In this document: positions 1-64,000 of the stretch, piece by piece | Layout: the number at the start of each line of letters is the position of its first letter | How positions within the stretch are numbered: the stretch's first letter is position 1 | DNA from: Acidobacteriota bacterium | Lineage (GTDB): Bacteria > Acidobacteriota > Thermoanaerobaculia > UBA5066 | Direction: 5' to 3' | NCBI GenBank assembly: GCA_016716715.1 | Contig: JADJVE010000019.1 | Coordinates: 27,083-91,082 of the forward strand | Length of the DNA stretch: 64,000 nt | Notes under the pieces: generated by a model | Told to the model about the DNA's origin: nothing | Databases searched by the model: none | The model's input: only the letters and a program-made list of their open reading frames with translations | Translations under genes and position numbers: made by a program

Positions 1-765
1 CGTCCCGACGGGGAGGGGATTTCCCGTCGCGTTGAAGACGCCGAACGTTTTCGTGTCGAGGCACTTCACGATCCAGGTGCCGAGGTCGCGCACGTCGATG
101 AACTGGACGAAGTCGGACGGCTTGTTCGGCGCGAGGACCTCGCCGCCCCTCGCGACGCGGACGGGCCAGTACGTGAAGCGGTCCGTCAGGTCGTTCGGGC
201 CGACGATGAGGCCCGGGCGGACGTTCGTGACGCGGCCCGGCATCGCGGCCTCGGCGGCGCGCTCGCAGGCGGCCTTGAGGGGCCCGTAGTTCCCTTCCGT
301 GATCTTGTCGGCGTTCGGGTCCTTGAGCTCGCCGACCGGGCCGCTCTCGTCCACGCCCGGCTTGCTGAGGTCGGAGAAGACCGAGATGGACGAGATGAAG
401 ACGTACTGCTTCGATTTCGAGAGGAGGCCGGCCGACGCGGCGACCTGTTTCGGGAAGTAGCCCGACGTGTCCACGACGGCGTCCCAGGCGCGGCCTTCGA
501 GGGACTTCAGGTCGCCGTTGCGGTCCCCCTGCAGATGCTCCAGCTCCGGGAACCAGTCCGGGTGGGACTTGCCCCGGTTGAAGAGAGTGATCTTCCAGCC
601 GCTCTTCTTGGCGGCCTCGACGACCTCGGGGCCGAGAAAGCGCGTCCCGCCGAGGATGAGGAGCGTCTTCGGTTCCGCCCCTGAAAGCAGGCGGCTCGTC
701 CCCAGGGCGGAGGCTGCGGCGGCTGCGGCGGCTGTCTTCAGCAGGTCGCGTCGTGTCTGTGTCAA
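1..765 (-). CDS. NAD(P)-binding NmrA-like/epimerase-family oxidoreductase with twin-arginine (Tat) signal peptide. Partial: the C-terminus continues past the window start.
   Basis: Own translation of the minus strand. TTG start at 765..763 overlaps the rfbA stop (TTGA). The N-terminus [22 protein letters not shown] is a Tat-type signal. It is followed by a Rossmann motif [14 protein letters not shown] and an NmrA/SDR-like body. Not in the ORF track because the ORF has no stop inside the window. Confidence 0.55.
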
Positions 766-1637
766 GGTCGTCCCTCCTCGAGCATGCGAAGGAGATACGC
801 ACCGTACTCGTTCTTGTTCATCCGGGCGGCGAGCCGGGCGACGTCTTCCGACGAGATCCATCCGGCGTTCCAGGCGATCTCCTCCGGGCAGGCGACCTTG
901 AGCCCCTGCCGGGCCTCGATGGCCTGGATGAAGTTCGAGGCCTGGAGGAGCGCCTCGTGCGTGCCGGTGTCGAGCCACGCCATCCCGCGCCCGAGGATCT
1001 CGACGTGGAGGTCGCCGGTCGCGAGGTACGCGCGGTTCACGTCCGTGATCTCGAGCTCGCCGCGCGGGGAGGGCTTCAGGTTCGCGGCCACGTCGAGGAC
1101 GCGGTTGTCGTAGAAGTAGAGACCCGTGACGGCGTAGTTCGACCGCGGCGCAGGCGGCTTCTCCTCGAGGCCGACGGCGCGGCCCTTCGCGTCGAACTCG
1201 ACGACGCCGTAGCGCTGCGGGTCGAGGACGCGGTACGCGAAGACGGTCGCGCCCGCGGCGCGGCCCGCGGCGCGCTGGAGCATCTCGGGCAGGCCGTGGC
1301 CGTAGAAGAGGTTGTCGCCGAGCGCGAGGGCGACGCCGTCCTCGCCGACGAAGTCCCTCCCGATCAGGAACGCCTGCGCGAGGCCCTCGGGCTTCGGCTG
1401 CGCCGCGTAGGAGATCCGGATCCCGAACTGCGAGCCGTCGCCGAGGAGGCGCACGAAGGAAGCCTGGTCTTCGGGGGTCGTGATCACGAGGACGTCCCGC
1501 AGCCCCGCGAGCATGAGCGTCGAGAGGGGGTAATAGACCATCGGCTTGTCGTAGACGGGGCAGAGCTGCTTGGAGAGGCCGATGGTGAGGGGATACAGCC
1601 GCGTGCCGGAGCCGCCGGCGAGGATGATTCCCTTCAC
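762..1637 (-). CDS. rfbA: glucose-1-phosphate thymidylyltransferase
   Basis: [17 protein letters not shown]...[12 protein letters not shown]...EKP motifs typical of RmlA. GTG start at 1637 overlaps the rfbB stop (GTGA). Confidence 0.9.
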
Positions 1638-2733
1638 GCGGGAACTCCGAGGCCGATGCGCGCCCGCGCGTCCTGGCCGGTCTGAACCGCGGCGCACCAT
1701 TCCGGGTTGTCCACGTACCACCGCACCGTCCGAAGAAGACCTTCTTCGAATGAGTAAGAGGGCTCCACCCGAGGTCCGTGCGTATCTTGCTGGCGTCGAT
1801 CGCGTAGCGGCGGTCGTGCCCCGGCCGATCCTTGACGAACGTCTTCAAATCCCCGTATCCCCTCTTACCCTTCAAAGAACTCTTCTCCGAAATCTTCCGG
1901 TTCTCTACGAACGGAACGGTCTGCTCGAGCGCCGCACAGAGAGCGTCGACGATCTGCAGGTTCGTCCGCTCGTTGCCGCCGCCGATGTTGTACTTGCTCC
2001 CCGGCGCCGCCTTCTGGAGCACGAGCAGGATGCCGCGGCAGTGGTCCTCGACGTGCAGCCAGTCGCGGACGTTGCCGCCGTCGCCGTAGATCGGGAGCGG
2101 CTTGCCCTCGAGCGCGTTCAGGATCATGAGAGGGATGAGCTTCTCGGGGAACTGATTCGGCCCGTAGTTGTTCGAGCAGTTCGTGAGGAGCGTCGGGAGG
2201 CGGTACGTCTCGTGCCACGCACGGACGAGGTGGTCCGCGGCCGCCTTGGACGCGGCGTACGGCGAGTTCGGGGCGTACGGCGTCTCTTCCGAGAAGAGGC
2301 CCGTCGGCCCGAGCGTTCCGTAGACCTCGTCCGTCGAGACGTGAAGGAAACGGAAGGCCTCGCGCGCGGCCGGCGGGAGCGCCGCCGTGTGCGCCCGCGA
2401 CGCCTCGAGGAGGACGTACGTCCCCGTGACGTTCGTGTGGATGAAGGCGCCCGGGCCGTCGATCGAGCGGTCGACGTGCGTCTCGGCCGCGAAGTTCAGG
2501 ACGGCGCGGGGGCGGTGCTTTTCGAAGACGGCCTTCATGGCCGCGGCGTCCGCGATGTCGGCCTCGACGAAGGCGAAGCGGGGGTCTCTCTCGCAGTCGG
2601 CGAGGCTGGCCCGGTGCCCGGAGTACGTCAGCTTGTCGACGACGACCACGGGGCCGGAGGTTTCCTTCAGGGCGAGGCGGACGAAGTTCGAGCCGATGAA
2701 ACCGGCTCCGCCGGTGACGAGTATCGAGTCCAT
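1634..2733 (-). CDS. rfbB: dTDP-glucose 4,6-dehydratase carrying a single-base frameshift near 1750-1762 (sequencing error or pseudogene)
   Basis: N-terminus [19 protein letters not shown], a [15 protein letters not shown] active-site region and [16 protein letters not shown]. After ...DLGWSP the frame is lost and resumes one base over as [21 protein letters not shown], ending at TGA 1636..1634. One G/C of a homopolymer appears to be missing. Carries an approximately 39-nt in-frame AT-rich repeat copy (1861..1900, [16 protein letters not shown]). This frame is absent from the supplied ORF track. Confidence 0.8.
1861..1900 (+). repeat. AT-rich mini-repeat copy (in-frame insertion in rfbB)
   Basis: CCTCTTACCCTTCAAAGAACTCTTCTCCGAAATCTTCCGG. 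About 13 extra residues relative to typical RfbB. Confidence 0.5.
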
Positions 2734-2836
2734 ACGGCCCGGAGGATATCGGACTCGGCCCGCGCCCGCGAAGAGCCTCGGCGCTGAGCTAGACTTCGGG
2801 CGCCCGGGGTGTGGTCCCGACACGGAAGGAGAACGC

Positions 2837-3646
2837 ATGAAGAAGTCCGTGCTTGCGATTCTGGCCGGCGCCGTCCTTGCGGCCGCGCCCGCTTTCGCCC
2901 AGTTCGAGGGCGAGCTGTCGATGAAGATGACGATGCGGGAAGGCAGCGGGACGGGGCGGGCCTACGTCTCGGCCGCCGGGACCCGCTCGGAGCTGGACAT
3001 CCAGACGGCCCAGGCGCCGTTCAGGATGACGACGCTCATGAAGGCGTCGAATCCCGACGTCATGTACATGATCAACGACGAGCAGAAGGCCTACGCCGAG
3101 GTCGACCTCAAGAAGATCAAGGAACAGGCCGCGAAGTACCGCGACAAGTCGAAGGAAACCTGGTCCGTCAAGAAGCTCGGGAAAGAGACGATCAACGGGT
3201 ACTCCTGCGACCACGCCTTCGTCACGAAGGCCGAGGACGCGAAGACCGAGCAGGAGCTCTGGACCTCGAAGGACGTCTCGGGTCTGAGCTACGAGTCCAT
3301 GCGCGGCCTCATGCGCCGCGGCAACGAGAGCGACGACGGGATGATGAAGGCCCTGCGCGACGCGGGCATCGACGGGTTCGTCGTGAAGAGGATCATGCGC
3401 GAGAAGGGCAACCCGGCGCCGGTCGCCACGATGGAGCTCACGAAAGTCGAGAGGAAGTCGCTCAAGAGCGCGCTGTTCGAGATCCCGTCCGGCTACACGA
3501 AGAAGGAAGGGATGATGGGCGCCGCGAGCGTCATGGCGCCCCCCGGCGCCGGCGGCGACGAGATGCGCAAGGCGATGGAGGGCCTCTCGCCCGAGCAGCA
3601 GAAGCAGATCCAGGAGATGATGAAGAGGCAGCAGCCGGCCAAGTAG
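2837..3646 (+). CDS. secreted hypothetical protein, DUF4412-like
   Basis: ATG preceded by GGAAGGAG. Signal peptide [21 protein letters not shown]. Lys/Glu-rich mature region with a [12 protein letters not shown] motif. Confidence 0.6.
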
Positions 3647-4219
3647 CTACTTCTTCTTCTGAACGGCCGGGAGAAGCGCGCTGAAGCCCGCGGCGCTCTT
3701 CGCGGAGTCGAAGGAGAGCTTCACGCGGTCGCCGGTGGGCGCGGCGCGGCCTGCCATCCCCGGGTTGAACCCGTGCGCGCCCCACGAGAAGCTCTGCGGG
3801 GCGCTCGCGATCTCGCCCTTGTGGTCCTTGTGGGTGCTCTCGCCCTCGACCCTCTTGATGTGTGTGTCGATGGCTTGCGCGGTGTCGAGCTTGACGGCTG
3901 CCTGGTCGATCTTGACGAAGTCCTTCTGGCCCTCGCCCGCTTTCCGCGCCGTGGAGACGGGCGGCGCCTGCGACGGGAAGCCGCGCGCCTCGGCGGGCGT
4001 CTTGCCCTTGAGGACGCCGCCCTGGAGGAACAGGAACTCGGCGGCGTTGCCGAATCCCTTGTAGTCGATCTTGACGTCGTACTTGCCCGCCGGCAGGACC
4101 GAGCCGTCGCCGAGCTTGACGGCCTGCGGCAGCGTGACGAACGTCATGTACGCGTCGACGGCCGCGGGCGCCGAGGCGGCCGCGGCGAGAAGGACGGCGG
4201 CAGCGAGAGTCGCCTTCAT
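3647..4219 (-). CDS. secreted hypothetical protein
   Basis: C-terminal part of track ORF 3647..6385. The real start is MKATLAAAVLLAAAASAPAAVDA (signal peptide) at 4219. Converges on the previous gene. Confidence 0.5.
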   Translation of the reverse strand: MKATLAAAVLLAAAASAPAAVDAYMTFVTLPQAVKLGDGSVLPAGKYDVKIDYKGFGNAAEFLFLQGGVLKGKTPAEARGFPSQAPPVSTARKAGEGQKDFVKIDQAAVKLDTAQAIDTHIKRVEGESTHKDHKGEIASAPQSFSWGAHGFNPGMAGRAAPTGDRVKLSFDSAKSAAGFSALLPAVQKKK

Positions 4220-4246
4220 AATGAGTTTCCTCTTGAGACTGATTCT

Positions 4247-7200
4247 ATGACCATCCTCCTCACCGCGTGTTTTTTCGTGTCGGGCGCCGCAGGGCTCGCG
4301 TACGAGGTTCTGTGGTCGCGGCACCTCGCGCTCCTGTTCGGCGCGAACGCGGAGGCGGTCGGGCTCGTCCTCGCGGTCTTCATGAGCGGCCTCGGCCTCG
4401 GGAGCCGCGCGTTCGGGGGCCTCGCGGACCGGACACGCGCGCCCCTGCGGCTCTACGCAGCCCTGGAAGCGGGTATCGGAGTCTTCGCGCTCGCCACGGG
4501 GCCGCTCCTCGCGGCCGTCGCGCGGGCGTTCCCGGCCCTCGCGGCCGCGCTCGGCGGGGGGCCGGCTGCGACCGCTTCGGCCAAGGCGTTCCTCGCGGCA
4601 CTCGTGCTCTTCCCGCCCGCGTTCCTCATGGGCGGCACGCTGCCCGCCCTCGCGCGGGCGCTCGCCCGCGAGGCGGCGCGGGCGCCGCGCGTCGTGTCGC
4701 TTCTCTACGCGGTCAACCTCCTGGGAGCCGTCTCTGGCGCCGCGCTCACGGGTTTCTGGGCCGTCGAGAACGCGGGCCTCGCCGCGACGATGGGGGGCGC
4801 GGCGGCGGCTGATTTCGCGGTTGCGGCCGTCGCGTTCGTCGCCGCATCGCGCCTCCTCGCGCCGCCGCCCGTGGACGCGGCGCTCTCCGCGCCGGATCCG
4901 CTCTCCTTGCTCGCGCGCGCCGCCCTCTTCGCGGGACTCTTCGCCTCCGGCGCCGTCTTCATGCTCGACGAGGTCGTCTTCACGCGGCTCCTGTCGCTCG
5001 CCTTCGGCGTGTCGTCGTACTCGTTCACACTCGTCCTCGTCCTCTGCCTCCTCGGGCTCGGGATCGGCGGTTTCGCGGCTTCGGCGCGCTCCGCGCGCGG
5101 GCCCGTGACGCTCGCGGCGTTCGGGCGCGTCCAGCTCGCGTCGGCGGCCTTCGCCGGCGCCGCGATGGCGGCCGTGCCTCTCGTGTCGCGCACGATTCTC
5201 CTCGCGCGACAGGTGCCGGGGCTCGGCTTCGGAGCCTCGCTCGGCCTCAAGGCGGCACTCGCCGCGGCGCTCCTCCTGCCTCTCGCGGCCGTGGCCGGCG
5301 CGGGCATGCCTCTGCTTCTCGCGTTCGTCGCGGGGCGGCCCGGCGGCGTCGGGACGTCCGTCGGGCGCGCTTCGCTCGTGAACACGGCCGGGACGCTCGC
5401 GGGCAGCCTCGCGACGGGGTTCTTCCTCGTGTCCGCCTTCGGCTCGCAGACGACGCTGCGCCTCGGCGCGCTCGCGAGTCTCGGCGCCGGCCTTCTGGCC
5501 CTCGCCGCCGCGCGCGGGCGCCCCGGCGCCGCGGCCGTTTCGGCGGCGGGCGCGCTCGCGCTCGGCGTGCTCCTCGTCCCGCGCTGGCCGGACTGGGTCT
5601 TCCTGAGGTCCGACACCTATCCGCGCACGCCGCCGGCGGCGACGCGGCTCGAGTTCGAACAGCGCCGCCGCGTCGCGAACGTCGAGCGCCTGTTCTTCGA
5701 AGAGGGCCGCAACGCGACGGTTGCCGTCCTGCAGGGGCCCCGCACCCGGACGCTGGTCTCGAACGGCCACCCCGAGGCGTCGGACGTGGGCGACATGGGG
5801 ACGCAGGTCGGCGTCGCGATCATCCCGCTCGTGCTCCATCCCGCGCCGCGCGACGTCCTCGTCGTCGGCTTCGCGTCGGGAGTCACGGCGGACGCGGCCG
5901 CGCGCGCGCCCGGCGTGGAGCGCGTGGACGTGGCGGAGCTCGAGACGGCGATGTTCCGGGCCGCGGCCCGCTTCGGACACGTGAACAACGGCGTTCTCGC
6001 GAACCCCAGGGTCCGGCTGCATCCCGTGGACGCGCGCAGCCTGATCGCTGCCGGCGGCGGCCGGTGGGACGTCGTCCTGTCCGAGCCGTCGAATCTCTGG
6101 CGCGCGGGCGTCTCGAACCTCTTCACGGCCGACTTCTACGCGTCCGCGCGGGGCGCGCTCAAGAAAGGCGGCATCTTCGCGCAGTGGCTCCAGCTCTACG
6201 GCCTGCGCTGGGAGACGCTGCGGACCGTCTTCGCGACGCTCGTCCGCTCGTTCCCGCACACGGAGGTCTGGTGGGTGGACGGCGGAGACGTCGTCCTCCT
6301 CGGGGCCGAGTCGCCGATCGTGGCGTCGCGCGCGAAGGCCGAAGCGGTCCTCGCCGGGACGTACCGGGACGACCTGCGCCGGCATCTCGGGACGGCCGAG
6401 CCGGCGGGCTTCTGGGCGCGGTACCTCCTCGGCCGCGACGACCTCGAAGCGCTCGTCGCGGGCGTCGGGAGGATCAACACGGACGACCGGCCCGTCGTCG
6501 AGTTCGACGCGCCCCGCGACCTCTATCAGCCGGGCGAGGACAACGCCGCGCGTTTGCTGGAGGAGAAGATCGCGCGCGGGCGCTTCTCACCGCCGCTCTC
6601 GGGACCGCCGCCGACGCGGGCGGAGACGTGGGCGGGCCTCGCGGGGATGTACGGCGTGCTCGGCCGCCCGGCCCTCGCCCGGGGCGCCGCGCTGCGCGCG
6701 TTCGAGGACGAGCCGCTCGGGACGTACGCCCTCCGGGCCGCGCGCTTCGCGCTTCAGGACGGGGCCGTTGCCGACGCGGAAGCGGATCTCGAGCGCGCGC
6801 GCGCCGCCGGCGTCGAACCGGCGAAGGCGTCGGACGTGGAGGGACGGATCCGGGCCGCGCAGGGGCGCATCGAGGAGGCCGTGGCGGCCTTCGCGCGCGC
6901 GGACACCGAGGGAGCGCCCGGTCTCGAGCGCCTGGCGCTGCTGGCGATCTACGGCGACGAGACGGACGCGCTGGAACAGGCGGACCGCCTCCTCGCGGCG
7001 CGCGCGCGGGGCGCTCTTGCGCCCGGCGACGCGGCGCGGGCGGCGGAGGACCTCGGGCGGGCGGCGCGGACGCCGGACGTCGCGGCGCGCGCGCTCGATG
7101 CGCTCGAGCGCCGGATCGGAAGCGACGCGGGCGTGCCGCGCATCCCGGTGCTGAAGGCGCGGGCGGCGCTCCTCGTGACGGCGGGACGGCCCGCCGAGGC

Positions 7201-7357
7201 GCTCCGCGCGTGCCTCGCGGCCGAGGCCCTCTCCGCTCTCGACCTCGACCTCATGGCGACGCGCGCCAGGGCGCTGCGTGCTCTCGGGCGCGACGCGGAG
7301 GCCGAGCGCGCCGAGCGCGAGCGGGCGCGTTGGGCGGGCGAGCCGCCCCCGCGCTGA
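4247..7357 (+). CDS. fused membrane/spermidine-synthase-like (polyamine aminopropyltransferase family) protein with a C-terminal TPR-like Ala/Arg-rich region
   Basis: N-terminal polytopic region (MTILLTACFFVSGAAGLAYEVLWSRHL...). A central spermidine-synthase-like fold (VLVVGFASGVTADAAARAPGVERVDVAELE...DVVLSEPSNLW). C-terminal repetitive helical region. Confidence 0.6.
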   Translation: MTILLTACFFVSGAAGLAYEVLWSRHLALLFGANAEAVGLVLAVFMSGLGLGSRAFGGLADRTRAPLRLYAALEAGIGVFALATGPLLAAVARAFPALAAALGGGPAATASAKAFLAALVLFPPAFLMGGTLPALARALAREAARAPRVVSLLYAVNLLGAVSGAALTGFWAVENAGLAATMGGAAAADFAVAAVAFVAASRLLAPPPVDAALSAPDPLSLLARAALFAGLFASGAVFMLDEVVFTRLLSLAFGVSSYSFTLVLVLCLLGLGIGGFAASARSARGPVTLAAFGRVQLASAAFAGAAMAAVPLVSRTILLARQVPGLGFGASLGLKAALAAALLLPLAAVAGAGMPLLLAFVAGRPGGVGTSVGRASLVNTAGTLAGSLATGFFLVSAFGSQTTLRLGALASLGAGLLALAAARGRPGAAAVSAAGALALGVLLVPRWPDWVFLRSDTYPRTPPAATRLEFEQRRRVANVERLFFEEGRNATVAVLQGPRTRTLVSNGHPEASDVGDMGTQVGVAIIPLVLHPAPRDVLVVGFASGVTADAAARAPGVERVDVAELETAMFRAAARFGHVNNGVLANPRVRLHPVDARSLIAAGGGRWDVVLSEPSNLWRAGVSNLFTADFYASARGALKKGGIFAQWLQLYGLRWETLRTVFATLVRSFPHTEVWWVDGGDVVLLGAESPIVASRAKAEAVLAGTYRDDLRRHLGTAEPAGFWARYLLGRDDLEALVAGVGRINTDDRPVVEFDAPRDLYQPGEDNAARLLEEKIARGRFSPPLSGPPPTRAETWAGLAGMYGVLGRPALARGAALRAFEDEPLGTYALRAARFALQDGAVADAEADLERARAAGVEPAKASDVEGRIRAAQGRIEEAVAAFARADTEGAPGLERLALLAIYGDETDALEQADRLLAARARGALAPGDAARAAEDLGRAARTPDVAARALDALERRIGSDAGVPRIPVLKARAALLVTAGRPAEALRACLAAEALSALDLDLMATRARALRALGRDAEAERAERERARWAGEPPPR

Positions 7358-7370
7358 TCAGGCCGCGTGG

Positions 7371-9224
7371 TCAGGCGGCGGCTTCGCGGTCCTTGAGCTG
7401 GAGCGCGTACAGGCGGGCGTAGAGCCCGCCCTTCTCGAGCAGCTCGGCATGCGTGCCGGACTCCTTCACCTCGCCGTGCGAGAGGACGAGGATCCGGTCG
7501 GCGCGCACGATCGTCGAGAGGCGGTGGGCGACGACGAGCGACGTGCGGCCCGCGAGGACGCGCTGCACGGCCCGCTCGATCGTCTTCTCCGTCTCCGGGT
7601 CGACCGAGGACGTCGCCTCGTCGAGGATCAGGATGCGCGGGTCTCGGGCGAGCGCGCGCGCGAACGAGACGAGCTGCTTTTCGCCGACCGAGAGGCCGCC
7701 GCCGCGCTCCGTGAGCTTCGCGTCGAGCCCGCCCGGGATCCGCGCGAGGAGCGGCCCGAGCCCGACCTCGCGGCAGGCCTCCTCGATCCGCGCGCGCGGC
7801 ATGTCGGGGTCGAAGAAAGAGACGTTTTCCGCGATCGTGCCCGTGAAGAGGAAGGTGTCCTGCAGGACGATTCCGAAGTGCTCGCGCAGCCGCACGGGGT
7901 GGTAGCGGCGGACGTCCTCGCCGTCGACGAGGACGCGGCCCGAGGTCACGTCGTAGAAGCGCAGCAGGACGTTCAGGATCGTGGACTTGCCGGCGCCCGT
8001 CGCGCCGACGAGCGCGACCGTCTGGCCCGGCGGCACGTGGAACGAGACGCCCTTGAGGATCTCCTCGCCCGCTTTATAGGAGAACCGCACGTCCTCGAAC
8101 GCGATCTCGCCGCGCAGCGGCCCGGCCGGGACGACGGGGTTTGCCGGGGCGGTGATCGCGGGCTGGGCGTCGAGAAGCTGGAAGATCCGCTCGGACGACG
8201 CCATCGCGGCCTGCAGGATGTTGTATTTCTCCGAGAGGTCCATGAGCGGCCGGTAGAAACGCTTGCTGTACTGGAGGAACGCGACGACGGCGCCGATCGT
8301 CATGTGCCCGCGCAGCACCTGCCAGCCGCCGTACCAGACGATGGAGGCCATGCCGAGCGCCGAGAGGAAGTCGAGCGCGGGGTAGAAGACCGAGTAGTAG
8401 AAGATCGACTCGATGTTCGCGACGCGGTGCGCGTCGTTGACCTCGGCGAACGCCTTCGCGGCGACGCGCTCGCGGCGGAAGAGCTGGACGATCGCGATTC
8501 CGGAGATGTGCTCCTGCAGGAACGCGTTCACGCGCGCGATCTTCACGCGCACGTCGCGGTAGGTGTCGCGCGCGCCCTTGCGGAACCAGTTCGTGACCCA
8601 GAGCATCGGGAGCAGGATCCCGAACGTGATCGCGGCGAGCGACGGATCGAGCGCGAAGAGGATGCCGACGATCCCGGCGAGCACGACGACGTCGCCGAGC
8701 AGCGCGACGAAGCCGGACGTGAAGAGCTCGTTCAGGGCGTCGACGTCCGTCGTGAGGCGCGTCATGAGCCGCCCGACGGGAGTCCGGTCGAAGACGGCGA
8801 CGTCCGCGCGCTGGAGGTGGCCGAAGATCCGCGTCCGGAGGTCGTACATGACGCCCTGGCCCATCGTGGACGTCCACCAGACCATGACCATCATGAGGAC
8901 GAACGCGAGGAGCGCCGTCGCGATGGAGAGGGCCGCGATCCACTCGATGCCGTGGCCGCCCGCGAGGTCGATCCCGAAGACGGCGAAGAAGCGGTCGACG
9001 CCCTTTGCGGCGGGCCCGGCGCCCGTGCGCTCGCGCGTGAGCACGAGGTCGATGGCGGCGGCCGTCAGGAGCGGGCCCGCGAGCTGCGCGAGGGACTCGA
9101 GGAGGAGCACCGCGAGCGAGCCCGCCGCGTAGGCACGGTACGGCTTCGCGAGGCCGAAGAGCCGGCGCAGGAGGCGCGGCTCGACGGCCTTCCCGAGGAC
9201 CTCTTCCTCGTGGTGGTCGGCCAT
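7371..9224 (-). CDS. ABC transporter permease/ATP-binding protein (exporter half-transporter, MsbA-like)
   Basis: Six-TM region followed by Walker A GATGAGKST, an LSVGEKQ signature and Walker B ILILDEATSSVD. Start MADHHEEEV at 9224 overlaps the upstream gene's stop. Confidence 0.85.
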   Translation of the reverse strand: MADHHEEEVLGKAVEPRLLRRLFGLAKPYRAYAAGSLAVLLLESLAQLAGPLLTAAAIDLVLTRERTGAGPAAKGVDRFFAVFGIDLAGGHGIEWIAALSIATALLAFVLMMVMVWWTSTMGQGVMYDLRTRIFGHLQRADVAVFDRTPVGRLMTRLTTDVDALNELFTSGFVALLGDVVVLAGIVGILFALDPSLAAITFGILLPMLWVTNWFRKGARDTYRDVRVKIARVNAFLQEHISGIAIVQLFRRERVAAKAFAEVNDAHRVANIESIFYYSVFYPALDFLSALGMASIVWYGGWQVLRGHMTIGAVVAFLQYSKRFYRPLMDLSEKYNILQAAMASSERIFQLLDAQPAITAPANPVVPAGPLRGEIAFEDVRFSYKAGEEILKGVSFHVPPGQTVALVGATGAGKSTILNVLLRFYDVTSGRVLVDGEDVRRYHPVRLREHFGIVLQDTFLFTGTIAENVSFFDPDMPRARIEEACREVGLGPLLARIPGGLDAKLTERGGGLSVGEKQLVSFARALARDPRILILDEATSSVDPETEKTIERAVQRVLAGRTSLVVAHRLSTIVRADRILVLSHGEVKESGTHAELLEKGGLYARLYALQLKDREAAA

Positions 9225-10951
9225 CAGGCGGCCTCCATCTCTTCGGCGAGGCGCTGGCGCTCGGCGATGGCGGCGTAGACGCCGCCCTTCGCGAGCAGCT
9301 CGTCGTGCGTGCCGGTCTCGGCGACCCGGCCGTGGTCGAGGACGACGAGGAAGTCCGCGTTGCGGAGCGTGGACAGGCGGTGCGAGACGAGAAAGACGGT
9401 TCTTCCCCCCGCGGCGGCGCGGAGGCCCTGGAGGATGCGAGCTTCCGTCTCCGTGTCGACGGAGGAGAGCGCGTCGTCGAGGACGAGGATCGGCGCATCC
9501 GACAGAAGCGCGCGCGCGAGCGCCGTGCGCTGCTTCTGGCCGCCCGAGAGCGTGATCCCGCGCTCGCCCACGATCGTGTCGAGGCCCTTCGGGAAGCGCG
9601 CGACGTCGGGCGCGAGGCCGGCTGCGAGGACGGCGGCCTCGACCTCGGAGCGCGAGGCGTCCGGCCTGGCGAACGCGACGTTCGAGGCGAGCGTGTCGGA
9701 GAAAAGGAACGTCTCCTGCGGGACGACGGCGATGCTCTTCCTGACGAGCGGGAGCGGCTCTTTCGAGAGGTCGCGCCCGCCGATGAAGACCGATCCCGCG
9801 GGCGGGTCGTCCACGCGCAGGAGGAGGTTCAGGAGCGTCGACTTGCCCGAGCCCGTGCGGCCGACGATCGCGACCGTGCTCCCCGCGGGAACGCGGAATG
9901 AGACGTCCTCGAGGACCGGCCGTTCGGCGTAGCTCCACGTGAGGTGCCGGAATTCCACGTCGCCCGCCAGCGGCGCACCGCCCTCGGCCTCCTCGGGAAG
10001 CGGAGCCGCCTCCCAGACGTCCATCATCCGGTTCCACGAGGCCGTACCGCGCTGCCAGAGGTTCACGACCCAGCCGAGCGCGATCGCGGGCCAGATGAGC
10101 TCCATCATGTAGAGGTTGAACTCGACGTAGCGTGCGACCGAGAGCTTGCCCGCGAGGATGAAGCGGCCGCCTGCCCACAGCGTGAGCGCGAAGCCGAGGC
10201 CGACGAGGAACTGCAGGAGCGGGAAGAACAGCGCGTTCAGCCGCGCGAGGCCGAGGTTGCGGCGCCGGAACTCGCGGTTGTTCGCGTCGAACCGCGCCGC
10301 CTCGCGCTCCTCGCGTGCGAACGCGCGCACCAGCCGCTGGCCCGTGAAGTTCTCCTGCGCCTCCGCGGAGATCTCGCTGAAGAACTCCTGGATCTTCGTG
10401 AAGCGCTTGTGCGTCGCCTGGCCCATGACCTTCGTCGCGATCGCGATCACCGGAAAGACGGCGAGCGCCACGCCCGTGAGCGCGGGCGACACCTGGAACA
10501 TGAGGACGAGCGACACCGTTCCGACGAGGAGCGTGTTGCCGGCCTGCATGATCCCGGGGCCGAGCAGCATCCGCACGGCCGAGAGGTCGTTGACGGCGCG
10601 GCTCATGAGGTCGCCGACGCGGTTCCGGCGGTACCAGACGGGCGGCAGGCGCAGAAGGTGCGCGAAGAGGTCCTGCCGCATCTCGTACTCGATGTCGCGC
10701 GAGGCGCCGATCAGGAGGCGGCGCGTCAGGAAGAGGGCGATCGCGTCGCCGACGGCGAGGAGGACGATGTACGCGGAGAGGCGGAAGAGGCGTTCCGACG
10801 TGACGCCGGTGCCCAGCTCCTCGATGGCGCGGCGGACGAGGCCCGGCATCGCGAGAAACAGGCCCGTCGAAGCGAGCATCGTCCCGAAGCCGGCGAGGTA
10901 CACCCCGGGCCGGCGGCGGAAATACGCGAGGAAACGGGGGAGGTCTCTCAT
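9224..10951 (-). CDS. ABC transporter permease/ATP-binding protein (partner half-transporter)
   Basis: Start MRDLPRFLAYFRRRPGVYLAG at 10951. Walker A GRTGSGKST, signature LSGGQKQR, Walker B LVLDDALSSVD. The upstream portion of the track ORF is antisense shadow. Confidence 0.85.
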   Translation of the reverse strand: MRDLPRFLAYFRRRPGVYLAGFGTMLASTGLFLAMPGLVRRAIEELGTGVTSERLFRLSAYIVLLAVGDAIALFLTRRLLIGASRDIEYEMRQDLFAHLLRLPPVWYRRNRVGDLMSRAVNDLSAVRMLLGPGIMQAGNTLLVGTVSLVLMFQVSPALTGVALAVFPVIAIATKVMGQATHKRFTKIQEFFSEISAEAQENFTGQRLVRAFAREEREAARFDANNREFRRRNLGLARLNALFFPLLQFLVGLGFALTLWAGGRFILAGKLSVARYVEFNLYMMELIWPAIALGWVVNLWQRGTASWNRMMDVWEAAPLPEEAEGGAPLAGDVEFRHLTWSYAERPVLEDVSFRVPAGSTVAIVGRTGSGKSTLLNLLLRVDDPPAGSVFIGGRDLSKEPLPLVRKSIAVVPQETFLFSDTLASNVAFARPDASRSEVEAAVLAAGLAPDVARFPKGLDTIVGERGITLSGGQKQRTALARALLSDAPILVLDDALSSVDTETEARILQGLRAAAGGRTVFLVSHRLSTLRNADFLVVLDHGRVAETGTHDELLAKGGVYAAIAERQRLAEEMEAA

Positions 10952-11009
10952 CCGGGAAAGAGAAGGCCGCGCAGCGCGCGGCCCGTTCTCCAGGTGCGAA
11001 TATACAGGA
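10952..11009. promoter_or_regulatory. divergent intergenic region between the ABC exporter operon and copA, containing an inverted repeat GCCGCGC-AGC-GCGCGGC
   Basis: A 58-nt gap between divergent starts. The dyad is visible by eye. Its function is not established. Confidence 0.25.
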
Positions 11010-11285
11010 ATGGAGCACGTCGATCCCGTCTGCGGCATGAAGGTCGATCCCGCCCGCGCCGCGGCGACGGTGCACTGGGGCGACAGGGACTGGTACTTCT
11101 GCGCGAAGAGCTGCGCGGAGAAATTCAGAAGAGACCCGGAAAGATTTTCTTTGAAAGTGAAGAGTGAAGAGTCGTTTGAGCCCATGACGTTTCCAGCAGG
11201 CATGGGCCTGCCGAGCCTGACGTTGCCCGCCGCGTCACCCGCGCCGATGGCCTCGCCGGCGCCTGCTGCCCTCTTCACCTTCTAA
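11010..11285 (+). CDS. copA: YHS/TRASH-type metal-binding domain, the N-terminal fragment of the copper ATPase, terminated by a TAA inside a repeat copy
   Basis: [46 protein letters not shown] is a YHS-domain signature. The frame ends at a TAA within CCTTCTAAGAAATC (11283..11285). Confidence 0.6.
11137..11172 (-). repeat. AT-rich mini-repeat copy (reverse orientation, inside the copA YHS fragment)
   Basis: CCGGAAAGATTTTCTTTGAAAGTGAAGAGTGAAGAG. Confidence 0.4.
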
Positions 11286-11316
11286 GAAATCTTCTCTTTC
11301 TTCTTCTTCCTCGAAG
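11271..11316 (+). repeat. AT-rich mini-repeat copy carrying an in-frame TAA that splits copA
   Basis: CTCTTCACCTTCTAAGAAATCTTCTCTTTCTTCTTCTTCCTCGAAG. Its length is 3n+1, consistent with the +1 frame change between the two copA parts. Confidence 0.55.
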
Positions 11317-11328
11317 TGGATCTGCCCG

Positions 11329-13431
11329 ATGGACCCCGAGGTGGTGTCGGACGTGCCGGCCGCGTGTCCGATCTGCGGGATGGCGCTGGAGCCGGCCGTC
11401 GCGACGGGAAATGAGGGAAATCCCGAGCTGGACGACATGGCGAAGCGTTTTCGCGTCGCGCTGGGGCTGACACTTCCGCTGTTTTTCTTCGAAATGAGCG
11501 CGATGGCCGGGCTGCGGCTCTTCGAAGGCGTCCCGCCGCGCCTCAACCTGCTCGTCCAGCTGGCCCTCGCAACCCCGGTCGTCCTCTGGTGCGGGAAGCC
11601 GTTCTTCGAGCGCGCCTGGCTTTCTCTGAAGACGCGGAACTTCAACATGTTCACGCTCATTGGCCTCGGGACCGGCGCGGCATACCTGTACAGCCTGGTC
11701 CGGACGGCGCAGGCCTTCTTACCCATTCAAAGAAATTCTTCTCTTCCTCTTCATTCCCCGGTTCATGACGTCTACTTCGAGGCCGCGGCCGGCATCGTCA
11801 CGCTCGTCCTCCTCGGGCAGGTCCTCGAGCTCCGCGCCCGCGCGAAAACCTCCGGGGCGATCCGCGAGCTGCTCGGCCTCGCGCCGGACACGGCGCGCGT
11901 CGTGCGGAAGGGCGCCGAGGTCGACGTCCCGCTCGACGAGGTCATGAAGGGCGACGTCCTGCGCGTGCGTCCCGGCGAGCGCGTGCCCGTGGACGGCGCC
12001 GTGACCGAGGGCGCGAGCGCCGTCGACGAGTCGATGCTCTCGGGCGAGCCGATGCCCGTCGAAGTGGGGCCCGGCGCGAAGGTGACGGGAGGGACGCTCA
12101 ACGGCACGGGCAGTTTCCTCATGCGCGCCGAGCGCGTGGGGGCCGACACCGTACTCGCGCGAATCGTCGCGCTCGTGGGCGAGGCGCAGCGCAGCCGCGC
12201 CCCCGTTCAGCGCCTCGCGGACCGCGTCGCGGGGATCTTCGTGCCCGCGGTCGTGGCGGCCGCGGCGGTCACGGCGCTCGCCTGGGGTATCTTCGGCCCC
12301 GAGCCGCGCCTTCCGCACGCGCTCGTGAACGCCGTCGCGGTCCTCATCATCGCGTGTCCGTGCGCCCTCGGTCTCGCGACGCCGATGTCCGTCATGGTCG
12401 GCATCGGCCGCGGCGCGAAGACGGGCGTCCTCTTCCGCGACGCGGCGGCGCTCGAGACGCTCGGGCAGTGCGACACGATGGTCCTCGACAAGACGGGGAC
12501 GCTCACGGAGGGGAAGCCGAAGATCGTGGAGACCCGCGCCTTCGGCGCATTCGATGAAAGTGAATTGCTGCGGCTGGCCGCTTCGCTGGAGCGCGCGAGC
12601 GAGCACCCCCTCGCGGCGGCCGTCACCGGGGCAGCCGAGGCCGCGGGCCTGACTCTTTCACCTTCAAAGGAATTCTCTTCTCTCCCAGGCAAGGGCATCC
12701 AGGGCAAGGTGGACGAACGCCACGTCCAGCTCGGTTCCCTTTCACTATTCGAAGAAGATCTTCAGCGGCGTTTCCCTCGCGAGATGCTGGAGGCAGCAGA
12801 CGAATGGAGGCGAAAGGCGGCCACGGTCCTCTTCGTCGCAGTCGACGGCCAGCCCGCGGGCTTCCTCGCCGCGGCCGACCCGCTCAAGGTTTCTGCGAAA
12901 GCCGCGATTACCGACCTGAAGGCGCTGGGTCTCCGCGTCGTCATGCTCACCGGCGACGCCGAGGCGACGGCTCGCGCCGTCGCTGCCGAGGCGGGAATCG
13001 AGGAGGTCGTGGCGGGCGTCCTGCCGGCCGGCAAGGCCGACGCCGTCGCGCGCCTGAAGGCGTCCGGCGCGCGCGTGGCGATGGCGGGAGACGGCGTGAA
13101 CGACGCGCCCGCGCTCGCGGGCGCGGACGTCGGGATCGCCATGGGGACCGGGTCGGACGTGGCAATCGAGAGCTCGTCGGCGACCCTCGTGGGCGGCGAC
13201 GTCGCCGCGCTCCCGAGGGCCGTGCGGCTCTCTCGCGCGACGCTCCGCAACATCCGGCAGAACCTGTTCTTCGCGTTCGTCTACAACGTCGTCGGCGTCC
13301 CCGTGGCCGCGGGCGTTCTCTACCCGGCCTTCGGCCTCCTCCTGTCGCCCGTACTCGCGAGCGCCGCGATGACGTTCAGCTCGCTCTCGGTCGTGGGAAA
13401 CGCGCTGCGCCTGCGGAGCGTCCGCCTCTAG
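11329..13431 (+). CDS. copA: copper-translocating P-type ATPase (core, 700 aa)
   Basis: [10 protein letters not shown] metal-binding motif. TM CPC motif [20 protein letters not shown] phosphorylation site, MLTGD, and a [11 protein letters not shown] hinge. The frame continues upstream of the ATG as KWICPM, so the gene was once fused to the YHS fragment. Confidence 0.85.
11714..11758 (+). repeat. AT-rich mini-repeat copy inside copA (in frame)
   Basis: CCTTCTTACCCATTCAAAGAAATTCTTCTCTTCCTCTTCATTCCCC. Confidence 0.45.
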
Positions 13432-13499
13432 ACGCCTGATTCCGGCGCATCATGGCCGCCGGCCCCCGGCCGAGCCGAAGCTGAACCCGGGGGTGTCCC

Positions 13500-14054
13500 A
13501 TGTCCATGACCCAGGCCGCGCTGCTGGTCGCCCTCTTCGCCCTCGTCGTAGGCGGCGTCGTGCTGCTGCGCACGTGGTGGGCGTGGAGGCAGAGACGCCT
13601 CATCACGTGCCCGGAAAACGAGCAGCCCGCGGCCGTGCGCGTGAGTGCGCTCGGCGCCGCGGCCGGCTCGCTGGCCGGACACCCGCACCTCAAGCTCTCG
13701 GAGTGCTCGCGCTGGCCCGAGAAGAAGGACTGCGGGCAGGAGTGCCTCCGCCAGATCGAGAGGGGGCCGGGCGAGTGCCTCGTGCGGACTCTCGTGGCGC
13801 GCTGGTACGAGGACAAGGGCTGTGTCTGCTGTGGCAAGCCGATTCACGACGTGGCGTGGGCGGACCAGCGTCCGGGTCTGCGCGCTCCGGACGGCGCATT
13901 CCTGGCATGGCCGGACGTGCCGCCCGAGGCGCTGCCCGAGCTCTTCAAGACGCACGCGCCGGTCTGCTGGAATTGCCTCGTCGTGCAGAAGGTCGCGCGC
14001 GATCACCCGGACGACGTGACGGTCCGCCCGCCGCGGGAGCAGCTGTACAGCTAG
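13500..14054 (+). CDS. membrane-anchored cysteine-rich hypothetical protein
   Basis: N-terminal TM helix (AALLVALFALVVGGVVLL) followed by about 10 Cys, including CVCCGKPIH and CWNC. Sits immediately downstream of copA. Confidence 0.5.
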   Translation: MSMTQAALLVALFALVVGGVVLLRTWWAWRQRRLITCPENEQPAAVRVSALGAAAGSLAGHPHLKLSECSRWPEKKDCGQECLRQIERGPGECLVRTLVARWYEDKGCVCCGKPIHDVAWADQRPGLRAPDGAFLAWPDVPPEALPELFKTHAPVCWNCLVVQKVARDHPDDVTVRPPREQLYS

Positions 14055-14117
14055 CCGGCCGGAAATTCCCTGCGAAATCCCGAGGACTTCCGCGTCCCCG
14101 GGCCCCACGTTTCGGTC

Positions 14118-14921
14118 ATGGGAGCCGTCCGCAAGCCGAACTTCGAGCTCTCGAAGTGGTACTTCGACGCGGTGGGGGATGACGGCGAGGTCTTCATCGG
14201 CTATCGCGCGAACCTGCGCTGGAGGCGGCTCGCGGTCTCGTACGCCGCGGCCCTGACCGGCGGGGCTCACGAGACGCGGACTGCGTCGATCATGAGGTCC
14301 GAACAGGAGCCGGTCCTGCGAACGGGCTCCCTCGCGTGGGCGGCGCCGGCGCTCGACATCGAGGGGACGTGGACTGCGGACGCGCCTGCGCTCCTTCGGA
14401 CGCTCTACGACTGCCCCGACGGGTCGGTCGTCTGGGCCTGCCTCTTCCCGCGCGCGCGGGCCGGCGTACGGATCGGTTCGCGCGAGATCCGCGGTTTCGG
14501 CTACGCCGAGCGCCTCGAGATGACGCTGCCGCCCTGGAGGCTGCCGCTCGAGACGCTGCGATGGGGGCGGTTCCTGTCTCCGGACCGGTTCGTCGTCTGG
14601 ATCGACTGGCAGGCGCCGGAACGCTCGCGCACGTGGGTGTTCGTGGACGGGATCGAAGCGCGGGAAGCGGGGGTTTCGGACGAAGAGATTTCTTTTGAAG
14701 GGGGAAGAATTCGGCTCCCTTCGGCGAGCCGGTTGTCGCTGCGCGCCGGCCGCGTCTCCGACCTTCTAAGAGATCTTCCTCTTTCTCTCCTTCTTCGTCT
14801 CTTTCGTCGCGCGCGCGCCGTCCACGAGACCAAGTGGCGGACGCGGGGCGTTCTCGAATGCTTCGGCGCGCCGGCCGTCGAGGGCTGGGCGATTCACGAA
14901 GTCGTGAGGTTCAGGACATGA
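14118..14921 (+). CDS. CrtC-like (hydroxyneurosporene synthase / carotenoid hydratase family) protein
   Basis: N-terminal SKWYFDAVGDDGEVFIGY resembles the CrtC family motif. Carries two AT-rich repeat copies near the C-terminus. Confidence 0.45.
   Translation: MGAVRKPNFELSKWYFDAVGDDGEVFIGYRANLRWRRLAVSYAAALTGGAHETRTASIMRSEQEPVLRTGSLAWAAPALDIEGTWTADAPALLRTLYDCPDGSVVWACLFPRARAGVRIGSREIRGFGYAERLEMTLPPWRLPLETLRWGRFLSPDRFVVWIDWQAPERSRTWVFVDGIEAREAGVSDEEISFEGGRIRLPSASRLSLRAGRVSDLLRDLPLSLLLRLFRRARAVHETKWRTRGVLECFGAPAVEGWAIHEVVRFRT
14761..14806 (+). repeat. AT-rich mini-repeat copy inside the CrtC-like gene
   Basis: ACCTTCTAAGAGATCTTCCTCTTTCTCTCCTTCTTCGTCTCTTTCG. Confidence 0.45.
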
Positions 14922-16837
14922 ACGAGCGTGCCGGGAAGGTCCTCTACGGTTCTCTCTTCGCCATCGTCCTCCCCGCCCTCCTCGTCCTCTGGGCGCGCGC
15001 GGCGGCGCCGAACGTGAGCCTGCCCGCCGTGGAGTCGCCGCTCGGCTGGGCCGCGGCGGCGGTGGGGCTCGCGCTCGTCCTCTGGGCGACGGCGGCCCTC
15101 GCGCTCTGGGGGCGCGGGCTCCCGATGAACGCGTACCCGCCGCCGGTCTTCGTCTCGCGCGGCCCGTACGCGCTCGTCGCCCATCCGATCTACCTCGGCT
15201 TCGTCGTCGCGTGCGCGGGCTGCGCGACAGGCGCGGGCTCGGCCGCGGGATTGTGGCTGGTGACTCCCGCGGCCGCCCTCGGCTCGGCGGCGCTCGTCCT
15301 CGGCTACGAAGCGCCCGACCTCGACGCGCGCTTCGGCAAGCGGCCGCGCCCTCTCCTCGGCCTGCCCGGCTGGGGCGGGGCGCGCCCGTCTCCGGCGGAC
15401 CGGCTCTCGGCGTTCGCTCTCGTCCTCCTGCCGTGGCTCGTCCTGTACGAGGCGGTGCAGGCGCTCGGCGTCGCGCCGGACGCGGTCGTGCTCCTCCTGC
15501 GCGGCGAGACCGCGTGGCCGGTGTGGGAGAGCACGGAGCTCGTCTACGCCTCGACGTACCTGTTCGTCGCGCTCGCGCCGCTCGCGGCAGCGACGCGCAC
15601 CGACCTCCGCCGCTTCATGGTGCGGGGATGGGCGGCGACGGCCCTGATCGTGTTCCTGTGGCTCGTTCTGCCGGTCGCGGCGCCGCCGCGGCCGTTCGAG
15701 CCGCAGGGACCGCTCGGCGCGCTCCTCGCGCTGGAGCGGCGCTTCGACTCGCCGGCCTGCGCGTTCCCGTCCTTCCACGTCGCGTGGGCGCTGCTCGCGG
15801 CGCCGGTCTGGGCGCGGCGGTTCGGGCGGGCAGGGGCGCTCGCGTGGGGTTGGGCCGCTGCGATCACCCTCAGCTGTGTCACGACCGGGATGCACACGGT
15901 GGCCGACGTCGCGGGCGGGATCGCCGCTGCGTTCCTCGTGTTCCGCCTGCCGGCCGTGTGGGAAGCGCTCCGAAGCGGCGCCGAACGCCTTGCAAACTCC
16001 TGGCGCGAGTGGAACTTCGGCTCGGTGCGCGTCATCAACCACGGCGGCTGGGCGGCGCTGGGGACGCTCGCCGGCGTCGGCCTCGCCGCGTCTCTCGCCG
16101 GGGAGGGCGCCGTGCCTGCCGTCCTGCTCGTCGCGTGCGCGGGTCTGGTCGGCGCGGGCCTCTGGGCGCAGTTCATCGAGGGCTCGCCGCGCCTCCTCCG
16201 GCCCTACGGGTATTACGGCGGCGTCCTCGGCGTCGTCCTCGGTTGCCTCGCGGCGCGCCTGACGCTCGGCGCCGACGCGTGGCTGCTCCTCGGAGCGTTC
16301 GCCGTCGCCGCCCCGTGGATCCAGGCGGCGGGGCGCGTGCGCTGCCTCGTGCAGGGCTGCTGCCACGGCGCGCCCGCATCGCCGGAGGTCGGGATCCGGT
16401 ACCTGCACGCGCGCTCGCGCGTCTGCCGCCTGTCCGATCTCGGCGGCGTCCCGCTGCACCCGACGCCGCTCTACTCGATCCTCTGGAACGTCGTGCCGGC
16501 GCTGCTCGGCGCGCGGCTCTGGGCGGCGCGCGCGCCGCTGCCCGTGATCGTCGGCGTGTACCTGCTTCTGACGGGGCTCGGCCGGTTCGTCGAAGAGTCC
16601 CGGCGCGGCGAGCCGCAGACGCCGGTTTTCGCGCGCCTGCGCCTCTACCAGTGGATCGCCGCGGGCACCGCCGCGGCAGGCGCCGTCGCCACGTGCATGG
16701 CTTCGACGGTCCCGACGCCCGCGCCGGATCCCTCGGCGGCCGCGTTCGCGGCGGGCGTGGCGTTCGCCGCGGCGACATGGTTCGCCCTCGGCGTCGACTT
16801 TCCGCGCTCGAACCGCCGCTTCGCGCGGCTGGTCTAG
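14918..16837 (+). CDS. polytopic membrane protein with a PAP2-phosphatase-like segment and an Lgt-like segment
   Basis: Start MNERAGKVLYGSLFAIVLPAL overlaps the previous stop (ATGA). The PSFHVAWALLAA motif is PAP2-like. GYYGGVLGVVLG...CLVQGCCHG is reminiscent of prolipoprotein diacylglyceryl transferase. Confidence 0.5.
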   Translation: MNERAGKVLYGSLFAIVLPALLVLWARAAAPNVSLPAVESPLGWAAAAVGLALVLWATAALALWGRGLPMNAYPPPVFVSRGPYALVAHPIYLGFVVACAGCATGAGSAAGLWLVTPAAALGSAALVLGYEAPDLDARFGKRPRPLLGLPGWGGARPSPADRLSAFALVLLPWLVLYEAVQALGVAPDAVVLLLRGETAWPVWESTELVYASTYLFVALAPLAAATRTDLRRFMVRGWAATALIVFLWLVLPVAAPPRPFEPQGPLGALLALERRFDSPACAFPSFHVAWALLAAPVWARRFGRAGALAWGWAAAITLSCVTTGMHTVADVAGGIAAAFLVFRLPAVWEALRSGAERLANSWREWNFGSVRVINHGGWAALGTLAGVGLAASLAGEGAVPAVLLVACAGLVGAGLWAQFIEGSPRLLRPYGYYGGVLGVVLGCLAARLTLGADAWLLLGAFAVAAPWIQAAGRVRCLVQGCCHGAPASPEVGIRYLHARSRVCRLSDLGGVPLHPTPLYSILWNVVPALLGARLWAARAPLPVIVGVYLLLTGLGRFVEESRRGEPQTPVFARLRLYQWIAAGTAAAGAVATCMASTVPTPAPDPSAAAFAAGVAFAAATWFALGVDFPRSNRRFARLV

Positions 16838-16856
16838 CGGCGGGAAGCGGGTCTTT

Positions 16857-17192
16857 TCAGCGCCCCTCGACCCCGAGCCAGCCGCGCGTGCCGTAGTCCG
16901 CGAGCAGGTTGACGAACAGGATGAGGAGCATGAAGAGGCCGGAGAAGATCACGGCGGGGATGAGCCGCGAGTTCTCCTTCACGTGCATGAAGTAGAGGAC
17001 GACGAGCGTCGCCTTCGCGATCGCGATCGCGAGCGCGACGGCGTTGTTCGCCCAGCCGAGGTCGACGTACGCCGCTCCGACCGTGGCCGCCGTGCCGACC
17101 ATGAGCGCGGCGAAGACGAGGAAGTACGTCGAGAGAGGCATCACGTGCGGGGCGTGAGCGGACGAGGCAGCGGAAGTCTCGGGATGCGCCAT
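16857..17192 (-). CDS. cytochrome c oxidase subunit IV (caa3-type small subunit)
   Basis: About 111 aa with two TM helices (PLSTYFLVFAALMVGTAATV... and LVVLYFMHVKE). Last gene of the cox operon. Its start overlaps the ctaE stop. Confidence 0.65.
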   Translation of the reverse strand: MAHPETSAASSAHAPHVMPLSTYFLVFAALMVGTAATVGAAYVDLGWANNAVALAIAIAKATLVVLYFMHVKENSRLIPAVIFSGLFMLLILFVNLLADYGTRGWLGVEGR

Positions 17193-17837
17193 CAGTGGTG
17201 CCGTCCGATGAGGTAGAGGAGCGGGAACAGGAAGATCCAGACGAGGTCCACGAAGTGCCAGTAGAGGCCGAAGCCCTCGAGGAAGTTGTGGTTCCGGGGC
17301 GTCCAGGCGCCGCGGAGGGCGGGCCGGAGCATGAAGGCGAGGATCGCGGCGCCGATGACCATGTGGAGGGCGTGGAGGCCCGTCATCCCGAAGTAGAGGC
17401 TGAAGAAGAGCTGCGCGTGCGGCGCGTCGGGCCCCTCGAAGTGGAAGGACGGGCCGGGCACGTGGTGGTGGGTGAACTTGTCGGCGTACTCGACCGCCTT
17501 CACGGCGAGGAACGTCGAGCCGAGGAGGAGCGTTCCGAGGAGCATCGCGAACGTCGTCTTCGGCTTGCCGGTCTGCCCGCCGCGCACGGCGAGCGCCATC
17601 GTGAGCGAGCTCCCGATGAGGACGGCCGTGTTGAACGCGCCGAGCCGGATGTCGAGCGAGTGGCTCGCGGCGCGAAACGCCTCGGGGTAGAGCGAGCGGT
17701 AGAGGCTGTACGCCGCGAAGAGCCCGCCGAAGAAGAGGATCTCCGTGACGAGGAACGTCCACATCCCGAGGGTCGCGGACTCCTTCTGCTGCTCGTAGCT
17801 GTCGAAGTGGTGGGCGAGGTCGGAGGGGCCGTGCGCG

Positions 17838-17848
<11 letters not shown>
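17192..17848 (-). CDS. ctaE: cytochrome c oxidase subunit III
   Basis: HHFDSYEQQ...[18 protein letters not shown]...HALHMVIG...[18 protein letters not shown] start at 17848. Confidence 0.9.
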
Positions 17849-19482
<1,634 letters not shown>

Positions 19483-19486
<4 letters not shown>

Positions 19487-20463
19487 TTCCGGGCCTCCGC
19501 GGCGCCGTCTGCCGCCTTGAGCGTCTTCACGTAGTTCACGAGCTGGATCAGCTCCTCCTCGGTGACCTGGCCCTTGAAGGTCGGCATGACGGGCTGGTAG
19601 CCCTGCACGATCTTCGCGGCCGGATTCAGGATGGACTCGCGCACGTAGTTCTCGTCCGCCGCCACTTTCGTGCCGTCCTGGAGCGTGACCTGCGTGCCGA
19701 ACAGGCCGTTCAGGATCGGCGCGCGGGCCGAGCTGTCCGGGCGGTGGCAGGTGTTGCAGGCCTTCGCGACGAAGAGCTGCTCGCCCGAGGCGGCGGCCGG
19801 CTGCGCGCCACCGGCGGGCTCGCCCGCGAGCCACGCCTCGTACGCGCGCGGCTCCATCACGACGATCTTGCCGACCATCTTCGAGTGCTCGACGCCGCAG
19901 TACTGGCCGCAGAAGAGGTGGAACTCGCCCGTCTTCGTCGCCTTGAACCAGTACGTCGTGTAGCGCGAGGGAAGGACGTCCACGTGGATGCGGAAGGCGG
20001 GCACGAAGAAATCGTGGATGACGTCCTCGGAGATCATGCGGAGCTGGACGGCCTGCCCGAGCGGGACGTGCAGCTCGTTGATCTCGCGGCGGCCGTTCGG
20101 ATGCTGGATCTTCCACATCCACTGGCGGCCCGTGACCCAGTACTGCGCGGCGCCGGCCGGGGGACGGTTCTGGTCGAAGAAGACCTTCGTGCCCCACCCG
20201 AACAGGATGAGGAGGAGGCCGAGCGGGATCACGGACCAGATCAGCTCGAGGATCTGCGACTTCGGGTTCGTCTCGTAGACGTCCTCGCCGACCTCGCCCT
20301 CGTGCTTGCGGCGGTACTTGACCATGAAGACGAGGACGAGCACCGCGATGAGCGTCGAGAAGACGACGAGCCCGCCGAGGGCGAACAGCATGAGGTGGTC
20401 GACCGAGCGCGCGATGTCGGAGCCCTGCACGGGGAAGAGCGGGGAGTCCGGGATGTTCGGCAT
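19483..20463 (-). CDS. ctaC: cytochrome c oxidase subunit II with a fused C-terminal cytochrome c domain (caa3-type)
   Basis: Start [12 protein letters not shown]. CuA site [13 protein letters not shown]...[14 protein letters not shown]-terminal CNTCH heme c motif. Confidence 0.9.
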
Positions 20464-21293
20464 CAGGCCGCTCCCGTCCGGCGCTTCTCGCGCTTGAGCA
20501 GGATGAGGACGAGCCCGGCGACGGCGGCGATCGTGAGGACGGCGCCGCCGCGCAGGAAGTTGCGCACGGTGGCGGTGTAGCGGCCCACCTTCGGGTCGTA
20601 GTGGTAGCAGAGGAGGAGGAGCTGGTCGACGACGCTGCCGAGCTTCTCCTCGGACGCCTCGATGAGGCCGAGGCGGAGGTCCTTCGCCGGGTATTCGATG
20701 CCGAAGAAGTAGCGCGCGATGCGGCCCTGGGGCGTCAGAACGAGGACGCCGGTCGCGTGCGCGAACTGCTTCTGCTCGGCGTCCCACACGTACCGGAAGC
20801 CGACGGCCTTCGTGAGCGCGTCGACGGACGCCTTGTCGCCCGTGAGGAAGTGCCAGCCCTCCGCGCCGCCCTTGCGGCCGTACTGGCGCATGACCGGACC
20901 CTTCTTCACCGACGCCATCTCCGACGTCTCGCGCGGGTCGAAGCTGACGGAGAGGACGTCGAATTCGGTTCCGACGCTCATGCGCAGCGCGCGCAGGCTG
21001 CGCACGAGGCCGTCGGTCGTCATCCCGCAGAGCATCGGGCAGTCGAAGTAGACGAGGGAGAGGACGACGGGCTTCTTCCCGAGGTAGTCGCGCAGGTGGA
21101 CGGTCTTGCCCGCCTCGTCGCGGAACGCGAGATCCAGCGGTACGAGGTCGCCGATCTTCTGGTCGAAGCCGATGTCCTTCACGGGCGGAGCCGGCAGCGG
21201 CGCCTCGGCGGGCGGCGCGCCCGGCGCGGTCGCGCGGAGCTCGCCGGAGAAAGCGAGTGCGAACGCAAGCGCGAACGATGCGGAACGGATCAC
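20463..21293 (-). CDS. SCO1/SenC family copper chaperone (cytochrome oxidase assembly)
   Basis: GTG start preceded by GGAGGTG. Signal/TM segment. Thioredoxin-like body with [10 protein letters not shown]. Confidence 0.8.
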
Positions 21294-21685
21294 TTCTTCA
21301 CCTCCGGCGCGGGCGGCGGCGCCGTGCGGGGCGGGAAGCCCTTCGCGGCGACGATCTCGAGCGCGCGGTCGGCGGGAACGCGGGCGTGCGTGCGGGCCGG
21401 GTCGGCCCAGGCCCAGCTCGAGAGAACGGCGTCCTCCCGGGCGCGGAGGATCTTCAGGTCCTTCTCCGGGTCGTCCTGCAGGAGCACTCCGGCCGGCAGG
21501 CTCCTGACGCGCGCCTCGGCGAGGACGGGAGGCGGCGGGTCCTGGGCGACGAGGCGCTTCTTCTGCCAGATGGCCACGCCCCACATGAGCACGAAGGCCG
21601 CGGCCGTCACGGCGAGCAGCACGATGGCGGACAGGGCGACGGCCTTGAAGTTCAGCTCGGAGTCGACGCCGCGGTTCTCAGCCAT
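21290..21685 (-). CDS. hypothetical membrane protein of the ACIII-cox cluster
   Basis: Start MAENRGVDSELNFKAVALSAIVLLAV. One TM helix. Overlaps its neighbours at both ends. Confidence 0.45.
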   Translation of the reverse strand: MAENRGVDSELNFKAVALSAIVLLAVTAAAFVLMWGVAIWQKKRLVAQDPPPPVLAEARVRSLPAGVLLQDDPEKDLKILRAREDAVLSSWAWADPARTHARVPADRALEIVAAKGFPPRTAPPPAPEVKK

Positions 21686-22892
21686 GGGCGTGGACCTCCA
21701 TCGCGGCCGGCAGGGCCGGGTCGTTGACGGGGAGGAGCGGGCGCTTTGCAAGCTCGCGCGCGAAAGCCGCGAGCCAGAGACCGAAGAGGGCGGCGGGCAG
21801 CGCGGCGTCCAGCCAGTGGATCGAAAGGCCCTGAGGGTGCCAGGCGGGCGCGACGAGCCAGAACAGGTCGACGCCGCGCATGAAGAGGAGGAGACCGGCG
21901 ATCACGGAGAGCCGGCCGAGGTGCTTCTTGAAGTTCGCCGAGAGGAGGAACACGAACGGCACGACGAACTGGAAGAGCGCGAGCGCGAGCGAGACGGCCA
22001 TCCAGCCGCCCGTCACGCGGGCCTTGTAGAACGTGATCTCCTCGGGGAGGTCGCCCGACCAGATGATGATGAGCTGGGAGACGGAGAAGTACGCCCAGAG
22101 CATCGTGAACGCGAAGAGCAGCTTGCCCCAGTCGTGCACGTGCCGCTGCTGGACGGCGGCGCGGAACGGCTCGCGCCTGGCGAGGAAGAGCGCGACGAGG
22201 AGCGTGAAGGCCATCCCCGAGATCGCCTGTCCGCCGACGACGTAGATCCCGTAGATCGCCGAGAACCAGTGCGGGTCGGTCGACATGAGGAGGTCGATCG
22301 ACGCGACCGAGATCAGGAGGCAGTAGATCGCGAGCGCGGGCGCCGCGACGAGCTGCATCCGGCGCTCGAGGCCGGCGGCGGGAGCGTCGTCCTGCTTCTT
22401 CGAGAGGCGGGAGAGGGCGAACGCGAAGGCCGTCCAGACGGCGAAGCAGAGCGCGAGCCTGAGGATCACCCCCGTGGGGTTCATGTACGCGGCGCGGTGG
22501 TGGAGGATCTCGTCCGTCGCGACGCGCGCCGGGTCGGCCCACGGGTAGACGTGGCGCAGGCCGAAGAGGAGCGGCACCGCGAAGAGGGCGACGAGCGGCA
22601 GCGTGCGCGACGAGGCCTCGAGGATGCGGCGGATGACGAGACCCCAGGCGCCGCCCGTCATGTGGTGGAGAGCCTCGATGGCGAGAGAGCCGAGCGTCAC
22701 GCCGAGGACGAAGCAGAAGGCGACGAGGTACGAACGGTAGAACTGTACCGGGTTCGCGACGAAGCCGGCGGCGGAGGCGACGGCGAAGACGGCACCGACG
22801 ACGAGGGCGATCCGGCCGACGCGCGCGAGATCGGCGGCGGGCGGCGCCCAGTCGGCCGCGCGAAGAGCCTTTTGCGGGTGAGCTTCAGTCAT
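21678..22892 (-). CDS. actF: alternative complex III subunit ActF (NrfD-like membrane subunit)
   Basis: 404-aa polytopic protein that follows actE in the canonical actABCDEF order. Confidence 0.7.
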   Translation of the reverse strand: MTEAHPQKALRAADWAPPAADLARVGRIALVVGAVFAVASAAGFVANPVQFYRSYLVAFCFVLGVTLGSLAIEALHHMTGGAWGLVIRRILEASSRTLPLVALFAVPLLFGLRHVYPWADPARVATDEILHHRAAYMNPTGVILRLALCFAVWTAFAFALSRLSKKQDDAPAAGLERRMQLVAAPALAIYCLLISVASIDLLMSTDPHWFSAIYGIYVVGGQAISGMAFTLLVALFLARREPFRAAVQQRHVHDWGKLLFAFTMLWAYFSVSQLIIIWSGDLPEEITFYKARVTGGWMAVSLALALFQFVVPFVFLLSANFKKHLGRLSVIAGLLLFMRGVDLFWLVAPAWHPQGLSIHWLDAALPAALFGLWLAAFARELAKRPLLPVNDPALPAAMEVHAHG

Positions 22893-23557
22893 CGGGTTTC
22901 GCTGCTTTCGGAGGAAGATTTCTTTGAAGGTGAATGGGGCGAAGGGGCCGTCGGAGCTTCGCCTGCCGCCTGATGCGCGGCCGCCTCCCCGCTCTTACCT
23001 TCTAAGAAATCTCCATCTTCTTTCGTCAGGAATTCCTTCGGCATGTTCTGTGAAGCCTGCAGTGTTTTCACCCAGGCCACCACCGCCCAGCGGTCTTCCG
23101 GCGTGATCTGGGACGCGTAGCTCGACATCTGGCCGAAGCCGTTCGTCATGACGTCGTAGAAGTAGCCCGCGCGCTCGTTGCGGAGGCGGTCGACGTGGAA
23201 CGTGCTCGGGTTCTTGAAGCCGCGCGCGACGATCATGCCCTGCCCGTCGCCCGTCCGGCCGTGGCACGGCGAGCAGAAGATGTTGAAGCGCTCCTGCCCG
23301 CGGAGGAGGAGCGTCTTCGTGACGGGGACGGGGAGGTCGAGGACGAACTTGCCGTCCTCGCCGACGCCGCGGTAGAGCGCCGCGTCGGCGCGCAAGAACC
23401 CGCGTGCGACGACGCCTTCCGGGAGCGGCCGGGCCGAGCTGTGGTCCGCGAAGAACGGAGACTCGCGCAGCGGCTTCGTCTTTGCCTGGTTGTGCATGTC
23501 GTCGCGGCAGCCGCCGAGCGCGAGAGCGAGAAGAGGGAGAAGGAGCGCGCGGCGCAT
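22889..23557 (-). CDS. actE: alternative complex III subunit ActE (monoheme cytochrome c lipoprotein)
   Basis: Start MRRALLLPLLALALGGC (lipobox) and a single CSPCHG heme motif. The C-terminal tail carries two in-frame AT-rich repeat copies (FLTKEDGDFLEGKSGE...SPSKKSSSESSETR). Confidence 0.75.
   Translation of the reverse strand: MRRALLLPLLALALGGCRDDMHNQAKTKPLRESPFFADHSSARPLPEGVVARGFLRADAALYRGVGEDGKFVLDLPVPVTKTLLLRGQERFNIFCSPCHGRTGDGQGMIVARGFKNPSTFHVDRLRNERAGYFYDVMTNGFGQMSSYASQITPEDRWAVVAWVKTLQASQNMPKEFLTKEDGDFLEGKSGEAAAHQAAGEAPTAPSPHSPSKKSSSESSETR
22983..23030 (+). repeat. AT-rich mini-repeat copy in the actE tail
   Basis: CTCTTACCTTCTAAGAAATCTCCATCTTCTTTCGTCAGGAATTCCTTC. A second copy in reverse orientation lies at 22906-22938. 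Confidence 0.5.
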
Positions 23558-24167
23558 CAGTCCTCCACGTCCTGCACGTGGACGCCGCCGAGCGTCTCCA
23601 TGAACCGGAACGTGTCGCCCGCGCGGAACTTCGGGTCGCGCGCGAGGATCATGAGGAAGTACTTGTCGCGCGACGCGAGCTGGAAGCGGTCCACGCCGAA
23701 GACCGGGTGGTAGGGCATCGGGAGGCCGTTCAGGACGAGCATCCCGAGGACCGCCGAGATCCCCGCGACGAGGATCGTGCACTCGAACGTGATCGGGATG
23801 AACGCGATCCAGCTGTTCGGCGGCCGGCCGCCGATGTTGAGCGGGTACGCGATTCCCGCCGCCCAGTACTGAAGGAAGAAGCCGCCGAGGCCGCCGACGA
23901 TGCCGCCGATCAGGACGAGGAGCGGCACGCGGGACGGGCCGTGGCCGATCGCGTCGTTCAGCTCCTCGATCGGGTAAGGCGTGTAGGCCTCCATCACGAC
24001 GTAGCCCTCCGCGCGCGCGCGGTGCACGGCCTGGACGAGGGCGGGCGAGCCCGCGAACTCGGCGATGACGCCGTAGAGGTGGGGCGGCAGCTCCCCGCCT
24101 CCCTCGCGCGGTCCGGGCTTGCCGACGCCGGGGGCGACGTGGCGCGGGAAGAAGCGGCGGAAGAGGC

Positions 24168-24172
<5 letters not shown>
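23557..24172 (-). CDS. actD: alternative complex III subunit ActD (DUF3341-like membrane protein)
   Basis: GTG start overlaps the actC stop (GTGA). AEFAGSPALVQAVHRAR...YPIEELNDAIG... matches the ActD family. Confidence 0.7.
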
Positions 24173-28482
<4,310 letters not shown>

Positions 28483-28486
<4 letters not shown>

Positions 28487-29139
28487 CGGTGGCACGTGCT
28501 GCAGTTCGTGAGCGCGTAGGCGGAGCGGATGCCGTACTCCTTCTTGAGGGCGGCCCCGAGGGCGGCCTGGTCGTTGGCCTTCCACGTGAGGTCGAAAATC
28601 TTGTCCTTCGGGCGGAGGTTCTTCTCCGGGTTGCGGTGGCATTCGAGACACCACTCCATCTGGAGCGAGGGATGCTGGTACGTCAGGCGCATCTTGTCCA
28701 CGCGGCCGTGGCACGAGACGCAGCCGATGCCCTTGTTCACGTGGATCGAGTGGTCGAAGTAGACGAAGTCCGGGAGGTCGTAGACCTTCGCCCAGTTCAG
28801 CGGCCGGCCCGTCCGGTAGCTCTCGCGCACCGACGCGAGCATCGGGCTGTCGTTCCAGACGAGCTTGTGGCAGTTCATGCACGTCGCGGTCGGCGGGATG
28901 CCGGCCGAAGCGCTCTTCTCGACGGACGTGTGGCAGTAGCGGCAGTCGATCCCGAGGCCGGCCACGTGGTGCTCGTGGCCGAAGGGGATCGGCTGCTTGA
29001 TCGTCACGCCCTGGTTCGTGTTGTAGGCGGAACGGTTCAGGACCGACGCGGCCCAGGCGACGCCGGCAAGGACGAACACCGCTCCCCAGATGGAGAGCCG
29101 CGCGATTGCATTCGTGGATCGATTGAAGATCTGCGGCAT
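28483..29139 (-). CDS. actA: alternative complex III subunit ActA (pentaheme cytochrome c)
   Basis: Start MPQIFNRST with an N-terminal TM helix. Five CxxCH motifs (CRYCH, CMNCH, CVSCH, CLECH, CSTCH). Confidence 0.85.
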
Positions 29140-29252
29140 GACTCTGTGTTTCTTTTTGCCGGGCCCCGCCGGCCGGGAAGGCCGGGAATTTACCAGATCG
29201 CGCCTGAGAGTGAGTTGCCGTACCCCGTCGACGGGCGCGCCTAGAATCAATC

Positions 29253-30965
29253 GTGCCGTCGTCTCCGACACGCGCGCGTCTCGCGGCCCCGTTCGCCGTT
29301 TTCGCGCTCGTCTTCGCATTGCGCGGGGCCGCGCTCGCCTCGCTCCTCGCGACGCCGCTCTCCTCGTGGCACCTCTGGACGGAGACGGACGAACACGCCT
29401 ACGTCGAATGGTCGGCGCGCCTCGCGGCCGGGAACTGGGCCGACGTGCCGGCCTACCGCGCGTACTTCAACTGGCAGAGGGAGTACGGTCCGCCGGAAAC
29501 CTGGGAGCGCTGGTACCAGAAGAACGCCTACTACGCCGGGCCGCTCTACCCCTACGGCCTCGCGGTGCTCCGAAAGCTCTTCGGATCGCCGTTTTTGCCC
29601 GCGCGGCTGCTTCAGCTGCTGCTCGCGTGTCTCGCTTCGGCTGCCCTTGCTGCGGCGGTCCAGAGACTCGGAGAAGATTTTCTCAGAAGGGGTAAGAGGG
29701 GAGAAGAGCCGGGTGACGGCGGCCCTTCGCGTGCGGCCGGTTGGTGCGCGGTGGGGGCGGGGGTCCTCTACGGCGCCTACGGACCCCTCGTCTTCCACGA
29801 CTTCTTCCTCTACCGCGACGGCCCCGTCGCGCACCTGTCCACGCTGCTCGTCGCGCTGCCGATGTTCCTCGGCGGCGGCGCCGCGTTCGGACTGGGTCTC
29901 CTCGGCGGCGCGGCCGTCCTCATGAAACAAACGGTCCTGCCCCTCGCCCTCTTCTCTCTTTATTGTCTTTCTTCCCATTCACCTTCTAAGAACTCTTCCG
30001 GCGGCGCGCAGCGCCGCCGCAGAGTCTTTCTCTTCGGTCTCCTCGGTCTCTCTCTCCCCCTCGGCGTCCTCGCGGTGCGAAACATTTCCGCCGGCGTGCC
30101 GCCGCTGACCTTCGACACGCGGCAGGCGATCGGCATCGTGTGGGGAAACGGATTCGGAGCCGACGCGACGACGAACCCCCCGCCCGGCATGAAGGAGATC
30201 CTCGAGGAGGCCGGCGGCTCCACGTCGAAGACCGCGAGGCTCGTCCTCTCGGGCTACAGAGAGCAGCCGCTCGAGCTGCCGAAGCTGTTCCTGAAGAAGT
30301 TCGCGACGTTCTTCAACCGGTTTGAGGTGCCCGACAACGCGAACTGGTACTTCTTCCGGGAGCGCCTGAAGATTCTGAGAGTGCTCCCGGTCTTTCCATG
30401 CCTGCTCGGCATCGGGGGAGTCGGGATTTGCGCGGCGCTGACGCGCCGCGTTCTTCGAAAGGATGAATTCGCCCTCGCGCTCGTCGGGGTCCTTGCGCCT
30501 CTCGCGGCGTGCCTCCTCGTCCAGACGACGTCCCGCTACCGGGTGGGTGCGATCGGGCCGCTGGCCCTCGGCGCCGGCCTCTTTCTTCTCTTCACACTCG
30601 AAGAAATTCGTGCTCGCCGCTGGCGCGCCGTGAGCCTCCTGGCTGGAGCGGCGGCCGTGCTGTCTCTCGTCGCTCTCCTGCCCTCCACGATCTACGACGC
30701 CCGCCACCGTTTTTCCGACACGCTCGTGTACGCGACGCTCGCCGAGGCCGAGCTCGGCCCCGAGGCCGCGGCCGAGGAGATCCGGCGGTACGTGGAGGAG
30801 GGCGGCGACGACCGTGCGTACGACACCGCGGTCCGGGCGTTCCGGTACTGGGTCCGGACGGGAGAGCGCGCGCACGCGCTCGTCGAGCCCTCGGGAATGG
30901 CGCCGCCCGAGCGCCGCCTGAGGGAATTCCCGAAGACGAGCCGGGACGCGCTCTTCGCCCGCTAG
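29253..30965 (+). CDS. polytopic membrane protein, possibly a glycosyltransferase-39/ArnT-like hypothetical
   Basis: GTG start. At least 10 predicted TM segments. Carries three AT-rich repeat copies (29671-29710, 29948-30000, 30582-30612). Confidence 0.45.
   Translation: MPSSPTRARLAAPFAVFALVFALRGAALASLLATPLSSWHLWTETDEHAYVEWSARLAAGNWADVPAYRAYFNWQREYGPPETWERWYQKNAYYAGPLYPYGLAVLRKLFGSPFLPARLLQLLLACLASAALAAAVQRLGEDFLRRGKRGEEPGDGGPSRAAGWCAVGAGVLYGAYGPLVFHDFFLYRDGPVAHLSTLLVALPMFLGGGAAFGLGLLGGAAVLMKQTVLPLALFSLYCLSSHSPSKNSSGGAQRRRRVFLFGLLGLSLPLGVLAVRNISAGVPPLTFDTRQAIGIVWGNGFGADATTNPPPGMKEILEEAGGSTSKTARLVLSGYREQPLELPKLFLKKFATFFNRFEVPDNANWYFFRERLKILRVLPVFPCLLGIGGVGICAALTRRVLRKDEFALALVGVLAPLAACLLVQTTSRYRVGAIGPLALGAGLFLLFTLEEIRARRWRAVSLLAGAAAVLSLVALLPSTIYDARHRFSDTLVYATLAEAELGPEAAAEEIRRYVEEGGDDRAYDTAVRAFRYWVRTGERAHALVEPSGMAPPERRLREFPKTSRDALFAR
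29948..30000 (+). repeat. AT-rich mini-repeat copy inside the membrane protein gene
   Basis: CCTCTTCTCTCTTTATTGTCTTTCTTCCCATTCACCTTCTAAGAACTCTTCCG. Confidence 0.45.
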
Positions 30966-31381
30966 GTTGCGCCCAGCGGGCGCGCGGCTTTCGGCGGGGG
31001 CGGCGCCGCACGCTTCTCGTCGCGCAGGTGGTGGTAGGCGAGGATCGGGTGCCGCAGCAGCATGCGCGGCCCCGCGAAGCGCATCACCTCCTGCATGAGG
31101 TCGCGCTTGGCGCGCGTGTAGCAGTGGATCGGGCACTTCTTGCACGTGGGCTTCTCTTCGCCGTACGGGCACTTCAGCAGGCGGTAGCTCGCGTAGTCGA
31201 GCAGGGAATCGCACCCCGCGCAGAGCCCGCCGTAGCGCACGCGGACGTGCAGCGGATGCGCCTCGCACCAGATGTGGAGCATGGCCTCGATCGTCCGCTG
31301 CTCGCGGCGGAGGCGGGGCGTCGTGAGGAGGACGCTCTGGAATTCGCCGGGGACTTCGCTCACGGGGAGATCCTGTCTCAC
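30962..31381 (-). CDS. nitrous-oxide-stimulated promoter family protein (YgbA-like)
   Basis: REQRTIEAMLHIWCEAHP...LCAGCDSLLDYASYRLLKCPYGEEKPTCKKCPIHCY matches the YgbA family Cys pattern. Confidence 0.65.
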   Translation of the reverse strand: MRQDLPVSEVPGEFQSVLLTTPRLRREQRTIEAMLHIWCEAHPLHVRVRYGGLCAGCDSLLDYASYRLLKCPYGEEKPTCKKCPIHCYTRAKRDLMQEVMRFAGPRMLLRHPILAYHHLRDEKRAAPPPPKAARPLGAT

Positions 31382-31454
31382 CTCGCCAATCTGCGTCTTT
31401 CATGCACCTGCATCAAGAGCCCTGCATGACGCGCGTCATACGGAAGGGGTGAAA

Positions 31455-32786
31455 TCAGGTCCGGAAGAGCCCCGTGTCGAGGTGCTGCATCAGGATGTCC
31501 GGCCCTTCGAGCCCGACGCTCATCCGGATCAGGCCCGGCGTGATGCCGCGGGCGAGGCGGTCCGCCTCGGGGACGACCGCGTGCGTCATCGTCGCGGGCT
31601 GCTCCACGTAGGTGATCGCGCCGCCGAGGCTCACGGCCAGCTCCATCGGGACGTCCTTGCGGGCGAGGTAGTTCATCAGCTTTTCGCCGGCCGCCGCGCC
31701 GCCCTTCACCTCGAACGAGATGAGCGAGCCGCCGTCGCGCATCTGCTTCTCGACGATGTCCTTCTGCGGGAAGTCGTGGAAACCGGGGTACGTCACGTGC
31801 GCGACCTTCGGGTGCGTGCGCAGGAACGCGGCGATCGTGGCGGCGCCGTCGCTCTGTGCCTTCTGGCGGACGGCGAGGGACTGCACCGTCATCGAGTTCA
31901 GCCACGAGTCGAAGGGGGAGGGAGTCGCGCCGAGGTCCTTGTACCAGGGGAAGAGGTCGGTTTTCAGGTACCGGAACGGCCCGAGGAGGGCGCCGCCGAT
32001 GGACGCCGAGTGGCCGTTGATGAACTTCGTCAGCGAGTGGACGACGAAATCCGCGCCCAGCCGGAACGGCTGCTGGAGCCACGGCGAGCAGAACGTGTTG
32101 TCGACGACGAGGGGGATGCCGCGCGCCTCGGTGAGGCGCGAGATGGCCTCGATGTCGCAGATCCGGAGCGTCGGGTTCTCGGGCGACTCGAGGAACACGG
32201 CCGCGATGTTCGGGTGCATCTCGAGCGTCTTTGCGACCTCGGCCACGCTGCCCGTGTCGCAGAAGACGGCCTCGACGCCGTACTTCGACATGTTGCGCAG
32301 CAGGCTGTCCGTGCAGCCGTAGATGTTGCCGGCGAGGATCGCGTCGCCGGCCTTGAGGAGCGAGAGGACGAGCGTCGAGATGGCCCCCATTCCCGACCCG
32401 AAGATGAGGCAGCCGATCGTCGGCTCCGTCTCGTCGGCCGCGAGCGCCTTTTCGATGACGTGCTGCGCCTCGAGACGGAAGAGCACGCGCTCGAGGTACT
32501 CGGACGTGGGGTTGCCGAGGCGCGTGTAGATGCGCGCGTACGGCCGCTCGCCGCCCTTGGACATTCCGAGGAAGCGGTCGGCACCGTCCTTGACGTCGCG
32601 GAAGGCGAACGTCGAGCGCTGGTGGATGGCCGGCAGGCCCGTGCCCGCCGCGAGCGCGCGGAACAGGCCCTCGTCCATCTGGTGCACGTCGTCGCGCACC
32701 CAGCGGGTCTTGCGGTCGATCCACCAGTCCCAGAAGGAATAGCGCGCGGCGCCGTGCAGGACGGGGGAAGCGGTGGGGGTGCTCAT
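31455..32786 (-). CDS. PLP-dependent methionine gamma-lyase / Cys-Met metabolism family enzyme
   Basis: Cys/Met-metabolism PLP fold: GSGMGAIS..., LVVDNTFCSP, and HSLTKFINGHSASIGG with the PLP lysine. Confidence 0.8.
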   Translation of the reverse strand: MSTPTASPVLHGAARYSFWDWWIDRKTRWVRDDVHQMDEGLFRALAAGTGLPAIHQRSTFAFRDVKDGADRFLGMSKGGERPYARIYTRLGNPTSEYLERVLFRLEAQHVIEKALAADETEPTIGCLIFGSGMGAISTLVLSLLKAGDAILAGNIYGCTDSLLRNMSKYGVEAVFCDTGSVAEVAKTLEMHPNIAAVFLESPENPTLRICDIEAISRLTEARGIPLVVDNTFCSPWLQQPFRLGADFVVHSLTKFINGHSASIGGALLGPFRYLKTDLFPWYKDLGATPSPFDSWLNSMTVQSLAVRQKAQSDGAATIAAFLRTHPKVAHVTYPGFHDFPQKDIVEKQMRDGGSLISFEVKGGAAAGEKLMNYLARKDVPMELAVSLGGAITYVEQPATMTHAVVPEADRLARGITPGLIRMSVGLEGPDILMQHLDTGLFRT

Positions 32787-32856
32787 ACCCCCGAATTTAG
32801 ACCTCGCGGCGCGCCGGGGCTAGAATGGTCCACGTTCGAAGGCCCAAGGAGTGCCC

Positions 32857-33180
32857 GTGGCCGAGCCCAATCCTCGGACAGAGCAGCGTCGGAGCCCCCG
32901 CAGCGACGTGCGGATTCCGGTCGCTCTGCGCCATGAAGGGGAAAGGTTCAAAGGCACGACACTCGTCGTGAACACCCACGGCGCGCTCGTGGGCTCCCAC
33001 CGCAACGTCCCGATGGGCGACATGTTCGAGCTGGAGAACGTGCGGACCCGCGTCTTCTGCCATTGCCGCGTCGTGTTCCACGGCGGGCTCGCCGCCGACG
33101 GCTTCTTCCGCCTCGGCGTCGAGATGCTCGAGGCGCATCCCGCGGTGTGGGGCGCCGACTACTCTCCGGCCGCGTCCTGA
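32857..33180 (+). CDS. PilZ domain protein
   Basis: RRSPRSDVRIP...NTHGALVG resembles the RxxxR...D/NxSxxG c-di-GMP-binding motifs. AAGGAG sits 6 nt upstream of the second GTG. Confidence 0.5.
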   Translation: MAEPNPRTEQRRSPRSDVRIPVALRHEGERFKGTTLVVNTHGALVGSHRNVPMGDMFELENVRTRVFCHCRVVFHGGLAADGFFRLGVEMLEAHPAVWGADYSPAAS

Positions 33181-34271
33181 CCGGTCAGCTTCGCGGCGGC
33201 GGCGCGCGTCTCGGAGTCCTCTTCCCTCTTCCCCTCTTCGCGCAGCGACTTCAGGCTGAGCCCTCCCGCGAGGAGGAAGGCGAGGCCGAGGAGCGTGATC
33301 GGGACGAACGAGAGGGCGTGTGAGACGAGGGCGAACGCGCCGGCCGTGTCCTTGCCGACGCCGTAGAAGCCCGTCAGCGCATAGGCGACCGCCGTGTGGT
33401 AGCCGCCCACGCCGCCCGGCGTCGGGATCGCGAGGCCGAGGATCGCCCACGCGATGACGAAGAACGAGACCGGGTAGGGGAGCGCGAGGTCGAAGGCGAG
33501 AAGCGTCATCCAGACCTGGGTGGCGATGAGACCCCAGAGCGCGAGGGACGCGGCCGCGACGACGGCGACGTCCTTCGCGGTGCCGAGGGCGCCGAGTCCG
33601 TCGAGGAACGACAGCAGGATCGCCTCGATGCGCGCGCCGATCTTTTCGGGCAGCGGGCGGAGGAACGGCTTGACGAAGCGGTCCGTGCGCTCGGGCTTCG
33701 CGGCGAGCAGGCCCAGGACGGCGAGGCCGGCGAGCGTGCCCACGCCGAAGAGGAGCGCAAATTGGCGCAGCGTCGCGAACCGGCCTGCCGCCTCGCCGCC
33801 CATGTTCTGCGGCGCCCAGCCGACCGCGTAGACGACGAAGAGGAACACGCACGTCACGAGGTCGATGAGCCGCTCGAGTGCGATCGACGCGAGGCAGGGC
33901 GCGACGGGAAGCCCGGCGCGGCGCGCGAGGGCGACCGGGCGGACGATCTCGCCGGCGCGGGCGGGGAGCAGCGTCGACGCGGCGAAGCCGATCGACGTCG
34001 CCGAGTTGAGGTCGTACGCCGAGGGGCGCCCGGCCTTCCTGAGGAGCAGCCCCCAGCGCCACGAACGGAAGAGGGGCGTCGCGAAGAGGCCGCACGCCGT
34101 CGCGGCGGCGAGCCAGCCCACGTGCGCGCCCCGGATCGCCTTCCCCACGGCGGCGAAGTCGAGCGTCCGGAGAAAGAGCACGAGGAGGACGGCGGCGAGG
34201 CCGAGCGACACCGCCACCCGCACCGCCTTGCCGCCCTTTTCGGAGGAGCTCACCGCCGGATCGTAGCCCAC
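33159..34271 (-). CDS. flippase-like / lysylphosphatidylglycerol-synthase-TM-region (UPF0104) family membrane protein
   Basis: 370 aa, about 8 TM segments, PTPGGVGGYHTAVAYAL motif. Confidence 0.6.
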   Translation of the reverse strand: MGYDPAVSSSEKGGKAVRVAVSLGLAAVLLVLFLRTLDFAAVGKAIRGAHVGWLAAATACGLFATPLFRSWRWGLLLRKAGRPSAYDLNSATSIGFAASTLLPARAGEIVRPVALARRAGLPVAPCLASIALERLIDLVTCVFLFVVYAVGWAPQNMGGEAAGRFATLRQFALLFGVGTLAGLAVLGLLAAKPERTDRFVKPFLRPLPEKIGARIEAILLSFLDGLGALGTAKDVAVVAAASLALWGLIATQVWMTLLAFDLALPYPVSFFVIAWAILGLAIPTPGGVGGYHTAVAYALTGFYGVGKDTAGAFALVSHALSFVPITLLGLAFLLAGGLSLKSLREEGKREEDSETRAAAAKLTGQDAAGE

Positions 34272-34291
34272 ACCTGCGGTACGCTTGCGGC

Positions 34292-35263
34292 GTGCGCGAC
34301 GTGCCGGTCTTCACCGATCCCGTCTTTCTCGAGCACGACACCGGCCCGTACCACCCCGAGAACGCGCGCCGGCTCGAGGCCACGATTCACGCGCTGCGCC
34401 AGGAGGGCCGCCGGTTCGAGTCCCCGCCCGACCCCGAGCGCACGCTGAAGGCGCTCGAGCGCGTTCACGAGCCCGCCTACATCGCGCGCCTGAAGGCCGC
34501 GTGCGACGCGGCGCCGGCGGGCGGCACGGCGCCGTTTTCGCTGTTCGACTGCCCGGACAACCCGATCTCGGCCGCCACGTTCGGGGCCGCGTACCGCGCG
34601 GCGGGGCTCGTCCTCGCGGCCGTGGACGCGGTCCTGGAAAAGAGAGCGCCGGCCGTCTTCGTGGCCGCCCGGCCGCCCGGCCACCACGCGCTCGCCGCGC
34701 AGGCCATGGGCTTCTGTTTCTTCAACACGATCGCCGTCGCGGCGCGCGACCTCGTCGAGCACTCGGGCGCGACGCGCGTTCTCGTGGCCGACTTCGACGT
34801 CCACCACGGGAACGGGACGCAGCAGATTTTCTGGGAGGACGGGCGCGTCGCCTATCTCTCGGTCCACCGGTACCCGTTCTACCCGGGCACGGGCGCCGCG
34901 GACGAGCAGGGGGCGGGCAAGGGGCGGGGCGCGATCGTGAACGTGCCGCAGCGGGCCGGTGCGGGGGACGGAGCCTACGCGGGCGGCTTCTCGGCGGCCC
35001 TCGAGACGCTCGCGGAGAGGTTCAAGCCGGAGTTCGTCCTGATCTCGGCCGGCTTCGACGCCCACGCGGGGGACCCGCTCGGGGGGATGAGCGTCACGAC
35101 GGCGGGTTTTTCCTGGATGACGCGGTCCCTGGAGGAGGTCGCCGAGACCTGGGCCGGCGGGCGGATCGTGTCCGTTCTCGAGGGCGGGTACGACGAGCAG
35201 GCCCTGGGCGAGTCGGCGGTCGCGCACGTGCGCGTTCTCGACCGGACGGGCGGCCTGCCATAG
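34292..35263 (+). CDS. histone deacetylase family protein (AcuC/HDAC-like)
   Basis: PPGHHA, FCFFNT, DFDVHHGNGTQ, and SAGFDAHAGDPLGG motifs. GTG start. Confidence 0.8.
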   Translation: MRDVPVFTDPVFLEHDTGPYHPENARRLEATIHALRQEGRRFESPPDPERTLKALERVHEPAYIARLKAACDAAPAGGTAPFSLFDCPDNPISAATFGAAYRAAGLVLAAVDAVLEKRAPAVFVAARPPGHHALAAQAMGFCFFNTIAVAARDLVEHSGATRVLVADFDVHHGNGTQQIFWEDGRVAYLSVHRYPFYPGTGAADEQGAGKGRGAIVNVPQRAGAGDGAYAGGFSAALETLAERFKPEFVLISAGFDAHAGDPLGGMSVTTAGFSWMTRSLEEVAETWAGGRIVSVLEGGYDEQALGESAVAHVRVLDRTGGLP

Positions 35264-35287
35264 CGGGCCCACGCGTAAATGGCTCAT

Positions 35288-35316
35288 TTGACAGAGCCTT
35301 TCGTGCCCGTTAGACT
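35288..35316 (+). promoter_or_regulatory. sigma-70-like promoter (TTGACA, 17-nt spacer, TAGACT) for the Ig-like repeat gene
   Basis: Seen directly in the relatively AT-rich 130-nt intergenic region upstream of ATG 35395, which itself has GGAGG 6 nt upstream. Confidence 0.4.
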
Positions 35317-35394
35317 CAATACGCGTCAATCTCTCTTCATGATTTGGTGTCCGAGCGCGCCTTGGTATTTCTTCTCGACGCACGGAGGCTCGTG

Positions 35395-37081
35395 ATGATT
35401 CGGAAGGCCCTGATCCTCTCGGCAACCGTCGCGGCTGCGGCCCTGCTCGCAGCGCCCCCTGCGGACGCCCGCAGCGCGGAAGTCCGCCGCGCCCTCGGGT
35501 GCCCCTCGCAAACGCTGGGATCCGTGGATGTTCCGGTCGACGGAGCGACGGTCAGCGGTTACGTGGTCGTCAAGGGATATGCGCTGGACGGCAACCTGGT
35601 GTCCAACGTCGATGTCTACGTTGACGGCACCGACGACGCGAACCGCGTCACGACGGCCGGCGGCGCGAACATCAACCTGCCCCGCCCCGACATCCTCCAG
35701 GCCTTCCCGCAGTACGCCGGCACGCCGGGCCAGAACCCCGGGTGGCTGGCGTCCTTCAAGGCGTCCAACTACTCGAACGGGTCGCACACGATCTACGTCG
35801 GGATCACGGACACGTCCGGCTGCACGTACTTCCTCGCGCCCAAGGCGATCAAGATCGACAACGCGAAGAACCAGGCGCCGTTCGGAAACATGGACTTCCC
35901 GCTCCCGAACAGCTCCGTGTCCGCCAACGGCGTCCTCACGGTCGTGGGCTGGGCGCTCGACGACCGCAAGGTCGACCACGTCGACGTTCTCGTCGACGGG
36001 CTTCTCGAGCGGCAGGCCGTCACGGGCGTCTACCGTGCCGACGTCGCCGCGAACTTCCCGGACAATCCGGCCGCGATCGTCGCGGGCTTCATCCTGAACG
36101 TCGACTCCACGCGTTACCCGAACGGCGTCCACACGGTCAGCGTCCGCGCCGTCGACGACCAGGGCCAGCAGGGCTTCCTCGGGACGTCGCGCGTGCAGGT
36201 TTTCAACAACGCCCCGAACACCGGCCCCTTCGGCGAGGTCGAATTCCCGCTCCTGAACGCAAACTGGTTCGGGAACTGCTTCCCGGTGTCGCCGGGCGGC
36301 CCGTCCGGCGGCCCGACGGACATCGTCGACCCGCGCATCCTCATGTTCGTCAACGGCTGGGCCCTCGAGGCCTCGCTCGAGAACACGGGCGGCGTCTCGG
36401 AAGTGCGCGTCGCGCTGGACGGCGTGCCGATCAAGAACTCGCGCGTGAACTGCCACCGCGAATTTCTCCTCGCGAACGCCCTGATCGACTGCTACGGGTA
36501 CTACCGTCCCGACATCGAGGTCTTGTATCCGGGCTTCGCGCAGGCGCCGAACGTCGGCTTCCAGTTCTTCGTCGACGCCGGCTACCTCCTCACGCAGAAG
36601 GGCTTCCGGGAGGGAGCGCACATCCTCCAGGTGTCGGCCGTCGACAAGCGGAACACCGCCGTCCTTCTGAAGGAAGTTCCGATCACGATGGAGTGCGCGA
36701 CGGGCCAGCTCGACCCGCCGCCGCTCGGCACCATCGACGATCCGACGAACTACAAGTTCATCGGCGGCGTGTTCCCGGTCATCGGCTGGGCGCTCGACCT
36801 CGACGTCGTCGTGAAGGTCCGCATCCTGATCGATGGCGTGGCGCAGGTCGACGCGGTCACGGGCGTGGACCGGGCCGACTACGGCTACGCGAGCCCGGAC
36901 GTCGCGGCCTCGTACCCGTTCTACCCGCAGCGCGCGAACGCGCTTCCGCTTCTACCTCGACACGACGAAGATCTCGAACTCCGAGCACGACCTCCTCATC
37001 GAGGTCACGGACGCGCGGGGCAACGTGCGCTCGGCCGGCACGCGCCGCTTCATCGTGGACAACAACACGCTCGTCCGCTAA
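35395..37081 (+). CDS. secreted protein with four tandem Ig-like/beta-sandwich repeats, with a frameshift near 36935-36950
   Basis: Signal peptide MIRKALILSATVAAAALLAAPPADA. Four repeats of about 100 aa (P(F)G..DFP...V.GWALD...V..V.V.VDG....V.G..RAD). The last repeat finishes in the +1 frame (...RFRFYLDTTKISNSEHDLLIEVTDARGNVRSAGTRRFIVDNNTLVR*, track ORF 36833..37081). Confidence 0.55.
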
Positions 37082-37108
37082 GAACTTCTTCCTGGAAGGT
37101 AAGAGAAC
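37081..37108 (-). repeat. AT-rich mini-repeat copy (intergenic, reverse orientation)
   Basis: AGAACTTCTTCCTGGAAGGTAAGAGAACGG. Its reverse complement is CCGTTCTCTTACCTTCCAGGAAGAAGTTCT. Confidence 0.45.
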
Positions 37109-37110
37109 GG

Positions 37111-37140
37111 GGGCCCGGCGGTTGCCGGGCCTCTTCGTTT
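37111..37140 (+). terminator. rho-independent terminator-like hairpin after the Ig-like gene
   Basis: GGGCCCGGC-GGTT-GCCGGGCCT stem-loop followed by CTTCGTTT. Confidence 0.45.
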
Positions 37141-37156
37141 ATCCTCGCCGCTCGCC

Positions 37157-37663
37157 ATGCAGCCCGCCCAGAAGAAGTTCCTGATCCGGTTCGCGCTCTT
37201 CCTCGTGGGGCTCTACGCTCTCGTCGCGATTCAGCCCGTCAACGACGCCGTCGTGGTGCCGTTCACCGGGTTCCTCGTGAAGGTGTCGGCGGGGATCCTC
37301 CGCGCGGTCGGGGAGCCGGTCGTCACGCGCGGCACGGTGATCCAGTCGGCGCTCTTCGCCGTGGACGTCAAGAACGGCTGCAACGGAATCGAGGCGGCGC
37401 TCCTGCTCCTCGCCGCGATGCTCGCGTTCCCGGCTTCGGCGAAGGCGCGCGCTGCGGGCATCGCGACGGGCCTTCTCGCGATCCAGGTCGTGAACCTCTT
37501 CCGGATCGTGTCGCTGTTCTGGCTCGGCGCGCACCGGCGCGACGTGTTCGACCTGTTCCACGCGGCGATCTGGCAGACGCTGCTCATCCTGCTCGCGGTC
37601 GGGATCTTCCTCGTGTGGGGCCGGAAGCTCCGCGGCGGAGAGGGCGCTGAAGCTCGCGCTTAG
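37157..37663 (+). CDS. short exosortase/archaeosortase-family protein (168 aa)
   Basis: Polytopic. VKNGCNGIEAALLLLAA with the conserved Cys-Asn, and LGAHRRDVFDLFHAAIW with the conserved Arg, match the exosortase core. Confidence 0.45.
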   Translation: MQPAQKKFLIRFALFLVGLYALVAIQPVNDAVVVPFTGFLVKVSAGILRAVGEPVVTRGTVIQSALFAVDVKNGCNGIEAALLLLAAMLAFPASAKARAAGIATGLLAIQVVNLFRIVSLFWLGAHRRDVFDLFHAAIWQTLLILLAVGIFLVWGRKLRGGEGAEARA

Positions 37664-37670
37664 GGCCGCC

Positions 37671-38222
37671 TTGGGTTTCGCGCTCGGGCTCGGCCTCTGG
37701 CACGCCGGGACGCCCGCCTACGACCGCCTGCTCGTCGGGTTCGCCGAGCCTGTCGTGCGCCTGCTCGAGCGGCCGGCCGCGACGCGCCTCTACGCGGAGG
37801 GAACGCGCGTCGTGATCGACCGGGCCGACTTCACGTCCAGATCCGACCGGCCCGCGCTTCCGGCGGACGACCTCACGTTCGACGTCATCATCCTGCTGAC
37901 GCTCGCCGCCGCGACGCCCGGCCTCTTCCAGGACGACGCGATGAAGGGGCTCGGGATCTCGCTTCTCGTGCTCTTCGCCCTGCACGTCGCGGCGCTCGTC
38001 GCCGCCGTCGAGTCGTTCTACGCGATGAAGCTCGGCGCCTGGAGCACGGCGACCTACGGGCCCTTCGCGCGGAACTTCTGGGCCACCGCGTCGCACTTCT
38101 GGCGCCTCGCGGGCTGCTTCGCGGCGCCGTTCGTCCTCTGGTGGCTGCTGATCCGGCCCGCGGGCGCGCCGGAGTCTGGGCGAGTGCGGAAGAAGAGCCG
38201 GTGGAGAAGGCGCGAGAGATGA
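37671..38222 (+). CDS. hypothetical membrane protein downstream of the exosortase-like gene
   Basis: TTG start, 183 aa, 3-4 TM segments. No recognisable motif. Confidence 0.35.
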   Translation: MGFALGLGLWHAGTPAYDRLLVGFAEPVVRLLERPAATRLYAEGTRVVIDRADFTSRSDRPALPADDLTFDVIILLTLAAATPGLFQDDAMKGLGISLLVLFALHVAALVAAVESFYAMKLGAWSTATYGPFARNFWATASHFWRLAGCFAAPFVLWWLLIRPAGAPESGRVRKKSRWRRRER

Positions 38223-38238
38223 CAGCCGGCGAGGGCCG

Positions 38239-38499
38239 CTAGCGATAGACGTCGCGCCGATGGCCGACCTTCACGATCCAGACGACGAGCTCGCGGTCCG
38301 CGATCGAATAGAGGATTCGATAGCGCCCCTGGCGCACCCGGTAGCGGTCTTCGTAGCCAGCGAGCTTTTCGCTCCCGGGCGGACGAGGGTCTCTGGCCAG
38401 CGACGCGATCCTCGTGGCGCTACGCTCCCGGTCCTTTCGGGGGAGAGCCTCGAGCTCCTTCGCCGCGCTTTCCTTGAGGAAGATCCTATAAGAGCCCAC
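38239..38499 (-). CDS. type II toxin, RelE/ParE family
   Basis: 86 aa. ...YRVRQGRYRILYSIADRELVVWIVKVGHRRDVY is the RelE/ParE C-terminal signature. Overlaps the antitoxin by 14 nt. Confidence 0.8.
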   Translation of the reverse strand: MGSYRIFLKESAAKELEALPRKDRERSATRIASLARDPRPPGSEKLAGYEDRYRVRQGRYRILYSIADRELVVWIVKVGHRRDVYR

Positions 38500-38713
38500 G
38501 GCGCTTGAGGTCGCGAACGACCGCCTCGAACGGGATGGCTTTCTCCTTGCGGCGTTCGTCGAAAGCCTCGAGGTCCTCTGCGTCCTCGGAGAGTGCGAGC
38601 CGGACCGATTCGTTCACGACGTCCGAGATCGTCCTCTCGGACGCAGCGGCCTTCAACCGGAGGGCCTTGTGCACGGCAGGCTCGAAGTAGACGGTGGCGC
38701 GCTTCGCACCCAT
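38486..38713 (-). CDS. type II antitoxin (ribbon-helix-helix/CopG-like)
   Basis: 75 aa. N-terminal KRATVYFEPAVHKALRLKAAASERTISDVVNESVRLAL is an RHH fold. Confidence 0.75.
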   Translation of the reverse strand: MGAKRATVYFEPAVHKALRLKAAASERTISDVVNESVRLALSEDAEDLEAFDERRKEKAIPFEAVVRDLKRRGLL

Positions 38714-38724
38714 GGCCGAAGGTT

Positions 38725-38756
38725 AACGCTAAAACGTCATGACGTCAAAACGCTCA
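38725..38756. promoter_or_regulatory. palindromic operator-like element ACGTCATGACGT flanked by AAAACG repeats, just upstream of the toxin-antitoxin (TA) operon
   Basis: A perfect 12-nt palindrome at 38734..38745, 21 nt upstream of the antitoxin start. A likely RHH autoregulation site. Confidence 0.35.
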
Positions 38757-38761
38757 CGGGC

Positions 38762-40305
38762 TCGTTCCGTCAGGGCTTGACCGGACCCTTGATGTCGGAC
38801 TTCTTCGCGAGCTGCATCTGCTCGTGGGCCGTCGCGAGCTTCTCGGCGTCGGGGAAAAGGGTGAGCGCCTTCTTGAGCTGGACGTCGTTCTCGAGGCTGG
38901 CGCGGTAACCCGCGTCGCGCCCGAATTTCGCCGTCAGCATCTCCTCGCGGATCGCGTGGTCGACGACGAGGGGATCCTTCTCCTCGGCGTAGATCGCCTT
39001 GGAGCCCTCGCGGGGACCGTCGGGTGCTTCGCGAGGTAGTCGACGGCGAACTCGAAGAAGGGCCGCGCGCGTAGAGCGTCGTCGCGAAGCGCTGAGGGGG
39101 CGCCTTCACGAGGACGTCGGGCGTGATGCCGCCGCCGCCGTAGACCGTCCGGCCCGCCGTCGGTCTTGAAGGAGTCCTTCTTCTGGAGGCGCGTCGCGGG
39201 CGGGGTCTCGTCGGCGTCGCCGCCCTCCTCGTCCTCGGGCGCCAGGTACTCGAGGACGTCCTTTGTAGTCGCGCTGGATGCAGCGGCCGGAGGGGGTGTA
39301 GTACTTCGCCGAGGTGAGCGCCAGGCCGGCGCCGTCGGGGAGGGTGAAGACCGACTGGACGAGTCCCTTGCCCCAGGAAGTCTGGCCCACGATGAGCCCG
39401 CGGTCGTGGTCCTGGATGGCCCCGGCGACGATCTCCGAGGCGGAGGCCGACCCCTTGTTGACGAGGACGACGAGCGGGATGCGGGCCTGGTTGTTCTTGC
39501 CGGGCGCGGCGAAGCTCTGCTCCGAGCGGCGTTCCGGCCGCGGGTCATGACGACCTCTCGTTGCGCGAAAGGAAGAAGTCCGACACGGCGATCGCCTGGT
39601 CGAGCAGGCCGCCCGGGTTTCCGCGCAGGTCGAACACGAGCTTCTTCATCCCCTGCTTCTCGAGCCTGTCCCAGTCCCCGGCCACCTCGGGCGCCGACGT
39701 GTGGGTGAAGTCCTTCAGGCGGATGTAGCCGACCTCGGGCTCGAGCATGAAGGCATAGGAGACGGAGTTCGTCGGGATCTCGGCGCGGGTGACCGTCATC
39801 TGGAGGGGCTCGGTGAGGCCCGGCCGGACGATGGTGATGTTGACCTTCGTGCCCTTCGGGCCCTTGAGCTTCTTGACGACCGCGTCGACGGGGAGGTCGT
39901 CGATTGATTGGCCTTCGACCTTGTCGATGACGTCGCCCGCGCGGATGCCGAGGCGGTCGGCCGGCGAGCCCTCGACCGGCGTGATGACCGTGACCTTCCC
40001 GTTGCGCTTGCTGATGATGATTCCGAGCCCGTAGAACGACCCGCGCTGCTTCTCCTGCATCGACGCTGTATTCCTCGGGCTCGAGGAAGTTCGTGTGCGG
40101 GTCGAGCGTGGAGAGCATCCCCTGGATCGACGAGTAGACGAGCTTGTCGGCGGCCACGTCGTCGGCGTACCAGGCGCGTGCCGTGGCGAGCAGGTCGGAG
40201 TACTCCTTGAACCGGGCTCGAGGCGTCCGAGCCGGCGAACAGCGCCCCCCGCGGCGCTGCCGAGGACGGTGACGGCGAGGAGGAACGGGACGGCGGCGGC
40301 TTCAC
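38762..40305 (-). pseudogene. ctpA: C-terminal processing (tail-specific, S41) peptidase ctpA disrupted by at least five frameshifts
   Basis: Recognisable segments lie in different frames: signal peptide AAAVPFLLAVTVLGSAAGG; FKEYSDLLATARAWYADDVAADKLVYSSIQGMLSTLDPHTNFLEPEEY; PDZ segment GLGIIISKRNGKVTVITPVEGSPADRLGIRAGDVI...FDLRGNPGG; [41 protein letters not shown]; and C-terminus ...KGPVKP*. Several joins sit at homopolymers (AA, CCCCCC). Confidence 0.7.
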
Positions 40306-40479
40306 CCCGGGAGGGGAGGACGGTTGGAAGGCATGGTCACGGAGGCCTTAACCTTACACGGTGAAGGGTTCCTCCCGGACGCAATGAGACTAGCACGCGG
40401 GGCGGTCCGCCGCCTTGAGGGGCTTCGACAGGGGCGAGGACGCGGCGGACCATCGGCCGGCGGAGGAGCACGCAGGATC

Positions 40480-40902
40480 ATGGGAAACCTCGGAATGCCG
40501 GAGATGATCTTCATCCTCGTTCTGGCGCTGCTTCTGTTCGGCCCCAAGAAGCTCCCCGAGATCGGAAAGCAGGTCGGCAAGGCGCTCGGCGAGTTCAAGC
40601 GCGCCTCGAACGACCTCAAGCGCACGATCGAGGACGAGATGGAGAAGGCGACGCTCCGAGGGGGCGCGGAAGACCGAGGATCGGCCGGGCCGAAGACCGA
40701 GGGAGGCCGCCCCCGGCGCTCGCCGCCCGGCCGACGGGACGATCTTCCCGCCCGTCCGAGACGACGAAGACGCTGCCGCGCCGTGCCGACTCCCTTGGAC
40801 GCGACGCCTCGGAGGAGCACGACGACGACCTGCCCCGGATGTCCTTCCTCGAGCACCTCGAGGAGCTTCGCGCCCGGCTTTTCGCCTCCGCCCTCGCCAT
40901 AG
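40480..40902 (+). CDS. tatA: twin-arginine translocase TatA/E (3' end uncertain)
   Basis: MGNLGMPEMIFILVLALLLFGPKKLPEIGKQVGKALGEFKRA is a TatA TM helix plus amphipathic helix. The frame runs on to 40902, overlapping tatC. The true stop may be hidden by an indel. Confidence 0.65.
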   Translation: MGNLGMPEMIFILVLALLLFGPKKLPEIGKQVGKALGEFKRASNDLKRTIEDEMEKATLRGGAEDRGSAGPKTEGGRPRRSPPGRRDDLPARPRRRRRCRAVPTPLDATPRRSTTTTCPGCPSSSTSRSFAPGFSPPPSP

Positions 40903-41573
40903 CCGTCGGCTTCTTCCTCTGCTGGTGGAAGGCGAAGGAGATCTTCCACTGGCTCTCCGTTCCCATCCTGGACGCGCTTCCGGCCGGTGACAAGAAGCTG
41001 GTCTTCACCGAGCTGACCGAGCCGTTCATGATCTACATCAACGTCGCCCTCCTCGCGGGCGTGTTCGTCGCGAGCCCGGTGCTCCTCTACCAGGTGTGGC
41101 TCTTCGTGGCTCCCGGGCTCTACAAGCACGAACGGCGCTGGGTGTGGCCGTTCGTCGTGGTGTCGGCGCTCTTCTTCGTGACGGGCGGCTATTTCGGCTA
41201 CGCCGTCGGCTTTCCGATGGTCGCGAAGTTCCTGGTCCAGACGGGCGAGGACTTCCTGCCGATGATCAAGATTGACGACTACCTCGATTTCACATCGAAG
41301 ATTCTCCTCGGCATGGGGCTCGTCTTCGAGACGCCGATCCTCGTCTTCTTCCTGGCGCGGATGGGCGTCGTCACCGAGCGGTGGCTGCTCGCGAAGTTCC
41401 GCTACGCCGTCCTCGTCATCTTCATCATCTCGGCGCTGATCACGCCGACGCCCGACATCCCGACCCAGTGCGCGTTCGCGCTCCCGATGTGCGCGCTCTA
41501 CCTCCTCGGTGTCGGCATGGCGTGGGTCTTCAAGAAACGCGACCCGAAGGCCGCGTCGAAGACGGAATCCTGA
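40839..41573 (+). CDS. tatC: twin-arginine translocase subunit TatC
   Basis: MSFLEHLEELRARL, then six TM segments with FTEPF and GLVFETP motifs. Confidence 0.85.
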   Translation: MSFLEHLEELRARLFASALAIAVGFFLCWWKAKEIFHWLSVPILDALPAGDKKLVFTELTEPFMIYINVALLAGVFVASPVLLYQVWLFVAPGLYKHERRWVWPFVVVSALFFVTGGYFGYAVGFPMVAKFLVQTGEDFLPMIKIDDYLDFTSKILLGMGLVFETPILVFFLARMGVVTERWLLAKFRYAVLVIFIISALITPTPDIPTQCAFALPMCALYLLGVGMAWVFKKRDPKAASKTES

Positions 41574-41596
41574 CGAGACTCATTCGCTGAGGTATC

Positions 41597-42982
41597 GTGC
41601 GCGCGGTGCGTGAGAAGCTGACCAGGGTCTTCAAGGCCTTCACGTACCGGGACTTCCGCCTCTTTGTGGGCGGGCTCTCGTTCACGTCGAGCATCGGGAC
41701 GTGGATGCAGTCGGTCGCCCAGGCGCTGCTCCTGACGATCTCGGGAAACCCGCAATACCTCGCCTGGGCCGACGCTCTTCAGCAGGCGCCGTTCCTCGCC
41801 CTCTCGCTCGTCGGCGGCGTTCTCGCCGACCGGATGGACCGCCGGCGGATCCTCCTCCTCTCGCAGGTCGTCCAGCTTTCCTCGGCGTTCCTGCTCGCGT
41901 TCCTCGTTTACACGAATCACGTCGAGATCTGGATGATCCTCGCCCTGTCGCTGATTGTCGGCGTCGCGATGTCCTTCGGAGGTCCGGCCTACCAGGCGCT
42001 CGTCCCGACGCTGGTCGACCGGGAGGACGTCCCGAATGCGGTCGCCCTGAACTCGATCCAGTTCAACCTCGCCCGCGTCATCGGCCCGGTCCTCGCGGGT
42101 GCGGCGTTCGCGACCCTCGGCGCGGCGGCGTGCTTCGGGCTGAACGGCCTCTCGTTCTTTGCCGTCATCCTCGCGCTCCTCGCTCTCAGGCGCGGGGCGC
42201 CGACCGGAACGGCCAGCGGCAGCGTGATGGAGAACCTGAAGGCGGGCCTCGCAGCCGCGCACGCGGACCGCGCCCTTCGCGGCCTCATCGCCCTTTCCTT
42301 CATCGGCAGCATCTGCGCGTTCCCACTCCTCACGTTCCTGCCCGTCTTCGCGAAGGACGTCTTCAAGGGCGACGTCAAGGTCCTGAGCTATTTTCTCGCC
42401 GTCTTCGGTCTCGGGGCGGTGGTCGGCGCGGTCGGCACGGCAGGCTTCGGACACGTCAAGCGTCGCGGCGCCGTGGCGGTCGCGATGCAGATGACGCTCG
42501 GCGCCCTCATGATCGGGTTCGCCCTCTCGCGAACGAAGTGGCTCTCGTTCGGCCTGCTCTTTTTCGCGGGCGCGGCGCTCATGATCGTCTTCGCGATGTT
42601 CATGACGCTCGTCCAGACGAACGTGGACGACGCGCTGCGCGGCCGGGTCGTGAGCGTCTACTCGCTCGCGTTCCGCGGGGCGATGCCGCTCGGCAGCGTC
42701 ATCGCGGGCTTCCTCGTCGGCATCATGCCGACGCCCTGGGTTCTCGCGGGGAACGGGCTTCTGCTCATGCTGGTCGGGGCGACCGTGTTCCTCCGGAACC
42801 ATCCCAAGTGTTCCGAACCTCTGAGCCGTCCCCCTAGGGCCACGTCCGCCAGTCGGTCGTCTCCATCTCGAGGGCGACGGCGCGCTTGCCGCGCCGCATG
42901 TTCAGGAACACGCGCTTCGGCACCCAGATCGGCGCGACGTCGGCGCGCACCTGCGGGAGCGGCTCGAACGTGGCGCGGATGA
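41597..42982 (+). CDS. MFS transporter (3' end probably near 42830, with read-through into the antisense of the next gene)
   Basis: 12-TM MFS topology with DRMDRRRILLLSQ and LNGLSFF motifs. The C-terminal 50 aa are Arg/Pro/Ser-rich shadow sequence. Confidence 0.65.
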   Translation: MRAVREKLTRVFKAFTYRDFRLFVGGLSFTSSIGTWMQSVAQALLLTISGNPQYLAWADALQQAPFLALSLVGGVLADRMDRRRILLLSQVVQLSSAFLLAFLVYTNHVEIWMILALSLIVGVAMSFGGPAYQALVPTLVDREDVPNAVALNSIQFNLARVIGPVLAGAAFATLGAAACFGLNGLSFFAVILALLALRRGAPTGTASGSVMENLKAGLAAAHADRALRGLIALSFIGSICAFPLLTFLPVFAKDVFKGDVKVLSYFLAVFGLGAVVGAVGTAGFGHVKRRGAVAVAMQMTLGALMIGFALSRTKWLSFGLLFFAGAALMIVFAMFMTLVQTNVDDALRGRVVSVYSLAFRGAMPLGSVIAGFLVGIMPTPWVLAGNGLLLMLVGATVFLRNHPKCSEPLSRPPRATSASRSSPSRGRRRACRAACSGTRASAPRSARRRRAPAGAARTWRG

Positions 42983-43559
42983 AGGCGATGTCCAGGATGC
43001 GCGGGTCGACCGTCGTCTTGACCTCGAGGTAGGCGGCCGTCTTGGTCTTCGGGTCGAAGAAGAGGACGGCGTCGTCCAGCGGGCGGCCGAGGCCGCGGCC
43101 GTGCATGCGCACGAGGCCCGGGTGGTCGGCTTCGGGGGGGAGGACCTCGGCGTTCTTGGCCCACTCGGCGACGCGCTCGGGGGAGAGGCGCGCGTAGTAC
43201 TGCATGAGGTCCTGCGCGATCTCCGAGAGGCGCTCCTCCTCGGTGCCCGTCGTCGGGGCGTAGACCCGCGCCCGGGGGTCGTTCTCGGCGAACGGCGTCG
43301 GCTCGGCAGGCTTGTCGAACTTGACCGTCTTCTTGACGAGGCCGCCGTCGGGCCCGAGGTGGACGTCCTCGACCTTCAACATCCGGATCGTCCCGTCCAC
43401 CTTCATCTCGGTCTTGAGGCGCCACTGGTAGTTCGAGAGGCGCTCGCGCTCGCGCCGGAGGCCCGGTCCGACGTCCAGCTTGGACGGCGTGGGGTCTTGC
43501 GCGGCGAGGGGCAACGCGATCAGAGTGGCGAGGAAGAATACGGAGGTCCGGAACCGCAT
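42834..43559 (-). CDS. secreted hypothetical protein
   Basis: Start MRFRTSVFFLATLIALPLAAQ (signal peptide). 241 aa. Confidence 0.5.
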   Translation of the reverse strand: MRFRTSVFFLATLIALPLAAQDPTPSKLDVGPGLRRERERLSNYQWRLKTEMKVDGTIRMLKVEDVHLGPDGGLVKKTVKFDKPAEPTPFAENDPRARVYAPTTGTEEERLSEIAQDLMQYYARLSPERVAEWAKNAEVLPPEADHPGLVRMHGRGLGRPLDDAVLFFDPKTKTAAYLEVKTTVDPRILDIAFIRATFEPLPQVRADVAPIWVPKRVFLNMRRGKRAVALEMETTDWRTWP

Positions 43560-43596
43560 CACGCGGGCATGGTGCCACACCTCCGACGGGGGACCC

Positions 43597-44715
43597 ATGA
43601 GGTTCGAGACGCTGGCGGTTCACGCGGGACGGAAACAGGAAGCGGGGACGGGCTCCGTCGCGCCTCCGATCTATCTCTCGACGACGTTCGAGCGCGGCGA
43701 GACGGGCGTCCCGCTGGGCGGCCACACGTACATCCGCGAGTCGAATCCCATGCAGACGCTCCTCGAGGACGCCCTCGCGCCCCTCGAGGGCGGCGAAGCC
43801 GCGCTCGTCCTCGGCTCGGGGATGGCGGCCGGGGTCGCCGTGTTCCAGGCGCTCCCGCGCGGCGCGCACGTCCTCCTCCCGGACGACGCGTACTACGGCT
43901 GGCGCGAGGTCGGGGAGGAGTTCTTTCCGGCGTGGGGTCTCACCGCCTCGTTCTGCGCGATGGACGACCTCGCGGCGGTCGCGAAGGCGATCCGGCCGGA
44001 GACGAAGCTGGTCCTCGTGGAGTCGCCGTCCAACCCCCTCATGAAGGTGGCCGATCTCGAGGCGATCGCGGCGCTCGCGAAAAAGGCGGGAGCGTTCACG
44101 CTCGTCGACAACACGTTCGCGACGCCCGCGCTGCAGCGGCCGCTCGACCTCGGGGCCGACGTCGCGCTCCACTCCGCGACGAAGTACTTCGGCGGCCACA
44201 GCGACGTGCAGGGGGGCGCGCTCGTCTTCCGCCGGAAGGACGACGTCTTCGCGAAGGTCGCGCACGTGCGGCATCTCCTCGGCGCGGTGCTCGCGCCGTT
44301 CAACGCCTGGCTCGTCCTGCGCGGGCTGCGCTCCCTTGCCGTGCGGATGAACGCGCACAGCGCGAACGCCCTCGCGGTCGCGCGCGCCCTCGAGGCGCAC
44401 CCGAGGGTCGCGCGCGTGAACTACCCGGGCCTCGCGTCCCACCCCGGCCACGCCGTTGCGGCGAAGCAGATGTCGGGCTTCGGCGGGATGCTGTCCTTCC
44501 ACGTGAAGGGCGGGCGTGACGCCGCGATCGCCGCCGCCGGACGCGTGAGGCTCTTCGTCCGCGCGACGTCGCTGGGCTGCGTCGAAAGCCTCCTCGAGCA
44601 CCGCGCGACGAGCGAGGGGCCGGCGTCGACGACGCCGCAGGACCTCCTGCGCGTCTCCGTCGGCCTCGAGCATCCCGACGACCTGATCGCGGACCTGAAT
44701 CAGGCGCTCGGCTGA
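43597..44715 (+). CDS. cystathionine gamma-synthase/beta-lyase family PLP enzyme (trans-sulfuration)
   Basis: MRFETLAVHAG..., LVDNTFATP, and HSATKYFGGHSDVQGG with the PLP lysine. Confidence 0.8.
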   Translation: MRFETLAVHAGRKQEAGTGSVAPPIYLSTTFERGETGVPLGGHTYIRESNPMQTLLEDALAPLEGGEAALVLGSGMAAGVAVFQALPRGAHVLLPDDAYYGWREVGEEFFPAWGLTASFCAMDDLAAVAKAIRPETKLVLVESPSNPLMKVADLEAIAALAKKAGAFTLVDNTFATPALQRPLDLGADVALHSATKYFGGHSDVQGGALVFRRKDDVFAKVAHVRHLLGAVLAPFNAWLVLRGLRSLAVRMNAHSANALAVARALEAHPRVARVNYPGLASHPGHAVAAKQMSGFGGMLSFHVKGGRDAAIAAAGRVRLFVRATSLGCVESLLEHRATSEGPASTTPQDLLRVSVGLEHPDDLIADLNQALG

Positions 44716-45251
44716 ATCGGAGGGAGCTCCGCGAACATCGCCGCCAGTGCGTCCTGAACGCGGCGCGGCGCCCCGGCGGCGCGCTCGCGCGCGTCGCGCC
44801 TGAGCCGGGAGCCGTCCGGGCCAAGGAGCAGAAGCCGGGCGTCGATGAGGTCGATCGGGCCTCCCGCGTCGACCTTCAGGAGCACCAGGTCCGGCGCATC
44901 CACGACCGGAATCGACTCGCCTCCGAGTGAGAGCGTCAAGCGCCTGGAGAGCACGTCGTCGAGCCAGCGTTCGCGCCCGACGACGAGGTCGACGTCCGGC
45001 TCGGGTTCGCGGCGCAGCCGAACGACTCCGAGAAGGGGGTCGTCCGGATCACCGCGATGGATCGTCACGCCGATTCCCTTGACGGCGAACCCGTCCCACG
45101 ACTCCTTTCGAAGAAATCCCGGATCCGTTCCGAGAAGGTCGGCGTCGCGCGTGGCGCGCAGGACACCATGCGCCGCGAGCGCAAGGCCCCCTATCAGCGC
45201 GACCGGCGCACGCGCGGCGGCCGCGTCCACGACTTCCTTGAGGAGGGTCAT
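44700..45251 (-). CDS. nucleotidyltransferase-fold protein (AbiEii/MNT-like)
   Basis: VALIGGLALAAHGVLRATRDADLLG fits the GG(S/T)AL...R.T.D.D minimal NTase motif. Its start overlaps the stop of the upstream small ORF (ATGA). Confidence 0.45.
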   Translation of the reverse strand: MTLLKEVVDAAAARAPVALIGGLALAAHGVLRATRDADLLGTDPGFLRKESWDGFAVKGIGVTIHRGDPDDPLLGVVRLRREPEPDVDLVVGRERWLDDVLSRRLTLSLGGESIPVVDAPDLVLLKVDAGGPIDLIDARLLLLGPDGSRLRRDARERAAGAPRRVQDALAAMFAELPPIQPSA

Positions 45252-45481
45252 CAGCGTGGCTGACTCATCACGCGCGAGGGGCGGCGCCCCGCGTGCGTCG
45301 CGAGCCGCAGCCGTTCGCCGGCTTCGTAGCGGGAAACGACCGGCGAGAGCGTGCGCAGGTGCATTTCGAAGAGCTCGCGGCCGAGGGCCAGCGCCTGGCG
45401 GACCCGCTCGTCTGGAGTCTCCTTGAAGTGCTTGGAAACCTCTGCGGAGAGATCGCGTCGGAACGGCGTCTGTGTCGCCAT
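45251..45481 (-). CDS. small hypothetical protein (76 aa), a possible antitoxin/regulator partner of the NTase
   Basis: MATQTPFRRDLSAEVSKHFKETPDERVRQALALGRELFEMHL... Translationally coupled to the NTase. Confidence 0.35.
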   Translation of the reverse strand: MATQTPFRRDLSAEVSKHFKETPDERVRQALALGRELFEMHLRTLSPVVSRYEAGERLRLATHAGRRPSRVMSQPR

Positions 45482-45502
45482 GGCCCATCTTAACGTCCGC
45501 GC

Positions 45503-47992
45503 TTGCCGGATGGGCCGGCGCCGTGCACCATGGACGCCCCCGTGCCCGCTTTCCGCGTCGACGACAAGCTCTTCCACAAGTTCAACCCGGACCTGGGGCC
45601 GGGGCGTGTCGAGCAGGTCGACGGTAGGAGGATCGTCGTCTGGTTCCCGGCGGCCGACACGCGCCTGACGCTCGCGGCCGACGACAACGCCCTGCGTCCG
45701 ATGCCGCTGCGCGAGGGGCAGAAGGCGCGCCTCGAGGGCGAGGAGGGGCCGGTCGTCGTGGACGAGGTCGGCGCCGGGACCTCGCGCCTCGCGGACGGTC
45801 GAGTGGTGACCTCCACGCTGCTCTGGCCGCTCGCGGCGCCGGACGACCCCGTCGACCGCCTGGGCGCGCTCCAGACCGACCGGGCGGCCGCGTTTCGCAA
45901 CCGCGTGGACGGCCTCCTCCTCTCCGAGATCCGCCAGGCCCGCGGCCTCGGCTCGTTCCTCGGCGGGCGGATCGCGATCTTTCCGCACCAGCTCCACGTT
46001 GCCGAGCGCGCCGCGGCGAGCGACCCCGTGCGCTGGCTTCTCGCGGACGAGGTCGGCCTCGGAAAGACGATCGAGGCGTGCCTCATCCTCTCGCGCCTCC
46101 TGCGCGCGGACCGCGCCGACCGCGCGCTGGTCGTCGCGCCCTCCACGCTCACGGTCCAGTGGCTCGGCGAGCTTTATCGCAAGTTTCACCAGACGTTCGT
46201 CCTCCTCGACCGCAGACGCCGGGAAGACGTCGCCAAGGAGCACGGCGAGGGGTTCAACCCGTTCGAGGCGCACCGCCATGCGATCGTCGCGCTCGAAGAC
46301 CTCTCGGGGGAGCCCGGCCTCGCCGAAAAGGCCGGGGCCGCCGGGTTCGACCTTCTCGTCGTCGACGAGGCCCACCGCCTCGAGCGCGCGCGCGGCGAGG
46401 CCGGAAGCGACGCGTACCTGGCCGTCGCGCCGCTGACGCGCGCGGCAAAACACGTTCTTCTCCTCTCGGCGACGCCGCTCGAGGCCGACGCGCACGGGTT
46501 CTTCCGCCTCCTCGAGCTCCTCCGTCCCGACGCGTACACGAGCGAGGAAGCGTTCCTCGCCTCCCTCGAAAAGGAGGAGCCTCTGCCGCCCTGCACGAGC
46601 GCGACGCGGCGCGTGGACATCGGCGGCCTCATGCCGCGCGTCCCGCTGCCCGTCGACCTCGATCGATCGCCCGCGGCCGAAGGGCTGACGGGCGACGACG
46701 CGGCGGACGCGGACGACCCGCGCGTGGCGTGGCTCGCGGGAGAGGACGCGGCGTGGCGCGCGGAGGGCTCGGCCAAGACCCTCGTCTTCGTCCACGAGCG
46801 CGCGACACTCTCGGCGCTCAAGGCACGGCTGGAATCGGCCACGCGCAAGCGGGTCGCGATCTTCCACGAGGAGCTGACGCCCGAGCGCGGCGACGTCGAA
46901 GTGGCCGAGTTCCGGCGCGCGGACGGCCCGTCGATTCTCATCTCGACGGAAGCGGGCGGCGAGGGCCGCAACTTCGAGTTCTGCCGGCGCCTCATCCTCT
47001 TCGACCTGCCCGCGGACCCGGCTGCGGTCGAGCAGCGCATCGGCCGCCTCGACCGCATCAACCGGACGGCGCCCGTCGAGATCGTCTACTTCCGGCCTCC
47101 GGGCGGTTTCGGACGCGAGCTCGCGACGCTGTACGAGCGCATCGGGCTCTTCACGTCGCCGCTCGGCGGCCTCGAGCGCTCCCTCGCCGGTGTGGAGGCG
47201 GGGATCACGCGGGCGCGGCGGCTCGGAAAGCCGCTGCCGGTCGAGGATCTGGCGGCGGAAGTCGCCCGCGCGGCGGAGGCGCGGCAGAAGGCCGTCCATC
47301 ACCACCTGCACCGGGACGGCTTCTCGCCCGAGAAGGCGGCCGGAATCCTCGCGCGCGTCCCGGCGGACCTCGACGCGCGCACGGAGCGTTTCGTCCTCGA
47401 GGCCGCGGACCTCTTCGGGTTCGAGACCGCCGAGCGCTCGGGCCGGCGGACGTGGTACCTCGAGTTCGGCGCGGATGCGCTCGTCGAGCACCTGCCCGGC
47501 GTCTCCGGAGGCTCGCGATGGCTCGGCACGTTCGACCGGGACGAAGCCGTCGAGAAGGAAGACCTCGACTTCTTCGCGTCGGGCCACGCGCTCGTCGAGG
47601 GAATCTTCCGCGAGCTCGAGGACGGGCCGCGGGGGCGCGTCGCGCTCCTGTCGCTCGAGAAGACCGGCGTCTCGACGGCGGGCCTCCTCTTCGCGCTGCG
47701 GCAGGGAGCGTCCCCGGAATTCGTCGCGACGTCGCTCGACGGGCGCGAGCAGCCGGCGTGGGCCGAGCTCCTTCTGTCACGGCGGACCGAGACGCGCGGG
47801 ATCCGCCCGGAGGACTGGACGGCGCTCCTCGCGCGGGCGTCGCGCTCGGGCCGGGCGCCGGACTGGCCGGGCCTCGTCCGCCGCGCCGCGAAGAAGGTCC
47901 TCGCGTCGCGCCCCGGTCGCCGGCTCGAGGCCGTCGCGGCGTTTCCGGCTGACGCGCTGATCGGGAACCTTCGCGCATCCCCGGGGTCATAG
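45503..47992 (+). CDS. rapA: RNA polymerase-associated SNF2-family ATPase RapA (HepA)
   Basis: N-terminal FHKFNPDLGPGRV domain. LLADEVGLGKTIEA (motif I), DLLVVDEAHRL (motif II), LLLSATP, and C-terminal helicase motifs ILISTEAGGEGRNF. Confidence 0.8.
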   Translation: MPDGPAPCTMDAPVPAFRVDDKLFHKFNPDLGPGRVEQVDGRRIVVWFPAADTRLTLAADDNALRPMPLREGQKARLEGEEGPVVVDEVGAGTSRLADGRVVTSTLLWPLAAPDDPVDRLGALQTDRAAAFRNRVDGLLLSEIRQARGLGSFLGGRIAIFPHQLHVAERAAASDPVRWLLADEVGLGKTIEACLILSRLLRADRADRALVVAPSTLTVQWLGELYRKFHQTFVLLDRRRREDVAKEHGEGFNPFEAHRHAIVALEDLSGEPGLAEKAGAAGFDLLVVDEAHRLERARGEAGSDAYLAVAPLTRAAKHVLLLSATPLEADAHGFFRLLELLRPDAYTSEEAFLASLEKEEPLPPCTSATRRVDIGGLMPRVPLPVDLDRSPAAEGLTGDDAADADDPRVAWLAGEDAAWRAEGSAKTLVFVHERATLSALKARLESATRKRVAIFHEELTPERGDVEVAEFRRADGPSILISTEAGGEGRNFEFCRRLILFDLPADPAAVEQRIGRLDRINRTAPVEIVYFRPPGGFGRELATLYERIGLFTSPLGGLERSLAGVEAGITRARRLGKPLPVEDLAAEVARAAEARQKAVHHHLHRDGFSPEKAAGILARVPADLDARTERFVLEAADLFGFETAERSGRRTWYLEFGADALVEHLPGVSGGSRWLGTFDRDEAVEKEDLDFFASGHALVEGIFRELEDGPRGRVALLSLEKTGVSTAGLLFALRQGASPEFVATSLDGREQPAWAELLLSRRTETRGIRPEDWTALLARASRSGRAPDWPGLVRRAAKKVLASRPGRRLEAVAAFPADALIGNLRASPGS

Positions 47993-48008
47993 ACTCTCCG
48001 GAGACGCC

Positions 48009-51000
48009 ATGAAAAACGCCCGACGAATCGCCCTCTTCGCCGCCGCCGCGCTCTTCGCCGCCGGGTCCGCCCGGATGGCGCTCACCTTCGCCGGGGCCCG
48101 CGTCACGGGCCCGGCCACGTGGAAGGACGTGGACCGGCTCGTCTCCGAGCAGAAATTCGAGGAGGCGGCCGCCGCGGCCGGGAAGATTCGCGAGGCGGCG
48201 CGCGCCGCGGGCGACGAGACGGACGAGGCGAAGGCCCTCGTCCGCGAGGTCCAGCTCCGGACCGCGCTTCACGGCTACGAGACTTCGGTCCGGTTCCTGA
48301 AGGACCAGCCGTGGCCGAAGGGCCTCCTGCAGAGGACGACGCTGCGCCTCTTCTACGCGCAGTCCCTCGTGACGTACGCCCAGGCCTACGGGTGGGAGAT
48401 CGGCAAGCGCGAGAAGGTTTCCTCGACTGGCGCCGTCGACCTCAAGGCGTGGACGCGGGACGAGATCCAGGCCGAGGCCGTGCGGGCGTACGTCGAGGTC
48501 TGGAAGGACCGCGAGGCGCTCGGGCGCGTGCCGGTGAACGCCGTCGCCGACTTCGTCGAGCCGAACAACTACCCGAAGGAGATCCGCGGCACGCTGCGCG
48601 ACGCCGCGTCGTACCTCTTCGCGGCCCTCCTCGCCGACACGTCCGGCTGGCGGCCCGAGCAGTCGAACGGCGTCTTCTCGCTCGACGCGAGGCTCCTGAT
48701 CGCCGGTGACGCCGGGGTGTCGAGGCTCGTGAAGCTCGACGACCCTGCCGTCCACCCGCTCCTGAAGCTCGGCGCCGTCCTCGACGACCTCGAGGCCTGG
48801 CACGCGCGCGCGGGCGAGAAGGAGGCCGCGCTCGAGGCGCGCCTCGAGCGCCTGCGCCAGCTGGACGCGGCGCTGACGGACGCGGGAGATCGCGCCGCCA
48901 TCCGGAAGGACCTCGCCTCGAAGCTCCCGGCGTACGCGGCCGTCCCCTGGTTCTCGATGGGAAAGGCCCAGCTCGCCGACTTCACGCGCGCCGAGGAAAA
49001 GCCCGGCAACCTCGTCAGGGCGCGGGCGCTCGCGCTCGAGGCGATCGCCGCCTGGCCGAAGTCGCTCGGGGCCGACCGCGCCCGCTCGATCGTCGGGCAG
49101 ATCGAGGCGCCCGACTGGTCGATGGCCGCGATGGCGGCGGACGGTCCGGGGAGGCGCTCGATCGAAGTCACGCACCGGAACCTCCCGGTCCTCTTCTTCC
49201 GCGCCTACGCGGTCGACCTCGAGGCCCGGATCGGCCGGGCGAAGGACTACAACCTCATGCCGCAGGGTCCGGAGGTCGACGCGCTCGTCGCGAGGGAAAA
49301 GCCGGTCGCGTCCTTCGAGTCGGCGCTTCCCGCCACGACCGACTTCAAATCGCATCGCACGTTCGTGACGCCGCCGGCCCTCGGGCGCGGCCTGCACGTC
49401 GTCGTCGCATCGGCCGATCCCGGGTTCGCGCCCGACAAGGGTCCGCTCCGCGCGGTCGGGATGATCGAGACGGACCTCGTCCTCACGGTTCGCCAGACGG
49501 ACACGAACGCCGTCGAGGCGCGGGTGTTGACGGGAACGACCGGCCGCCCCGCGGCCGGGGCGACGGTGTCGCTGTACCTCTACGACTGGCAGAAGGGGCA
49601 TCGCCGCATCGCCGAGGCCACGGCCGGGAGGGAGGGGCTCGCCGTCTTCGAGCCGACTCCCGAGCGCAGCGGCAAGCCGCTCTTCCTCTTCGCGAGGCGC
49701 GGCGAGGACGTCGCGCTGGATGCCGCGTCCTTCTCGATGTGGGCGCGCGGGCAGTCCGGCGAGACGTCCTCCGCGCTCGTTTACACCGACCGGAGCATCT
49801 ACCGGCCGCTCCAGAAAGTGCTCTGGAAGGCGATCCTCTACCGCGGCCGTCCCGACCAGGCGCGTTTCCAGGTGGCGCCGGCGTCGACCGTCTCGATCAC
49901 TCTCGTCGACGCGAACGGGCAGGCCGTCGAGTCGAAGGCCGTCACGACGAACGCCTACGGCTCCGCGGCCGGGGAGTTCGCGCTCCCGGCCGGGCGCGCG
50001 CTCGGCGCGTGGAGCGTGCGCTGCGACTGGGGCGGCGCCGCTTCGATCCGCGTCGAGGAGTACAAGCGGCCGACGTTCGAGGCGACGCTCGAGGAAGCGA
50101 AGGACGCTCTGCGCCTGAACAGGCCCGCGACGTTCCGGGGGGAGGCGCGCTACTACTTCGGCCTTCCCGTCGCGAGCGGAAACGTCGCCTGGCGCGTCAC
50201 GCGCGAGACAGAGTACCCGTGGTGGTGGTGGTGGGGATGGATGGGGCGCGGGCGCTCCGCCGGCGCGGAGACCGTCGCGACGGGCAACGCCGCGCTTGGC
50301 GCGGACGGAAGGTTCGCGGTCACGTTCACCCCGAAGGCGGACGAACGGCAGTCGAAGGAAATCACGTACCGCTACCGCGTCTCGGCGGACGTCACGGACG
50401 AGGGCGGCGAAACGCGCTCGGCCGACCGCTCCTTCCGCCTCGGGTTCGTGAGCGTGAAAGCGAGAGTGGAGAGAGAGAAGAATTTCTTCTTAGAAAGTAA
50501 GAAGGGAGAAGGCGCAGCGAAGATCGTCAGGACCGATCTCGATGGAGCGCCGCGTCCGGGCAAGGGGACCTGGCGGCTGCTGCGGCTCGTGTCGCCCGAG
50601 AAGCCGGTCCTCCCGGCCGAATTACCTTCAAAGAAATCCGAAAACGCCGTTGCACTTGGCGAGAAGGCCGCAGCAGGCGGCGTGTCGACCCCCGGCGACC
50701 TGCTTCGCCCCCGCTGGGCGACGTCGTACTCCGTCGACGAATGGCTGCACTCCTGGAAGGACGGGGCCGAACAGTCCTCCGGCGACCTGACGCACGACGC
50801 GAAGGGCGAGGCGAAGGTCGACCTGCCCGCCTTGTCCGAAGGCGCCTACCGCCTGCGCTACTCGACCGTCGACGACTTCGGTGCGAAGTACGAGACGGCG
50901 CAGGACTTCCTCGTCGCCGGCGGAAAGTCCGCCCCGGCGCTGCCCGTCGTCCTCCTCGCCGAGTCGTCCTCGGTGAGGGTCGGCGGCGTCGCTCGCTTCC

Positions 51001-54000
51001 TCGTTGCATCCGGCCTTCGCGATCAGACGCTCTTCCTCGATGTCGCGCGCGCTGGAAGGCTGATCGAGCGCCGCATCCTCAAGGCCGGGAGCGACGCCGT
51101 GCTCATCGAAAGGGCGATCACGGAGGAGGACCGCGGCGGGCTCGGTGTGACGCTGACCGCCGTGCGCGATCACCAGTTTCTCCAGCAGACGCAGAGCGTT
51201 TTCGTGCCGTGGGAAGACCGGGAGCTGAAGGTCTCCTTCGCCACCTTCCGCGACCGCCTGCGCCCCGGCCAGACCGAGACGTGGCGCGTAACGGTGAAGG
51301 GCGCGACGCCCGCGCACCCGCTCAAGGAGACGGCCGAGCTCCTCGCCTACATGTACGACCGGAGCCTCGACTCCTTCGTCCCGCACCGGCCCGTGAGCCC
51401 GCTCGCGCTCCTGCCGAATCGCGCGACGCCGCTCGTGGTCCGCGCGACGCTCGGTCCGGCGCCCCAGCTCTGGCTCACGAGCAGCGGCTTCCCGTCGCCT
51501 CCGTCCGGCCCGTACCTCGTCGGAGACCGGCTCAAGTTCGAGAGCGGCTACGGAATCGGCGGCCCTGGCGTGAGGAGCCGCGGGATGGGCGGCGCCTACA
51601 ACCAGGTGAGACCCGCCTCGGCGCCGATGGCGATGAAGTCGGCCATGGCGAGGGAGGAGGGGGCGGCCAACGCGGTCGCCGAAGGCAAGCTCGCCGATTC
51701 GAAGAACGGGCGAGACGAGGAGGTCGATTCACTTTCGAAGAAGAAGGACGGCGATAAGGCGCGCGCGGACGCTGCAGGCGAAGGCACGGGTCTTCGCAGC
51801 AACTTCTCCGAAACCGCTTTCTGGCAGCCGCAGCTCCTGACGGGGCCGGACGGCTCGGCGTCCATCGAATTCACCGTGCCGGACTCCGTCACGTCGTGGA
51901 AGGTCTTCGTCCACGCGGTCACGAAGGACCTGCGCGGCGGGTCCGTGGACGCCGAGACGAAGACCGTCAAGGACCTCATGGTCCGGCCGTACGTCCCGCG
52001 CTTCCTGCGCGAAGGCGACAAGGCGGAGATCAAGGTCGTCGTGAACAACGCGTCGGGGAAACCGCTGAGCGGCACGCTGGCGTTCGAGATCACGGATCCG
52101 GCGACGGGGAAGAGCCTCCTCGCGGCATTCGGGCTCGAAGGTGGCGCGTCGAAGGCATTCACGGCGCCCGCGGGCGGCGGGACGAACCTGACGTTCCCCG
52201 TGACGGCGCCGAAGGGACTGACGACCGTCGCCTTCAAGGCGGTCGCGACGGCGGGCGACCTGTCGGACGGCGAGGTCCGCCCGGTGCCGGTGCTGCCCGG
52301 CCGGATGCACCTCGTCCAGTCGCGCTTCGTCACGCTCAAGAACAAGGACAAGAAGACGCTGCGCTTCGACGACCTCGCGAAAAACGACGATCCGAGCCTC
52401 GTCAACGAGCAGATGGTCGTCACCGTGGACGCGCAGCTCTTCTACACGGTCCTCCAGGCGCTGCCGTACCTCGTGAACTACCCGTACGAGTGCACGGAGC
52501 AGACGCTGAACCGCTTCCTCTCGACGGGCATCGTCTCGAGCGTTTACAAGGACTACCCGGCCGTCGCGAAGATGGCCGCGGAGATGTCGAAGCGGACGAC
52601 GCCTCTCGAGTCCTGGGACGCGGCCGATCCAAATCGAAAAATGGCTCTTGAAGAGACGCCGTGGCTCGTGACGGCAAAGGGCGGCCGCACCGACCTCGAC
52701 ACGATCAACGTCCTCGACCCGCGCGTCGCGCAGGCGAACCGGGAGTCGTCACTCGCGCGGCTGAGGAAGGCGCAGACCTCGATCGGAGCGTTCCCGTGGT
52801 TCCCGGGCGGCCCGCCGTCGCCTTACATGACCCTCTACATCCTCCACGGCTTCGCGAAGGCGCTCGAGTTCGGGGTGGACGTTCCGAAGGACGTGACACA
52901 GCGCGCGTGGGGCTACGTCGCGCAGCACTACCGGAGCGAATGGCGTGCCTGCATGGCGGACAACCGCTGCTGGGAGTACATCACTCTCCTGAACTACGTC
53001 CTGTCGACGTACCCGGACGTCTCGTGGAGCGGCGGCGCCTTCACGGACGCCGAGCGCAAGGAGATGCTCGACTTCTCGTTCAAGCACTGGAGGCACCACG
53101 CCCCGTACCTCAAGGGCTATCTCTCGCTGACGCTCAAGCGCATGGGCCGACCGGCGGATGCGAAGCTCGTGTGGGACTCGGTCATGGACTCGGCGAAGTC
53201 GAACGAGGAGCAGGGGACGTTCTGGGCGCCCGAGGACCGGTCGTGGCTCTGGTACAACGACACGATCGAGACCCACGCGTTTGCACTGCGGACGGTCCTC
53301 GAGCTGGACCCTACGAGCGCGAAGAAGGACGGCCTCGTCCAGTGGCTGCTCATCAACAAGAAGCTCAACCAGTGGAAGTCCACGCGCGCGACGGCCGAGG
53401 TCATCTACTCGCTCGTCCACTACCTGAAGAAGGAAGGCGCGCTCGGCGTCCCCGAGGACGCGACCGTGACCGTCGGCGTCCAGAAGGTGACGTTCGCGTT
53501 CGACCCCGAGAAGTACACGGGGAAAAACAATCGGATCGTGATCCCCGGCGAGAAGGTCGACCCCAAGACCACGTCCACCGTCGTCGTCGAGAAGGAAGGC
53601 AAGGGCTTCGTCTTCGCCTCGGCCGCCTGGCACTTCTCGACGGAGAAGCTTCCCGCCGAGGACCGCGGAGACTTTTTTCAGGTCTCGCGGAAGTTCTTCC
53701 GGCGGGAGAACACGGGGAAGGAGTTCACGCTGACTCCGCTCGCCGAGGGCGCCGTCATCCGGCCCGGCGACCAGATCGAGGTGCAGATCTCGCTGCGGAC
53801 GAAGCACGACGCCGAGTACGTTCACCTGCGCGACCCGCGGGCGGCCGGCCTCGAGCCCGAGAACGTCCTTTCGAAGTGGAAGTGGGACCTCGGGATCGCG
53901 TGGTACGAGGAGACTCGCGACTCGGCGACGAACTTCTTCTTCGAGCGCCTGCCCGTCGGCGAGTACACGTTCAAGTACCGCCTGCGCGCGAACATGGCCG

Positions 54001-54107
54001 GAACGTTCCGGGTCGGGCCCGCGACGGTCCAGTCCATGTACGCGCCCGAATTCAACGCCTACTCGGCGGGCACGGTCCTCAAGGTGGCGGGAGGATCGCC
54101 TCCATGA
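48009..54107 (+). CDS. alpha-2-macroglobulin family protein (bacterial A2M, thioester-containing)
   Basis: 2032 aa. Signal peptide. MG domains. Thioester motif YPYECTEQ at about 52490. Carries several AT-rich repeat copies (50469-50511, 50624-50648, 51722-51748). Confidence 0.9.
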   Translation: MKNARRIALFAAAALFAAGSARMALTFAGARVTGPATWKDVDRLVSEQKFEEAAAAAGKIREAARAAGDETDEAKALVREVQLRTALHGYETSVRFLKDQPWPKGLLQRTTLRLFYAQSLVTYAQAYGWEIGKREKVSSTGAVDLKAWTRDEIQAEAVRAYVEVWKDREALGRVPVNAVADFVEPNNYPKEIRGTLRDAASYLFAALLADTSGWRPEQSNGVFSLDARLLIAGDAGVSRLVKLDDPAVHPLLKLGAVLDDLEAWHARAGEKEAALEARLERLRQLDAALTDAGDRAAIRKDLASKLPAYAAVPWFSMGKAQLADFTRAEEKPGNLVRARALALEAIAAWPKSLGADRARSIVGQIEAPDWSMAAMAADGPGRRSIEVTHRNLPVLFFRAYAVDLEARIGRAKDYNLMPQGPEVDALVAREKPVASFESALPATTDFKSHRTFVTPPALGRGLHVVVASADPGFAPDKGPLRAVGMIETDLVLTVRQTDTNAVEARVLTGTTGRPAAGATVSLYLYDWQKGHRRIAEATAGREGLAVFEPTPERSGKPLFLFARRGEDVALDAASFSMWARGQSGETSSALVYTDRSIYRPLQKVLWKAILYRGRPDQARFQVAPASTVSITLVDANGQAVESKAVTTNAYGSAAGEFALPAGRALGAWSVRCDWGGAASIRVEEYKRPTFEATLEEAKDALRLNRPATFRGEARYYFGLPVASGNVAWRVTRETEYPWWWWWGWMGRGRSAGAETVATGNAALGADGRFAVTFTPKADERQSKEITYRYRVSADVTDEGGETRSADRSFRLGFVSVKARVEREKNFFLESKKGEGAAKIVRTDLDGAPRPGKGTWRLLRLVSPEKPVLPAELPSKKSENAVALGEKAAAGGVSTPGDLLRPRWATSYSVDEWLHSWKDGAEQSSGDLTHDAKGEAKVDLPALSEGAYRLRYSTVDDFGAKYETAQDFLVAGGKSAPALPVVLLAESSSVRVGGVARFLVASGLRDQTLFLDVARAGRLIERRILKAGSDAVLIERAITEEDRGGLGVTLTAVRDHQFLQQTQSVFVPWEDRELKVSFATFRDRLRPGQTETWRVTVKGATPAHPLKETAELLAYMYDRSLDSFVPHRPVSPLALLPNRATPLVVRATLGPAPQLWLTSSGFPSPPSGPYLVGDRLKFESGYGIGGPGVRSRGMGGAYNQVRPASAPMAMKSAMAREEGAANAVAEGKLADSKNGRDEEVDSLSKKKDGDKARADAAGEGTGLRSNFSETAFWQPQLLTGPDGSASIEFTVPDSVTSWKVFVHAVTKDLRGGSVDAETKTVKDLMVRPYVPRFLREGDKAEIKVVVNNASGKPLSGTLAFEITDPATGKSLLAAFGLEGGASKAFTAPAGGGTNLTFPVTAPKGLTTVAFKAVATAGDLSDGEVRPVPVLPGRMHLVQSRFVTLKNKDKKTLRFDDLAKNDDPSLVNEQMVVTVDAQLFYTVLQALPYLVNYPYECTEQTLNRFLSTGIVSSVYKDYPAVAKMAAEMSKRTTPLESWDAADPNRKMALEETPWLVTAKGGRTDLDTINVLDPRVAQANRESSLARLRKAQTSIGAFPWFPGGPPSPYMTLYILHGFAKALEFGVDVPKDVTQRAWGYVAQHYRSEWRACMADNRCWEYITLLNYVLSTYPDVSWSGGAFTDAERKEMLDFSFKHWRHHAPYLKGYLSLTLKRMGRPADAKLVWDSVMDSAKSNEEQGTFWAPEDRSWLWYNDTIETHAFALRTVLELDPTSAKKDGLVQWLLINKKLNQWKSTRATAEVIYSLVHYLKKEGALGVPEDATVTVGVQKVTFAFDPEKYTGKNNRIVIPGEKVDPKTTSTVVVEKEGKGFVFASAAWHFSTEKLPAEDRGDFFQVSRKFFRRENTGKEFTLTPLAEGAVIRPGDQIEVQISLRTKHDAEYVHLRDPRAAGLEPENVLSKWKWDLGIAWYEETRDSATNFFFERLPVGEYTFKYRLRANMAGTFRVGPATVQSMYAPEFNAYSAGTVLKVAGGSPP
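50469..50511 (-). repeat. AT-rich mini-repeat copy (reverse orientation) inside the A2M gene
   Basis: GAGAGAGAAGAATTTCTTCTTAGAAAGTAAGAAGGGAGAAGG. Confidence 0.45.
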
Positions 54108-54564
54108 ACCGGGTGCCCTCGATGGGGTGGTCGTTGTACGGAGGGATGTCCGTGAAGCCCAGCGAAAGGTATAGAGCCTGGGCGGCCGTCATCGAAGGCA
54201 GAGTATCGAGGCGGACGGCGCGATAGCCGATCGCGCGGGCCTCGGCCATCAGGGCCTCGACGAGCCGCCGGCCGAGGCCCGTCCCGCGAAAGGCGGGCTT
54301 CACCCAGAGCCTCTTCATTTCGCAGATCTCTTTTCCGATGTTCCTCAGAGCGATGCAGCCTGCCGGTTCGTCGCCCGCGAACGCGAGCAGGAGCCGGCCA
54401 TCCGGAGGCGCGTACGCGCCCGGCAGGCCCGCCAGCTCCTCGTCGAAGTTCTGGAAGCAGAGCGAGAACCCGAGCGACTTCTGGTACTCCTCGAAGAGAG
54501 CGCGCGCCGTTGCGACGTCGGCTGCGCCGTCAGCGATTCTGATGAGAGTGGGCACGGTGTTCAT
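54079..54564 (-). CDS. GNAT family N-acetyltransferase
   Basis: Start MNTVPTLIRIADG. ...GCIALRN...LWVKPAFRGTGLGRRLVEAL is a GNAT acetyl-CoA binding motif. Confidence 0.75.
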   Translation of the reverse strand: MNTVPTLIRIADGAADVATARALFEEYQKSLGFSLCFQNFDEELAGLPGAYAPPDGRLLLAFAGDEPAGCIALRNIGKEICEMKRLWVKPAFRGTGLGRRLVEALMAEARAIGYRAVRLDTLPSMTAAQALYLSLGFTDIPPYNDHPIEGTRFMEAILPPP

Positions 54565-54751
54565 CTCTTTTCCTCTCGAAGCTCTGCACGGCCAGCGCAA
54601 GACCGTCCCGGTCGATCGCCTCGAGGGCGTCGATCTCGGCTGCAGCAAGGCCCGCGGCGGCGGCGCGGCCGCGCGGATCCGCGAGGAAGAGCGCACGCTC
54701 GGCCTCGTTCGTGTAGAGGCGGGCAAGGTAGCCCTCGAAGCCGGGGCTCAC
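54530..54751 (-). CDS. small protein (73 aa) translationally coupled to DUF692, a possible minimal MNIO partner (RRE/DUF2063-N-like) or precursor
   Basis: GTG start overlaps the DUF692 stop (GTGA). MSPGFEGYLARLYTNEAERALFLADPRGRAAAAGLAAAEIDALEAID is a helical, leader-like sequence. Overlaps the GNAT start by 35 nt. Confidence 0.4.
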   Translation of the reverse strand: MSPGFEGYLARLYTNEAERALFLADPRGRAAAAGLAAAEIDALEAIDRDGLALAVQSFERKRDEHRAHSHQNR

Positions 54752-55617
54752 GCGGCGGCCTCCGCTCGGCGAGCCCGGCCCTTTGCGAGTGAGGTTCTCG
54801 CTCGGGCGAGCTCGTCGAGGATTTCTTTGAAAGGGGGAAAGGCTCCGTCGCGCTCGAGGATCACCGTGAGTGGCTGCGGCGCCAGCTCGCCGACCCTCTC
54901 GAGGAGATCGAAGACCGCGTCGGGGGTCGCGTGGAGGTGATCGTCGAGGATCCTGCTCACACCCGCCCTGCCCGGCACCCCGATGCGCCGCCCGCCAGCG
55001 AGATGAACGGCCCTCACCCGGTTGCTCGGGACCACTCGAAGAAATCTCTCTTCCTCTTCCTCTCCTCCGAACCCAAAGTTCTTCGCGTTCGCGTGGAGGT
55101 TGTGCAGGTCGAGGAGGAGATCCGTGTCGCAGGCCTCGAGGACCTCCGCGACGAACGTTGCTTCGTCGCGGTCGCTGCCGGGCGGGTCGATCAGCGTCGC
55201 GACGTTCTCGAGGAGCGGCGCGCTGCCGACGACGGCGCGGGCGCGCGCGACGTTGCGCCCCGTCCCCTCGATCGTGGCCGCGCAGCGCGGCGGGGCCGCG
55301 AGGTGGCCGATCTCGATTCCGCCGCCGCGCACGAACGCGAGGTGCTCCGACCAGAACACGGGCTGTGCGAGGTCGAAAACGCGCGCGAACGCGTCGAGGC
55401 GCCTCGGGTCGACGGGCGCCGAGGAGGCGAGGCCGAGCGACACGCCGTGAAGGACGACCGGCACGTACGCGCCGAGCGTCCGGAGGGCGCGGACCTCGCG
55501 CGCCGGGCTCTTCATCCAGTCTTCGGCGATCACCTCGACGACGTCCAGCCGGTCCGCCGCCGCGAGGATGCGGTCGGCGATCGCGGGCCGCCAGCCGAGC
55601 CCGACGCGGTCCTTCAC
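54748..55617 (-). CDS. DUF692 family multinuclear non-heme iron oxidase (MNIO, MbnB/TglH-like)
   Basis: TIM-barrel xylose-isomerase-like motifs: GLGWRPAI, WSEHLAF, LLENVATL, LLLDLHNLHANAKNFGF, and VHLAGG. Confidence 0.8.
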   Translation of the reverse strand: MKDRVGLGWRPAIADRILAAADRLDVVEVIAEDWMKSPAREVRALRTLGAYVPVVLHGVSLGLASSAPVDPRRLDAFARVFDLAQPVFWSEHLAFVRGGGIEIGHLAAPPRCAATIEGTGRNVARARAVVGSAPLLENVATLIDPPGSDRDEATFVAEVLEACDTDLLLDLHNLHANAKNFGFGGEEEEERFLRVVPSNRVRAVHLAGGRRIGVPGRAGVSRILDDHLHATPDAVFDLLERVGELAPQPLTVILERDGAFPPFKEILDELARARTSLAKGRARRAEAAA

Positions 55618-55618
55618 G

Positions 55619-56485
55619 TCAGCCCCCGCACCCGCCGCAGCCGCCGCCGCACCCGCCGCCTCCGCACGACGAGCCGCACGAGGATCCGCAGGACGAGCCT
55701 GAGATGCCGCCGTCCGAAGACGAGGCCTTCGGGTACAGCTTCTTCAGGTACCCGAAGTCGCCCGCCGGGAGGAGACCGACGCCGAACACCGCGGCGAGGA
55801 GTGCGACCTCGGCGCTCGCGGCGTGCGCACGAAGGGACGGCGCGCGGTGCCGGAGGCCGGAGAAGAGCGTCCTCAGGTCCGCGACGAGGCGGTCGCCCCT
55901 CGCCGTTCGGCGGGGGAAGGCGGCGACGACGAGCGCGAAGGCCGCGAGGAGCGACAGGATGATCAGAAAACCGACGTTTCGCCGCCCGCGCGAGATCGCC
56001 TGCGCCCAGCGCACGCCGGAGACTCCCCAGAGAACGACGAGCCCGACGACGAACGCGCGGATCCGGGCCGCGTTCTCTCCGGGGCCCGGCAGGAGGCGGA
56101 GGTCCTCGAGGGAGGTCCGGATCGGCTCGGTGGCCGCGCCGAGCGCGCGGTCCGTGAACACCGAGGCCGCCTCGCCGAAGGAGCGGAACTTCTCGAGCAG
56201 AGCCGTCTCGAGCGGATTCTTCGCCCGCGCGTCCTTTTTCGTCTGCAACGTCGTGCCGTCGGGGACGAGGAGGCCGCGGTCGACGAGCGTGACGCTCGCG
56301 ACGCGGAGGGCTTCGTTCGGGCCGCCCCGAAGGTACGCGATCAGGTACGGGTCCGTGAGCGAGACGTGTGCGGGCCCCTCATCCTCGGAGCTCTTCCTCA
56401 GGTGCGCGACGACGAAGACAGTCGCTGCCGCGAGTGCGGCGTAGAACAGCAGGAACTGCGGGCCGGCGAGGTCGAACGGGTTCAT
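55619..56485 (-). CDS. TIGR04222-like membrane protein with a Cys/Gly-rich C-terminal tail (candidate MNIO substrate)
   Basis: Start MNPFDLAGPQFLLFYAALAAATVFV. 3-4 TM segments. C-terminus ...[41 protein letters not shown]. Confidence 0.6.
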   Translation of the reverse strand: MNPFDLAGPQFLLFYAALAAATVFVVAHLRKSSEDEGPAHVSLTDPYLIAYLRGGPNEALRVASVTLVDRGLLVPDGTTLQTKKDARAKNPLETALLEKFRSFGEAASVFTDRALGAATEPIRTSLEDLRLLPGPGENAARIRAFVVGLVVLWGVSGVRWAQAISRGRRNVGFLIILSLLAAFALVVAAFPRRTARGDRLVADLRTLFSGLRHRAPSLRAHAASAEVALLAAVFGVGLLPAGDFGYLKKLYPKASSSDGGISGSSCGSSCGSSCGGGGCGGGCGGCGG

Positions 56486-57204
56486 GGCATCCGCCGGGCG
56501 CGCTCGCGCAGAAGAGCGGCGAGCGCCGGGAGCCGGGAGAGGATGCGCGCCGCCTCGCCCGGGGCGAGGGGGCGCCGCTCGCGCACGGCGGAGAGGCTCT
56601 CGACGAGCGCGGGCCATCCGTCGCCGGGCAGGGCGGAGGCAACCTGGCGCAATGCCTCTTTCGGCGAGGGAACGGGTTGGCCTTCGAGCGACAGGAGAGA
56701 CGCGGCGGCGGCGCGGAGCGGGCCCGTGAAGTTCGCGACCGAGCGCCCGGCCTCGTCGTCGCTCCCGCCGTGCAGAGCCCAGGCTTCGCGGAGGCGCAGC
56801 ACGAGGTTCAGGAGCGACTGCGAAAGGCGCCGGCGCAACGCATCCTCCGGGATTCTCAGAGCCGCAAAGGGGTCGCTGCCGAAGAGGACGCGGCGGCGCC
56901 GCGCGATGTCCGCGAACTTGACCGCGAAGGCTTCGGCGGCCTCGGCGATCTCACTCTCCAGGAGAAACATGACCTCGAGCCGGGCCGCCGCCTGCGCGAG
57001 ACGCAAGGCGCCGCGCATGTCCTCGACGCCTTTCTCCGGAAGCGCCTTCAGGACGAGCACCAGGTTGACGTCCGATTCGGGCCGGAGCGCTCCCTCCGCC
57101 GCGCTGCCGAAGAGGACGGCCGAGGACAGATCGCCGCCGAGGCTCGTGCGGGCGGCAGCGAGAAACGCGTCGAGGGCGCGGGCGGTCGGCTCGGGCAGTT
57201 CCAT
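56482..57204 (-). CDS. nucleotidyltransferase (polymerase-beta-like / ANT-like) domain protein
   Basis: Start MELPEPTARALDAFL. AVLFGSAAEGALRPESDVNLVLVL is the GS...D.D NTase motif. Its stop overlaps the downstream start (ATGA). Confidence 0.65.
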   Translation of the reverse strand: MELPEPTARALDAFLAAARTSLGGDLSSAVLFGSAAEGALRPESDVNLVLVLKALPEKGVEDMRGALRLAQAAARLEVMFLLESEIAEAAEAFAVKFADIARRRRVLFGSDPFAALRIPEDALRRRLSQSLLNLVLRLREAWALHGGSDDEAGRSVANFTGPLRAAAASLLSLEGQPVPSPKEALRQVASALPGDGWPALVESLSAVRERRPLAPGEAARILSRLPALAALLRERARRMP

Positions 57205-57227
57205 GGCGAGATCCTCGTTTTGCCGTG

Positions 57228-59240
57228 TTAAGACGATGTGGAGGTGCGCGAGCGCGCCTTGGCGAGCAGCCGCTCCCGGAAGAGGCCCGGCGGGATCTGG
57301 CCCTCGGACAGGAACTCCTCGTGGAAGCGCTTCTCCGAGAAGCCCGGTCCCTCGATCCGGCGGCACTCCTCGCGCAGCGCGAGGATTTCGGCTTTCCCGA
57401 GGTAGTACGTGATGGCCTGCGTCGGCCACTTGGAGTACCGGAAGGCGGCCTTCTTCATCCCGTCCACGGCGGCGCGCTCGGAGGCGCTCGGGTTCGCCTT
57501 CGGGTCGGTCGAGACGGGGCCCTGCACGAAGCGCACGTTTCGCGCGAGGTACGTCACGGCTTCGTCGAACGTCATGAAGCCGCAGTGAAGACCCGTGTCC
57601 ACCACGACGCGCGCGTCGCGCAGGAGCTGGTTCTGGAGCTGGATGAGGCGCTCCTCGGGCGTGTAGAAGCCTTCCGGGAAGCCGTCGCGCGGCTCGCCGA
57701 TCAGCTGCTCGGTGTAGAGGGCCCAGCCCTCGGAGGACAGCGCGTCCTCCCACATCGACGCGGAATCCTCGACACCGCCGGGCAGCAGCCAGCGGATCAC
57801 GGGAATCGACGCCGAGCGCGCGCGCGTGAACTGGTAGTACCAGTCGTGGCCGGGGAAACCCTCGTGGGCGGCCGTGGACGCGATCGCGGGCCGGTTGTGG
57901 TCGCGCAGCGCGGCGAGGTCGTTCCCCGTCGGCGTGACGTAGAACTGCCCGACGCCGCCCTTCTTGAACTGGGGCGCCGGGTAGTACGCGGCGTCGATCG
58001 AGTCGCGCAGGGGCGGCGGCGTGAAGAGGACGTCCAGCCGGTAGTCGGCCGGCAGGTCGAACATGCCCGTCTTCCGCCCGTACGCCACGAGGCGCTGGCA
58101 CGTGTCCCGGTAGGACGCGAGCATCTCCGCGTCGGTCTTCGGGATCTCGTCCTCCAGCTTCGAAACGACGGCGGGCAGGGACGGGTCGGACCAGCCGCGC
58201 GAGATCGCGATGCGGCGCGCGAGAGCCGTCATCTCGGCGAGGGTCGCGGCGACGGCGGTCTTGCCGCGCGCGTGCAGCTCGCGCGGCGTCGCGGAGATTC
58301 CCAGGTTGTTCTTCAGCGCCCAGGTGTATTCGATCTCGCCGGCCGCGTAGCGATCGCGGTCGAAGGCGGGCTTCAGCGTCTTGCCGTCGGGCTGGATGTA
58401 GAGGTCGACGAGGCCCTTTCGGAAGTCGCGAAAGGCGGCGCCGGCGGCTGCGGACGCCGAGAGGAGAGCCGCGCGGCCCGCGTCGTCGAGGGCGGAGCCG
58501 GCTTCTTTCGCGCGCTCCGGGAGCGTCTTCTCGAAGTAGGCAGCCGTCGACGCGGCCGCCTCGACCGACACGGCGATGAGGCGCCGGTCGGGGATCGCGT
58601 CGCCGGAGGCGCCGCGCCGGACGTTCGCGAGAGCCACTTTCAGGTACGCGGGCACGGCGGCGGTGCGAGAGGCGATCGCGGCCCACTCCGCTTTCGTTCC
58701 GCGCGCGGAGCCCGCGCCCGGCTCCATTCCCTGGAGCGTCCACTCGATCCCGCGCAGCGGCTCCTCGAGGAAGACGTCGAGCGCCTTCTCGTGGATCCGG
58801 CGTTCGAGGTTGTGGATCAGGAAGGCGAGCTGGGACTTCATCACGGCCGCGTCGATGCGGTCGGATTCCGGGAGCTTCTTCCGGTCGATCTTCGCGAGGC
58901 GCGCTTCGAAACCGCGAAACTCGTCGCGCTCGGCGAGGAGCGCGGCGGGGGAGTAGTCGCGCAGCTTTCCGTCCAGCGCGGCGTAGGCCGGGTCGAGTCC
59001 GGAGGCGCCGAGGTACGTCGCGACGACGGGAAAGCGGCTCAGGAATGCACGGACGTAATCCTCTTCGAGCGCCGCGAAGACCGAGGCTTTTTGCTTCGGA
59101 GATTTCGGAGAAGAAGAGGAGGGGGATTTCTGCGAATGCGCGGGCAGGGCCAGCGCGGCGAGTAACGCCAGGGCCGCGACGGTTGCCGGGTGCGCGACGC
59201 GGGTGAATGCGGGGATCCGCCCTCTTACCCTTCTAAGCAA
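57228..59240 (-). CDS. DUF885 family protein (secreted, peptidase-like)
   Basis: TTG start supplied by a repeat copy (MLRRVRGRIPAFTRVAHPATVAALALLAALALPAHS signal peptide), with GGGAGG upstream. HEGFPGHDWYYQ and other DUF885 motifs. Confidence 0.65.
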   Translation of the reverse strand: MLRRVRGRIPAFTRVAHPATVAALALLAALALPAHSQKSPSSSSPKSPKQKASVFAALEEDYVRAFLSRFPVVATYLGASGLDPAYAALDGKLRDYSPAALLAERDEFRGFEARLAKIDRKKLPESDRIDAAVMKSQLAFLIHNLERRIHEKALDVFLEEPLRGIEWTLQGMEPGAGSARGTKAEWAAIASRTAAVPAYLKVALANVRRGASGDAIPDRRLIAVSVEAAASTAAYFEKTLPERAKEAGSALDDAGRAALLSASAAAGAAFRDFRKGLVDLYIQPDGKTLKPAFDRDRYAAGEIEYTWALKNNLGISATPRELHARGKTAVAATLAEMTALARRIAISRGWSDPSLPAVVSKLEDEIPKTDAEMLASYRDTCQRLVAYGRKTGMFDLPADYRLDVLFTPPPLRDSIDAAYYPAPQFKKGGVGQFYVTPTGNDLAALRDHNRPAIASTAAHEGFPGHDWYYQFTRARSASIPVIRWLLPGGVEDSASMWEDALSSEGWALYTEQLIGEPRDGFPEGFYTPEERLIQLQNQLLRDARVVVDTGLHCGFMTFDEAVTYLARNVRFVQGPVSTDPKANPSASERAAVDGMKKAAFRYSKWPTQAITYYLGKAEILALREECRRIEGPGFSEKRFHEEFLSEGQIPPGLFRERLLAKARSRTSTSS

Positions 59241-59250
59241 TTTCCAGAAC
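59219..59250 (+). repeat. AT-rich mini-repeat copy forming the 5' end (TTG start) of the DUF885 gene
   Basis: GCCCTCTTACCCTTCTAAGCAATTTCCAGAAC. Confidence 0.45.
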
Positions 59251-59269
59251 CTCCCGTCCTGTCTCTGCG

Positions 59270-60307
59270 CTAGTTGGAACGGGGATTCTCTCTCAACCGC
59301 CCGAGGAAGAATGCCAGCCCAACGGCCCCCGCCGCGAGCGTCGTGAGCAGGTGCAGGAGGCCGCCGAGGACGGCGCCTGTCGCGAGCGGCAGCCCGTCCA
59401 GCGCCGCGGCCGCCGCGAAGCCGGATTCGTACGGGCCGAACGTGCCCGCGGGCGACGGGATCACCGCGGCCGTCGTGATGGACGCGAGGAGCGCGACGGC
59501 AAGCGTCGCGGGGTGGAGGGGCAGGCCGAGGCCCTTCGCGGTCACGAAGAGCGCGGCGAGATGGAGCGCGAGGAATGCGATCGCGGCGAGCGCCGCCCCG
59601 AGGTAACGGTTGGGGGCGCGCCGCGCCACGGCGAGGCCCTCGAGGATCTCCTCGGCGATCGCGCGCCGCTTTCCGCCCTCCGGCAGGCGCGGGGCGAGCC
59701 ACGCGACGAGGCGGCCGGAGACGGCGGGCAGAACGAGAAGAAGTCCGGCCCCGCCGACACACACCGCAGCGGCCGCGGCGCCGAGGACGGGCGTGCCACG
59801 CGCGACGAGCAGCCACGCCGCGCCCGCGACACCCGTGAGGAGGAGCGTCGCCGTGTCGAGGAGCTTCACGAGGGCGAAGACCGCCGCCGATCGCGCCCAC
59901 GTGGTCCCGAGGACGGAGCGCAGCGCGGCCCATGTCCCGACCTCGCCGGTCCGGAAGGGCATCACCTGCAGGAGAAAAGTCGTCGCCCCCGACACGGACC
60001 ACGCGCGGCCGAACGGCACCTCAGCGCCGCGCGGCAGCAGCAGGTTCAGCCGCAGCGCGCGGGGGGCGAAGGCGAGGACGTTGAGCAGGAACCCGAGCGC
60101 GACGAGCCACGGGTTCGCGGAAGAGAGTCGGGAGAAAAGGTCTGCTGAAGAGCGCGTGAACGCCACGGCGGCCAGCACGAGCAGCGCCGTCAAGAGAAGG
60201 AGAGAAAAGAGTTTCTTAGAAAGGGTAAGAGGGGCGGAGCCGGGGCGCGGCCCCTCCGCGCCCGGTTGCGGCGGCGCGTGTCCCGCGGCGGGCATCCGTA
60301 CATTCAC
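59270..60307 (-). CDS. flippase-like (UPF0104 / lysyl-PG-synthase TM region) membrane protein
   Basis: 345 aa, about 8 TM segments. Alternative start at ATG 60295 (MPAAG...), 9 nt downstream of an AAGGTG contributed by a repeat copy. Confidence 0.6.
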   Translation of the reverse strand: MNVRMPAAGHAPPQPGAEGPRPGSAPLTLSKKLFSLLLLTALLVLAAVAFTRSSADLFSRLSSANPWLVALGFLLNVLAFAPRALRLNLLLPRGAEVPFGRAWSVSGATTFLLQVMPFRTGEVGTWAALRSVLGTTWARSAAVFALVKLLDTATLLLTGVAGAAWLLVARGTPVLGAAAAAVCVGGAGLLLVLPAVSGRLVAWLAPRLPEGGKRRAIAEEILEGLAVARRAPNRYLGAALAAIAFLALHLAALFVTAKGLGLPLHPATLAVALLASITTAAVIPSPAGTFGPYESGFAAAAALDGLPLATGAVLGGLLHLLTTLAAGAVGLAFFLGRLRENPRSN

Positions 60308-60340
60308 CTTCTAAGAAATCCGAATCCGAAATCCGAAATA
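60298..60340 (+). repeat. AT-rich mini-repeat copy followed by a 3x tandem heptamer (CCGAAAT / GGATTTC), in the 5' leader of the flippase-like gene
   Basis: CGTACATTCACCTTCTAAGAAATCCGAATCCGAAATCCGAAATA. A further reverse-orientation copy lies at 60183-60228. Confidence 0.5.
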
Positions 60341-60341
60341 T

Positions 60342-61298
60342 TCATCCCCTGTCCCCCTCGCCTGTATTCCGCTTTCTCTTCTCCACGACGAGCTCCTCGA
60401 GGAGCGCGCGGTTGATGGAGATGAGGTCGGCGAGGAGGCCCGACAGGAAGCACACGACCGCGGCGACGAAGAGCACGGCCGCGAGGAGGAGCGACTGGAT
60501 GTGGCCCGCGGGGTTCTGGGCCGTTGCGACGAACCACGCGTACCGTCCGACGAGCGCGAGCCCGGCGAGGCCGAGCAGGGCCGCAAATCCGAAGAAGACC
60601 GGCAGTGGCTTGTAGAGCGCCGTGATCCGGAGGATGTTCGCGCCCTGCACGAGGACGTAGTTCGACGTCCGCCGGATCAGGCGCGACGGCCGCACGGGGG
60701 CGTTCGTCCGGACGGGGACGGACGCGACGGCCATCTCCTTGTTGCCCGCCTGGATGAGCGTCTCGATCGTGTACGTCATCCGCGAAAAGACGTTCAGATG
60801 CATCGCGGCCTCGCGCGTGAGCGCGCGGAACCCGGACGTCGCGTCGGGCACGTCGGTGCCGGAGACCCGCCGGACCACCCATGAGCCGAGCCGCTGAGTC
60901 AGACGCTTGCCGGGCGAGAAGTCCGGCTTCGTCGCGACGCCGCGGTCGCCGACCACGATCTCGGCCTCGCCTCTCAGGATCGGGGCGACGAGGGCCGCGA
61001 CGTCCGCCGCGGCGTACTGGCGGTCGGCGTCCGTCGAGACGATTACGTCCGCTCCGGCGCGGAGAGAGGCGTCCAGGCCGGCCCGCCACGCGAAGGCGAG
61101 GCCGCGGTGGATCGGGAGGCGCACCACGTGGTCGGCTCCCGCCCTCCGCGCGGCCTCCGCGGTGCCGTCGGTCGACCCGTCGTCCACGACGAGCGTCTCG
61201 ACGGCGTCGAATCCCTCGAGCCGCTTTGGCAGCTCCGCGAGGGCGGCGGCGATCTGCTCCGCCTCGTCCCAGGCCGGGATCTGGATGACGAGCTTCAT
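60342..61298 (-). CDS. family 2 glycosyltransferase (polyprenol-phosphate glycosyltransferase-like)
   Basis: MKLVIQIPAWDEAEQI..., VVDDGSTDGT, STDADRQY, and a C-terminal TM helix. Confidence 0.85.
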   Translation of the reverse strand: MKLVIQIPAWDEAEQIAAALAELPKRLEGFDAVETLVVDDGSTDGTAEAARRAGADHVVRLPIHRGLAFAWRAGLDASLRAGADVIVSTDADRQYAAADVAALVAPILRGEAEIVVGDRGVATKPDFSPGKRLTQRLGSWVVRRVSGTDVPDATSGFRALTREAAMHLNVFSRMTYTIETLIQAGNKEMAVASVPVRTNAPVRPSRLIRRTSNYVLVQGANILRITALYKPLPVFFGFAALLGLAGLALVGRYAWFVATAQNPAGHIQSLLLAAVLFVAAVVCFLSGLLADLISINRALLEELVVEKRKRNTGEGDRG

Positions 61299-61333
61299 GG
61301 CGTGGACTCAGAAGGTTAGCAGGGGGCCGTGAT

Positions 61334-61624
61334 ATGACATCACGTGTATCAGGAGGTCTCGATATGAGCTTTCCAGACGAAGAAGAGAAAGAGCCCGATT
61401 TCTCGGACGTCGTGAGCGGCAGCTCCTCGACGGCCGGCGCGCCCGCCGGCGAGACCGTGACCCGGACGTACACCGTGGTCGCGGGCGACAGCCTCTCGAA
61501 GATCGCGAAGAAGATCTACGGCGACGCGAACCGCTGGAAGGAGATCTGGGAAGCGAACAAGGACAAGGTCAAGAACCCGGATCTCATCCACCCCGGCCAG
61601 GAACTGAAGATCCCTGGCGCCTGA
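61334..61624 (+). CDS. LysM peptidoglycan-binding domain protein
   Basis: YTVVAGDSLSKIAKKIYGDANRWKEIWEANKDKVKNPDLIHPGQELKIP is a canonical LysM. Confidence 0.75.
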   Translation: MTSRVSGGLDMSFPDEEEKEPDFSDVVSGSSSTAGAPAGETVTRTYTVVAGDSLSKIAKKIYGDANRWKEIWEANKDKVKNPDLIHPGQELKIPGA

Positions 61625-61639
61625 GAGAAGGAGAAGACG

Positions 61640-62104
61640 ATGAAGAACCGTTTCGCCCTGCCGGTGCTCGTCCTCGCGGCGGCCGTCTCGCTTGCCGCCT
61701 GCGGAAAGAAGGAGCCCCCGCCGCCGCCCCCGACGCCGATTCCGGTCGCGACCGCCGTCCCGACGCCGGTTCCGTTCAAGGTCGTGTCCGTCGACCTCGG
61801 CAAGTCCATCGGCGACGACAAGAAGATCAAGGACGCCGCGACGACGTTCGGACCGAAGGACACGATCCATGCCGTCGTGGCGACCGAAGGCGTCGCCCCG
61901 AAGGTCGCGCTCAAGGCGCGCTGGACGTACGGCGCGAAGGGCACGCTCGTGAACGAGGAAGGACGCGATATCTCTTCGACCGGCCCGGCCGCCACCGAGT
62001 TCCACATCGCGAAGCCGTCGGGCTGGCCCGTCGGGAAGTACAAGGTGGAAGTCTCGGCCGACGGCGCCGTCGCCGCGACGAAGGACTTCGAGGTCAAGAA
62101 GTAG
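61640..62104 (+). CDS. lipoprotein, hypothetical
   Basis: MKNRFALPVLVLAAAVSLAACG lipobox. A Pro-rich linker followed by a beta-rich domain. Confidence 0.6.
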   Translation: MKNRFALPVLVLAAAVSLAACGKKEPPPPPPTPIPVATAVPTPVPFKVVSVDLGKSIGDDKKIKDAATTFGPKDTIHAVVATEGVAPKVALKARWTYGAKGTLVNEEGRDISSTGPAATEFHIAKPSGWPVGKYKVEVSADGAVAATKDFEVKK

Positions 62105-62114
62105 CCTCGGTCCG

Positions 62115-62801
62115 GTGAGGACCCTCTCTCCCGCAACGTTACTCGTCCTCGCGCTCGCCGCATTGCCGGCGAGCGCAGAGGACGGCCCCCCGAAGGAAGA
62201 CCGCGCGTTTCGCGCGCCGGACCTCGTCGAGCTCGTGACGCTCGACCCGACGATCCGCCTCGACGTGCGCTACGCGACGAAGAACAACGAGTTCGGCCGG
62301 CCCTTCTATTCGGAGGCGCGTGCCTTTCTCCAGCGCCCGGCCGCCGAGGCGCTTGCGCGGGTCCAGCGCGCTCTCAAGGCGAAGGGTTACGGCCTTCTCG
62401 TCTTCGACGGCTACCGTCCGTGGTCCGTCACGAAGCAGTTCTGGGACCTGACGCCGGCCGACAAGAAGGTCTTCGTCGCGAACCCGAAGAACGGCTCGCG
62501 TCACAACCGCGGCGGGGCGGTCGACCTCACTCTCGTCGACCTTGCGACAGGGAAGGAAGCCGACATGGGCGGCGCCTACGACGAGATGACGGAGCGCTCG
62601 TACGTGACGTACGACAAGGGCCCGAAGGAGGCGCTCCAGCGCCGCGACCTCCTCCGGGGAGCGATGGAGACGGAGGGCTTCTTCGTCTACCCCTTCGAGT
62701 GGTGGCACTTCGACTGGAAGGACTTCCGCGAGTACGCGGTGCTCGACATCCCCTTCGGGTCGCTGAAGCAGCCCGCGCCCGCGCCGGCCTCCGTGCGCTG
62801 A
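62115..62801 (+). CDS. D-Ala-D-Ala dipeptidase (VanX family, peptidase M15D)
   Basis: LVFDGYRPWSVTKQFWDL, SRHNRGGAVDLTL, and FEWWHFDWKD are the VanX zinc-site motifs. GTG start. Confidence 0.8.
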   Translation: MRTLSPATLLVLALAALPASAEDGPPKEDRAFRAPDLVELVTLDPTIRLDVRYATKNNEFGRPFYSEARAFLQRPAAEALARVQRALKAKGYGLLVFDGYRPWSVTKQFWDLTPADKKVFVANPKNGSRHNRGGAVDLTLVDLATGKEADMGGAYDEMTERSYVTYDKGPKEALQRRDLLRGAMETEGFFVYPFEWWHFDWKDFREYAVLDIPFGSLKQPAPAPASVR

Positions 62802-62803
62802 CG

Positions 62804-63331
62804 ATGGCCTCGCTCCGGCACCGGTTCCTGATGAGGTTCGTGAACCTCTACCCGCCGTTGCTCGGGGCCGGAATCCGGGTGACCTACCCGAAGGACGATC
62901 CGTACACGATCGTCGTGCGGATGAAGCTCCACTGGTGGAACAGGAATCTCTTCGGGACGCACTTCGGAGGGTCGCTCTACGCGATGTGCGACCCGTTCTT
63001 TGTCTTCATCGTGATGAAGAACCTCGGCCCCGGATACCTCGTGTGGGACAAGGCGGTGCAGATCGAATTCCTGAGGCCGGGCCGCGGACGCGTGACCGGG
63101 CGCTATCACGTCCCGCCCGAGGAGGTCGCGCGCGTGAAGGCGCTGGCCGACGGGGGGGAGAAGGTCGAGCCGGTCTACGTCGGCGAGATCGTGGCGGACG
63201 ACGGGACGCTCGTCGCGCGCGTCACGAAGCGGCTCTGGGTGAGGAAGAAGACGGCCTTGTCGGCGCCCGGTCAGTCGTCGGCCGCTGCACCGGAGAACAC
63301 GGCGCCGCCGCGTGCCGCCCAGAAGCCGTAG
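62804..63331 (+). CDS. DUF4442-like (hot-dog/thioesterase-fold) protein (3' end uncertain)
   Basis: MASLRHRFLMRFVNLYPPLLGAGIRV...LHWWNRNLFGTHFGGSLYAMCDPFFVFIV. The tail after about 63250 is likely read-through. Confidence 0.55.
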   Translation: MASLRHRFLMRFVNLYPPLLGAGIRVTYPKDDPYTIVVRMKLHWWNRNLFGTHFGGSLYAMCDPFFVFIVMKNLGPGYLVWDKAVQIEFLRPGRGRVTGRYHVPPEEVARVKALADGGEKVEPVYVGEIVADDGTLVARVTKRLWVRKKTALSAPGQSSAAAPENTAPPRAAQKP

Positions 63332-64000
63332 GCGGCGATCGCGAGGACGACCGCGAGGCAGAAGAGCCCGTACCCCGCGAACCAGCGGGACAGGTCGGGC
63401 GTGATCGGCGCGCCCGAAAGGAGCTGGAAGACTCCCATGCCGACCGCGAGGCCGAGGAGGCCGGCGCGGAAGAGAAGAAGAACGAAGACCGTCGCGCAGA
63501 GGGCGCCCCCCGGCATCTCGAAGAGGGGATTCTCGCGGCCCGCGAACGCCACGAAGAGGACGAGCCACGGCACGGCGGCGGCGAGCGCGGCCTTGCGGAA
63601 CACGAGTCGTCCCAGGAAGAGCGAGGCGATGACGAAGAAGAGGCGGACCAGGCCGTCCGCGGCCGCGAAGAGGACGTGGGCCGCGATGCCGGGCAGCCCG
63701 GACAGGGCCATCGAGCTGACCGGCATCGGCGTCTGGCCGGGGGCCGCGAAGAGCGCGGGCGGGAGGTTCTCGACGCTCACGACGAGGCCGACGAACAGGC
63801 CCGCGAGGACGCCCCAGAGATGGTCGCGCCCGACGAGGGGGTCGCGCAGCCTGCCGGAGAGGAGCCGGGTCCACGAGACCAGGAGTTCGGGGTAACGTCG
63901 CCGGAAGTACGGCTCCAGGGCGAGATACACGACGCCGACGATGAGCCCCGCGGGAAGACTGTCGCCAAGACTCTCCCAGAACGCGCGGTCGAAGGCGCCC
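63271..64000 (-). CDS. membrane protein, C-terminal portion (the gene continues beyond the window end)
   Basis: ORF 63271..63930 extends without a start to the window edge. LALEPYFRRRYPELLVSW followed by several TM segments. Confidence 0.45.
   Translation of the reverse strand, partial: GAFDRAFWESLGDSLPAGLIVGVVYLALEPYFRRRYPELLVSWTRLLSGRLRDPLVGRDHLWGVLAGLFVGLVVSVENLPPALFAAPGQTPMPVSSMALSGLPGIAAHVLFAAADGLVRLFFVIASLFLGRLVFRKAALAAAVPWLVLFVAFAGRENPLFEMPGGALCATVFVLLLFRAGLLGLAVGMGVFQLLSGAPITPDLSRWFAGYGLFCLAVVLAIAAYGFWAARGGAVFSGAAADD

Follow-up and report, generated by a model that had tools for sequence, protein, structure and literature searches.

An AT-rich motif arranged in head-to-head pairs recurs across high-GC Thermoanaerobaculia genomes and may mark a protein-binding site on DNA

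Thermoanaerobaculia, which are soil and sediment bacteria, carry a clade-specific, hyper-iterated AT-rich motif whose copies, here called arms, form head-to-head pairs that are created and lost in place; we regard this description as very probably correct. Arguing by exclusion, we tentatively propose, at somewhat less than even odds, that the arm is a putative protein site on DNA with a chromosomal role. For the complete reading, which blends the description with the proposed role, we estimate a probability of about 0.45.

The consensus of the arms is cTCTTcA-CCTTCnAAGAAATC followed by a CT-rich tail. It comprises the core CCTTCnAAGAAATC, the head CCCTCTTCA and the tail, which is variable, for a total of about 26-30 bp; the unit contains only a 4+1+4 mini-palindrome and is asymmetric (polar) overall. 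In the window (the whole 64,000-nucleotide stretch analyzed here), the 14-mer CCTTCTAAGAAATC has 11 matches with up to two mismatches against 0.10 expected, a count reached in 0 of 100 shuffles, and TTCTWAGAA has 6 matches against 0.01 expected. These counts confirm over-representation far above chance and bear out the first-pass annotation, which had described a real AT-rich repeat family. Its estimate of 20-25 copies is matched by the about 17-18 clear and about 8 degenerate copies recovered with an nhmmer profile and a position weight matrix (PWM). The three exact 14-mers that it counted are present, one of them at 60307 as given; the other two lie at 11278 and 22998 rather than at 11279 and 22988. 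The AT-rich islands have a GC content of 0.38-0.50 (window, 0.65-0.75), and arm density is about 0.24 arms/kb, compared with 0.05 in the control. As had been noted, three of the six frames of the consensus are open, one in the purine-rich and two in the pyrimidine-rich orientation. Most instances of TTCAAAGAA and TTCGAAGAA, listed earlier simply as core variants, serve to avoid stops, being used in the frame where TAA or TAG would terminate. The arms and pairs of the window are listed below, each identified by profile/PWM unless stated otherwise; pairs carry no strand.

1732..1898, Pair 1, inside rfbB (gene on - strand), arms 1732-1760 and 1856-1898 (also PDB alignment)
11138..11321, Pair 2, copA YHS-HMBD linker, left arm 11138-11167, right arm 11268-11297, CT tail to 11321
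11714..11758, + strand, single right-type arm, copA membrane loop (also orthologs)
12546..12687, pair, copA nucleotide-binding domain, degenerate left arm 12546-12572 (AFDESELL), right arm 12651-12687 (SPSKEFSS)
12733..12767, + strand, single right-type arm, copA (SLFEEDLQ; TAA changed to GAA; profile)
14672..14805, pair, 3' end of a 267-aa gene (14118-14921) upstream of a PEMT/PAP2/LGT gene, arms 14672-14713 and 14752-14805
22911..23017, pair, junction between the tail of a c-type cytochrome gene and the ATG of the next gene (both on - strand), arms 22911-22940 and 22988-23017
29671..30001, pair inside a 570-aa membrane protein gene (29253-30965), arms 29671-29700 and 29972-30001
30451..30614, second, weaker pair in the 570-aa membrane protein gene, arms 30451-30462 and 30585-30614
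37078..37107, - strand, single left-type arm at a gene boundary (weak profile score)
45099..45121, + strand, single degenerate right-type arm (mismatch search and profile)
50478..50644, pair inside the alpha-2-macroglobulin (A2M) gene (48009-54107), arms 50478-50507 and 50615-50644 (also Pfam)
51721..51750, + strand, single right-type arm, A2M gene (profile)
54814..55063, pair, 3' part of a PF05114 gene (MbnB/TglH/ChrH, formerly DUF692; gene on - strand), arms 54814-54843 and 55034-55063 (also Pfam)
59095..59248, pair, 5' end of a DUF885 gene (on - strand), arms about 59095-59140 and 59219-59248 (also Pfam)
60204..60353, pair between the stop of a GT2 gene (60342) and an LPG-synthase-TM gene, arms 60204-60233 and 60297-60326, tail to 60353 (also Pfam)

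The earlier host-gene labels hold for A2M, DUF885, PF05114, LPG-synthase TM and cytochrome c (Pfam), for RmlB (PDB) and for CopA.

What the earlier description in terms of single copies had overlooked is the pairing. The arms are arranged as head-to-head (tails-out) inverted pairs, GAAGATTTCTTAGAAGGTGAAGAGGG ... CCCTCTTCACCTTCTAAGAAATCTTC, with arbitrary sequence between them. In 854 kb of clade DNA, 68 neighbor pairs have the (-,+) orientation, compared with 8, 9 and 9 for the remaining orientations, and 64-71% of 179 strong arms have an inverted partner on the head side, compared with 4-6% in controls. This excess is limited to distances below 400 nt; spacing is mostly 65-190 bp center to center within a broad whole range of 35-350 bp, and no helical phasing was obvious among the clade-wide pairs. 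Within-pair co-variation is absent (12.25 versus 12.86 +/- 0.36 in permuted pairs), partner arms lack common variants, and the two arms of one pair are gained separately.

Comparison of the arms with homologous proteins indicates how they came to be there. In RmlB, arm 1732-1760 recodes the native P..tFEeGl segment without any gap, a loop insertion of 10-14 aa falls at arm 1856-1898, and the pair interior is native RmlB coding sequence; rfbB also has a 1-nt frame break at about 1757-1762. In Ser/Thr kinases, arm-encoded residues align without gaps to PknB structures and the pair interior is the native kinase N-lobe, while some arms coincide with an 8-aa poly-Ser insertion. Altogether, four arm cores align without gaps to native residues. 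Among seven kinase copies from five metagenome-assembled genomes (MAGs), third-position identity at codons for the same amino acid is 0.93 and 0.88 in the arms versus 0.56 in the interior, and GC3 is 0.32 and 0.40 versus 0.81. The arms are thus shown to be held as nucleotides against the strong GC3 bias of the genome. The motif is often written into genes by means of rare codons, not added as an insert.

The copA gene offers a comparison among close relatives. The right-arm core of Pair 2 is kept in L007, L009, L135 and L137, and CopA homologs at about 63-69% identity lack the whole linker segment. This arm's TAA had been thought to split copA; the split traces to an extra nucleotide (+1 nt) near 11265 that is specific to the window and brings the TAA in frame, and in the closest relatives the same arm is read as PSKKS within one intact YHS-HMBD-ATPase open reading frame (ORF). 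Similar lone indels of the window occur in rfbB and, distant from any arm, in COX1. Both L007 and L009 keep arm 11714-11758 at its orthologous site, and many homologs preserve it in their protein sequence. In a three-way DNA alignment of equally long segments, L007 lacks right arm 12651-12687, L009 has part of it and the window has it in strong form, and left arm 12546-12572 is present in the window and L007 and not in L009; for arm 12733-12767, L007 has an arm-like sequence and L009 has one in another register. The alignments show arms arising and vanishing in place: in conserved protein segments through point substitution or recoding, in loops and linkers through small indels.

Locations were scored against gene calls from our own simple codon-model caller. 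On that basis, 40 of the 68 clade-wide pairs (59%) lie inside one predicted gene and 20 are intergenic, a 3.4-fold enrichment, so the earlier statement that almost all copies are inside ORFs was too strong. Position within genes is flat, and the types of intergenic region are used in proportion to available DNA. Arms lie wherever the sequence can bear them; intragenic arms occupy loops and linkers in stop-free frames and, as the first-pass annotation had said, in-frame copies encode runs (PSKKSS, DFLEGE) that are tolerated mainly in loops, linkers and tails. Its suggestion that two copies donate start signals is also plausible, and both copies may have been co-opted for gene starts: in DUF885, arm 59219-59248 carries the TTG start and the signal-peptide n-region, the interior is the h-region and arm about 59095-59140 encodes HSQKSPSSSSP, and AAGGTGA of another arm sits 8 nt upstream of the LPG-synthase ATG (60295).

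The motif is shared across the clade. High-GC Thermoanaerobaculia/Acidobacteriota MAGs account for 107 of 120 matches to an 18-mer, and at least 23 Thermoanaerobaculia/Acidobacteriota genomes at species level bear the motif, which occurs at orthologous positions in L007-L010 and also in the non-syntenic loci L011 and L012. Arms are partly conserved at orthologous sites among Thermoanaerobaculia species: the left arm of 14672..14805 in L007 and L008, and an arm of 22911..23017 in L009, L010 and L112. The L025 ortholog of the 570-aa membrane protein has the same pair at a spacing of 134 rather than 303 nt, and orthologous A2M pairs (L114, L078) are spaced at 85-86 rather than 139 nt. Pair 14672..14805 is 100% identical in the independent Logan assembly SRR11674022 (contig L001), and JGI, ENA and NCBI assemblies of relatives bear the same arms; the motif is therefore not an assembly artifact, a concern raised in the first-pass annotation.

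Rickettsia palindromic elements (RPEs) and prokaryotic miniature inverted-repeat elements (MITEs) measure 100-150 bp, and the first-pass annotation likened the motif to a small mobile in-frame insert of the RPE kind. We consider a selfish mobile element (RPE-, MITE- or REP/REPIN-like) quite unlikely. RPEs and MITEs likewise lie in frame within protein-coding genes, contribute peptides to protein surfaces or loops and are common to related species (PMC10969869, PMC1779305), and REP families and RPEs are known to include short inverted-repeat units, dimers joined head to head across spacers of 20-100 bp, and some copies within genes (PMC3733652; PMC10969869). The arms at loop insertions in RmlB and kinases, the missing linker unit of distant CopA homologs and the entire tandem intergenic spacers that pairs often fill would also fit. 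In RPEs and MITEs, however, the whole element including its body is conserved and is an insertion, whereas here there is no common element body: only the two arms are conserved, interiors are unrelated except among orthologs and paralogs and often native coding sequence, and cores replace native codons at unchanged length in RmlB, Ser/Thr kinases and CopA. Arms are gained and decay by point substitution at constant length, variants are not shared by partner arms, and synonymous sites of old copies are still constrained. REP dimers resemble the pairs in being short, genome-wide repeats with hundreds of copies, mostly inverted head-head or tail-tail, with spacers of 20-100 bp that vary in sequence and length and a minority that are intragenic and translated (PMC3733652). 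REP units are nevertheless GC-rich stem-loops with a terminal GTAG or CGTC tag, mostly extragenic and described as interrupting ORFs, and GTAG families are tied to transposase genes (PMC3733652); the motif is AT-rich, has no stem-loop within the unit and no GTAG or CGTC tag, lies inside genes in 59% of pairs and recodes native residues. In the clade set, neither IS-sized tail-out pairs nor a recurrent transposase family near arms was found, and a search of high-GC viral contigs did not find the motif. For the recoded arms, mobile insertion is already largely refuted. Least probable of all is that the arms have no function, being a neutral by-product of biased repair or of some oddity of codons or composition, or else an artifact of sequencing or assembly. 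Lone indels are present in the window assembly, and for HIP1 the literature considers biased repair as one potential reason for its abundance (PMC4390886, PMC5861425); this explanation is already contradicted by identical arms in independent Illumina and long-read assemblies from many projects, and neither a 26-bp asymmetric consensus, strict pair orientation nor synonymous conservation against GC bias is expected under neutrality.

An RNA-level element, in which the arms would close a long stem around the interior in transcripts of either direction, is unlikely. Any crossing transcript would have a purine-rich arm on its 5' side and, complementary to it, a pyrimidine-rich arm on its 3' side; the stem might be cut by RNase III or otherwise processed, stabilize the mRNA, or act as a bidirectional terminator or Rho-entry signal in untranslated or antisense RNA; REP dimers are thought to act at the RNA level (PMC3733652). 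Minimum-free-energy folds of six pairs give stems of about 20 bp on both strands, inverted-pair geometry allows a variable loop size that fits the broad spacing, and the tails are complementary in composition (GA versus CT). Against this, fold z-scores are only about -2, partner arms do not co-vary (inner flanks included), G.U wobbles on the mRNA strand do not exceed A.C mismatches (90 versus 121), partner tail composition is uncorrelated (r = 0.17), Watson-Crick pairs make up only about 59% of a 32-nt register, and stem formation by itself gives no reason for a heads-in arrangement only. No canonical terminator coincided with arms, and there was no Rfam match. The evidence for DNA- over RNA-level reading consists entirely of such negative evidence against RNA pairing. 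Equally improbable is a molecular drive in which the clade's machinery for DNA uptake or recombination would favor the motif as its substrate, and the motif would accumulate by biased uptake and homologous replacement. The uptake sequences of Pasteurellaceae (USS) and Neisseriaceae (DUS) are clade-specific, occur in hundreds to thousands of copies and have an extended motif with a strong core and weaker flanks; 34-65% of them fall within ORFs, where they favor certain frames and residues of low conservation; they enrich the proteome for their peptides, and accumulate by substitution in place without insertion (PMC2817400). The intragenic share, frame bias, recoding and substitution turnover of the pairs fit this pattern. 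Uptake bias, though, works on sites taken singly and gives no reason to expect obligatory head-to-head pairs 65-190 bp apart; dialect drift is absent across deep divergence, and the arms, unlike known uptake signals, are longer, AT-rich in a 70% GC genome and equipped with low-complexity tails. We think it very unlikely that the arms are recombination sites for a site-specific invertase that flips interiors for phase or protein variation. Inverted repeats of about 26 bp that enclose between tens and hundreds of bp, and whose spacing bottoms out near 65 bp, would suit such invertons, but with hundreds of identical sites in each genome recombination would not stay between partners, interiors are native coding segments that are essential and in frame in all assemblies examined, orthologous interiors are oriented alike relative to their flanks, and no recombinase family recurs near arms. 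Another parallel is HIP1 of cyanobacteria, a hyper-abundant, clade-wide word conserved within and between ORFs and kept by selection, for which a peptide, RNA or gene-regulatory role is without evidence and a chromosome- or nucleoid-level function has been suggested (PMC5861425, PMC4390886); HIP1, however, is a perfect 8-bp GC-rich palindrome recognized by methyltransferases and used singly, while the motif is about 26-30 bp, asymmetric and paired.

Under the protein-site reading, each arm would be recognized independently and with a polarity, as duplex DNA, by one conserved sequence-specific factor, in the simplest case a protein. Among the loci examined, no protein family recurred near arms as a candidate reader. 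Two sites held together by a single rigid complex would not normally show spacing this broad and free of obvious phasing, and the model does not account for the complementary GA and CT tails. The functional unit would be two facing sites, which present an identical signal from either direction; the translated peptides would be by-products, as would the start codons and Shine-Dalgarno sequences that arms now and then supply. The motif looks like a previously undescribed genome-wide signal of the clade, whose role may lie at the level of the chromosome and not in the control of particular genes: it might serve nucleoid architecture or topology, or act on a DNA-tracking machine as a polar barrier or as its loading site.

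The window (65 to 75% GC) holds 53 short islands, each at no more than 42% GC, and roughly half of these belong to one motif family. Allowing up to two mismatches, CCTTCTAAGAAATC is matched 11 times in the window versus 0.10 expected, and TTCTWAGAA occurs 6 times versus 0.01 expected; a profile search returns about 26 copies, 17 to 18 of which are clear by ungapped PWM. The excess of the 14-mer and of TTCTWAGAA, together with the profile and PWM copies, thus confirms the over-represented AT-rich family noticed in a first-pass annotation made from the sequence alone; two of the coordinates given there for the 14-mer are slightly off. By information content, the motif reads cTCTTcA-CCTTCnAAGAAATC-t, followed by a variable CT-rich tail. 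Symmetry in the consensus and information profile is confined to TTCTnAGAA (4+1+4), and the motif overall is asymmetric and 26 to 30 bp long. It may recall the 16S 3' end/anti-SD, boxA, IHF, IS5 ends, and phage RNAP promoters, likenesses that we do not count as evidence.

The CT-rich tails differ in length among orthologs and paralogs, giving poly-Ser runs that range from 5 to over 12 residues, and behave like coding microsatellites joined to the motif.

Variable CT-rich tails
Window, 11297-11321: tail of the right-type (+) copy in copA
L135 (copA locus of a relative), 1440-1480
Loci L049, L027, and L131 of relatives: kinase genes

Two further AT-rich islands (38717-38754 and 61328-61355) lie outside the motif family and hold the palindromes AAACGTCATGACGTCAAAAC and GTGATATGACATCAC, which look like conventional operator sites. 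The AT-rich intergenic stretch at 35276-35352, also outside the family, carries a TTGACA hexamer upstream of a Big_7-domain gene (35344-37650) and is perhaps just an ordinary promoter.

Reverse and forward copies alternate along the window. To describe this arrangement, we call one copy an arm, with a core, a head, and a CT-rich tail, in right-type (+) or left-type (-) orientation. Across the listed 18-mer loci plus the window (854 kb, 270 arms), neighbors no more than 600 nt apart follow the order (-,+) 68 times, compared with 8 for (+,-), 9 for (-,-), and 9 for (+,+). An inverted partner is present on the head side of 64 to 71% of 179 strong arms versus 4 to 6% in two control configurations, and the excess is gone beyond 400 nt. 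The true unit of the motif is therefore the pair and not the single copy, laid out as [GA-rich tail]GAAGATTTCTTAGAAGGTGAAGAGGG - interior - CCCTCTTCACCTTCTAAGAAATCTTC[CT-rich tail], with a centre-to-centre spacing of mostly 65 to 95 nt, a second group at 123 to 147 nt, and values up to about 350 nt.

A scan with an 18-mer of one genome per species identified at least 120 loci. Among the 120 matches listed, 107 fall in high-GC Thermoanaerobaculia/Acidobacteriota MAGs representing at least 23 species-level genomes, and the remaining 13 are low-GC strays, about the chance estimate. CopA homologs place the window itself in Thermoanaerobaculia. The core is found at orthologous positions in the syntenic loci of relatives and, in more distant genomes, at loci without synteny. 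In loci not chosen by motif, arm density is about 0.24 arms/kb versus 0.05 in a reversed-sequence control, which would extrapolate to a per-genome total on the order of a thousand arms. Over the 14.7 kb pair, the window matches an independent Logan assembly exactly, and literature searches found no description of the paired motif. Together, these results indicate that the paired motif is real, clade-wide, and previously undescribed.

Six Logan contigs from different runs (L001-L006; window 13259-14912) all start at 13259/13260 and differ in their ends, one of which falls exactly at a right arm (14762). In short-read assembly, the arms act as k-mer repeats and fragment the graph.

The first-pass annotation had taken the copies for in-frame insertions like Rickettsia palindromic elements (RPEs), and a mobile element is one rival explanation. 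Small insertions relative to homologs do occur, at tails and some loop arms only, and the motif is read in frame, as RPEs and MITEs can be. Host-protein alignments for RfbB and CopA, however, show arm cores that are mostly recoded native residues. RfbB, once its frame is corrected, aligns end to end to RmlB structures (E = 2.7e-130), and the interior of its pair encodes a native RmlB-type segment; one arm is a gap-free recoding of native P..tFEeGl, and the other falls at a 10- to 14-aa loop insertion. Gap-free alignment to PknB is likewise seen for both arm cores of a recurring Ser/Thr-kinase unit (the left arm to RADLARDPSF, YSFEEI to YDTGEA), where the sole insertion is an 8-aa poly-Ser tail. 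In protein alignments, CopA segments that carry the motif are as long as those that lack it. In the copA DNA, the right arm at 12667 (12651-12687) is absent from L007, partial in L009 (both loci of relatives), and strong in the window, with no difference in length, and its partner has a different presence pattern across the same three. RPEs and MITEs, moreover, have a conserved body, whereas the interiors of 44 pairs share no common sequence or structure, similarity being confined to orthologs or paralogs (mean GC, 75%; no intrinsic structure, mean z of about -0.25). Partner arms do not have their variants in common. No transposase family recurs among genes within 8 kb of arms, and IS-sized tail-out pairs show no excess at 0.7 to 4 kb. 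A phage-borne element was rejected, as all 34 of 34 viral matches are single copies on contigs of 31 to 46% GC, low-GC chance matches. A GT...AG intron-like or bypassed intervening sequence, suggested by arms reading AAG/GTAAGAG ... CTTCTAAG/ (slashes at the would-be boundaries), was rejected, since the interiors code for native segments that the proteins cannot do without (RmlB; kinase aC-b4).

The kinase unit belongs to a membrane Ser/Thr kinase family in which the pair brackets helix aC and strand b4 at a spacing of exactly 95 nt. Several paralogs per genome carry it, so the pair has been retained as the genes were duplicated.

Kinase pairs in relatives (several paralogs per genome)
L049: pairs at 2041 and 5174
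L131: pairs at 2687 and 5346
L027, L045, and L079: pair present

We compared third positions at identical-amino-acid codons in seven kinase copies from five MAGs.

Third-position constraint in the kinase unit
Left arm (EDFLEGEE): identity 0.93, GC3 0.32
Right arm (YSFEEI): identity 0.88, GC3 0.40
Native interior: identity 0.56, GC3 0.81

Constraint thus acts on nucleotides. A protein-level short linear motif is ruled out by these synonymous sites fixed to rare codons and by the approximately 40% of arms that are intergenic. The paired motif is built in place and held at the nucleotide level by selection or drive. Intragenic arms use preferred frames and never bring an in-frame stop into the host gene; the core variants reported in the first-pass annotation mostly arise because stops are avoided in this way.

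Reading frames of intragenic arms
Left arms, main frame: EDFLEGEE, 35/49
Left arms, other frames: KISSKGEE or KISLKVK, 12/49 (TAG to TCG or TTG); third frame, 2/49
Right arms, main frame: PSSPSKKSS, 52/65
Right arms, other frames: LHLLRNL, 9/65; SFEEI, 4/65 (TAA to GAA or AAA)

Location statistics were obtained with a purpose-built codon-model gene caller. Pairs lie inside one predicted gene in 40 of 68 cases versus 53 expected at random, 20 are intergenic (expectation, 5.8), and the other 8 extend across a gene end. Their position within genes is nearly flat, and intergenic pairs in tandem, convergent, and divergent spacers number 16, 4, and 4, roughly as the available DNA. Pairs therefore sit where they are tolerated and not at a particular gene landmark. 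A promoter or 5'-UTR motif was rejected given the lack of sigma-70-like sites at arms, the flat in-gene distribution, and the absence of a preference for divergent spacers. Some arms appear co-opted for gene starts, as first proposed from the sequence: an arm-derived AAGGTGA lies 8 nt upstream of the LPG-synthase ATG, and an arm provides the predicted TTG start of DUF885. In the latter gene (59095-59248), the pair brackets a signal peptide whose hydrophobic core is the interior; the first arm forms the start and an Arg-rich n-region, and the other a Ser/Pro/Lys linker after an AHS cleavage-like site.

The proposal that the motif splits copA did not hold. The frame break there stems from an extra nucleotide at 11265 unique to the window, beside the right arm at about 11268-11297, and relatives with the same arm encode one intact YHS-HMBD-ATPase in which it is read as PSKKS. 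Lone 1-nt indels in the window occur at about 1757-1762 (rfbB), 11265 (copA), and 19034 (COX1), in genes that are intact in relatives or solved homologs. Programmed frameshifting at arms, which the rfbB and copA breaks adjoin, was rejected on the intact genes of relatives, on the extra copA nucleotide being confined to the window, and on the COX1 break, which is not at an arm. The three breaks are unrelated to the motif, and the indels suggest residual long-read-type assembly errors or a pseudogene strain. A recurrent copA split in relatives was likewise rejected: homologs of about 700 aa beginning at MDPEV reflect gene-caller start errors, and the DNA of three relatives (P0009, P0011, and P0013; L133, L135, and L137) encodes an intact YHS-HMBD-ATPase of about 800 aa. 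Public copA calls for the CopA homologs P0009, P0011-P0013, P0017, P0023, P0025, and P0028 take the internal Met of CPMDPEV as their start, giving products of about 700 aa, and the ABC-transporter ORF beside the relatives' copA is over-extended on the opposite strand. AT-rich arms seem to mislead gene callers.

Predicted folds allow the arms to close a stem, as an RNA stem would have it, at a z of only about -2. Partner arms show no co-variation, G.U wobbles on the mRNA strand are not enriched (90 versus 121 A.C mismatches), and the tails of partner arms are uncorrelated, which, as negative evidence, favors a reading on duplex DNA in which each arm is recognized on its own. There was no Rfam match at gathering thresholds across the whole window, no canonical terminator coinciding with arms among those predicted in 50-64 kb, and no sigma-70 promoter coinciding with arms. 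Invertons, in which an interior between inverted arms would flip, fit the head-to-head layout, but the assemblies and orthologs examined all show the interiors in a single orientation. We favor, with moderate confidence, paired polar sites on DNA, predicted to be bound by protein and to serve a chromosomal role, as the most likely mechanism, over the rival readings of an RNA stem, an uptake-type drive, a mobile element, and invertons.

Known repeated elements share some of these properties. In REPs and REPINs, each unit is an imperfect palindrome that folds into a stem-loop with a 5- to 13-bp stem and a GTAG or CGTC end; neither tag appears in the motif consensus or information profile. REPs are predominantly extragenic and accompanied by a RAYT/transposase, whereas 40 of 68 pairs are intragenic, and no RAYT/transposase candidate family was found in the loci around arms. 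The paired motif resembles REPINs in its inverted dimers, short spacers (modal spacing here, 65 to 95 nt), and occasional intragenic copies but differs in that REPs are tagged, GC-rich, inserted stem-loops (PMC3733652). As in HIP1, site conservation within and between ORFs exceeds neutral expectation, with arms kept at orthologous positions. HIP1-type palindromes are recognised by cognate methyltransferases. HIP1 is likewise conserved by selection inside ORFs, with a suggested chromosomal role, but is an 8-bp symmetric palindrome, in contrast to the asymmetric 26- to 30-bp motif (PMC5861425). An uptake-type drive, in which competent cells would prefer DNA that bears the motif, would account for an over-represented, clade-specific motif that builds up in place, including in ORFs at weakly conserved positions. 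Uptake sequences (USS/DUS) also accumulate in place and leave a proteome imprint, but they act singly, whereas the motif is obligatorily paired (PMC2817400).

Hyper-iterated genomic words are rare, and those known (uptake sequences, HIP1, REPs, and Chi/KOPS) have each been informative about how DNA is taken up, repaired, or segregated, or about selfish DNA. The paired motif is unusual among them: long and polar, in obligatory head-to-head pairs around arbitrary sequence, and rich in AT within a genome of 70% GC. The motif offers a simple way to recognize the clade from sequence; it also fragments short-read assemblies and leads gene callers astray. It also shapes the proteome of a widespread, uncultured Acidobacteriota class through EDFLEGEE and PSSPSKKSS peptides and poly-Ser tails, and supplies occasional start codons and ribosome-binding sites. 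Since it is set into conserved domains by synonymous or near-synonymous recoding, two codes overlap. It is a long shot, at roughly one chance in five, that hundreds of bidirectional polar recognition pairs form a genome-wide "punctuation" code, kept by selection, recoded into genes, and read by a conserved DNA-tracking or architectural machine; such pairs might be likened to the divergent CTCF pairs that occur at domain borders or to Ter sites in opposed orientation. If this is true, they would represent a previously unrecognized class of chromosome signal in bacteria and would show with unusual clarity a non-coding code laid over protein-coding sequence.

Follow-up and report, generated by a model that had tools for sequence, protein, structure and literature searches.

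The split copA gene of an Acidobacteriota contig is probably a consensus indel artefact

In the 64,000-nucleotide stretch of contig JADJVE010000019.1 analysed here (the window), a small YHS-domain protein and the core of a copper-translocating ATPase are encoded one after the other in different reading frames, and the stop codon that ends the first lies in a copy of a short dispersed repeat. This arrangement raises the question of whether copA has been broken by a repeat, whether the cell now produces a metal-binding domain and a transporter separately, or whether the sequence itself is in error. The comparisons described below point, with a probability of roughly 0.85, to a consensus indel artefact with no biology behind it. 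An indel error had been listed last in the original prediction and is the best-supported of its readings, as the orthologs are in frame and differ by 1 nt.

The sequence of events would be as follows. The organism would carry one ordinary copA encoding a YHS domain, a disordered Ser/Pro/Lys linker, an HMBD metal-binding domain and a Cu(I) P1B ATPase. A surplus base (or two missing bases) in 11255-11272 (Table 1) would cause the frame to be lost. Seven codons further on, the repeat, which encodes SPSKKS and holds a TAA in the shifted frame, would supply an apparent stop, and gene callers would report a 91-aa YHS protein and then restart the ATPase at the first ATG, which is the Met of the CPM motif.

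Table 1. Coordinates in the window of the copA parts, the putative lesion, the mini-repeat copies and the other frameshifts
Feature	Position	Strand	Remarks
copA (YHS, linker, HMBD, P1B-1 ATPase)	11010..13431	+	Single gene with a probable 1-nt frame error in the assembly
ORF1, YHS	11010..11285	+	91 aa; ATG 11010, TAA 11283-11285; frame pos%3=0
Left, inverted mini-repeat copy	11141..11169	-	In linker; weak nhmmer match; same sequence in L084
Zone of surplus nucleotide	11255..11272	+	Alignment with L084, L082 and L083; frame arithmetic
Right mini-repeat copy and TCT-rich serine tract	11268..11313	+	nhmmer E 1.5e-05; contains TAA 11283-11285
HMBD metal-binding domain (...CPICGMAL)	11314..11397	+	Pfam PF19335, profile 1-28/28; cut by the annotated start
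ORF2, ATPase core	11329..13431	+	700 aa; frame pos%3=1; MBK9064989.1
rfbB (dTDP-glucose 4,6-dehydratase) frameshift	1760..1762	-	One C missing in AGCCC^TCTTAC; three-frame translation
ctaD (COX1) frameshift	19034..19036	-	One C missing in ACGCCC^TCTCG
Ig-like repeat protein frameshift	36938..36944	+	2 nt of GCGCGC run absent; translation
ctp (S41 C-terminal processing peptidase)	39008..40215	-	Several frame changes, about 74 nt missing

One copper ATPase read in two frames

The first open reading frame contains the Pfam domain YHS (PF04945) at residues 3-46 (E 3.7e-11) and ends, in agreement with the coordinates first reported, at a TAA within the mini-repeat. Its last seven codons, read as PAALFTF, are an out-of-frame reading. 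It is exactly matched by the database protein MBK9064988.1 (P0121), encoded on a contig of 384,516 bp, which NCBI labels as a stand-alone 'YHS domain-containing protein', while ORF2 carries the label 'copper-translocating P-type ATPase' and is N-terminally truncated. The start of ORF2 was likewise confirmed to lie 43 nt (11286-11328) beyond the stop of ORF1, in the +1 frame and at the Met of the CPM motif. Its frame is open from 11221 and reads KWICPM across ATG 11329, the Met of CPMDPEV. No ATG, GTG or TTG occurs in this frame from 11221 to 11329, inspection by eye revealed no clear Shine-Dalgarno sequence ahead of ORF2, and no promoter-like site was found for it. Third-position GC passes from the frame of ORF1 to that of ORF2 at about 11270-11300.

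The predicted ATPase core has the features of a P1B-1 copper-exporting ATPase (CopA), scoring above the cutoffs of the NCBIfam models TIGR01511 (577.6, cutoff 397) and TIGR01525 (612.6, cutoff 346). Pfam detects an E1-E2 ATPase domain (PF00122, 5.6e-55) and a HAD hydrolase (PF00702, 8.7e-32), and the CPC transmembrane metal site, the DKTGT phosphorylation site and the GDGVNDAP hinge are all intact in the translation. As deposited, the N-terminal metal-binding domains are not continuous with this core, the YHS domain being in the other frame and the HMBD being cut at the ATG. The HMBD begins at K 11314, residue 19 of a translation started at 11260 and five codons upstream of the ATG, and a product initiated at ATG 11329 would be without its first Cys. 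Both domains are continuous with the ATPase core in all relatives.

The proposed origin of the two parts from a single gene is borne out by full-length relatives that span the whole conceptual fusion. The fusion of ORF1 and ORF2 aligns over 100% of its length with relatives of 784-823 aa at 80-87% identity, and tblastn with the CopA proteins of loci L084, L082, L081 and L107 gives two HSPs in the window, in frames +3 and +1. The YHS domain and KWICPM(D/H)PE share one frame at every related locus read at the DNA level (L081-L084, L092-L099 and L101-L108; the match at L100 is fortuitous, no copA gene being present there). One of these in-frame relatives is 97% identical to the window in the first part and 92% in the second. 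Compared with L084, the YHS part is identical at 70/72 positions and the ATPase at 92%, indicating that neither side of the shift has decayed. The surroundings are conserved as well, with a pair of oppositely oriented ABC exporters upstream and the 184-aa, 267-aa and PEMT/PAP2/LGT genes downstream. In domain order, catalytic motifs and synteny the locus is identical to the YHS-HMBD-P1B-1 Cu(I) ATPases of Acidobacteriota (Thermoanaerobaculia), from which it differs only by the frame error.

Database proteins beginning with MDPEVV or MHPEIV exist (P0009, P0011, P0012, P0013, P0017, P0023 and P0024), and orthologs starting at MDPEVV beside a separate YHS gene had been named as grounds for rejecting the original prediction. 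The DNA was fetched for P0009, P0011, P0013, P0023 and P0024, and 5/5 turned out to be gene-caller truncations of continuous ORFs. A recurrent split, considered on the basis of these relatives of ~700 aa, was rejected because the upstream DNA is in frame in all five. Their starts are called too far downstream because an over-long ABC exporter ORF on the opposite strand masks the YHS region, or because the genes have GTG or TTG starts. The suggestion that the cell expresses the YHS domain and the ATPase as naturally separate proteins also finds no support, since ORF2 has no start of its own ahead of a complete HMBD and the arrangement does not recur in any relative. Exact look-ups of the window ATPase, YHS ORF, ABC exporter and RfbA gave no match, a protein search with a junction-spanning query gave no same-strain fragment, and a pattern scan of genome contigs was dominated by generic MAGDGVND matches and returned only distant relatives.

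The surplus nucleotide and the mini-repeat

In the alignment with L084, L082 and L083, each relative has one gap of 1 nt opposite the window. MAFFT assigns the surplus base to T11264; alternatively, the C-run 11269-11271 has one C too many or two too few. The deposited junction reads GCGCCTGCTGCCCTCTTC (within 11240-11300). Versions one base shorter, for example GCGCCGCTGCCCTCTTC or GCTGCCTCTTC, or a version with two more C, would yield a continuous ORF, and once the surplus base is removed the window gives an 11-residue reading opposite PGPLPHSPSKK of L084. That the surplus base itself is wrong is an inference. The original prediction had ascribed both the TAA and the +1 frame change to the repeat copy. 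The TAA does lie inside the repeat core, but the surplus base is found 3-20 nt upstream of it.

The copy with TAA has TCACCTTCTAAGAAATCT (11275-11292) as its core, with 0 mismatches to the family, of which there are 9 copies at <=3 mismatches compared with 0 expected in shuffles. It forms an inverted repeat with the left copy, the arms 11146-11169 and 11266-11289 being 83% complementary. The repeat occupies the same copA position in the intact genes of L082, L083, L084, L105, L106, L107 and L108 (71-92% identity), where the TAA is out of frame and the in-frame reading is (H/S/Y)(S/A)PSKKS, or SLSKKS in the diverged copy of L105 (TCACTTTCTAAGAAATCT). The only exception is L081/L098, in which this position falls in a 60-nt in-frame deletion. 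The copy number of (TCT)n also varies, with a (TCT)3 difference between L082 and L083, and the right arm occurs without the left in P0008 and P0010. At a second copA site, in the N-domain, the repeat takes the place of a stretch of equal length and adds none.

Two candidate roles for the inverted arms were rejected. A MITE-like element (11141-11313) as the cause of the split is at odds with the presence of the arms in intact orthologs, and an inversion between the arms as a means of restoring the frame would leave the length unchanged. The window contains six inverted mini-repeat pairs with unrelated internal sequences, which, together with P0008, P0010 and the N-domain site, also counts against such an element. 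RNA folding of arm pairs gives modest z-scores (-2.5 and -1.6), and no Rfam families were found within the window.

The dispersed mini-repeat family is real and lineage-specific, lies in frame in many proteins and is an incidental supplier of the TAA. It resembles the Rickettsia palindromic elements and uptake-signal-like repeats in being short, lineage-specific, AT-rich and in frame in permissive protein parts, here linkers, post-signal-peptide segments and surface loops. It differs from these in that it is only about 24 nt long, its paired copies enclose unrelated sequence, and at one site it replaces a stretch of equal length rather than being inserted.

Other frameshifts in the window and the origin of the sequence

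Conserved genes in the same 64 kb are interrupted by no fewer than five other frameshifts, in rfbB, ctaD, the Ig-like repeat protein and ctp, the last at two or more sites. The rfbB frameshift adjoins another copy of the mini-repeat, and alignment of the corrected RfbB to PDB 1bxk and 1g1a runs through the junction. In ctaD, tblastn with the COX1 protein of L107 produces two HSPs of 98-99% identity, one in frame -1 and one in frame -3, which adjoin at 19034, and the corrected protein gives a single full Pfam COX1 match (1-436/436). At the Ig-like site the independent contigs L109 and L110, 99.5-99.65% identical, carry AACGCGCGCTTC and read straight through. The Pfam S41 profile in ctp is divided between two frames; in L112, a contig from run SRR11674022, ctp is one continuous ORF of 328 aa. 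L112 is 100% identical to the window up to 39008, beyond which identity falls to 90% with 13 gap openings. The same-strain short-read contigs L085 and L112 match the window at 100% identity for 1654 nt and 1257 nt, respectively. Judged against same-strain short-read contigs, the frameshifts of the window are assembly-specific at the ctp and Ig-like sites. The rfbB, copA and ctaD shifts all sit at GCCCTCT, but a shared recoding signal was rejected because the majority of GCCCTCT occurrences across the window keep the frame, the shift directions differ and two more shifts fall at other sequences.

Because the contig has many other single-base frameshifts, some of them assembly-specific, a technical origin is the simpler account of the copA split. 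The source MAG is probably a Nanopore-based population bin. The accession block of MBK9064988.1/MBK9064989.1 is presumably that of the activated-sludge MAGs of Singleton et al., and the occurrence of the window strain in run SRR11674022 provides the second leg of the link to the Nanopore project. The strain is also present at 100% identity in runs SRR30574916/922/938/940/958/978. The activated-sludge MAGs were built from Nanopore reads using CANU, Racon, medaka and one Illumina Racon round (PMC8012365) and have been termed population bins, not strains (PMC9765116). The likely cause of the lesion is a Nanopore consensus with incomplete short-read polishing, and errors in a long-read population bin could persist beside a repeat present in several copies and a (TCT)n tract of variable length.

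The window shares several features with known indel artefacts of Nanopore MAGs. Conserved genes are split by 1- or 2-nt indels, several on the contig, some of these lie in short runs of C or in a run of GC dinucleotides, the halves are annotated separately, and the ctp and Ig-like indels are missing from same-strain short-read assemblies. Some observations count against an artefact. The independent contigs cover sites other than 11255-11272. Homopolymers are the commonest site of Nanopore errors, whereas T11264, the most parsimonious placement of the copA base, is not in a homopolymer. In addition, of the 16 genes of L107 that tblastn matches within the window (2900-21685), 14 are in a single frame, and the contig is therefore mostly well polished. 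Homopolymer run-length statistics of the window are normal.

Alternative readings and their implications

A genuine, very recent 1-nt insertion in the strain or a subpopulation is unlikely. It would make copA either a newly formed pseudogene or a gene that works in two pieces. In the second case the 91-aa YHS protein would be followed by reinitiation at ATG 11329, 43 nt past TAA 11283, a gap short enough to permit it. The ATPase made in this way would have a damaged HMBD but may retain Cu(I) pumping, as the N-terminal metal-binding domains of P1B ATPases are regulatory and dispensable for transport. The deposited sequence shows the insertion, and the linker is a mutational hot spot among relatives, where L082 and L083 differ by (TCT)3 and L081 has a 60-nt in-frame deletion. 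However, the allele is present in one assembly only (cluster size 1, one contig) and neither part has decayed. Signs of adaptation are absent, with no clear Shine-Dalgarno sequence, no promoter-like site and an HMBD cut before its first Cys, and the contig has many other single-base frameshifts (in ctaD and rfbB, for example), at least some of which are specific to the assembly.

It is very improbable that the surplus base is real and leads to two copA products, a free 91-aa YHS copper-binding protein and a transporter obtained by reinitiation at the Met of CPM or by stop-stimulated +1 slippage at UUC-UAA-G, the latter giving back a full-length CopA that is nearly normal. Programmed +1 recoding, in which most ribosomes stop at UUC-UAA-G to give a chaperone-like YHS protein and a fraction slip to give full CopA, is more doubtful still. 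The +1 frame does continue past UUC UAA G, and the resulting fusion would differ from the orthologs by about 7 linker residues. There is also a precedent for two copA products in E. coli, where, in the account of Meydan et al. 2017 cited in PMC6747150, -1 frameshifting generates the CopA(Z) chaperone. As far as that account goes, both are copA genes that could yield a short N-terminal metal-binding protein as well as the transporter through a frame change after the first metal-binding domain. In E. coli, however, the zero frame gives the full transporter and the -1 shift occurs on a conserved slippery heptamer, whereas the zero frame of the window copA gives only the small protein, a +1 shift is needed, no slippery or stimulatory signal is present and no relative is alike. 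The frameshift site is not conserved, every relative being in frame; GCC CTC TTC ACC TTC TAA G has no GGAGG-like element or other Shine-Dalgarno-like stimulator upstream; and re-pairing of tRNA-Phe from UUC to UCU is poor. Furthermore, the other shifts in the window need -1 or +2 in unrelated contexts, and those in ctp and the Ig-like gene are gone from independent assemblies.

Insertion of a mobile mini-repeat as the source of both TAA and frame change is scarcely credible. In its favour, the dispersed repeat is real and the TAA falls in one of its copies, the linker is flanked by two copies in inverted orientation and L081 is without the right-hand copy. Against it, intact orthologs hold the repeat at the same position in frame, and the surplus base falls outside the repeat core, so that the repeat does not account for the frame change; L081 differs by a clean in-frame indel of 60 nt, unlike the lesion in the window, and at the other copA site the repeat replaces a stretch of equal length. 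The headline of the original prediction, that a repeat copy with TAA had split copA, is refuted by L082-L084 and L105-L108, which are intact with the repeat in frame.

The split of copA is thus very probably not a real feature, and its main value is as a caution. Both halves are already in public databases as separate proteins, and annotations such as MBK9064988.1/MBK9064989.1 can seed false families of split metal pumps. An artefact of this kind can be recognised even without access to the reads when orthologs keep a single frame, the gene is undecayed both before and after the shift, several housekeeping genes of the contig are interrupted by further single-base frameshifts and same-strain short-read contigs are clean. 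Were the surplus base real, copA would add one modest example of a gene recently inactivated or split. A true two-product copA would be the E. coli CopA(Z) case in reverse, with the TAA hidden in the mini-repeat as the site of termination or shift. The lineage-specific mini-repeat is a more interesting object than the copA split.

The split copA locus and its orthologs

As deposited, copA consists of two open reading frames. ORF1 encodes 91 aa from an ATG at 11010 to a TAA at 11283-11285, with a YHS domain in residues 3-46 (Pfam, E 3.7e-11). ORF2 encodes a 700-aa copper-type P1B ATPase (TIGR01511 score 577.6 against a cutoff of 397) whose CPC, DKTGT and GDGVNDAP motifs are all intact in translation; it begins at an ATG at 11329, 43 nt past the ORF1 stop and in the +1 frame. 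This layout confirms the original prediction, and so does the TAA, which falls inside a copy of the dispersed motif TCACCTTCWAAGAAATCT that has no mismatch. From 11221 the ATPase frame stays open, with no start codon until the one at 11329; third-position GC switches frame at about 11270-11300. The full-length Pfam match to the HMBD begins at the lysine at 11314, so initiation at the annotated ATG would truncate this domain and cost it its first Cys. ORF1 and ORF2 are identical to NCBI MBK9064988.1 (YHS domain-containing protein) and MBK9064989.1 (copper-translocating P-type ATPase), which lie on one MAG contig of 384,516 bp. The 91-aa YHS protein forms a singleton cluster found on one contig. 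The copA start has GAATATACAGGA just upstream and no spaced Shine-Dalgarno (SD) sequence (10990-11012); its mRNA may be leaderless or have a very short leader. A strong GC hairpin lies between the divergent genes upstream of copA.

A conceptual ORF1-ORF2 fusion matches Thermoanaerobaculia proteins of 784-823 aa over 100% of the query at 80-87% identity. The architecture of these full-length orthologs is YHS-HMBD-ATPase, which bears out the earlier proposal that the two parts were formerly one gene. In the database, a number of ~700-aa proteins begin exactly at MDPEVV or MHPEIV, a start that could be taken as a sign of naturally separate genes. In the DNA fetched for five of them (P0009, P0011, P0013, P0023 and P0024), the YHS domain precedes the called start without any stop or change of frame in every case; they are truncated gene calls of a continuous frame, and a natural split is rejected. 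Similarly truncated calls occur in the window's neighbourhood in relatives. An opposite-strand ABC exporter ORF is open across the YHS region in the window and likewise in the related loci L081, L082 and L084. Over-extension of this call truncates copA to MDPEVV and accounts for many '700-aa' public CopA entries.

Searching JGI metagenome contigs for AAGTGGATCTGCCCGATGGA gave 13 loci. One of them (L100) was a chance match with no copA gene; all that encode copA run from YHS straight into KWICPMDPE in one frame. Synteny is kept, with two ABC exporters on the other strand, copA, genes for 184-aa and ~267-aa proteins, and PEMT/PAP2/LGT genes. A pattern scan of genome contigs returned distant relatives only, exact look-ups of four window proteins gave no match, and a junction-spanning protein query found no same-strain fragment. 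Six of the seven Logan contigs with the 184-aa neighbour gene begin at 13259/13260, inside the copA 3' end, pointing to a k-mer immediately upstream that varies between strains or is repeated; the seventh (L091) begins at 13484.

Position of the copA lesion

When the linker DNA was aligned (MAFFT) with the related loci L084, L082 and L083, exactly one surplus nucleotide appeared in the window. L084 is 97% and 92% identical to the window in the two protein parts. MAFFT places the surplus base at T11264 (GCGCC-T-GCTGCC), without which the window translation is comparable to ...MASPGPLPHSPSKKSP... of L084; by frame arithmetic, the run at 11269-11271 could equally have gained one C or lost two. 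Under either placement the lesion lies upstream of the repeat core. At the same site L082, L083, L084, L106, L107 and L108 carry TCACCTTCTAAGA(A/G)(A/G)TC (GCACC... in L107/L108), translated as (H/S/Y)(S/A)PSKKS in a frame that does not contain the TAA; the copy in L105, TCACTTTCTAAGAAATCT, has diverged further and gives SLSKKS. Judged from these alignments, the repeat in the linker is native coding sequence. The frame error merely uncovers the mini-repeat TAA seven codons downstream. In the serine tract aligned to 11290-11310, L082 and L083 (one species, two samples) show a (TCT)3 difference, and L081/L098 have a clean 60-nt in-frame deletion that includes the right repeat copy. The linker is a length-variable microsatellite region, and a length-variable serine tract beside a multi-copy repeat is a plausible spot for consensus error.

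Other frameshifts and the origin of the split

With tblastn of syntenic genes from the related locus L107, 14 of 16 matching genes are single-frame; copA and ctaD are split. The two ctaD (COX1) pieces match L107 at 99.3% and 98.0% identity and meet at 19034, and one added C yields a single full-length Pfam COX1 match. Corrected RfbB aligns through its junction to the E. coli and Salmonella RmlB structures (1bxk and 1g1a). At the Ig-like gene, two independent short-read Logan contigs of the same strain, L109 and L110 (99.5-99.65% identical), carry AACGCGCGCTTC versus AACGCGCTTC in the window, and their protein reads straight through, ...YPFYPQRANARFRFYLDTTK.... In ctp, S41 Pfam profile positions 2-58 and 69-156 fall in different frames. 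Run SRR11674022 supplied the same-strain Logan contigs L085 and L112, which match the window at 100% identity over 1654 nt and 1257 nt, respectively. L112 keeps this identity up to 39008; beyond that point it differs from the window by 13 gap openings at 90% identity, with about 74 extra nt, and encodes one continuous 328-aa Ctp C-terminus. The ctp stretch is locally unpolished or chimeric assembly. Since independent contigs are continuous at the Ig-like and ctp sites, the window frameshifts there are assembly-specific. The gene pair directly downstream of ctp, for a ribbon-helix-helix antitoxin and a ParE toxin, has identical copies in six Logan contigs. Elsewhere in the window, a gene for an MbnB/TglH/ChrH-family RiPP-modification enzyme (Pfam 1.2e-59) adjoins a GNAT acetyltransferase gene, and this region may be a RiPP biosynthetic locus.

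Features of the window by position
Feature	Position	Strand	Remark
rfbB (dTDP-glucose 4,6-dehydratase) frameshift	1760-1762	-	one C missing, AGCCC^TCTTAC; mini-repeat edge
ABC exporter ORF	9224-11278	-	open across YHS region
GC hairpin	10964-10984		strong
ctaD frameshift	19034-19036	-	one C missing, ACGCCC^TCTCG
Large secreted Ig-like repeat protein, frame change	~36938-36944 (~36943)	+	2 nt missing from GCGCGC run
Antitoxin/ParE pair	38242-38713	-	
ctp (S41 peptidase with PDZ)	39008-40215	-	about six frame changes; ~74 nt missing at 39008 versus L112
RiPP-modification enzyme gene	54082-55743	-	
Mini-repeat copies	1863-1897; 11268-11313; 11710-11760; 12649-12685; 12733-12765; 14756-14796; 22990-23038; 29974-30002; 50615-50651; 59220-59252; 60294-60328		
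Mini-repeat copies	11141-11169; 14680-14713; 22905-22940; 50462-50513; 54817-54835; 59098-59116; 60188-60234	-	

The copA split is most probably a consensus indel artefact (probability about 0.85), the one of the originally proposed readings best supported by the frameshifts elsewhere in the window and by the in-frame orthologs. The accession block of MBK9064988.1/MBK9064989.1 is presumably that of the activated-sludge MAGs of Singleton et al. 2021, a set that includes Thermoanaerobaculia MAGs. These activated-sludge MAGs were built from Nanopore reads with CANU, Racon, two medaka rounds and one Illumina Racon round (PMC8012365) and are population bins, not strains (PMC9765116). A genuine recent frameshift, giving either a fresh pseudogene or a split gene reinitiating at ATG 11329, is unlikely: no decay is seen in either copA half, and the other window shifts are assembly-specific where contigs cover them. 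Nor does ORF2 show signs of being adapted to expression on its own: no promoter-like site was found for it, no clear SD is visible by eye and its HMBD, as called, is truncated. Far less probable is programmed +1 recoding at UUC-UAA-G, which would mirror, in reverse, E. coli CopA(Z), a precedent credited to Meydan 2017 in PMC6747150. Least credible is that a repeat copy carrying the TAA and the frame change inserted into copA, a reading refuted by intact orthologs with the same repeat in frame at the same site and by a lesion upstream of the core.

The mini-repeat family

The mini-repeat (consensus about CTCTTCACCTTC(T/A)AAGAAATCTTC) is genuine, a dispersed repeat specific to this lineage. Nine copies at <=3 mismatches occur in the window versus 0 in 100 shuffles, and among the fetched loci nhmmer finds it in those of this Thermoanaerobaculia clade only, with none in ~80 other loci (~600 kb). 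Its copies are AT-rich rare-codon islands in a genome of 70% GC and ~90% third-position GC. Most lie in linkers, surface loops or segments following signal peptides and are read in frame there, for example as SPSKKS (copA linker), LSPSKEFSS (N-domain) and HSPSKNSS after a lipobox; in RfbB, one such copy forms a 10-aa loop that is an insertion when compared with the E. coli protein. The CCC-TCT edge of a copy is where the rfbB and copA frameshifts both fall. Copies are often arranged as inverted pairs; the window has six, with 45-100 nt between the partners and spacers unrelated to one another. The inverted arms fold only modestly better than shuffles, and an Rfam search of the window gave no match. 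The copA N-domain copy (12652-12680) is equal in length to a GC-rich stretch, LALTAATEFKAS, in L107, and the more distant L105 and L106 have the mini-repeat at this site. Such equal-length replacement argues for conversion-like spread rather than transposition; at this site the motif spreads or persists by replacement and not by insertion. The mini-repeat may act as an uptake-signal-like sequence, a protein- or RNA-binding site, or a methylation target.

Follow-up and report, generated by a model that had tools for sequence, protein, structure and literature searches.

The closest described relatives of the locus analysed here belong to the exosortase/archaeosortase superfamily, in which the XrtA/PEP-CTERM and ArtA/PGF-CTERM systems are presumed to apply intramembrane cysteine chemistry to a tripartite C-terminal signal and one enzyme would be expected to act on a number of dispersed substrates. 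A Cys/Arg/His triad has been proposed for this family (Haft 2023 preprint, doi 10.1101/2023.06.07.544157) and the substrates of exosortases usually lie scattered over the genome, as established for PEP-CTERM systems (PMC1569441). Exosortase H (XrtH, TIGR04177) is a curated subfamily associated with the IPTL-CTERM signal (TIGR04174), and its length of about 160-170 aa matches the C-terminal two-thirds, the catalytic part, of a full-length exosortase. Our literature search returned no functional mention of XrtH or exosortase H, the matches to "exosortase h" being instances of "exosortase homologue", and the only related paper found concerns an IPTL-CTERM domain on a Methylomirabilis S-layer protein (PMC8671808).

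The locus is an ordinary additional member of the known, experimentally uncharacterised exosortase H system, here in a Thermoanaerobaculia lineage. Within the 64-kb stretch of DNA that was analysed (the window) we consider it likely that the interval 35288-38222 consists of two separate units, a repeat-protein gene and an xrtH module, whose targets are encoded elsewhere (Table 1). A preliminary description of this interval had its anatomy correct and, as a reading of the whole, is partly supported. The wider gene order is conserved among syntenic loci, with an HDAC gene upstream and genes for an S41 peptidase, TatA and TatC downstream. In the window the S41 peptidase gene is broken up into four or more frame segments. 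No Rfam match at E <=1 was obtained for 35200-38300.

Table 1 Features of the interval 35288-38222, with positions counted along the window
Feature	Position	Strand	Remarks
Sigma-70-type promoter	35288..35316	+	TTGACA, 17-nt spacer, TAGACT; 10/12 matches
Shine-Dalgarno GGAGG	35384..35388	+	6 nt before ATG 35395; read from sequence
Gene for Sec-secreted protein with four tandem Big_7 Ig-like domains	35395..37081	+	562 aa if intact; broken by a 2-nt deletion here
Signal peptide, residues 1-25	35395..35469	+	predicted cleavage after A-D-A; translation inspected by eye
Ig-like domain 1, residues 39-159	35509..35871	+	internal alignment; beta-sandwich in model
Ig-like domain 2, residues 160-275	35872..36219	+	best Big_7 match; internal alignment; model
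Ig-like domain 3, residues 276-440	36220..36714	+	two insertions, four invariant cysteines; alignment; model
Ig-like domain 4, residues 441-562	36715..37078	+	two reading frames in the window; alignment; model
Frameshift site	36935..36945	+	CG missing from GCGAACGCGCGCTTC relative to L001, L002, L004, L005, L006
G+C-rich hairpin, then TCGTTTAT	37109..37134	+	11 pairs, 9 G-C; T-rich tail
xrtH, exosortase H, 168 aa, about 5 transmembrane helices	37157..37663	+	TIGR04177; Cys75, Arg116, His135
XrtH-associated 4-helix membrane protein gene	37647..38222	+	CTG 37647 start (17-nt overlap with xrtH) or TTG 37671

The product of xrtH is clearly assigned by its sequence to exosortase H, a core-only form of this intramembrane cysteine enzyme family. 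It scored 124.6 bits against a TIGR04177 cutoff of 86 (E = 3.5e-36, model positions 2-154 of 158) and 58 bits against a cutoff of 23 with the exosortase/archaeosortase signature model, so that the failure against exosortase models which the preliminary description had named as its own refutation did not occur and the subfamily assignment that it had proposed as a check returned TIGR04177. The second-best model, XrtM, gave 62 bits against a cutoff of 125, the scores with the XrtB and ArtE models were far under their cutoffs, and XrtA (TIGR03109) reached 18.9 bits against a cutoff of 208, which makes PEP-CTERM, the signal that had been looked for, the wrong one. Alignment to positions 85-205 of 241 in TIGR02602 and 102-251 of 254 in PF09721 (Exosortase_EpsH) places the protein on the short catalytic core. 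The Cys and Arg motifs recognised earlier are borne out, with Cys75 (within NGCNG), Arg116 and additionally His135 invariant in 22 homologues and in 10 more distant sequences, and 43 positions in all, the catalytic residues included, are invariant across 22 sequences of 51-100% identity. Unlike XrtA the protein has no additional N-terminal helices, and it differs from both the XrtA/PEP-CTERM and ArtA/PGF-CTERM systems in its signal motif and in having neither an EpsI domain nor an exopolysaccharide locus nearby. We recovered 240 homologues, many of them named "exosortase H (IPTLxxWG-CTERM-specific)" or "exosortase H [Thermoanaerobaculia bacterium]", and near-identical Thermoanaerobaculia proteins already carry the exosortase H label, the IPTLxxWG-CTERM-specific naming being that of JGI annotations; the exact XrtH sequence of the window had no record in the contig index. 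What had been described as a minimal exosortase-like protein with an unknown target is thus a member of a curated exosortase subfamily with a named signal class.

The 183-aa membrane protein that follows, found as described and first called at 37671-38222, is the regular partner of exosortase H, with a homologue downstream of xrtH in 111/111 loci. Each of the 40 loci analysed has the conserved region of the partner starting in frame +1 exactly 8 nt past the xrtH stop, and in 36 of 39 loci an NTG codon (CTG in 21, TTG in 10 and GTG in 5) precedes that point by 24 nt. The start in the window is accordingly placed more probably at CTG 37647 than at TTG 37671, and the two genes would form a translationally coupled module. 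Fourteen loci have no ATG, GTG or TTG start for the partner and a fusion with XrtH by +1 frameshifting was considered on that account; it is not favoured since the conserved NTG codon explains the arrangement more simply. One 292-aa database ORF (P0470) joins a C-terminal piece of XrtH to a piece of the partner and may be a miscall.

By family the partner is assigned as a divergent relative of the XrtH-associated membrane protein NF041730, the homology being transitive only. The window protein itself scored 9.3 bits (E = 0.86) against a cutoff of 35, its relatives scored higher (L037 23.7 bits, P0446 31.6 bits) with all of those tested remaining under the 35-bit cutoff, and the model is covered along its whole length (positions 4-182 of 184) by more distant members of the partner family, which score 18-31.6 bits. 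It shares with NF041730 its gene position after xrtH, a length of about 170-200 aa and a 4-helix membrane topology, but represents a divergent branch listed in databases as "hypothetical protein", and the homologous start of the window clade is a near-cognate CTG and gene callers drop the first helix.

Upstream, the repeat-protein gene appears to be a self-contained unit that carries a promoter, 5'UTR, ribosome-binding site and hairpin terminator of its own, all conserved, and the control elements of the preliminary description were all recovered where it had placed them. A TTGACA-17-TAGACT-type site was found once against 0.1 expected by chance from shuffled sequences. Eleven relatives share the -35 box unchanged and have TA(G/A)ACT as their -10 box, while the flanking non-coding DNA varies; the 5'UTR block is likewise conserved and the block CGGAGGCTCGTGATGA at the Shine-Dalgarno is invariant. 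After the stop codon a GGCCCGGC-loop-GCCGGGCC core followed by a T-run is present in 14 of the 18 relatives checked, and the hairpin is absent from loci in which the repeat gene and xrtH are only 5-23 nt apart. On this pattern the hairpin is likely an intrinsic, possibly partial, terminator of the repeat-protein gene. Because just 22 nt separate it from the xrtH ATG, xrtH would probably be transcribed at a low level by read-through.

The encoded protein is predicted to be exported by the Sec pathway and to consist of four Big_7 Ig-like beta-sandwich domains, lacking a membrane or cell-wall anchor. Its signal peptide, also listed in the preliminary description and seen here by inspection of the translation, is laid out as MIRK, then ALILSATVAAAALLAA, then PPADA with cleavage before RS, and corresponds to a low-confidence N-terminus in the AlphaFold model. 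The four Ig-like repeats stand, as does the shift of frame in the last of them, but not their length of about 100 aa, as the domains measure 121, 116, 165 and 122 aa with pairwise identities of 25-37% (E 2e-5 to 2.5e-18) in internal alignment. The protein matched Big_7 (PF17957) at 59.4 bits against a Pfam cutoff of 24.1, and the structure prediction suggested as a check gave four beta-sandwich domains (pLDDT 80) whose fold-search matches are Ig, Fn3 and MG domain arrays, S-layer and adhesin-type Ig arrays included. Homologues of 549-582 aa, 61-98% identical, end in ...FIVDNNTLVR, and no C-terminal anchor, hydrophobic segment or motif was found in the repeat protein or in these homologues. Like other Big_7 proteins it is a string of beta-sandwiches resembling adhesin, S-layer and macroglobulin arrays, whereas its fixed four-domain architecture, its high conservation, its restriction to one Thermoanaerobaculia clade and its lack of a catalytic or anchoring domain set it apart. 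Some homologues carry the JGI label "N-acetylmuramoyl-L-alanine amidase", which no domain match backs.

The gene is broken in the window by a 2-nt (CG) deletion at about 36939, in a GCGCGC run, relative to all relatives examined, which encode an intact protein of about 562 aa. Either the gene was inactivated recently or the deletion is an error of sequencing or assembly. A programmed frameshift was rejected because the frame is intact in all relatives and the change amounts to the simple loss of 2 nt from a run of GC dinucleotides.

With regard to possible XrtH substrates, the preliminary finding that the window holds none was upheld, as no PEP-CTERM or IPTL-CTERM tail was present in any frame of the 64 kb and a six-frame scan for a C-terminal or internal IPTL, PEP or PGF motif with a helix and basic tail gave no sorting tail. 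The sole C-terminal helix with a basic tail in the window belongs to an SCO1/SenC protein, where it is a membrane anchor. For the Midcut-by-XrtH family (NF033207) a scan for an internal motif with a helix and basic cluster returned one helix, in a polytopic membrane protein at 30384, and neither the repeat protein nor the partner matched the model. The flanks of the window clade (+/-10 kb of about 45 syntenic loci, in a scan of 42 and then of 80 further loci) contained no sorting tails, and the spacers between the repeat gene and xrtH, translated in 9 relatives, held no remnant of a lost tail.

The sister clade supplies such a tail. In 12 of its loci a secreted Ice_binding/He_PIG protein encoded upstream of xrtH ends in GPTLxxxGL followed by a transmembrane segment and N(R/K)xS, the distance from the stop of the tailed gene to the xrtH match being 28-120 nt in ten loci and about 0.8 and 1.2 kb in the other two. 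The only model match of the GPTL tail is IPTL_CTERM (TIGR04174), at 17.5 bits and so under the cutoff of 20.5. Two further proteins, in L033 (tail VPTLSFPM...) and L041 (tail IPAFSLLG...), are encoded within 6 kb of xrtH. Since the sister-clade gene upstream of xrtH encodes GPTL-tailed secreted proteins that match only IPTL-CTERM, the class of target to be expected for XrtH can be regarded as known, and we infer that the target proteins are encoded outside the window. The window XrtH resembles the exosortase H system in its Cys/Arg/His residues, in an HMM score well over the curated cutoff and in the partner gene directly downstream, but differs in that the available sequence yielded no cognate IPTLxxWG tails and the nearest tails in relatives are GPTL, VPTL and IPAF variants just under the IPTL_CTERM cutoff.

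By treating the repeat protein together with the exosortase as a single finding the preliminary description had implied a link between the two, which the comparative data do not bear out, as each occurs without the other. There is nevertheless an association in gene order, the repeat gene being the one that precedes xrtH in 44 of the 46 loci whose XrtH is at least 55% identical, at a spacing of only 5-23 nt in about a dozen (L031, L070 and L029 for example), and in the slot taken in the sister clade by the tailed substrate gene, so that some functional tie is still conceivable. The four-domain protein could on this basis be a working part of the XrtH system, as a tail-less substrate, an acceptor or scaffold, or an XrtH-dependent surface-layer component, with the three genes forming one operon; the 22 nt after the hairpin in the window leave no room for a separate xrtH promoter, and S-layer and adhesin-type Ig arrays are among the fold-search matches. 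We nonetheless regard this as unlikely. The protein and its homologues, uniform in length, show neither a C-terminal hydrophobic segment nor a motif, the spacers carry no trace of a tail-coding sequence, and the repeat gene has its own conserved terminator. Moreover, homologues at 62% identity adjoin an LPG_synthase_TM gene with no xrtH nearby, and xrtH with its partner is found without the repeat gene in 27/27 loci with an XrtH less than 55% identical and in L024, where an Rhs element takes its place. Common descent can account for the adjacency, because the wider synteny from HDAC to TatC is conserved too. Judged by these gene orders the repeat gene and xrtH are separable, independent neighbours and the repeat protein is not to be read as an XrtH substrate.

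Less probable again is that the XrtH of the window lineage is an orphan which has lost its IPTL-type substrates, the pair either decaying or recruited to another membrane function. No tailed protein was found in the 64 kb or in any syntenic flank scanned and the neighbours are damaged, the repeat gene by its frameshift and the S41 peptidase gene by its fragmentation, but XrtH and its partner are intact and evidently constrained, as the invariant positions of XrtH and the retention of the pair in every locus attest, and the absence of tails from a 64-kb window says little because exosortase substrates are usually scattered genome-wide. We place slightly lower still the proposal that the XrtH of this clade may no longer act on IPTL-type tails and works instead with the tail-less Ig-like protein, as acceptor or scaffold or through a non-C-terminal signal; if true, XrtH would be the first member of the exosortase family to be linked to a protein without a tripartite C-terminal signal. 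The least probable of the readings weighed makes the partner a degenerate, catalytically dead XrtH paralogue that forms a pseudo-dimeric enzyme with XrtH. The two genes are always adjacent, the partner model has long helices and a beta-hairpin (pLDDT 88), and a profile-profile alignment is collinear, pairing helix 1 with helix 1 and a beta-strand loop before helix 2 and setting the His113 region of the partner against the Arg116 region of XrtH. That alignment is however not significant (hhalign probability 1.8%, E = 0.028 for a single comparison). None of the exosortase models matches the partner and there is no solved exosortase structure with which to compare folds, and the paralogue was dropped as unsupported.

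In the two-unit arrangement that we prefer, Sec-exported targets encoded elsewhere would carry a tripartite C-terminal signal in which an (I/V/G)PTL-type motif is followed by a transmembrane helix and a basic tail. XrtH, with the 4-helix partner as its probable obligatory cofactor, would recognise this signal within the membrane, cut at the motif by means of Cys75, Arg116 and His135 and then either free the mature protein or transfer it to a surface acceptor, a scheme drawn by analogy with ArtA and XrtA.

As exosortase H is an already catalogued sorting enzyme the locus adds no new principle, and its value lies in three practical outcomes. The acidobacterial branch of the XrtH partner falls under the cutoff of the curated model, carries a hypothetical annotation and often loses part of its N-terminus in gene calls, its real start being probably an NTG codon, CTG in the window clade, that overlaps the xrtH end. 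The Ig-repeat gene is to be treated as a neighbour. Finally, the sister-clade cassette of a GPTL-tailed ice-binding-like protein, xrtH and the partner offers a clean, cis-encoded enzyme-substrate pair which could serve for testing the specificity of XrtH.

Scoring against NCBIfam models places the 168-aa protein unambiguously, on sequence, in the exosortase H (XrtH) subfamily (TIGR04177, 124.6 bits; cutoff 86). The general exosortase/archaeosortase signature model accepts it as well, and with every other subfamily model (XrtA, B, F, M, X, Y, the archaeosortases) its score stays far under the cutoff. The exosortase core described in a preliminary description of this DNA therefore stood up to the HMM search, which also supplied the subfamily. 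Model alignments map the protein to the catalytic C-terminal region of full-length exosortases, and Cys75 (in NGCNG), Arg116 and His135, the catalytic triad proposed for the family (doi 10.1101/2023.06.07.544157), are unchanged across 22 homologues (51-100% identity) and ten more distant ones. Many of its 240 database homologues are named "exosortase H (IPTLxxWG-CTERM-specific)" or "exosortase H [Thermoanaerobaculia bacterium]". Judged by its family, XrtH would carry out intramembrane Cys-dependent cleavage, possibly with transfer. The window has a G+C content of 69.7%. Its genes have their closest relatives in Thermoanaerobaculia (Acidobacteriota) metagenome-assembled genomes, with contig DASXVJ010000005.1 matching best (XrtH 98% identical as protein, DNA ~93%).

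Gene order and feature coordinates at the xrtH locus and at homologous loci (L numbers); window positions unless a locus is named
Feature	Coordinates	Strand	Remark
SCO1/SenC-domain ORF	20466-21677	-	adjoins cytochrome oxidase genes
PilZ gene			first gene of the locus order
LPG_synthase_TM gene	33159-34271	-
Histone-deacetylase-family enzyme gene
Promoter-like site	35288-35316		TTGACA-17-TAGACT
Repeat-protein gene (four-domain Big_7)	35395-37081
Loss of CG	~36939		in a GCGCGC run, fourth domain
Hairpin	37109-37134		11 pairs, 9 G-C; T-rich tail
Rest of spacer before xrtH	37135-37156		retains only TTTATCCT of the pre-xrtH element
xrtH	37157-37663
Partner gene, likely start	37647		CTG
ParE toxin/ribbon-helix-helix (RHH) antitoxin pair	38239-38713	-
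S41 (C-terminal processing) peptidase gene	38770-40456	-	at least 4 segments in differing frames
TatA gene
TatC gene			last gene of the locus order
Large Ig-repeat protein and Rhs/YD-repeat toxin-like element	L024 1-9500		replace deacetylase and repeat-protein genes 5' of xrtH
Big_7/LPG_synthase_TM-family pair	L123 2703-5683		xrtH and deacetylase gene absent
Big_7/LPG_synthase_TM-family pair	L125 2696-5686		xrtH and deacetylase gene absent
Tailed Ice_binding gene	L095 4928-6271		also L077, L079, L080, L082, L083, L084, L086, L091, L098, L105, L117, L121

Scanning GTDB genomes and JGI metagenomes gave 111 loci with 400 nt or more of sequence 3' of xrtH, and in every one a homologue of the gene for the 183-aa membrane protein comes next. 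The protein itself reaches 9.3 bits against the model for the exosortase H-associated membrane protein (NF041730, cutoff 35), and distant members of its family align to that model end to end (23.7 bits in locus L037; 31.6, 28.8 and 21.2 bits among the 387 relatives that a profile search retrieved from 1.8 billion representatives). Because of these full-length matches and the constant position after xrtH we place it in the known partner family as a divergent branch, one labelled hypothetical everywhere in annotations. Its AlphaFold model (pLDDT 88) consists of four long helices with a small beta-hairpin on one membrane side; a PDB fold search with this model returned generic helical bundles only, and a profile comparison of partner with XrtH was collinear at a non-significant 1.8% probability. 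In the representative library one 292-aa ORF (P0470) combines a C-terminal third of XrtH (residues 16-80) with a stretch of partner (residues 142-211); it could be a fusion that occurs in nature, or else the product of a frameshift or a wrong gene call.

Conservation in the partner sets in exactly 8 nt past the xrtH stop, in frame +1, at each of the 40 loci analysed; 14 of these have no ATG, GTG or TTG ahead of that point. At 24 nt 5' of it, 36 of 39 loci show an NTG codon (CTG 21, TTG 10, GTG 5), which in the window's clade is preceded by GGAG. Translation likely starts at this codon, giving M-K-L-A-L-R..., so that the partner gene would overlap the 3' end of xrtH; in the window the codon is the CTG at 37647. 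A TTG at 37671 is peculiar to the window sequence, and public gene calls often begin at a later GTG, which removes the first helix.

Every element that the preliminary description listed for the repeat-protein gene was borne out. Within 3.6 kb the promoter-like site has no second instance (shuffles expect 0.1), and eleven relatives keep both hexamers, the nearby downstream block GCGTCAATCTCTC and a GGAGG 6 nt 5' of the ATG amid non-coding DNA that is divergent among them. The terminator hairpin has a counterpart (GGCCCGGC-loop-GCCGGGCC-T-run) 3' of the stop codon in 14 of the 18 relatives checked. By inspection the protein starts as a Sec signal peptide would, with MIRK followed by sixteen hydrophobic residues and PPADA, as had been proposed. 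The four Ig-like repeats are homologous domains (25-37% pairwise identity, E-values 2e-5 to 2.5e-18) that match Pfam Big_7 at 59.4 bits (cutoff 24.1), but at 121, 116, 165 and 122 aa they exceed the ~100 aa first given. The structure prediction it called for yielded four beta-sandwiches (mean pLDDT 80), closest among solved structures to generic Ig, Fn3 and macroglobulin arrays, S-layer proteins and adhesins. The frameshift in the last repeat is seen in the window sequence as a 2-nt loss, a lesion of the type that errors in dinucleotide runs produce; every relative examined has an intact frame encoding 549-582 aa.

The S41 peptidase gene is likewise broken. It is 62-88% identical to the intact gene of relatives (556-584 aa) where neighbouring genes reach ~95%, and is either a decaying pseudogene or a poorly assembled stretch; together with the frameshift this is compatible with low-quality sequence in the region and with true decay of the genes alike. 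The adjacent ParE/RHH pair is found in relative L001 and missing from L002, L004 and L005, and is thus a recent, variable insertion. Relatives with long spacers before xrtH (180-260 nt; L004, L005, L010, L012, L036, L048) carry a second G+C-rich hairpin in the last ~60 nt, then a conserved CTCCGAAGCAAAATCTC(T/C)TATCCT just 5' of the xrtH ATG, which could be an xrtH-specific promoter or regulatory element.

That the Ig-repeat protein is a functional part of the XrtH system is suggested by its position, directly 5' of xrtH in 44 of the 46 loci whose XrtH reaches 55% identity or more (with a gap of only 5-23 nt in some) and in the slot held in a sister clade by a tailed substrate gene. We consider this improbable, however, as the entire neighbourhood is syntenic in the window's clade and the adjacency therefore requires no functional cause. 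The protein has no tail, its conserved C-terminus being the final strand of domain 4, and the spacers hold no tail remnant. All 27 of the more distant loci have xrtH and partner but lack this gene, as does L024, in which its place is taken by an Rhs/YD-repeat element. Homologues of its product at 62% identity adjoin an LPG_synthase_TM gene, and the 4 kb around them contain no xrtH. It also has its own conserved promoter and terminator. On this sequence evidence we read it as an independent neighbour, predicted to be well expressed. The four-domain Big_7 gene keeps a divergently transcribed LPG_synthase_TM-family membrane protein gene at its side even in loci without xrtH and deacetylase gene, and this membrane protein gene may be its real functional neighbour.

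Motif scans of the 64-kb window found no PEP-, PGF- or IPTL-type motif with helix and basic tail, C-terminal or internal, in agreement with the preliminary description, nor did the same search of the flanks of syntenic loci. The sole window ORF with a C-terminal helix and basic tail is the SCO1/SenC-domain ORF, which lacks a sorting motif and whose helix is probably a plain membrane anchor. In twelve loci of the sister clade (XrtH ~49% identical) a secreted Ice_binding protein, in some cases with He_PIG domains, is encoded 5' of xrtH, the stop of its gene lying 28-120 nt from the xrtH match in ten (~0.8 kb in L117, ~1.2 kb in L084). These proteins end in ...GPTL(N/G/S/D)xxGLxILxxLLxxAGLFVMN(R/K)xS. 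IPTL_CTERM is the only NCBIfam model to match the tails, at 17.5 and 13.6 bits (cutoff 20.5; a synthetic canonical tail used as positive control gave 49.5); the conserved tail of GPTLxxxGL, helix and N(R/K)xS is a sub-threshold IPTL-CTERM variant. In two other loci surface-type repeat proteins near xrtH end in VPTLSFPM... (DUF11, L033) and IPAFSLLG... (endonuclease and cadherin-like, L041).

Since (I/V/G)PTL-type C-terminal signals are seen in relatives, we take them as the target class of this XrtH branch, as the family name predicts. The preliminary observation is confirmed; its interpretation was partly right, with the mystery overstated. The locus is exosortase H with a standard, if divergent, partner, a further case of a known, experimentally uncharacterised system, whose substrates here would be expected to be IPTL-type proteins encoded elsewhere in the genome. 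In the sister clade the Ice_binding gene, xrtH and partner gene offer a ready-made cis enzyme-substrate cassette.

Follow-up and report, generated by a model that had tools for sequence, protein, structure and literature searches.

A conserved gene cassette with a Cys-Gly-tailed TIGR04222 membrane protein as putative substrate of an MNIO enzyme

Introduction

In the captophorin systems of bufferins, oxazolin and fontiphorin (BufABC, HvfABC and FonABC), a BufB/HvfB-like MNIO (DUF692) enzyme and a DUF2063+RRE partner (PME1), encoded right after it, serve a small secreted substrate peptide that has a Sec signal peptide and repeated multi-Cys motifs with Cys-Gly dyads. HvfBC acts on six Cys of HvfA, which become copper-binding groups (PMC11252979), and FonBC, the one 5-thiooxazole-forming MNIO tested, prefers Cys-Gly dyads and does not accept Cys followed by a charged residue (PMC12668002). 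In the methanobactin system (MbnABC), the MNIO and its partner MbnC likewise convert Cys to copper-binding heterocycle/thioamide groups (PMC11252979), with a short leader-core peptide as substrate and a secreted product. Closest to the locus analysed here are the TIGR04222-MNIO clusters of Antoine et al. (Microb Genom 2025; PMC12452194), in which a TIGR04222 gene, an MNIO gene directly after it and then a small 'PME-type 2' gene occur without a DUF2063 gene. On bioinformatics only, that study proposed the Cys-rich C-terminal segment of TIGR04222 proteins as putative MNIO substrate, the same hypothesis that we reached independently.

Our locus lies in a window of 64,000 nucleotides from the Acidobacteriota contig JADJVE010000019.1 and is one of those clusters: Table S3 of PMC12452194 lists from it MBK9065026.1 as TIGR04222, MBK9065025 as TIGR04222-associated MNIO and MBK9065024 as 'PME-type 2'. 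A preliminary description had suggested a membrane-tethered RiPP-like or tail-modification system not recognised as characterised; it is thus already catalogued, although still experimentally uncharacterised. As in BufABC, HvfABC and FonABC, the MNIO is BufB/HvfB-like, the candidate substrate carries repeated multi-Cys motifs with Cys-Gly dyads, the partner gene comes right after the MNIO gene, and a multi-site copper-binding product would be expected. Here, however, a polytopic membrane protein of ~290 aa would supply the substrate in the form of its tail, a LigA/NHLP-like domain of 60 aa takes the partner's place, a nucleotidyltransferase (NTase) is added, the cassette lacks DoxX and sigma/anti-sigma genes, and the MNIO scores below the equivalog cut-offs. 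MbnB is a distant relative of this MNIO (27.6 bits), and the membrane-protein tail is unlike the short peptide of MbnABC.

Results

Five tightly packed minus-strand genes occupy positions 54079-57204 of the window, as first described. They encode, in order of transcription, an AadA-like two-domain NTase homologue (56482..57204, 240 aa), a polytopic TIGR04222 membrane protein (55619..56485, 288 aa), an MNIO (54748..55617, 289 aa), a four-helix protein of 73 aa (54530..54751) and a GNAT acetyltransferase (54079..54564, 161 aa). Start and stop codons had been taken to overlap throughout, which is so at three junctions: NTase/TIGR04222 (ATGA, 4 nt), MNIO/73-aa (GTGA, 4 nt, the coupling already noted) and 73-aa/GNAT (35 nt, the GNAT start lying inside the 3' end of the 73-aa gene). 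The TIGR04222 and MNIO genes are instead separated by a 1-nt spacer (TGA-c-GTG).

Four of the families (NTase, TIGR04222, MNIO and a helical protein of ~60 aa) recur in the same order across 118 loci from Acidobacteriota, Alpha-, Beta- and Gammaproteobacteria, Verrucomicrobia and soil metagenomes, though the NTase is not in every one. These loci comprise 35 anchored on the small protein, 3 on the NTase and 80, from metagenomes, on TIGR04222 using a query with the tail removed. In the 35 small-protein-anchored genome loci these four families alone are conserved, with strand and order kept and unrelated flanks, and the cassette is seen in all three NTase-anchored loci. The TIGR04222 gene stands directly upstream of the MNIO gene in the small-protein- and TIGR04222-anchored loci. 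Co-occurrence of TIGR04222 with DUF692 across genomes, on which the preliminary reading depended, proved strong: of the 73 TIGR04222-anchored loci that could be evaluated, 69 have an MNIO (95% adjacency) and four lack one. Among evaluable loci of that metagenome set, the small partner is found in 45 of 49 (fused in 4) and the NTase, upstream of TIGR04222, in 64 of 76; 23 small-protein-anchored loci also have the NTase there, which bears out its proposed place in the system. With the same gene order amid unrelated flanks in 35, 3 and 80 loci, the arrangement is far beyond chance. MNIO, TIGR04222 protein and partner are the invariant core and the NTase a dispensable member. Copper or metal genes are not consistently found in the neighbourhood; this, like the four loci without an MNIO, counts against the tail-modification reading proposed below.

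The GNAT (Acetyltransf_1, E 1e-18 in Pfam), initially counted as a component, lies outside this conserved module: it is retained in close Thermoanaerobaculia relatives (L001-L008) and absent from all 118 loci beyond them. The locus is therefore one copy of a self-contained cassette with a lineage-specific GNAT appended.

The membrane protein scores 109 bits against the NCBIfam TIGR04222 model (cut-off 43). Hydropathy and charge profiles of 31 homologues give a layout of TM1, a soluble domain of ~110 aa with a DPYxIAxLRGG motif, TM2, TM3, a basic linker, a weak hydrophobic helix (AAVFG) and a Ser/Gly/Cys tail. As read from the sequence, the tail has 34 residues with six Cys-Gly dyads (55622..55723, minus strand) and is the proposed modification site. 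In 81 homologous tails we find a mean of 6.1 Cys with a modal spacing of 4, Cys-Gly accounting for 445 of 494 Cys (90%), and a composition of G 34%, S 27% and C 14% with K/R nearly nil. The operon contains neither a further Cys-rich ORF nor space for a hidden precursor, and a canonical small precursor is not conserved across the 35 small-protein-anchored loci, so that the tail stands, as first supposed, as the only Cys-rich candidate substrate. Its earlier placement in the cytoplasm was an assumption rather than an observation: the side depends on whether the weak fourth hydrophobic helix spans the membrane, and whereas PMC12452194 predicts a periplasmic tail, our charge analysis is compatible with either side. 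If the tail were exported co-translationally, it would have to be explained how a cytoplasmic enzyme reaches it.

The MNIO matches PF05114 (E 7e-60, Pfam) and by sequence is closest to the BufB/HvfB type, though under the curated NCBIfam cut-offs (164 bits of 310 for BufB, 134 of 360 for HvfB). Its best PDB sequence match is 3bww (E 1.8e-19), a member of the MNIO-PME1 group, with which the motifs HG, SEHL, EN, LDxxN, HxAG, DxH and LERD align. From the gene content, order and coupling, the conservation, the folds and the tail composition we infer an enzyme-substrate relation, its chemistry and a metal function, and think it somewhat probable that the MNIO turns the Cys-Gly tail of the TIGR04222 protein into a membrane-anchored metal-binding structure. 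The tail may instead undergo other chemistry, such as Cys beta-carbon excision (TglH-like), cross-links or macrocycles (ChrH-like), or Ser/Gly modification with Ser O-nucleotidylylation, catalysed by the MNIO, possibly with the NTase, and yielding no thiooxazole metallophore. Scores so far below the BufB and HvfB cut-offs mean that the enzyme may catalyse a different reaction; the conserved AadA-like NTase is an extra enzyme-like component not found in characterised MNIO pathways, and we count the tails as being as Ser-rich as they are Cys-rich. Yet the nearest MNIO relatives are those named above, the Cys-Gly dyads match the substrate preference of FonBC, and the core reaction does not require the NTase (see below), all of which makes this alternative rather unlikely.

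A functional link might also exist with no enzyme-protein substrate relation, the unmodified tail binding metal or an Fe-S cluster or sensing redox while a small molecule, or a peptide whose gene lies elsewhere, serves as the MNIO's substrate. Unmodified HvfA binds 2-3 Cu(I) ions too (PMC11252979), tail modification here is something that we infer, and many TIGR04222 genes come without an MNIO: about one third of genomes with TIGR04222 genes have none, and over a quarter of TIGR04222 proteins have no C-proximal Cys (PMC12452194). We nevertheless regard this as distinctly unlikely given the 95% adjacency, the tightly packed frames and the lack of any other conserved candidate substrate in the 118 loci; moreover, every characterised MNIO described in the cited literature (including PMC12452194 and PMC11252979) acts on a peptide or protein of its own cluster.

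The 73-aa ORF is a genuine gene: 19 close homologues conserve residues 1-62, and a library of 1.84 billion proteins contains 649 cluster representatives of the family at E<=1e-3, so that its conservation, earlier left to be checked, is established. Of 35 loci, 24 show a 4-nt overlap of MNIO stop and partner start and 9 one of ~20 nt, the other two being anomalous; in several genomes the two proteins are fused (P0133 and others; L096, L118, L123, L125). PMC12452194 groups the small protein with DUF2063-like proteins, whereas our sequence and fold searches detect no DUF2063 similarity and assign it to the LigA/NHLP (RiPP leader-like) clan, with family profile matches to NF038399 (97/98), Frankia_peptide (63/98), TIGR04509 (64/98) and Nif11/NHLP. 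The operon has no DUF2063 gene either. Of the three proteins first proposed to replace DUF2063, the 73-aa protein is conserved, translationally coupled to the MNIO and in the partner position, the NTase is a frequent component, and the GNAT lies outside the conserved module. The best structural match is SonA, a borosin precursor, a likeness that goes no further than the clan (E about 1e-3, 19% identity); in split SonA-SonM and fused OphMA, however, the enzyme is an N-methyltransferase rather than an MNIO. Leader-clan membership, the match to a precursor and the enzyme-precursor fusions of borosins such as OphA would suit a small protein that is itself a RiPP precursor, with a leader domain and a basic C-tail core, and a TIGR04222 protein serving as exporter, immunity protein or anchor. 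We consider this very unlikely. Unlike SonA, the small protein lacks a conserved core peptide: the region past its domain varies from 0 to 82 aa without a conserved residue and is Arg-rich (R 21%, W 4.2%, net charge +6), with Cys in only 22 of 144 tails and TM segments in three, and the fusions keep 2-4 residues after the domain (P0133 ...KRGRVA, L118 ...KRAR), which leaves no core. Nor does the TIGR04222 protein bear a transporter or peptidase signature, and the conserved Cys-Gly tail would go unexplained.

The NTase reaches Polbeta (22 bits) and NTP_transf_2 (19.6 bits) in Pfam, both under cut-offs, with weak MntA/ANT matches in NCBIfam. Its AF2 model (pLDDT 94.7) matches AadA, ANT(9) and ANT(3'')(9) in Foldseek (E 1.5e-7, TMq 0.54-0.67), with which it shares an N-terminal Pol-beta-type domain and a helical one at the C-terminus. 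Its GS and SD motifs line up with theirs (GS...SD-V-N, SDvN with AadA SDID), and G33, S34, D45, N47 and E85 are invariant in 58 sequences. Unlike those enzymes, to which identity is 15-18%, the NTase has an invariant Asn at the second catalytic Asp of DxD, reaches no curated ANT model, and sits in a putative protein-modification cassette, not a resistance element. The DxN makes catalytic competence doubtful and, with the NTase missing from ~16% of cassettes, indicates that the core reaction does not depend on it. A nucleotide-signalling or anti-phage module of NTase and membrane protein (Hailong-like, an NTase with a membrane effector) with the MNIO as accessory, hinted at by a Foldseek match to Hailong HalB (E 1e-6) and weak PADLOC NTase-domain matches to candidate systems PDC-S09 and PDC-M05A, is extremely improbable, because HalB fits worse than AadA (TMq 0.44 against 0.6-0.67), PADLOC matches none of the other four proteins, and the NTase is dispensable beside the invariant core and has DxN for DxD.

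Discussion

Earlier work has already published the TIGR04222-MNIO link; to it the present analysis adds the conserved NTase, a leader-like partner fold and the fusions. PMC12452194 mentions no nucleotidyltransferase, NHLP/LigA or acetyltransferase, and does not list MBK9065027. As TIGR04222 proteins often occur without an MNIO or without C-proximal Cys, the membrane protein has a function of its own, which weighs against the scheme favoured here. In our favoured scheme, a cytoplasmic MNIO would dock with the LigA/NHLP-like protein of ~60 residues, the proposed stand-in for the DUF2063-RRE partner of bufferin and oxazolin systems, and the basic, Trp-rich amphipathic C-tail or TM helix of many partner homologues could hold the enzyme at the membrane beside its substrate. 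The AadA-like NTase, a frequent third component, probably binds nucleotide and may be a docking or regulatory subunit, or may nucleotidylate the tail. The MNIO would oxidise the Cys-Gly dyads to heterocycles of 5-thiooxazole type (or to groups of oxazolone/thioamide type), and the product would be a membrane-anchored, multi-site tail for binding soft metals (copper), a tethered counterpart of the secreted bufferins/captophorins.

Organization and surroundings of the operon

Five tightly packed minus-strand genes lie at 57204–54079 in the window, as the preliminary description had stated and as we confirmed from the sequence: a nucleotidyltransferase (NTase)-like protein of 240 aa, with only weak Polbeta/NTP_transf_2, MntA and ANT matches; a TIGR04222 membrane protein of 288 aa, whose true start is at 56485; an MNIO (DUF692) of 289 aa; a 73-aa ORF (54530–54751), the candidate MNIO partner; and, as the last gene, a GNAT of 161 aa. 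The overlapping start and stop codons reported earlier hold at the NTase/TIGR04222 (ATGA, read from the sequence), MNIO/73-aa (GTGA) and 73-aa/GNAT (35-nt overlap) junctions, but not at TIGR04222/MNIO, where a 1-nt spacer separates the two codons (TGA-c-GTG). The encoded proteins match a Thermoanaerobaculia/Acidobacteriota MAG (locus tags IPL89_17865–17880), and the DNA containing the operon has a G+C content of 65–74%. A promoter and terminator scan of 53800–60400 found nothing exceeding shuffled expectation.

Convergent with the operon, a plus-strand gene (48009–54107) encodes a 2032-aa bacterial alpha-2-macroglobulin-like protein with MG2, A2M and bMG10 domains, its 3′ end overlapping that of the GNAT gene by 29 nt (54079–54107); a convergent alpha-2-macroglobulin-like gene also lies downstream in one close relative (L005). 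Just upstream of it in the window is a SNF2/RapA-like helicase gene (45503–47992, plus strand; SNF2-rel_dom, Helicase_C and RapA_C domains). On the other side, and on the same strand as the operon, are genes for a DUF885 protein (57228–~59250), whose stop codon lies 24 nt ahead of the NTase gene, an LPG_synthase_TM-family membrane protein (59270–60307) and a family-2 glycosyltransferase (60342–61298). The DUF885 gene also adjoins the cassette, upstream, in a second close relative (L007), whose contig is long enough to show it, and none of the three recurs beside the cassette in other phyla. Long plus-strand ORFs (up to 529 aa) that run antisense over the operon (54870–57412) and look ‘conserved’ across loci were discarded as shadow ORFs, which are typical for 70% G+C DNA, as were the minus-strand ORF families in loci L009–L043.

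A four-gene cassette is conserved, and GNAT is not part of it

Close Thermoanaerobaculia relatives, with small proteins 64–85% identical to that of the window, keep the order NTase-TIGR04222-MNIO-small protein-GNAT. We sampled conservation beyond these using three independent anchors: the small protein, the NTase and the TIGR04222 protein. For the first we used a pattern built from a 17-member subset of the 98-member family, the full alignment having no sufficiently conserved stretch, and it retrieved 35 species genomes from Acidobacteriota, Bryobacterales, Burkholderiales including Janthinobacterium, Azospirillum, Reyranellaceae, Verrucomicrobiae, a deltaproteobacterium and Methylococcaceae. 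Searches with the window proteins and all-versus-all clustering of ORFs revealed only four conserved families in these 35 loci, on a single strand and in a single order: NTase in 23, TIGR04222 in 30, MNIO in 34 and the small protein in at least 32; other recurrent ‘families’ proved to be antisense shadow ORFs. With the NTase anchor, all three homologues examined (~50% identity, on long contigs) fell within the same four-gene unit amid unrelated flanks. The TIGR04222 anchor, a query with its tail removed for which the best 80 metagenome loci were kept, bore out the expected co-occurrence of TIGR04222 and DUF692, with an MNIO gene following in 69 of 73 evaluable loci; the small protein was a separate downstream gene in 41 of 49 and fused to the MNIO C-terminus in four more, and an NTase gene preceded TIGR04222 in 64 of 76.

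GNAT was absent from every locus retrieved with the three anchors (0/35, 0/3 and 0/80), and was seen only in the close relatives L001–L008. The core is thus a four-gene cassette, of which the NTase is the most dispensable member, and GNAT, earlier taken as part of the system, is a lineage-specific neighbour. That it acetylates the product was considered and dropped, as the gene is restricted to a single lineage.

Some loci depart from this layout. Cassettes lacking the NTase (L021, L025, L026, L032, L038 and L042; L073, L093, L112, L115–L117, L119, L122 and L124) concentrate in certain Acidobacteriota/Bryobacterales lineages. SSDGG repeats are more abundant in some of their tails, and NTase presence and tail composition possibly covary. 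In a Bryobacteraceae genome (L037, 3301–5159), two TIGR04222 genes in tandem, each encoding a Cys-Gly tail, precede one MNIO and small-protein pair. In two metagenome loci (L094, 1025–3104; L111, 3495–5565), the genes for the NTase and a Cys-tailed TIGR04222 protein occur without MNIO or small protein, a ~467-aa ORF overlapping or following instead; these loci could be decayed or alternative versions of the cassette. In low-GC DNA at L098 (3501–6125), a TIGR04222-like N-terminus is part of an 874-aa ORF without Cys tail or MNIO, which would be either a different family architecture or an assembly artefact.

The TIGR04222 protein bears a Cys-Gly-rich tail

The window protein matches the TIGR04222 model at 109.1 bits (curated cut-off 43), over positions 3–228 of 229, and behind this domain its low-complexity C-terminus is a Ser/Gly/Cys tail that can be read directly in the sequence ([25 protein letters not shown]). 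All 80 closest TIGR04222 relatives from metagenomes are likewise Cys-rich. The 81 homologous tails analysed have a median of 43 residues and contain 34% Gly, 27% Ser and 14% Cys, with a mean of 6.1 Cys per tail at a modal Cys-Cys spacing of 4. Gly or Ser directly precedes 98% of the 494 Cys and Gly directly follows 445, which resembles the substrate preference of FonBC, a reconstituted 5-thiooxazole-forming MNIO that favours a Cys-Gly dyad and leaves Cys unprocessed where the next residue is charged (PMC12668002). In HvfA, six Cys are turned by HvfBC into copper-binding groups (PMC11252979), later reassigned as 5-thiooxazoles. Lys and Arg are nearly nil in the tails (0.09 per tail), and Asp and Glu occur in small number. 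Besides this tail, the cassette loci encode no conserved Cys-rich ORF, and the overlapping genes leave no space for one, which upholds the earlier statement that the tail is the only Cys-rich candidate substrate; no canonical small precursor is conserved in the cluster.

Averaged over 31 homologues, the protein has three clear transmembrane (TM) helices plus a fourth hydrophobic one that is weaker (~227–245, motif AAVFG), with conserved Lys/Arg grouped after TM1, before TM2 and after TM3; by the positive-inside rule, the soluble domain and the basic linker after TM3 are therefore predicted to be cytoplasmic. The tail itself, which this rule cannot place, would lie in the periplasm if helix 4 is membrane-spanning and in the cytoplasm otherwise. 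The Cys/Gly-rich tail on a membrane protein stands as described, but its cytoplasmic location was an assumption, and either side is compatible with the topology analysis: the scarcity of Lys and Arg fits export, whereas a tail that cytoplasmic enzymes can reach would be expected to stay in the cytoplasm or to be exported post-translationally. For the soluble domain (residues ~30–146), PDB and Pfam searches yielded nothing meaningful beyond isolated weak matches such as GPP34 at 0.011; we suspect from its sequence a winged-helix/RRE-like fold.

The MNIO is related to BufB and HvfB

The expected DUF692 assignment was borne out by PF05114 (E = 7e-60; 202.9 bits against a gathering score of 25, over positions 2–261 of 263). 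The motifs HG, SEHL, EN, LDxxN, HxAG, DxH and LERD align with those of 3bww, the best PDB sequence match, and, going by published MNIO structures, would supply the iron ligands. The closest curated families are BufB (NF050167, 164.3 bits versus a cut-off of 310) and HvfB (NF003818, 133.8 versus 360), both far from reached. Judged by this nearest kinship, the distance from the cut-offs and the aligned motifs, the enzyme represents a related but distinct clade within the Cys-modifying branch. It may make a thiooxazole. For a captophorin/bufferin-type product, with Cys turned into copper-binding 5-thiooxazole, the analysis covered the substrate motif, seen as the Cys-Gly dyads of the tail, and the relatedness of the enzyme to BufB and HvfB.

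The small protein is a leader-like candidate partner

The 73-aa ORF was found to be conserved, as the proposal in the preliminary description required: residues 1–62 are kept, and the C-terminus varies. A profile search of 1.84 billion representatives yielded 649 relatives, mainly stand-alone and of 67–110 aa. Several matches are fusions to the MNIO: P0133 is full length, with an MNIO part 63% identical to the window enzyme, and in P0035, P0022, P0122, P0039 and P0125, all of them fragments, the linkers measure 20–45 aa. When 98 members were scanned singly, 97 matched NF038399 (‘Os1348 family NHLP clan protein’), 83 Pfam LigA, 64 TIGR04509 and 63 Frankia_peptide, and the family profile matched an 85-aa nitrile-hydratase-alpha-like chain and SonA, the precursor of the split borosin SonA-SonM, at E ~1e-3. 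A Janthinobacterium homologue is named a LigA-domain protein in UniRef. Sequence and fold similarity thus consistently point to the LigA/NHLP clan. Membership in NF038399 itself was rejected, given scores under the curated cut-offs for the window protein (LigA, 15.2 versus 25.3; NF038399, 22.1 versus 40) and for ten further members against the 40-bit NF038399 threshold (nine at 25–36 bits, one without a match), and on these sequence scores the small proteins form an uncurated family. In addition, 66 of the 98 match NF038175, the N-terminal domain of mycobacterial IniB-type proteins. In those proteins a long Gly-rich low-complexity region follows this domain, and they would be a single-chain counterpart of the leader-like domain and Gly-rich tail that are here on two proteins.

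Neither the 73-aa protein nor any of the 98 members matched DUF2063 at E ≤ 1, and no DUF2063 gene occurs in the 118 loci, in line with the reported absence of the usual partner. A PME-type 1 partner (DUF2063 plus RRE, ~250 aa) was accordingly discarded, and no structural relation to NGO1945 (3dee) or TglI (8hi7) was found; being encoded directly after the MNIO gene and without a DUF2063 signature, the protein corresponds to PME-type 2.

The C-terminal tails of the small proteins (median 24 aa) are rich in Arg (21%) and contain 4.2% Trp, with a net charge of +6 and an amphipathic moment above shuffled controls in 71%; Cys is present in 22 of 144, three resemble TM segments, and in the MNIO fusions the tails are almost missing. 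That of the window protein is short and His-rich (DEHRAHSHQNR). Some homologues (P0063, P0104, P0142 and P0062) end in a genuine transmembrane segment in place of a basic, Trp-rich amphipathic tail. We read the small protein as a leader-like docking domain that partners the MNIO, often with a membrane-targeting tail, and not as a precursor.

The NTase has an AadA-like fold with an altered catalytic pair

The NTase belongs to a large family of at least 2,218 clusters. In an AF2 model (pLDDT 94.7), an NTase domain at the N-terminus is followed by a helical domain at the C-terminus, and Foldseek ranked AadA/ANT(9)/ANT(3″)(9) best (E = 1.5e-7, TMq 0.54–0.67), followed by Hailong HalB and ANT(4′). 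The two-domain ANT fold and the hG[GS] motif are both present, and G33, S34, R41, S44, D45, N47, E85 and several basic residues are invariant. The catalytic [DE]x[DE] pair was not found: the profile alignment places SDvN opposite SDID of AadA, so that the second catalytic Asp is always Asn (Asn47, invariant in 58 sequences). The protein probably still binds nucleotide, and may or may not transfer it.

Relation to earlier work and proposed function

A 2025 bioinformatic survey (Antoine et al., Microb Genom 2025; PMC12452194) had found, immediately preceding MNIO genes, the genes of over 1,000 Cys-containing proteins that have no signal peptide; 40% of these are TIGR04222 proteins, whose clusters lack DUF2063 genes and, in at least 10%, encode short ‘PME-type 2’ partners. 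It regarded the C-proximal Cys-rich segments as likely MNIO substrates, predicted to be periplasmic, and noted that a third of genomes with TIGR04222 genes have no MNIO. The window locus, with C-proximal Cys in a TIGR04222 protein beside an MNIO and no DUF2063, fits this class and is in its Table S3, as MBK9065026.1 (under TIGR04222), MBK9065025.1 (TIGR04222-associated and PME-type-2-associated MNIO) and MBK9065024.1 (the 73-aa protein, ‘PME-type 2’). The substrate hypothesis and this locus are hence already in that survey, and relative to characterised MNIO systems the cassette is a variant arrangement catalogued there bioinformatically. The window NTase (MBK9065027.1) is not among the Table S3 entries, and the survey makes no mention of nucleotidyltransferase, NHLP, LigA or acetyltransferase. 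It groups the 73-aa protein with DUF2063-like proteins, whereas we assign it to the LigA/NHLP clan and found no DUF2063 similarity. What the present analysis adds is the conserved NTase, the partner fold assignment, the naturally occurring fusions of enzyme and partner, and the removal of GNAT from the core. Our literature search found no experiments on such a system, nor an NTase or NHLP linked to MNIOs in such a context.

We favour, by a modest balance of probability, a model in which the LigA/NHLP-like partner docks the MNIO at the membrane, the MNIO oxidises Cys-Gly dyads of the TIGR04222 tail to thiooxazole-type ligands, and the product is a tethered metallophore-like protein; the NTase would play an accessory, nucleotide-binding part, and GNAT would have no connection with the core. 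A bolder reading, which we consider less likely than not, has the small protein as a RiPP leader split from its core, acting in trans and enzyme-fused in some genomes, that activates or positions the MNIO on a leaderless Cys-Gly membrane-protein tail, with the DxN AadA-like NTase as a nucleotide-dependent third subunit and a membrane-tethered thiooxazole metallophore as product. Some weight, though rather little, goes to a different chemistry on the same TIGR04222 tail. That enzyme and tail have no enzyme-substrate relation seems improbable, and slightly more so that the small protein is itself an NHLP-type RiPP precursor, since its tails are variable, basic, Cys-poor and almost gone in the fusions, leaving no conserved core peptide. 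A defence or signalling module is scarcely credible and was rejected after a PADLOC scan gave weak NTase-domain matches to candidate systems only, and nothing for the other four proteins.

Soil and freshwater Acidobacteriota and Proteobacteria commonly carry the cassette, which at ~2.7 kb is compact and so easily tested by co-expression. If the leader-in-trans reading is true, maturation of a genuine membrane protein would be shown for an MNIO for the first time, with a new partner class unrelated to DUF2063/RRE. The favoured model, if true, would provide a new minimal MNIO partner, a leader-like LigA/NHLP domain replacing DUF2063-RRE, and an example of substrate recognition without a leader peptide. 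If the tail is modified, MNIO chemistry would extend past small secreted peptides to the maturation of integral membrane proteins, and would furnish the cell with a fixed, multi-site metal-binding appendage.
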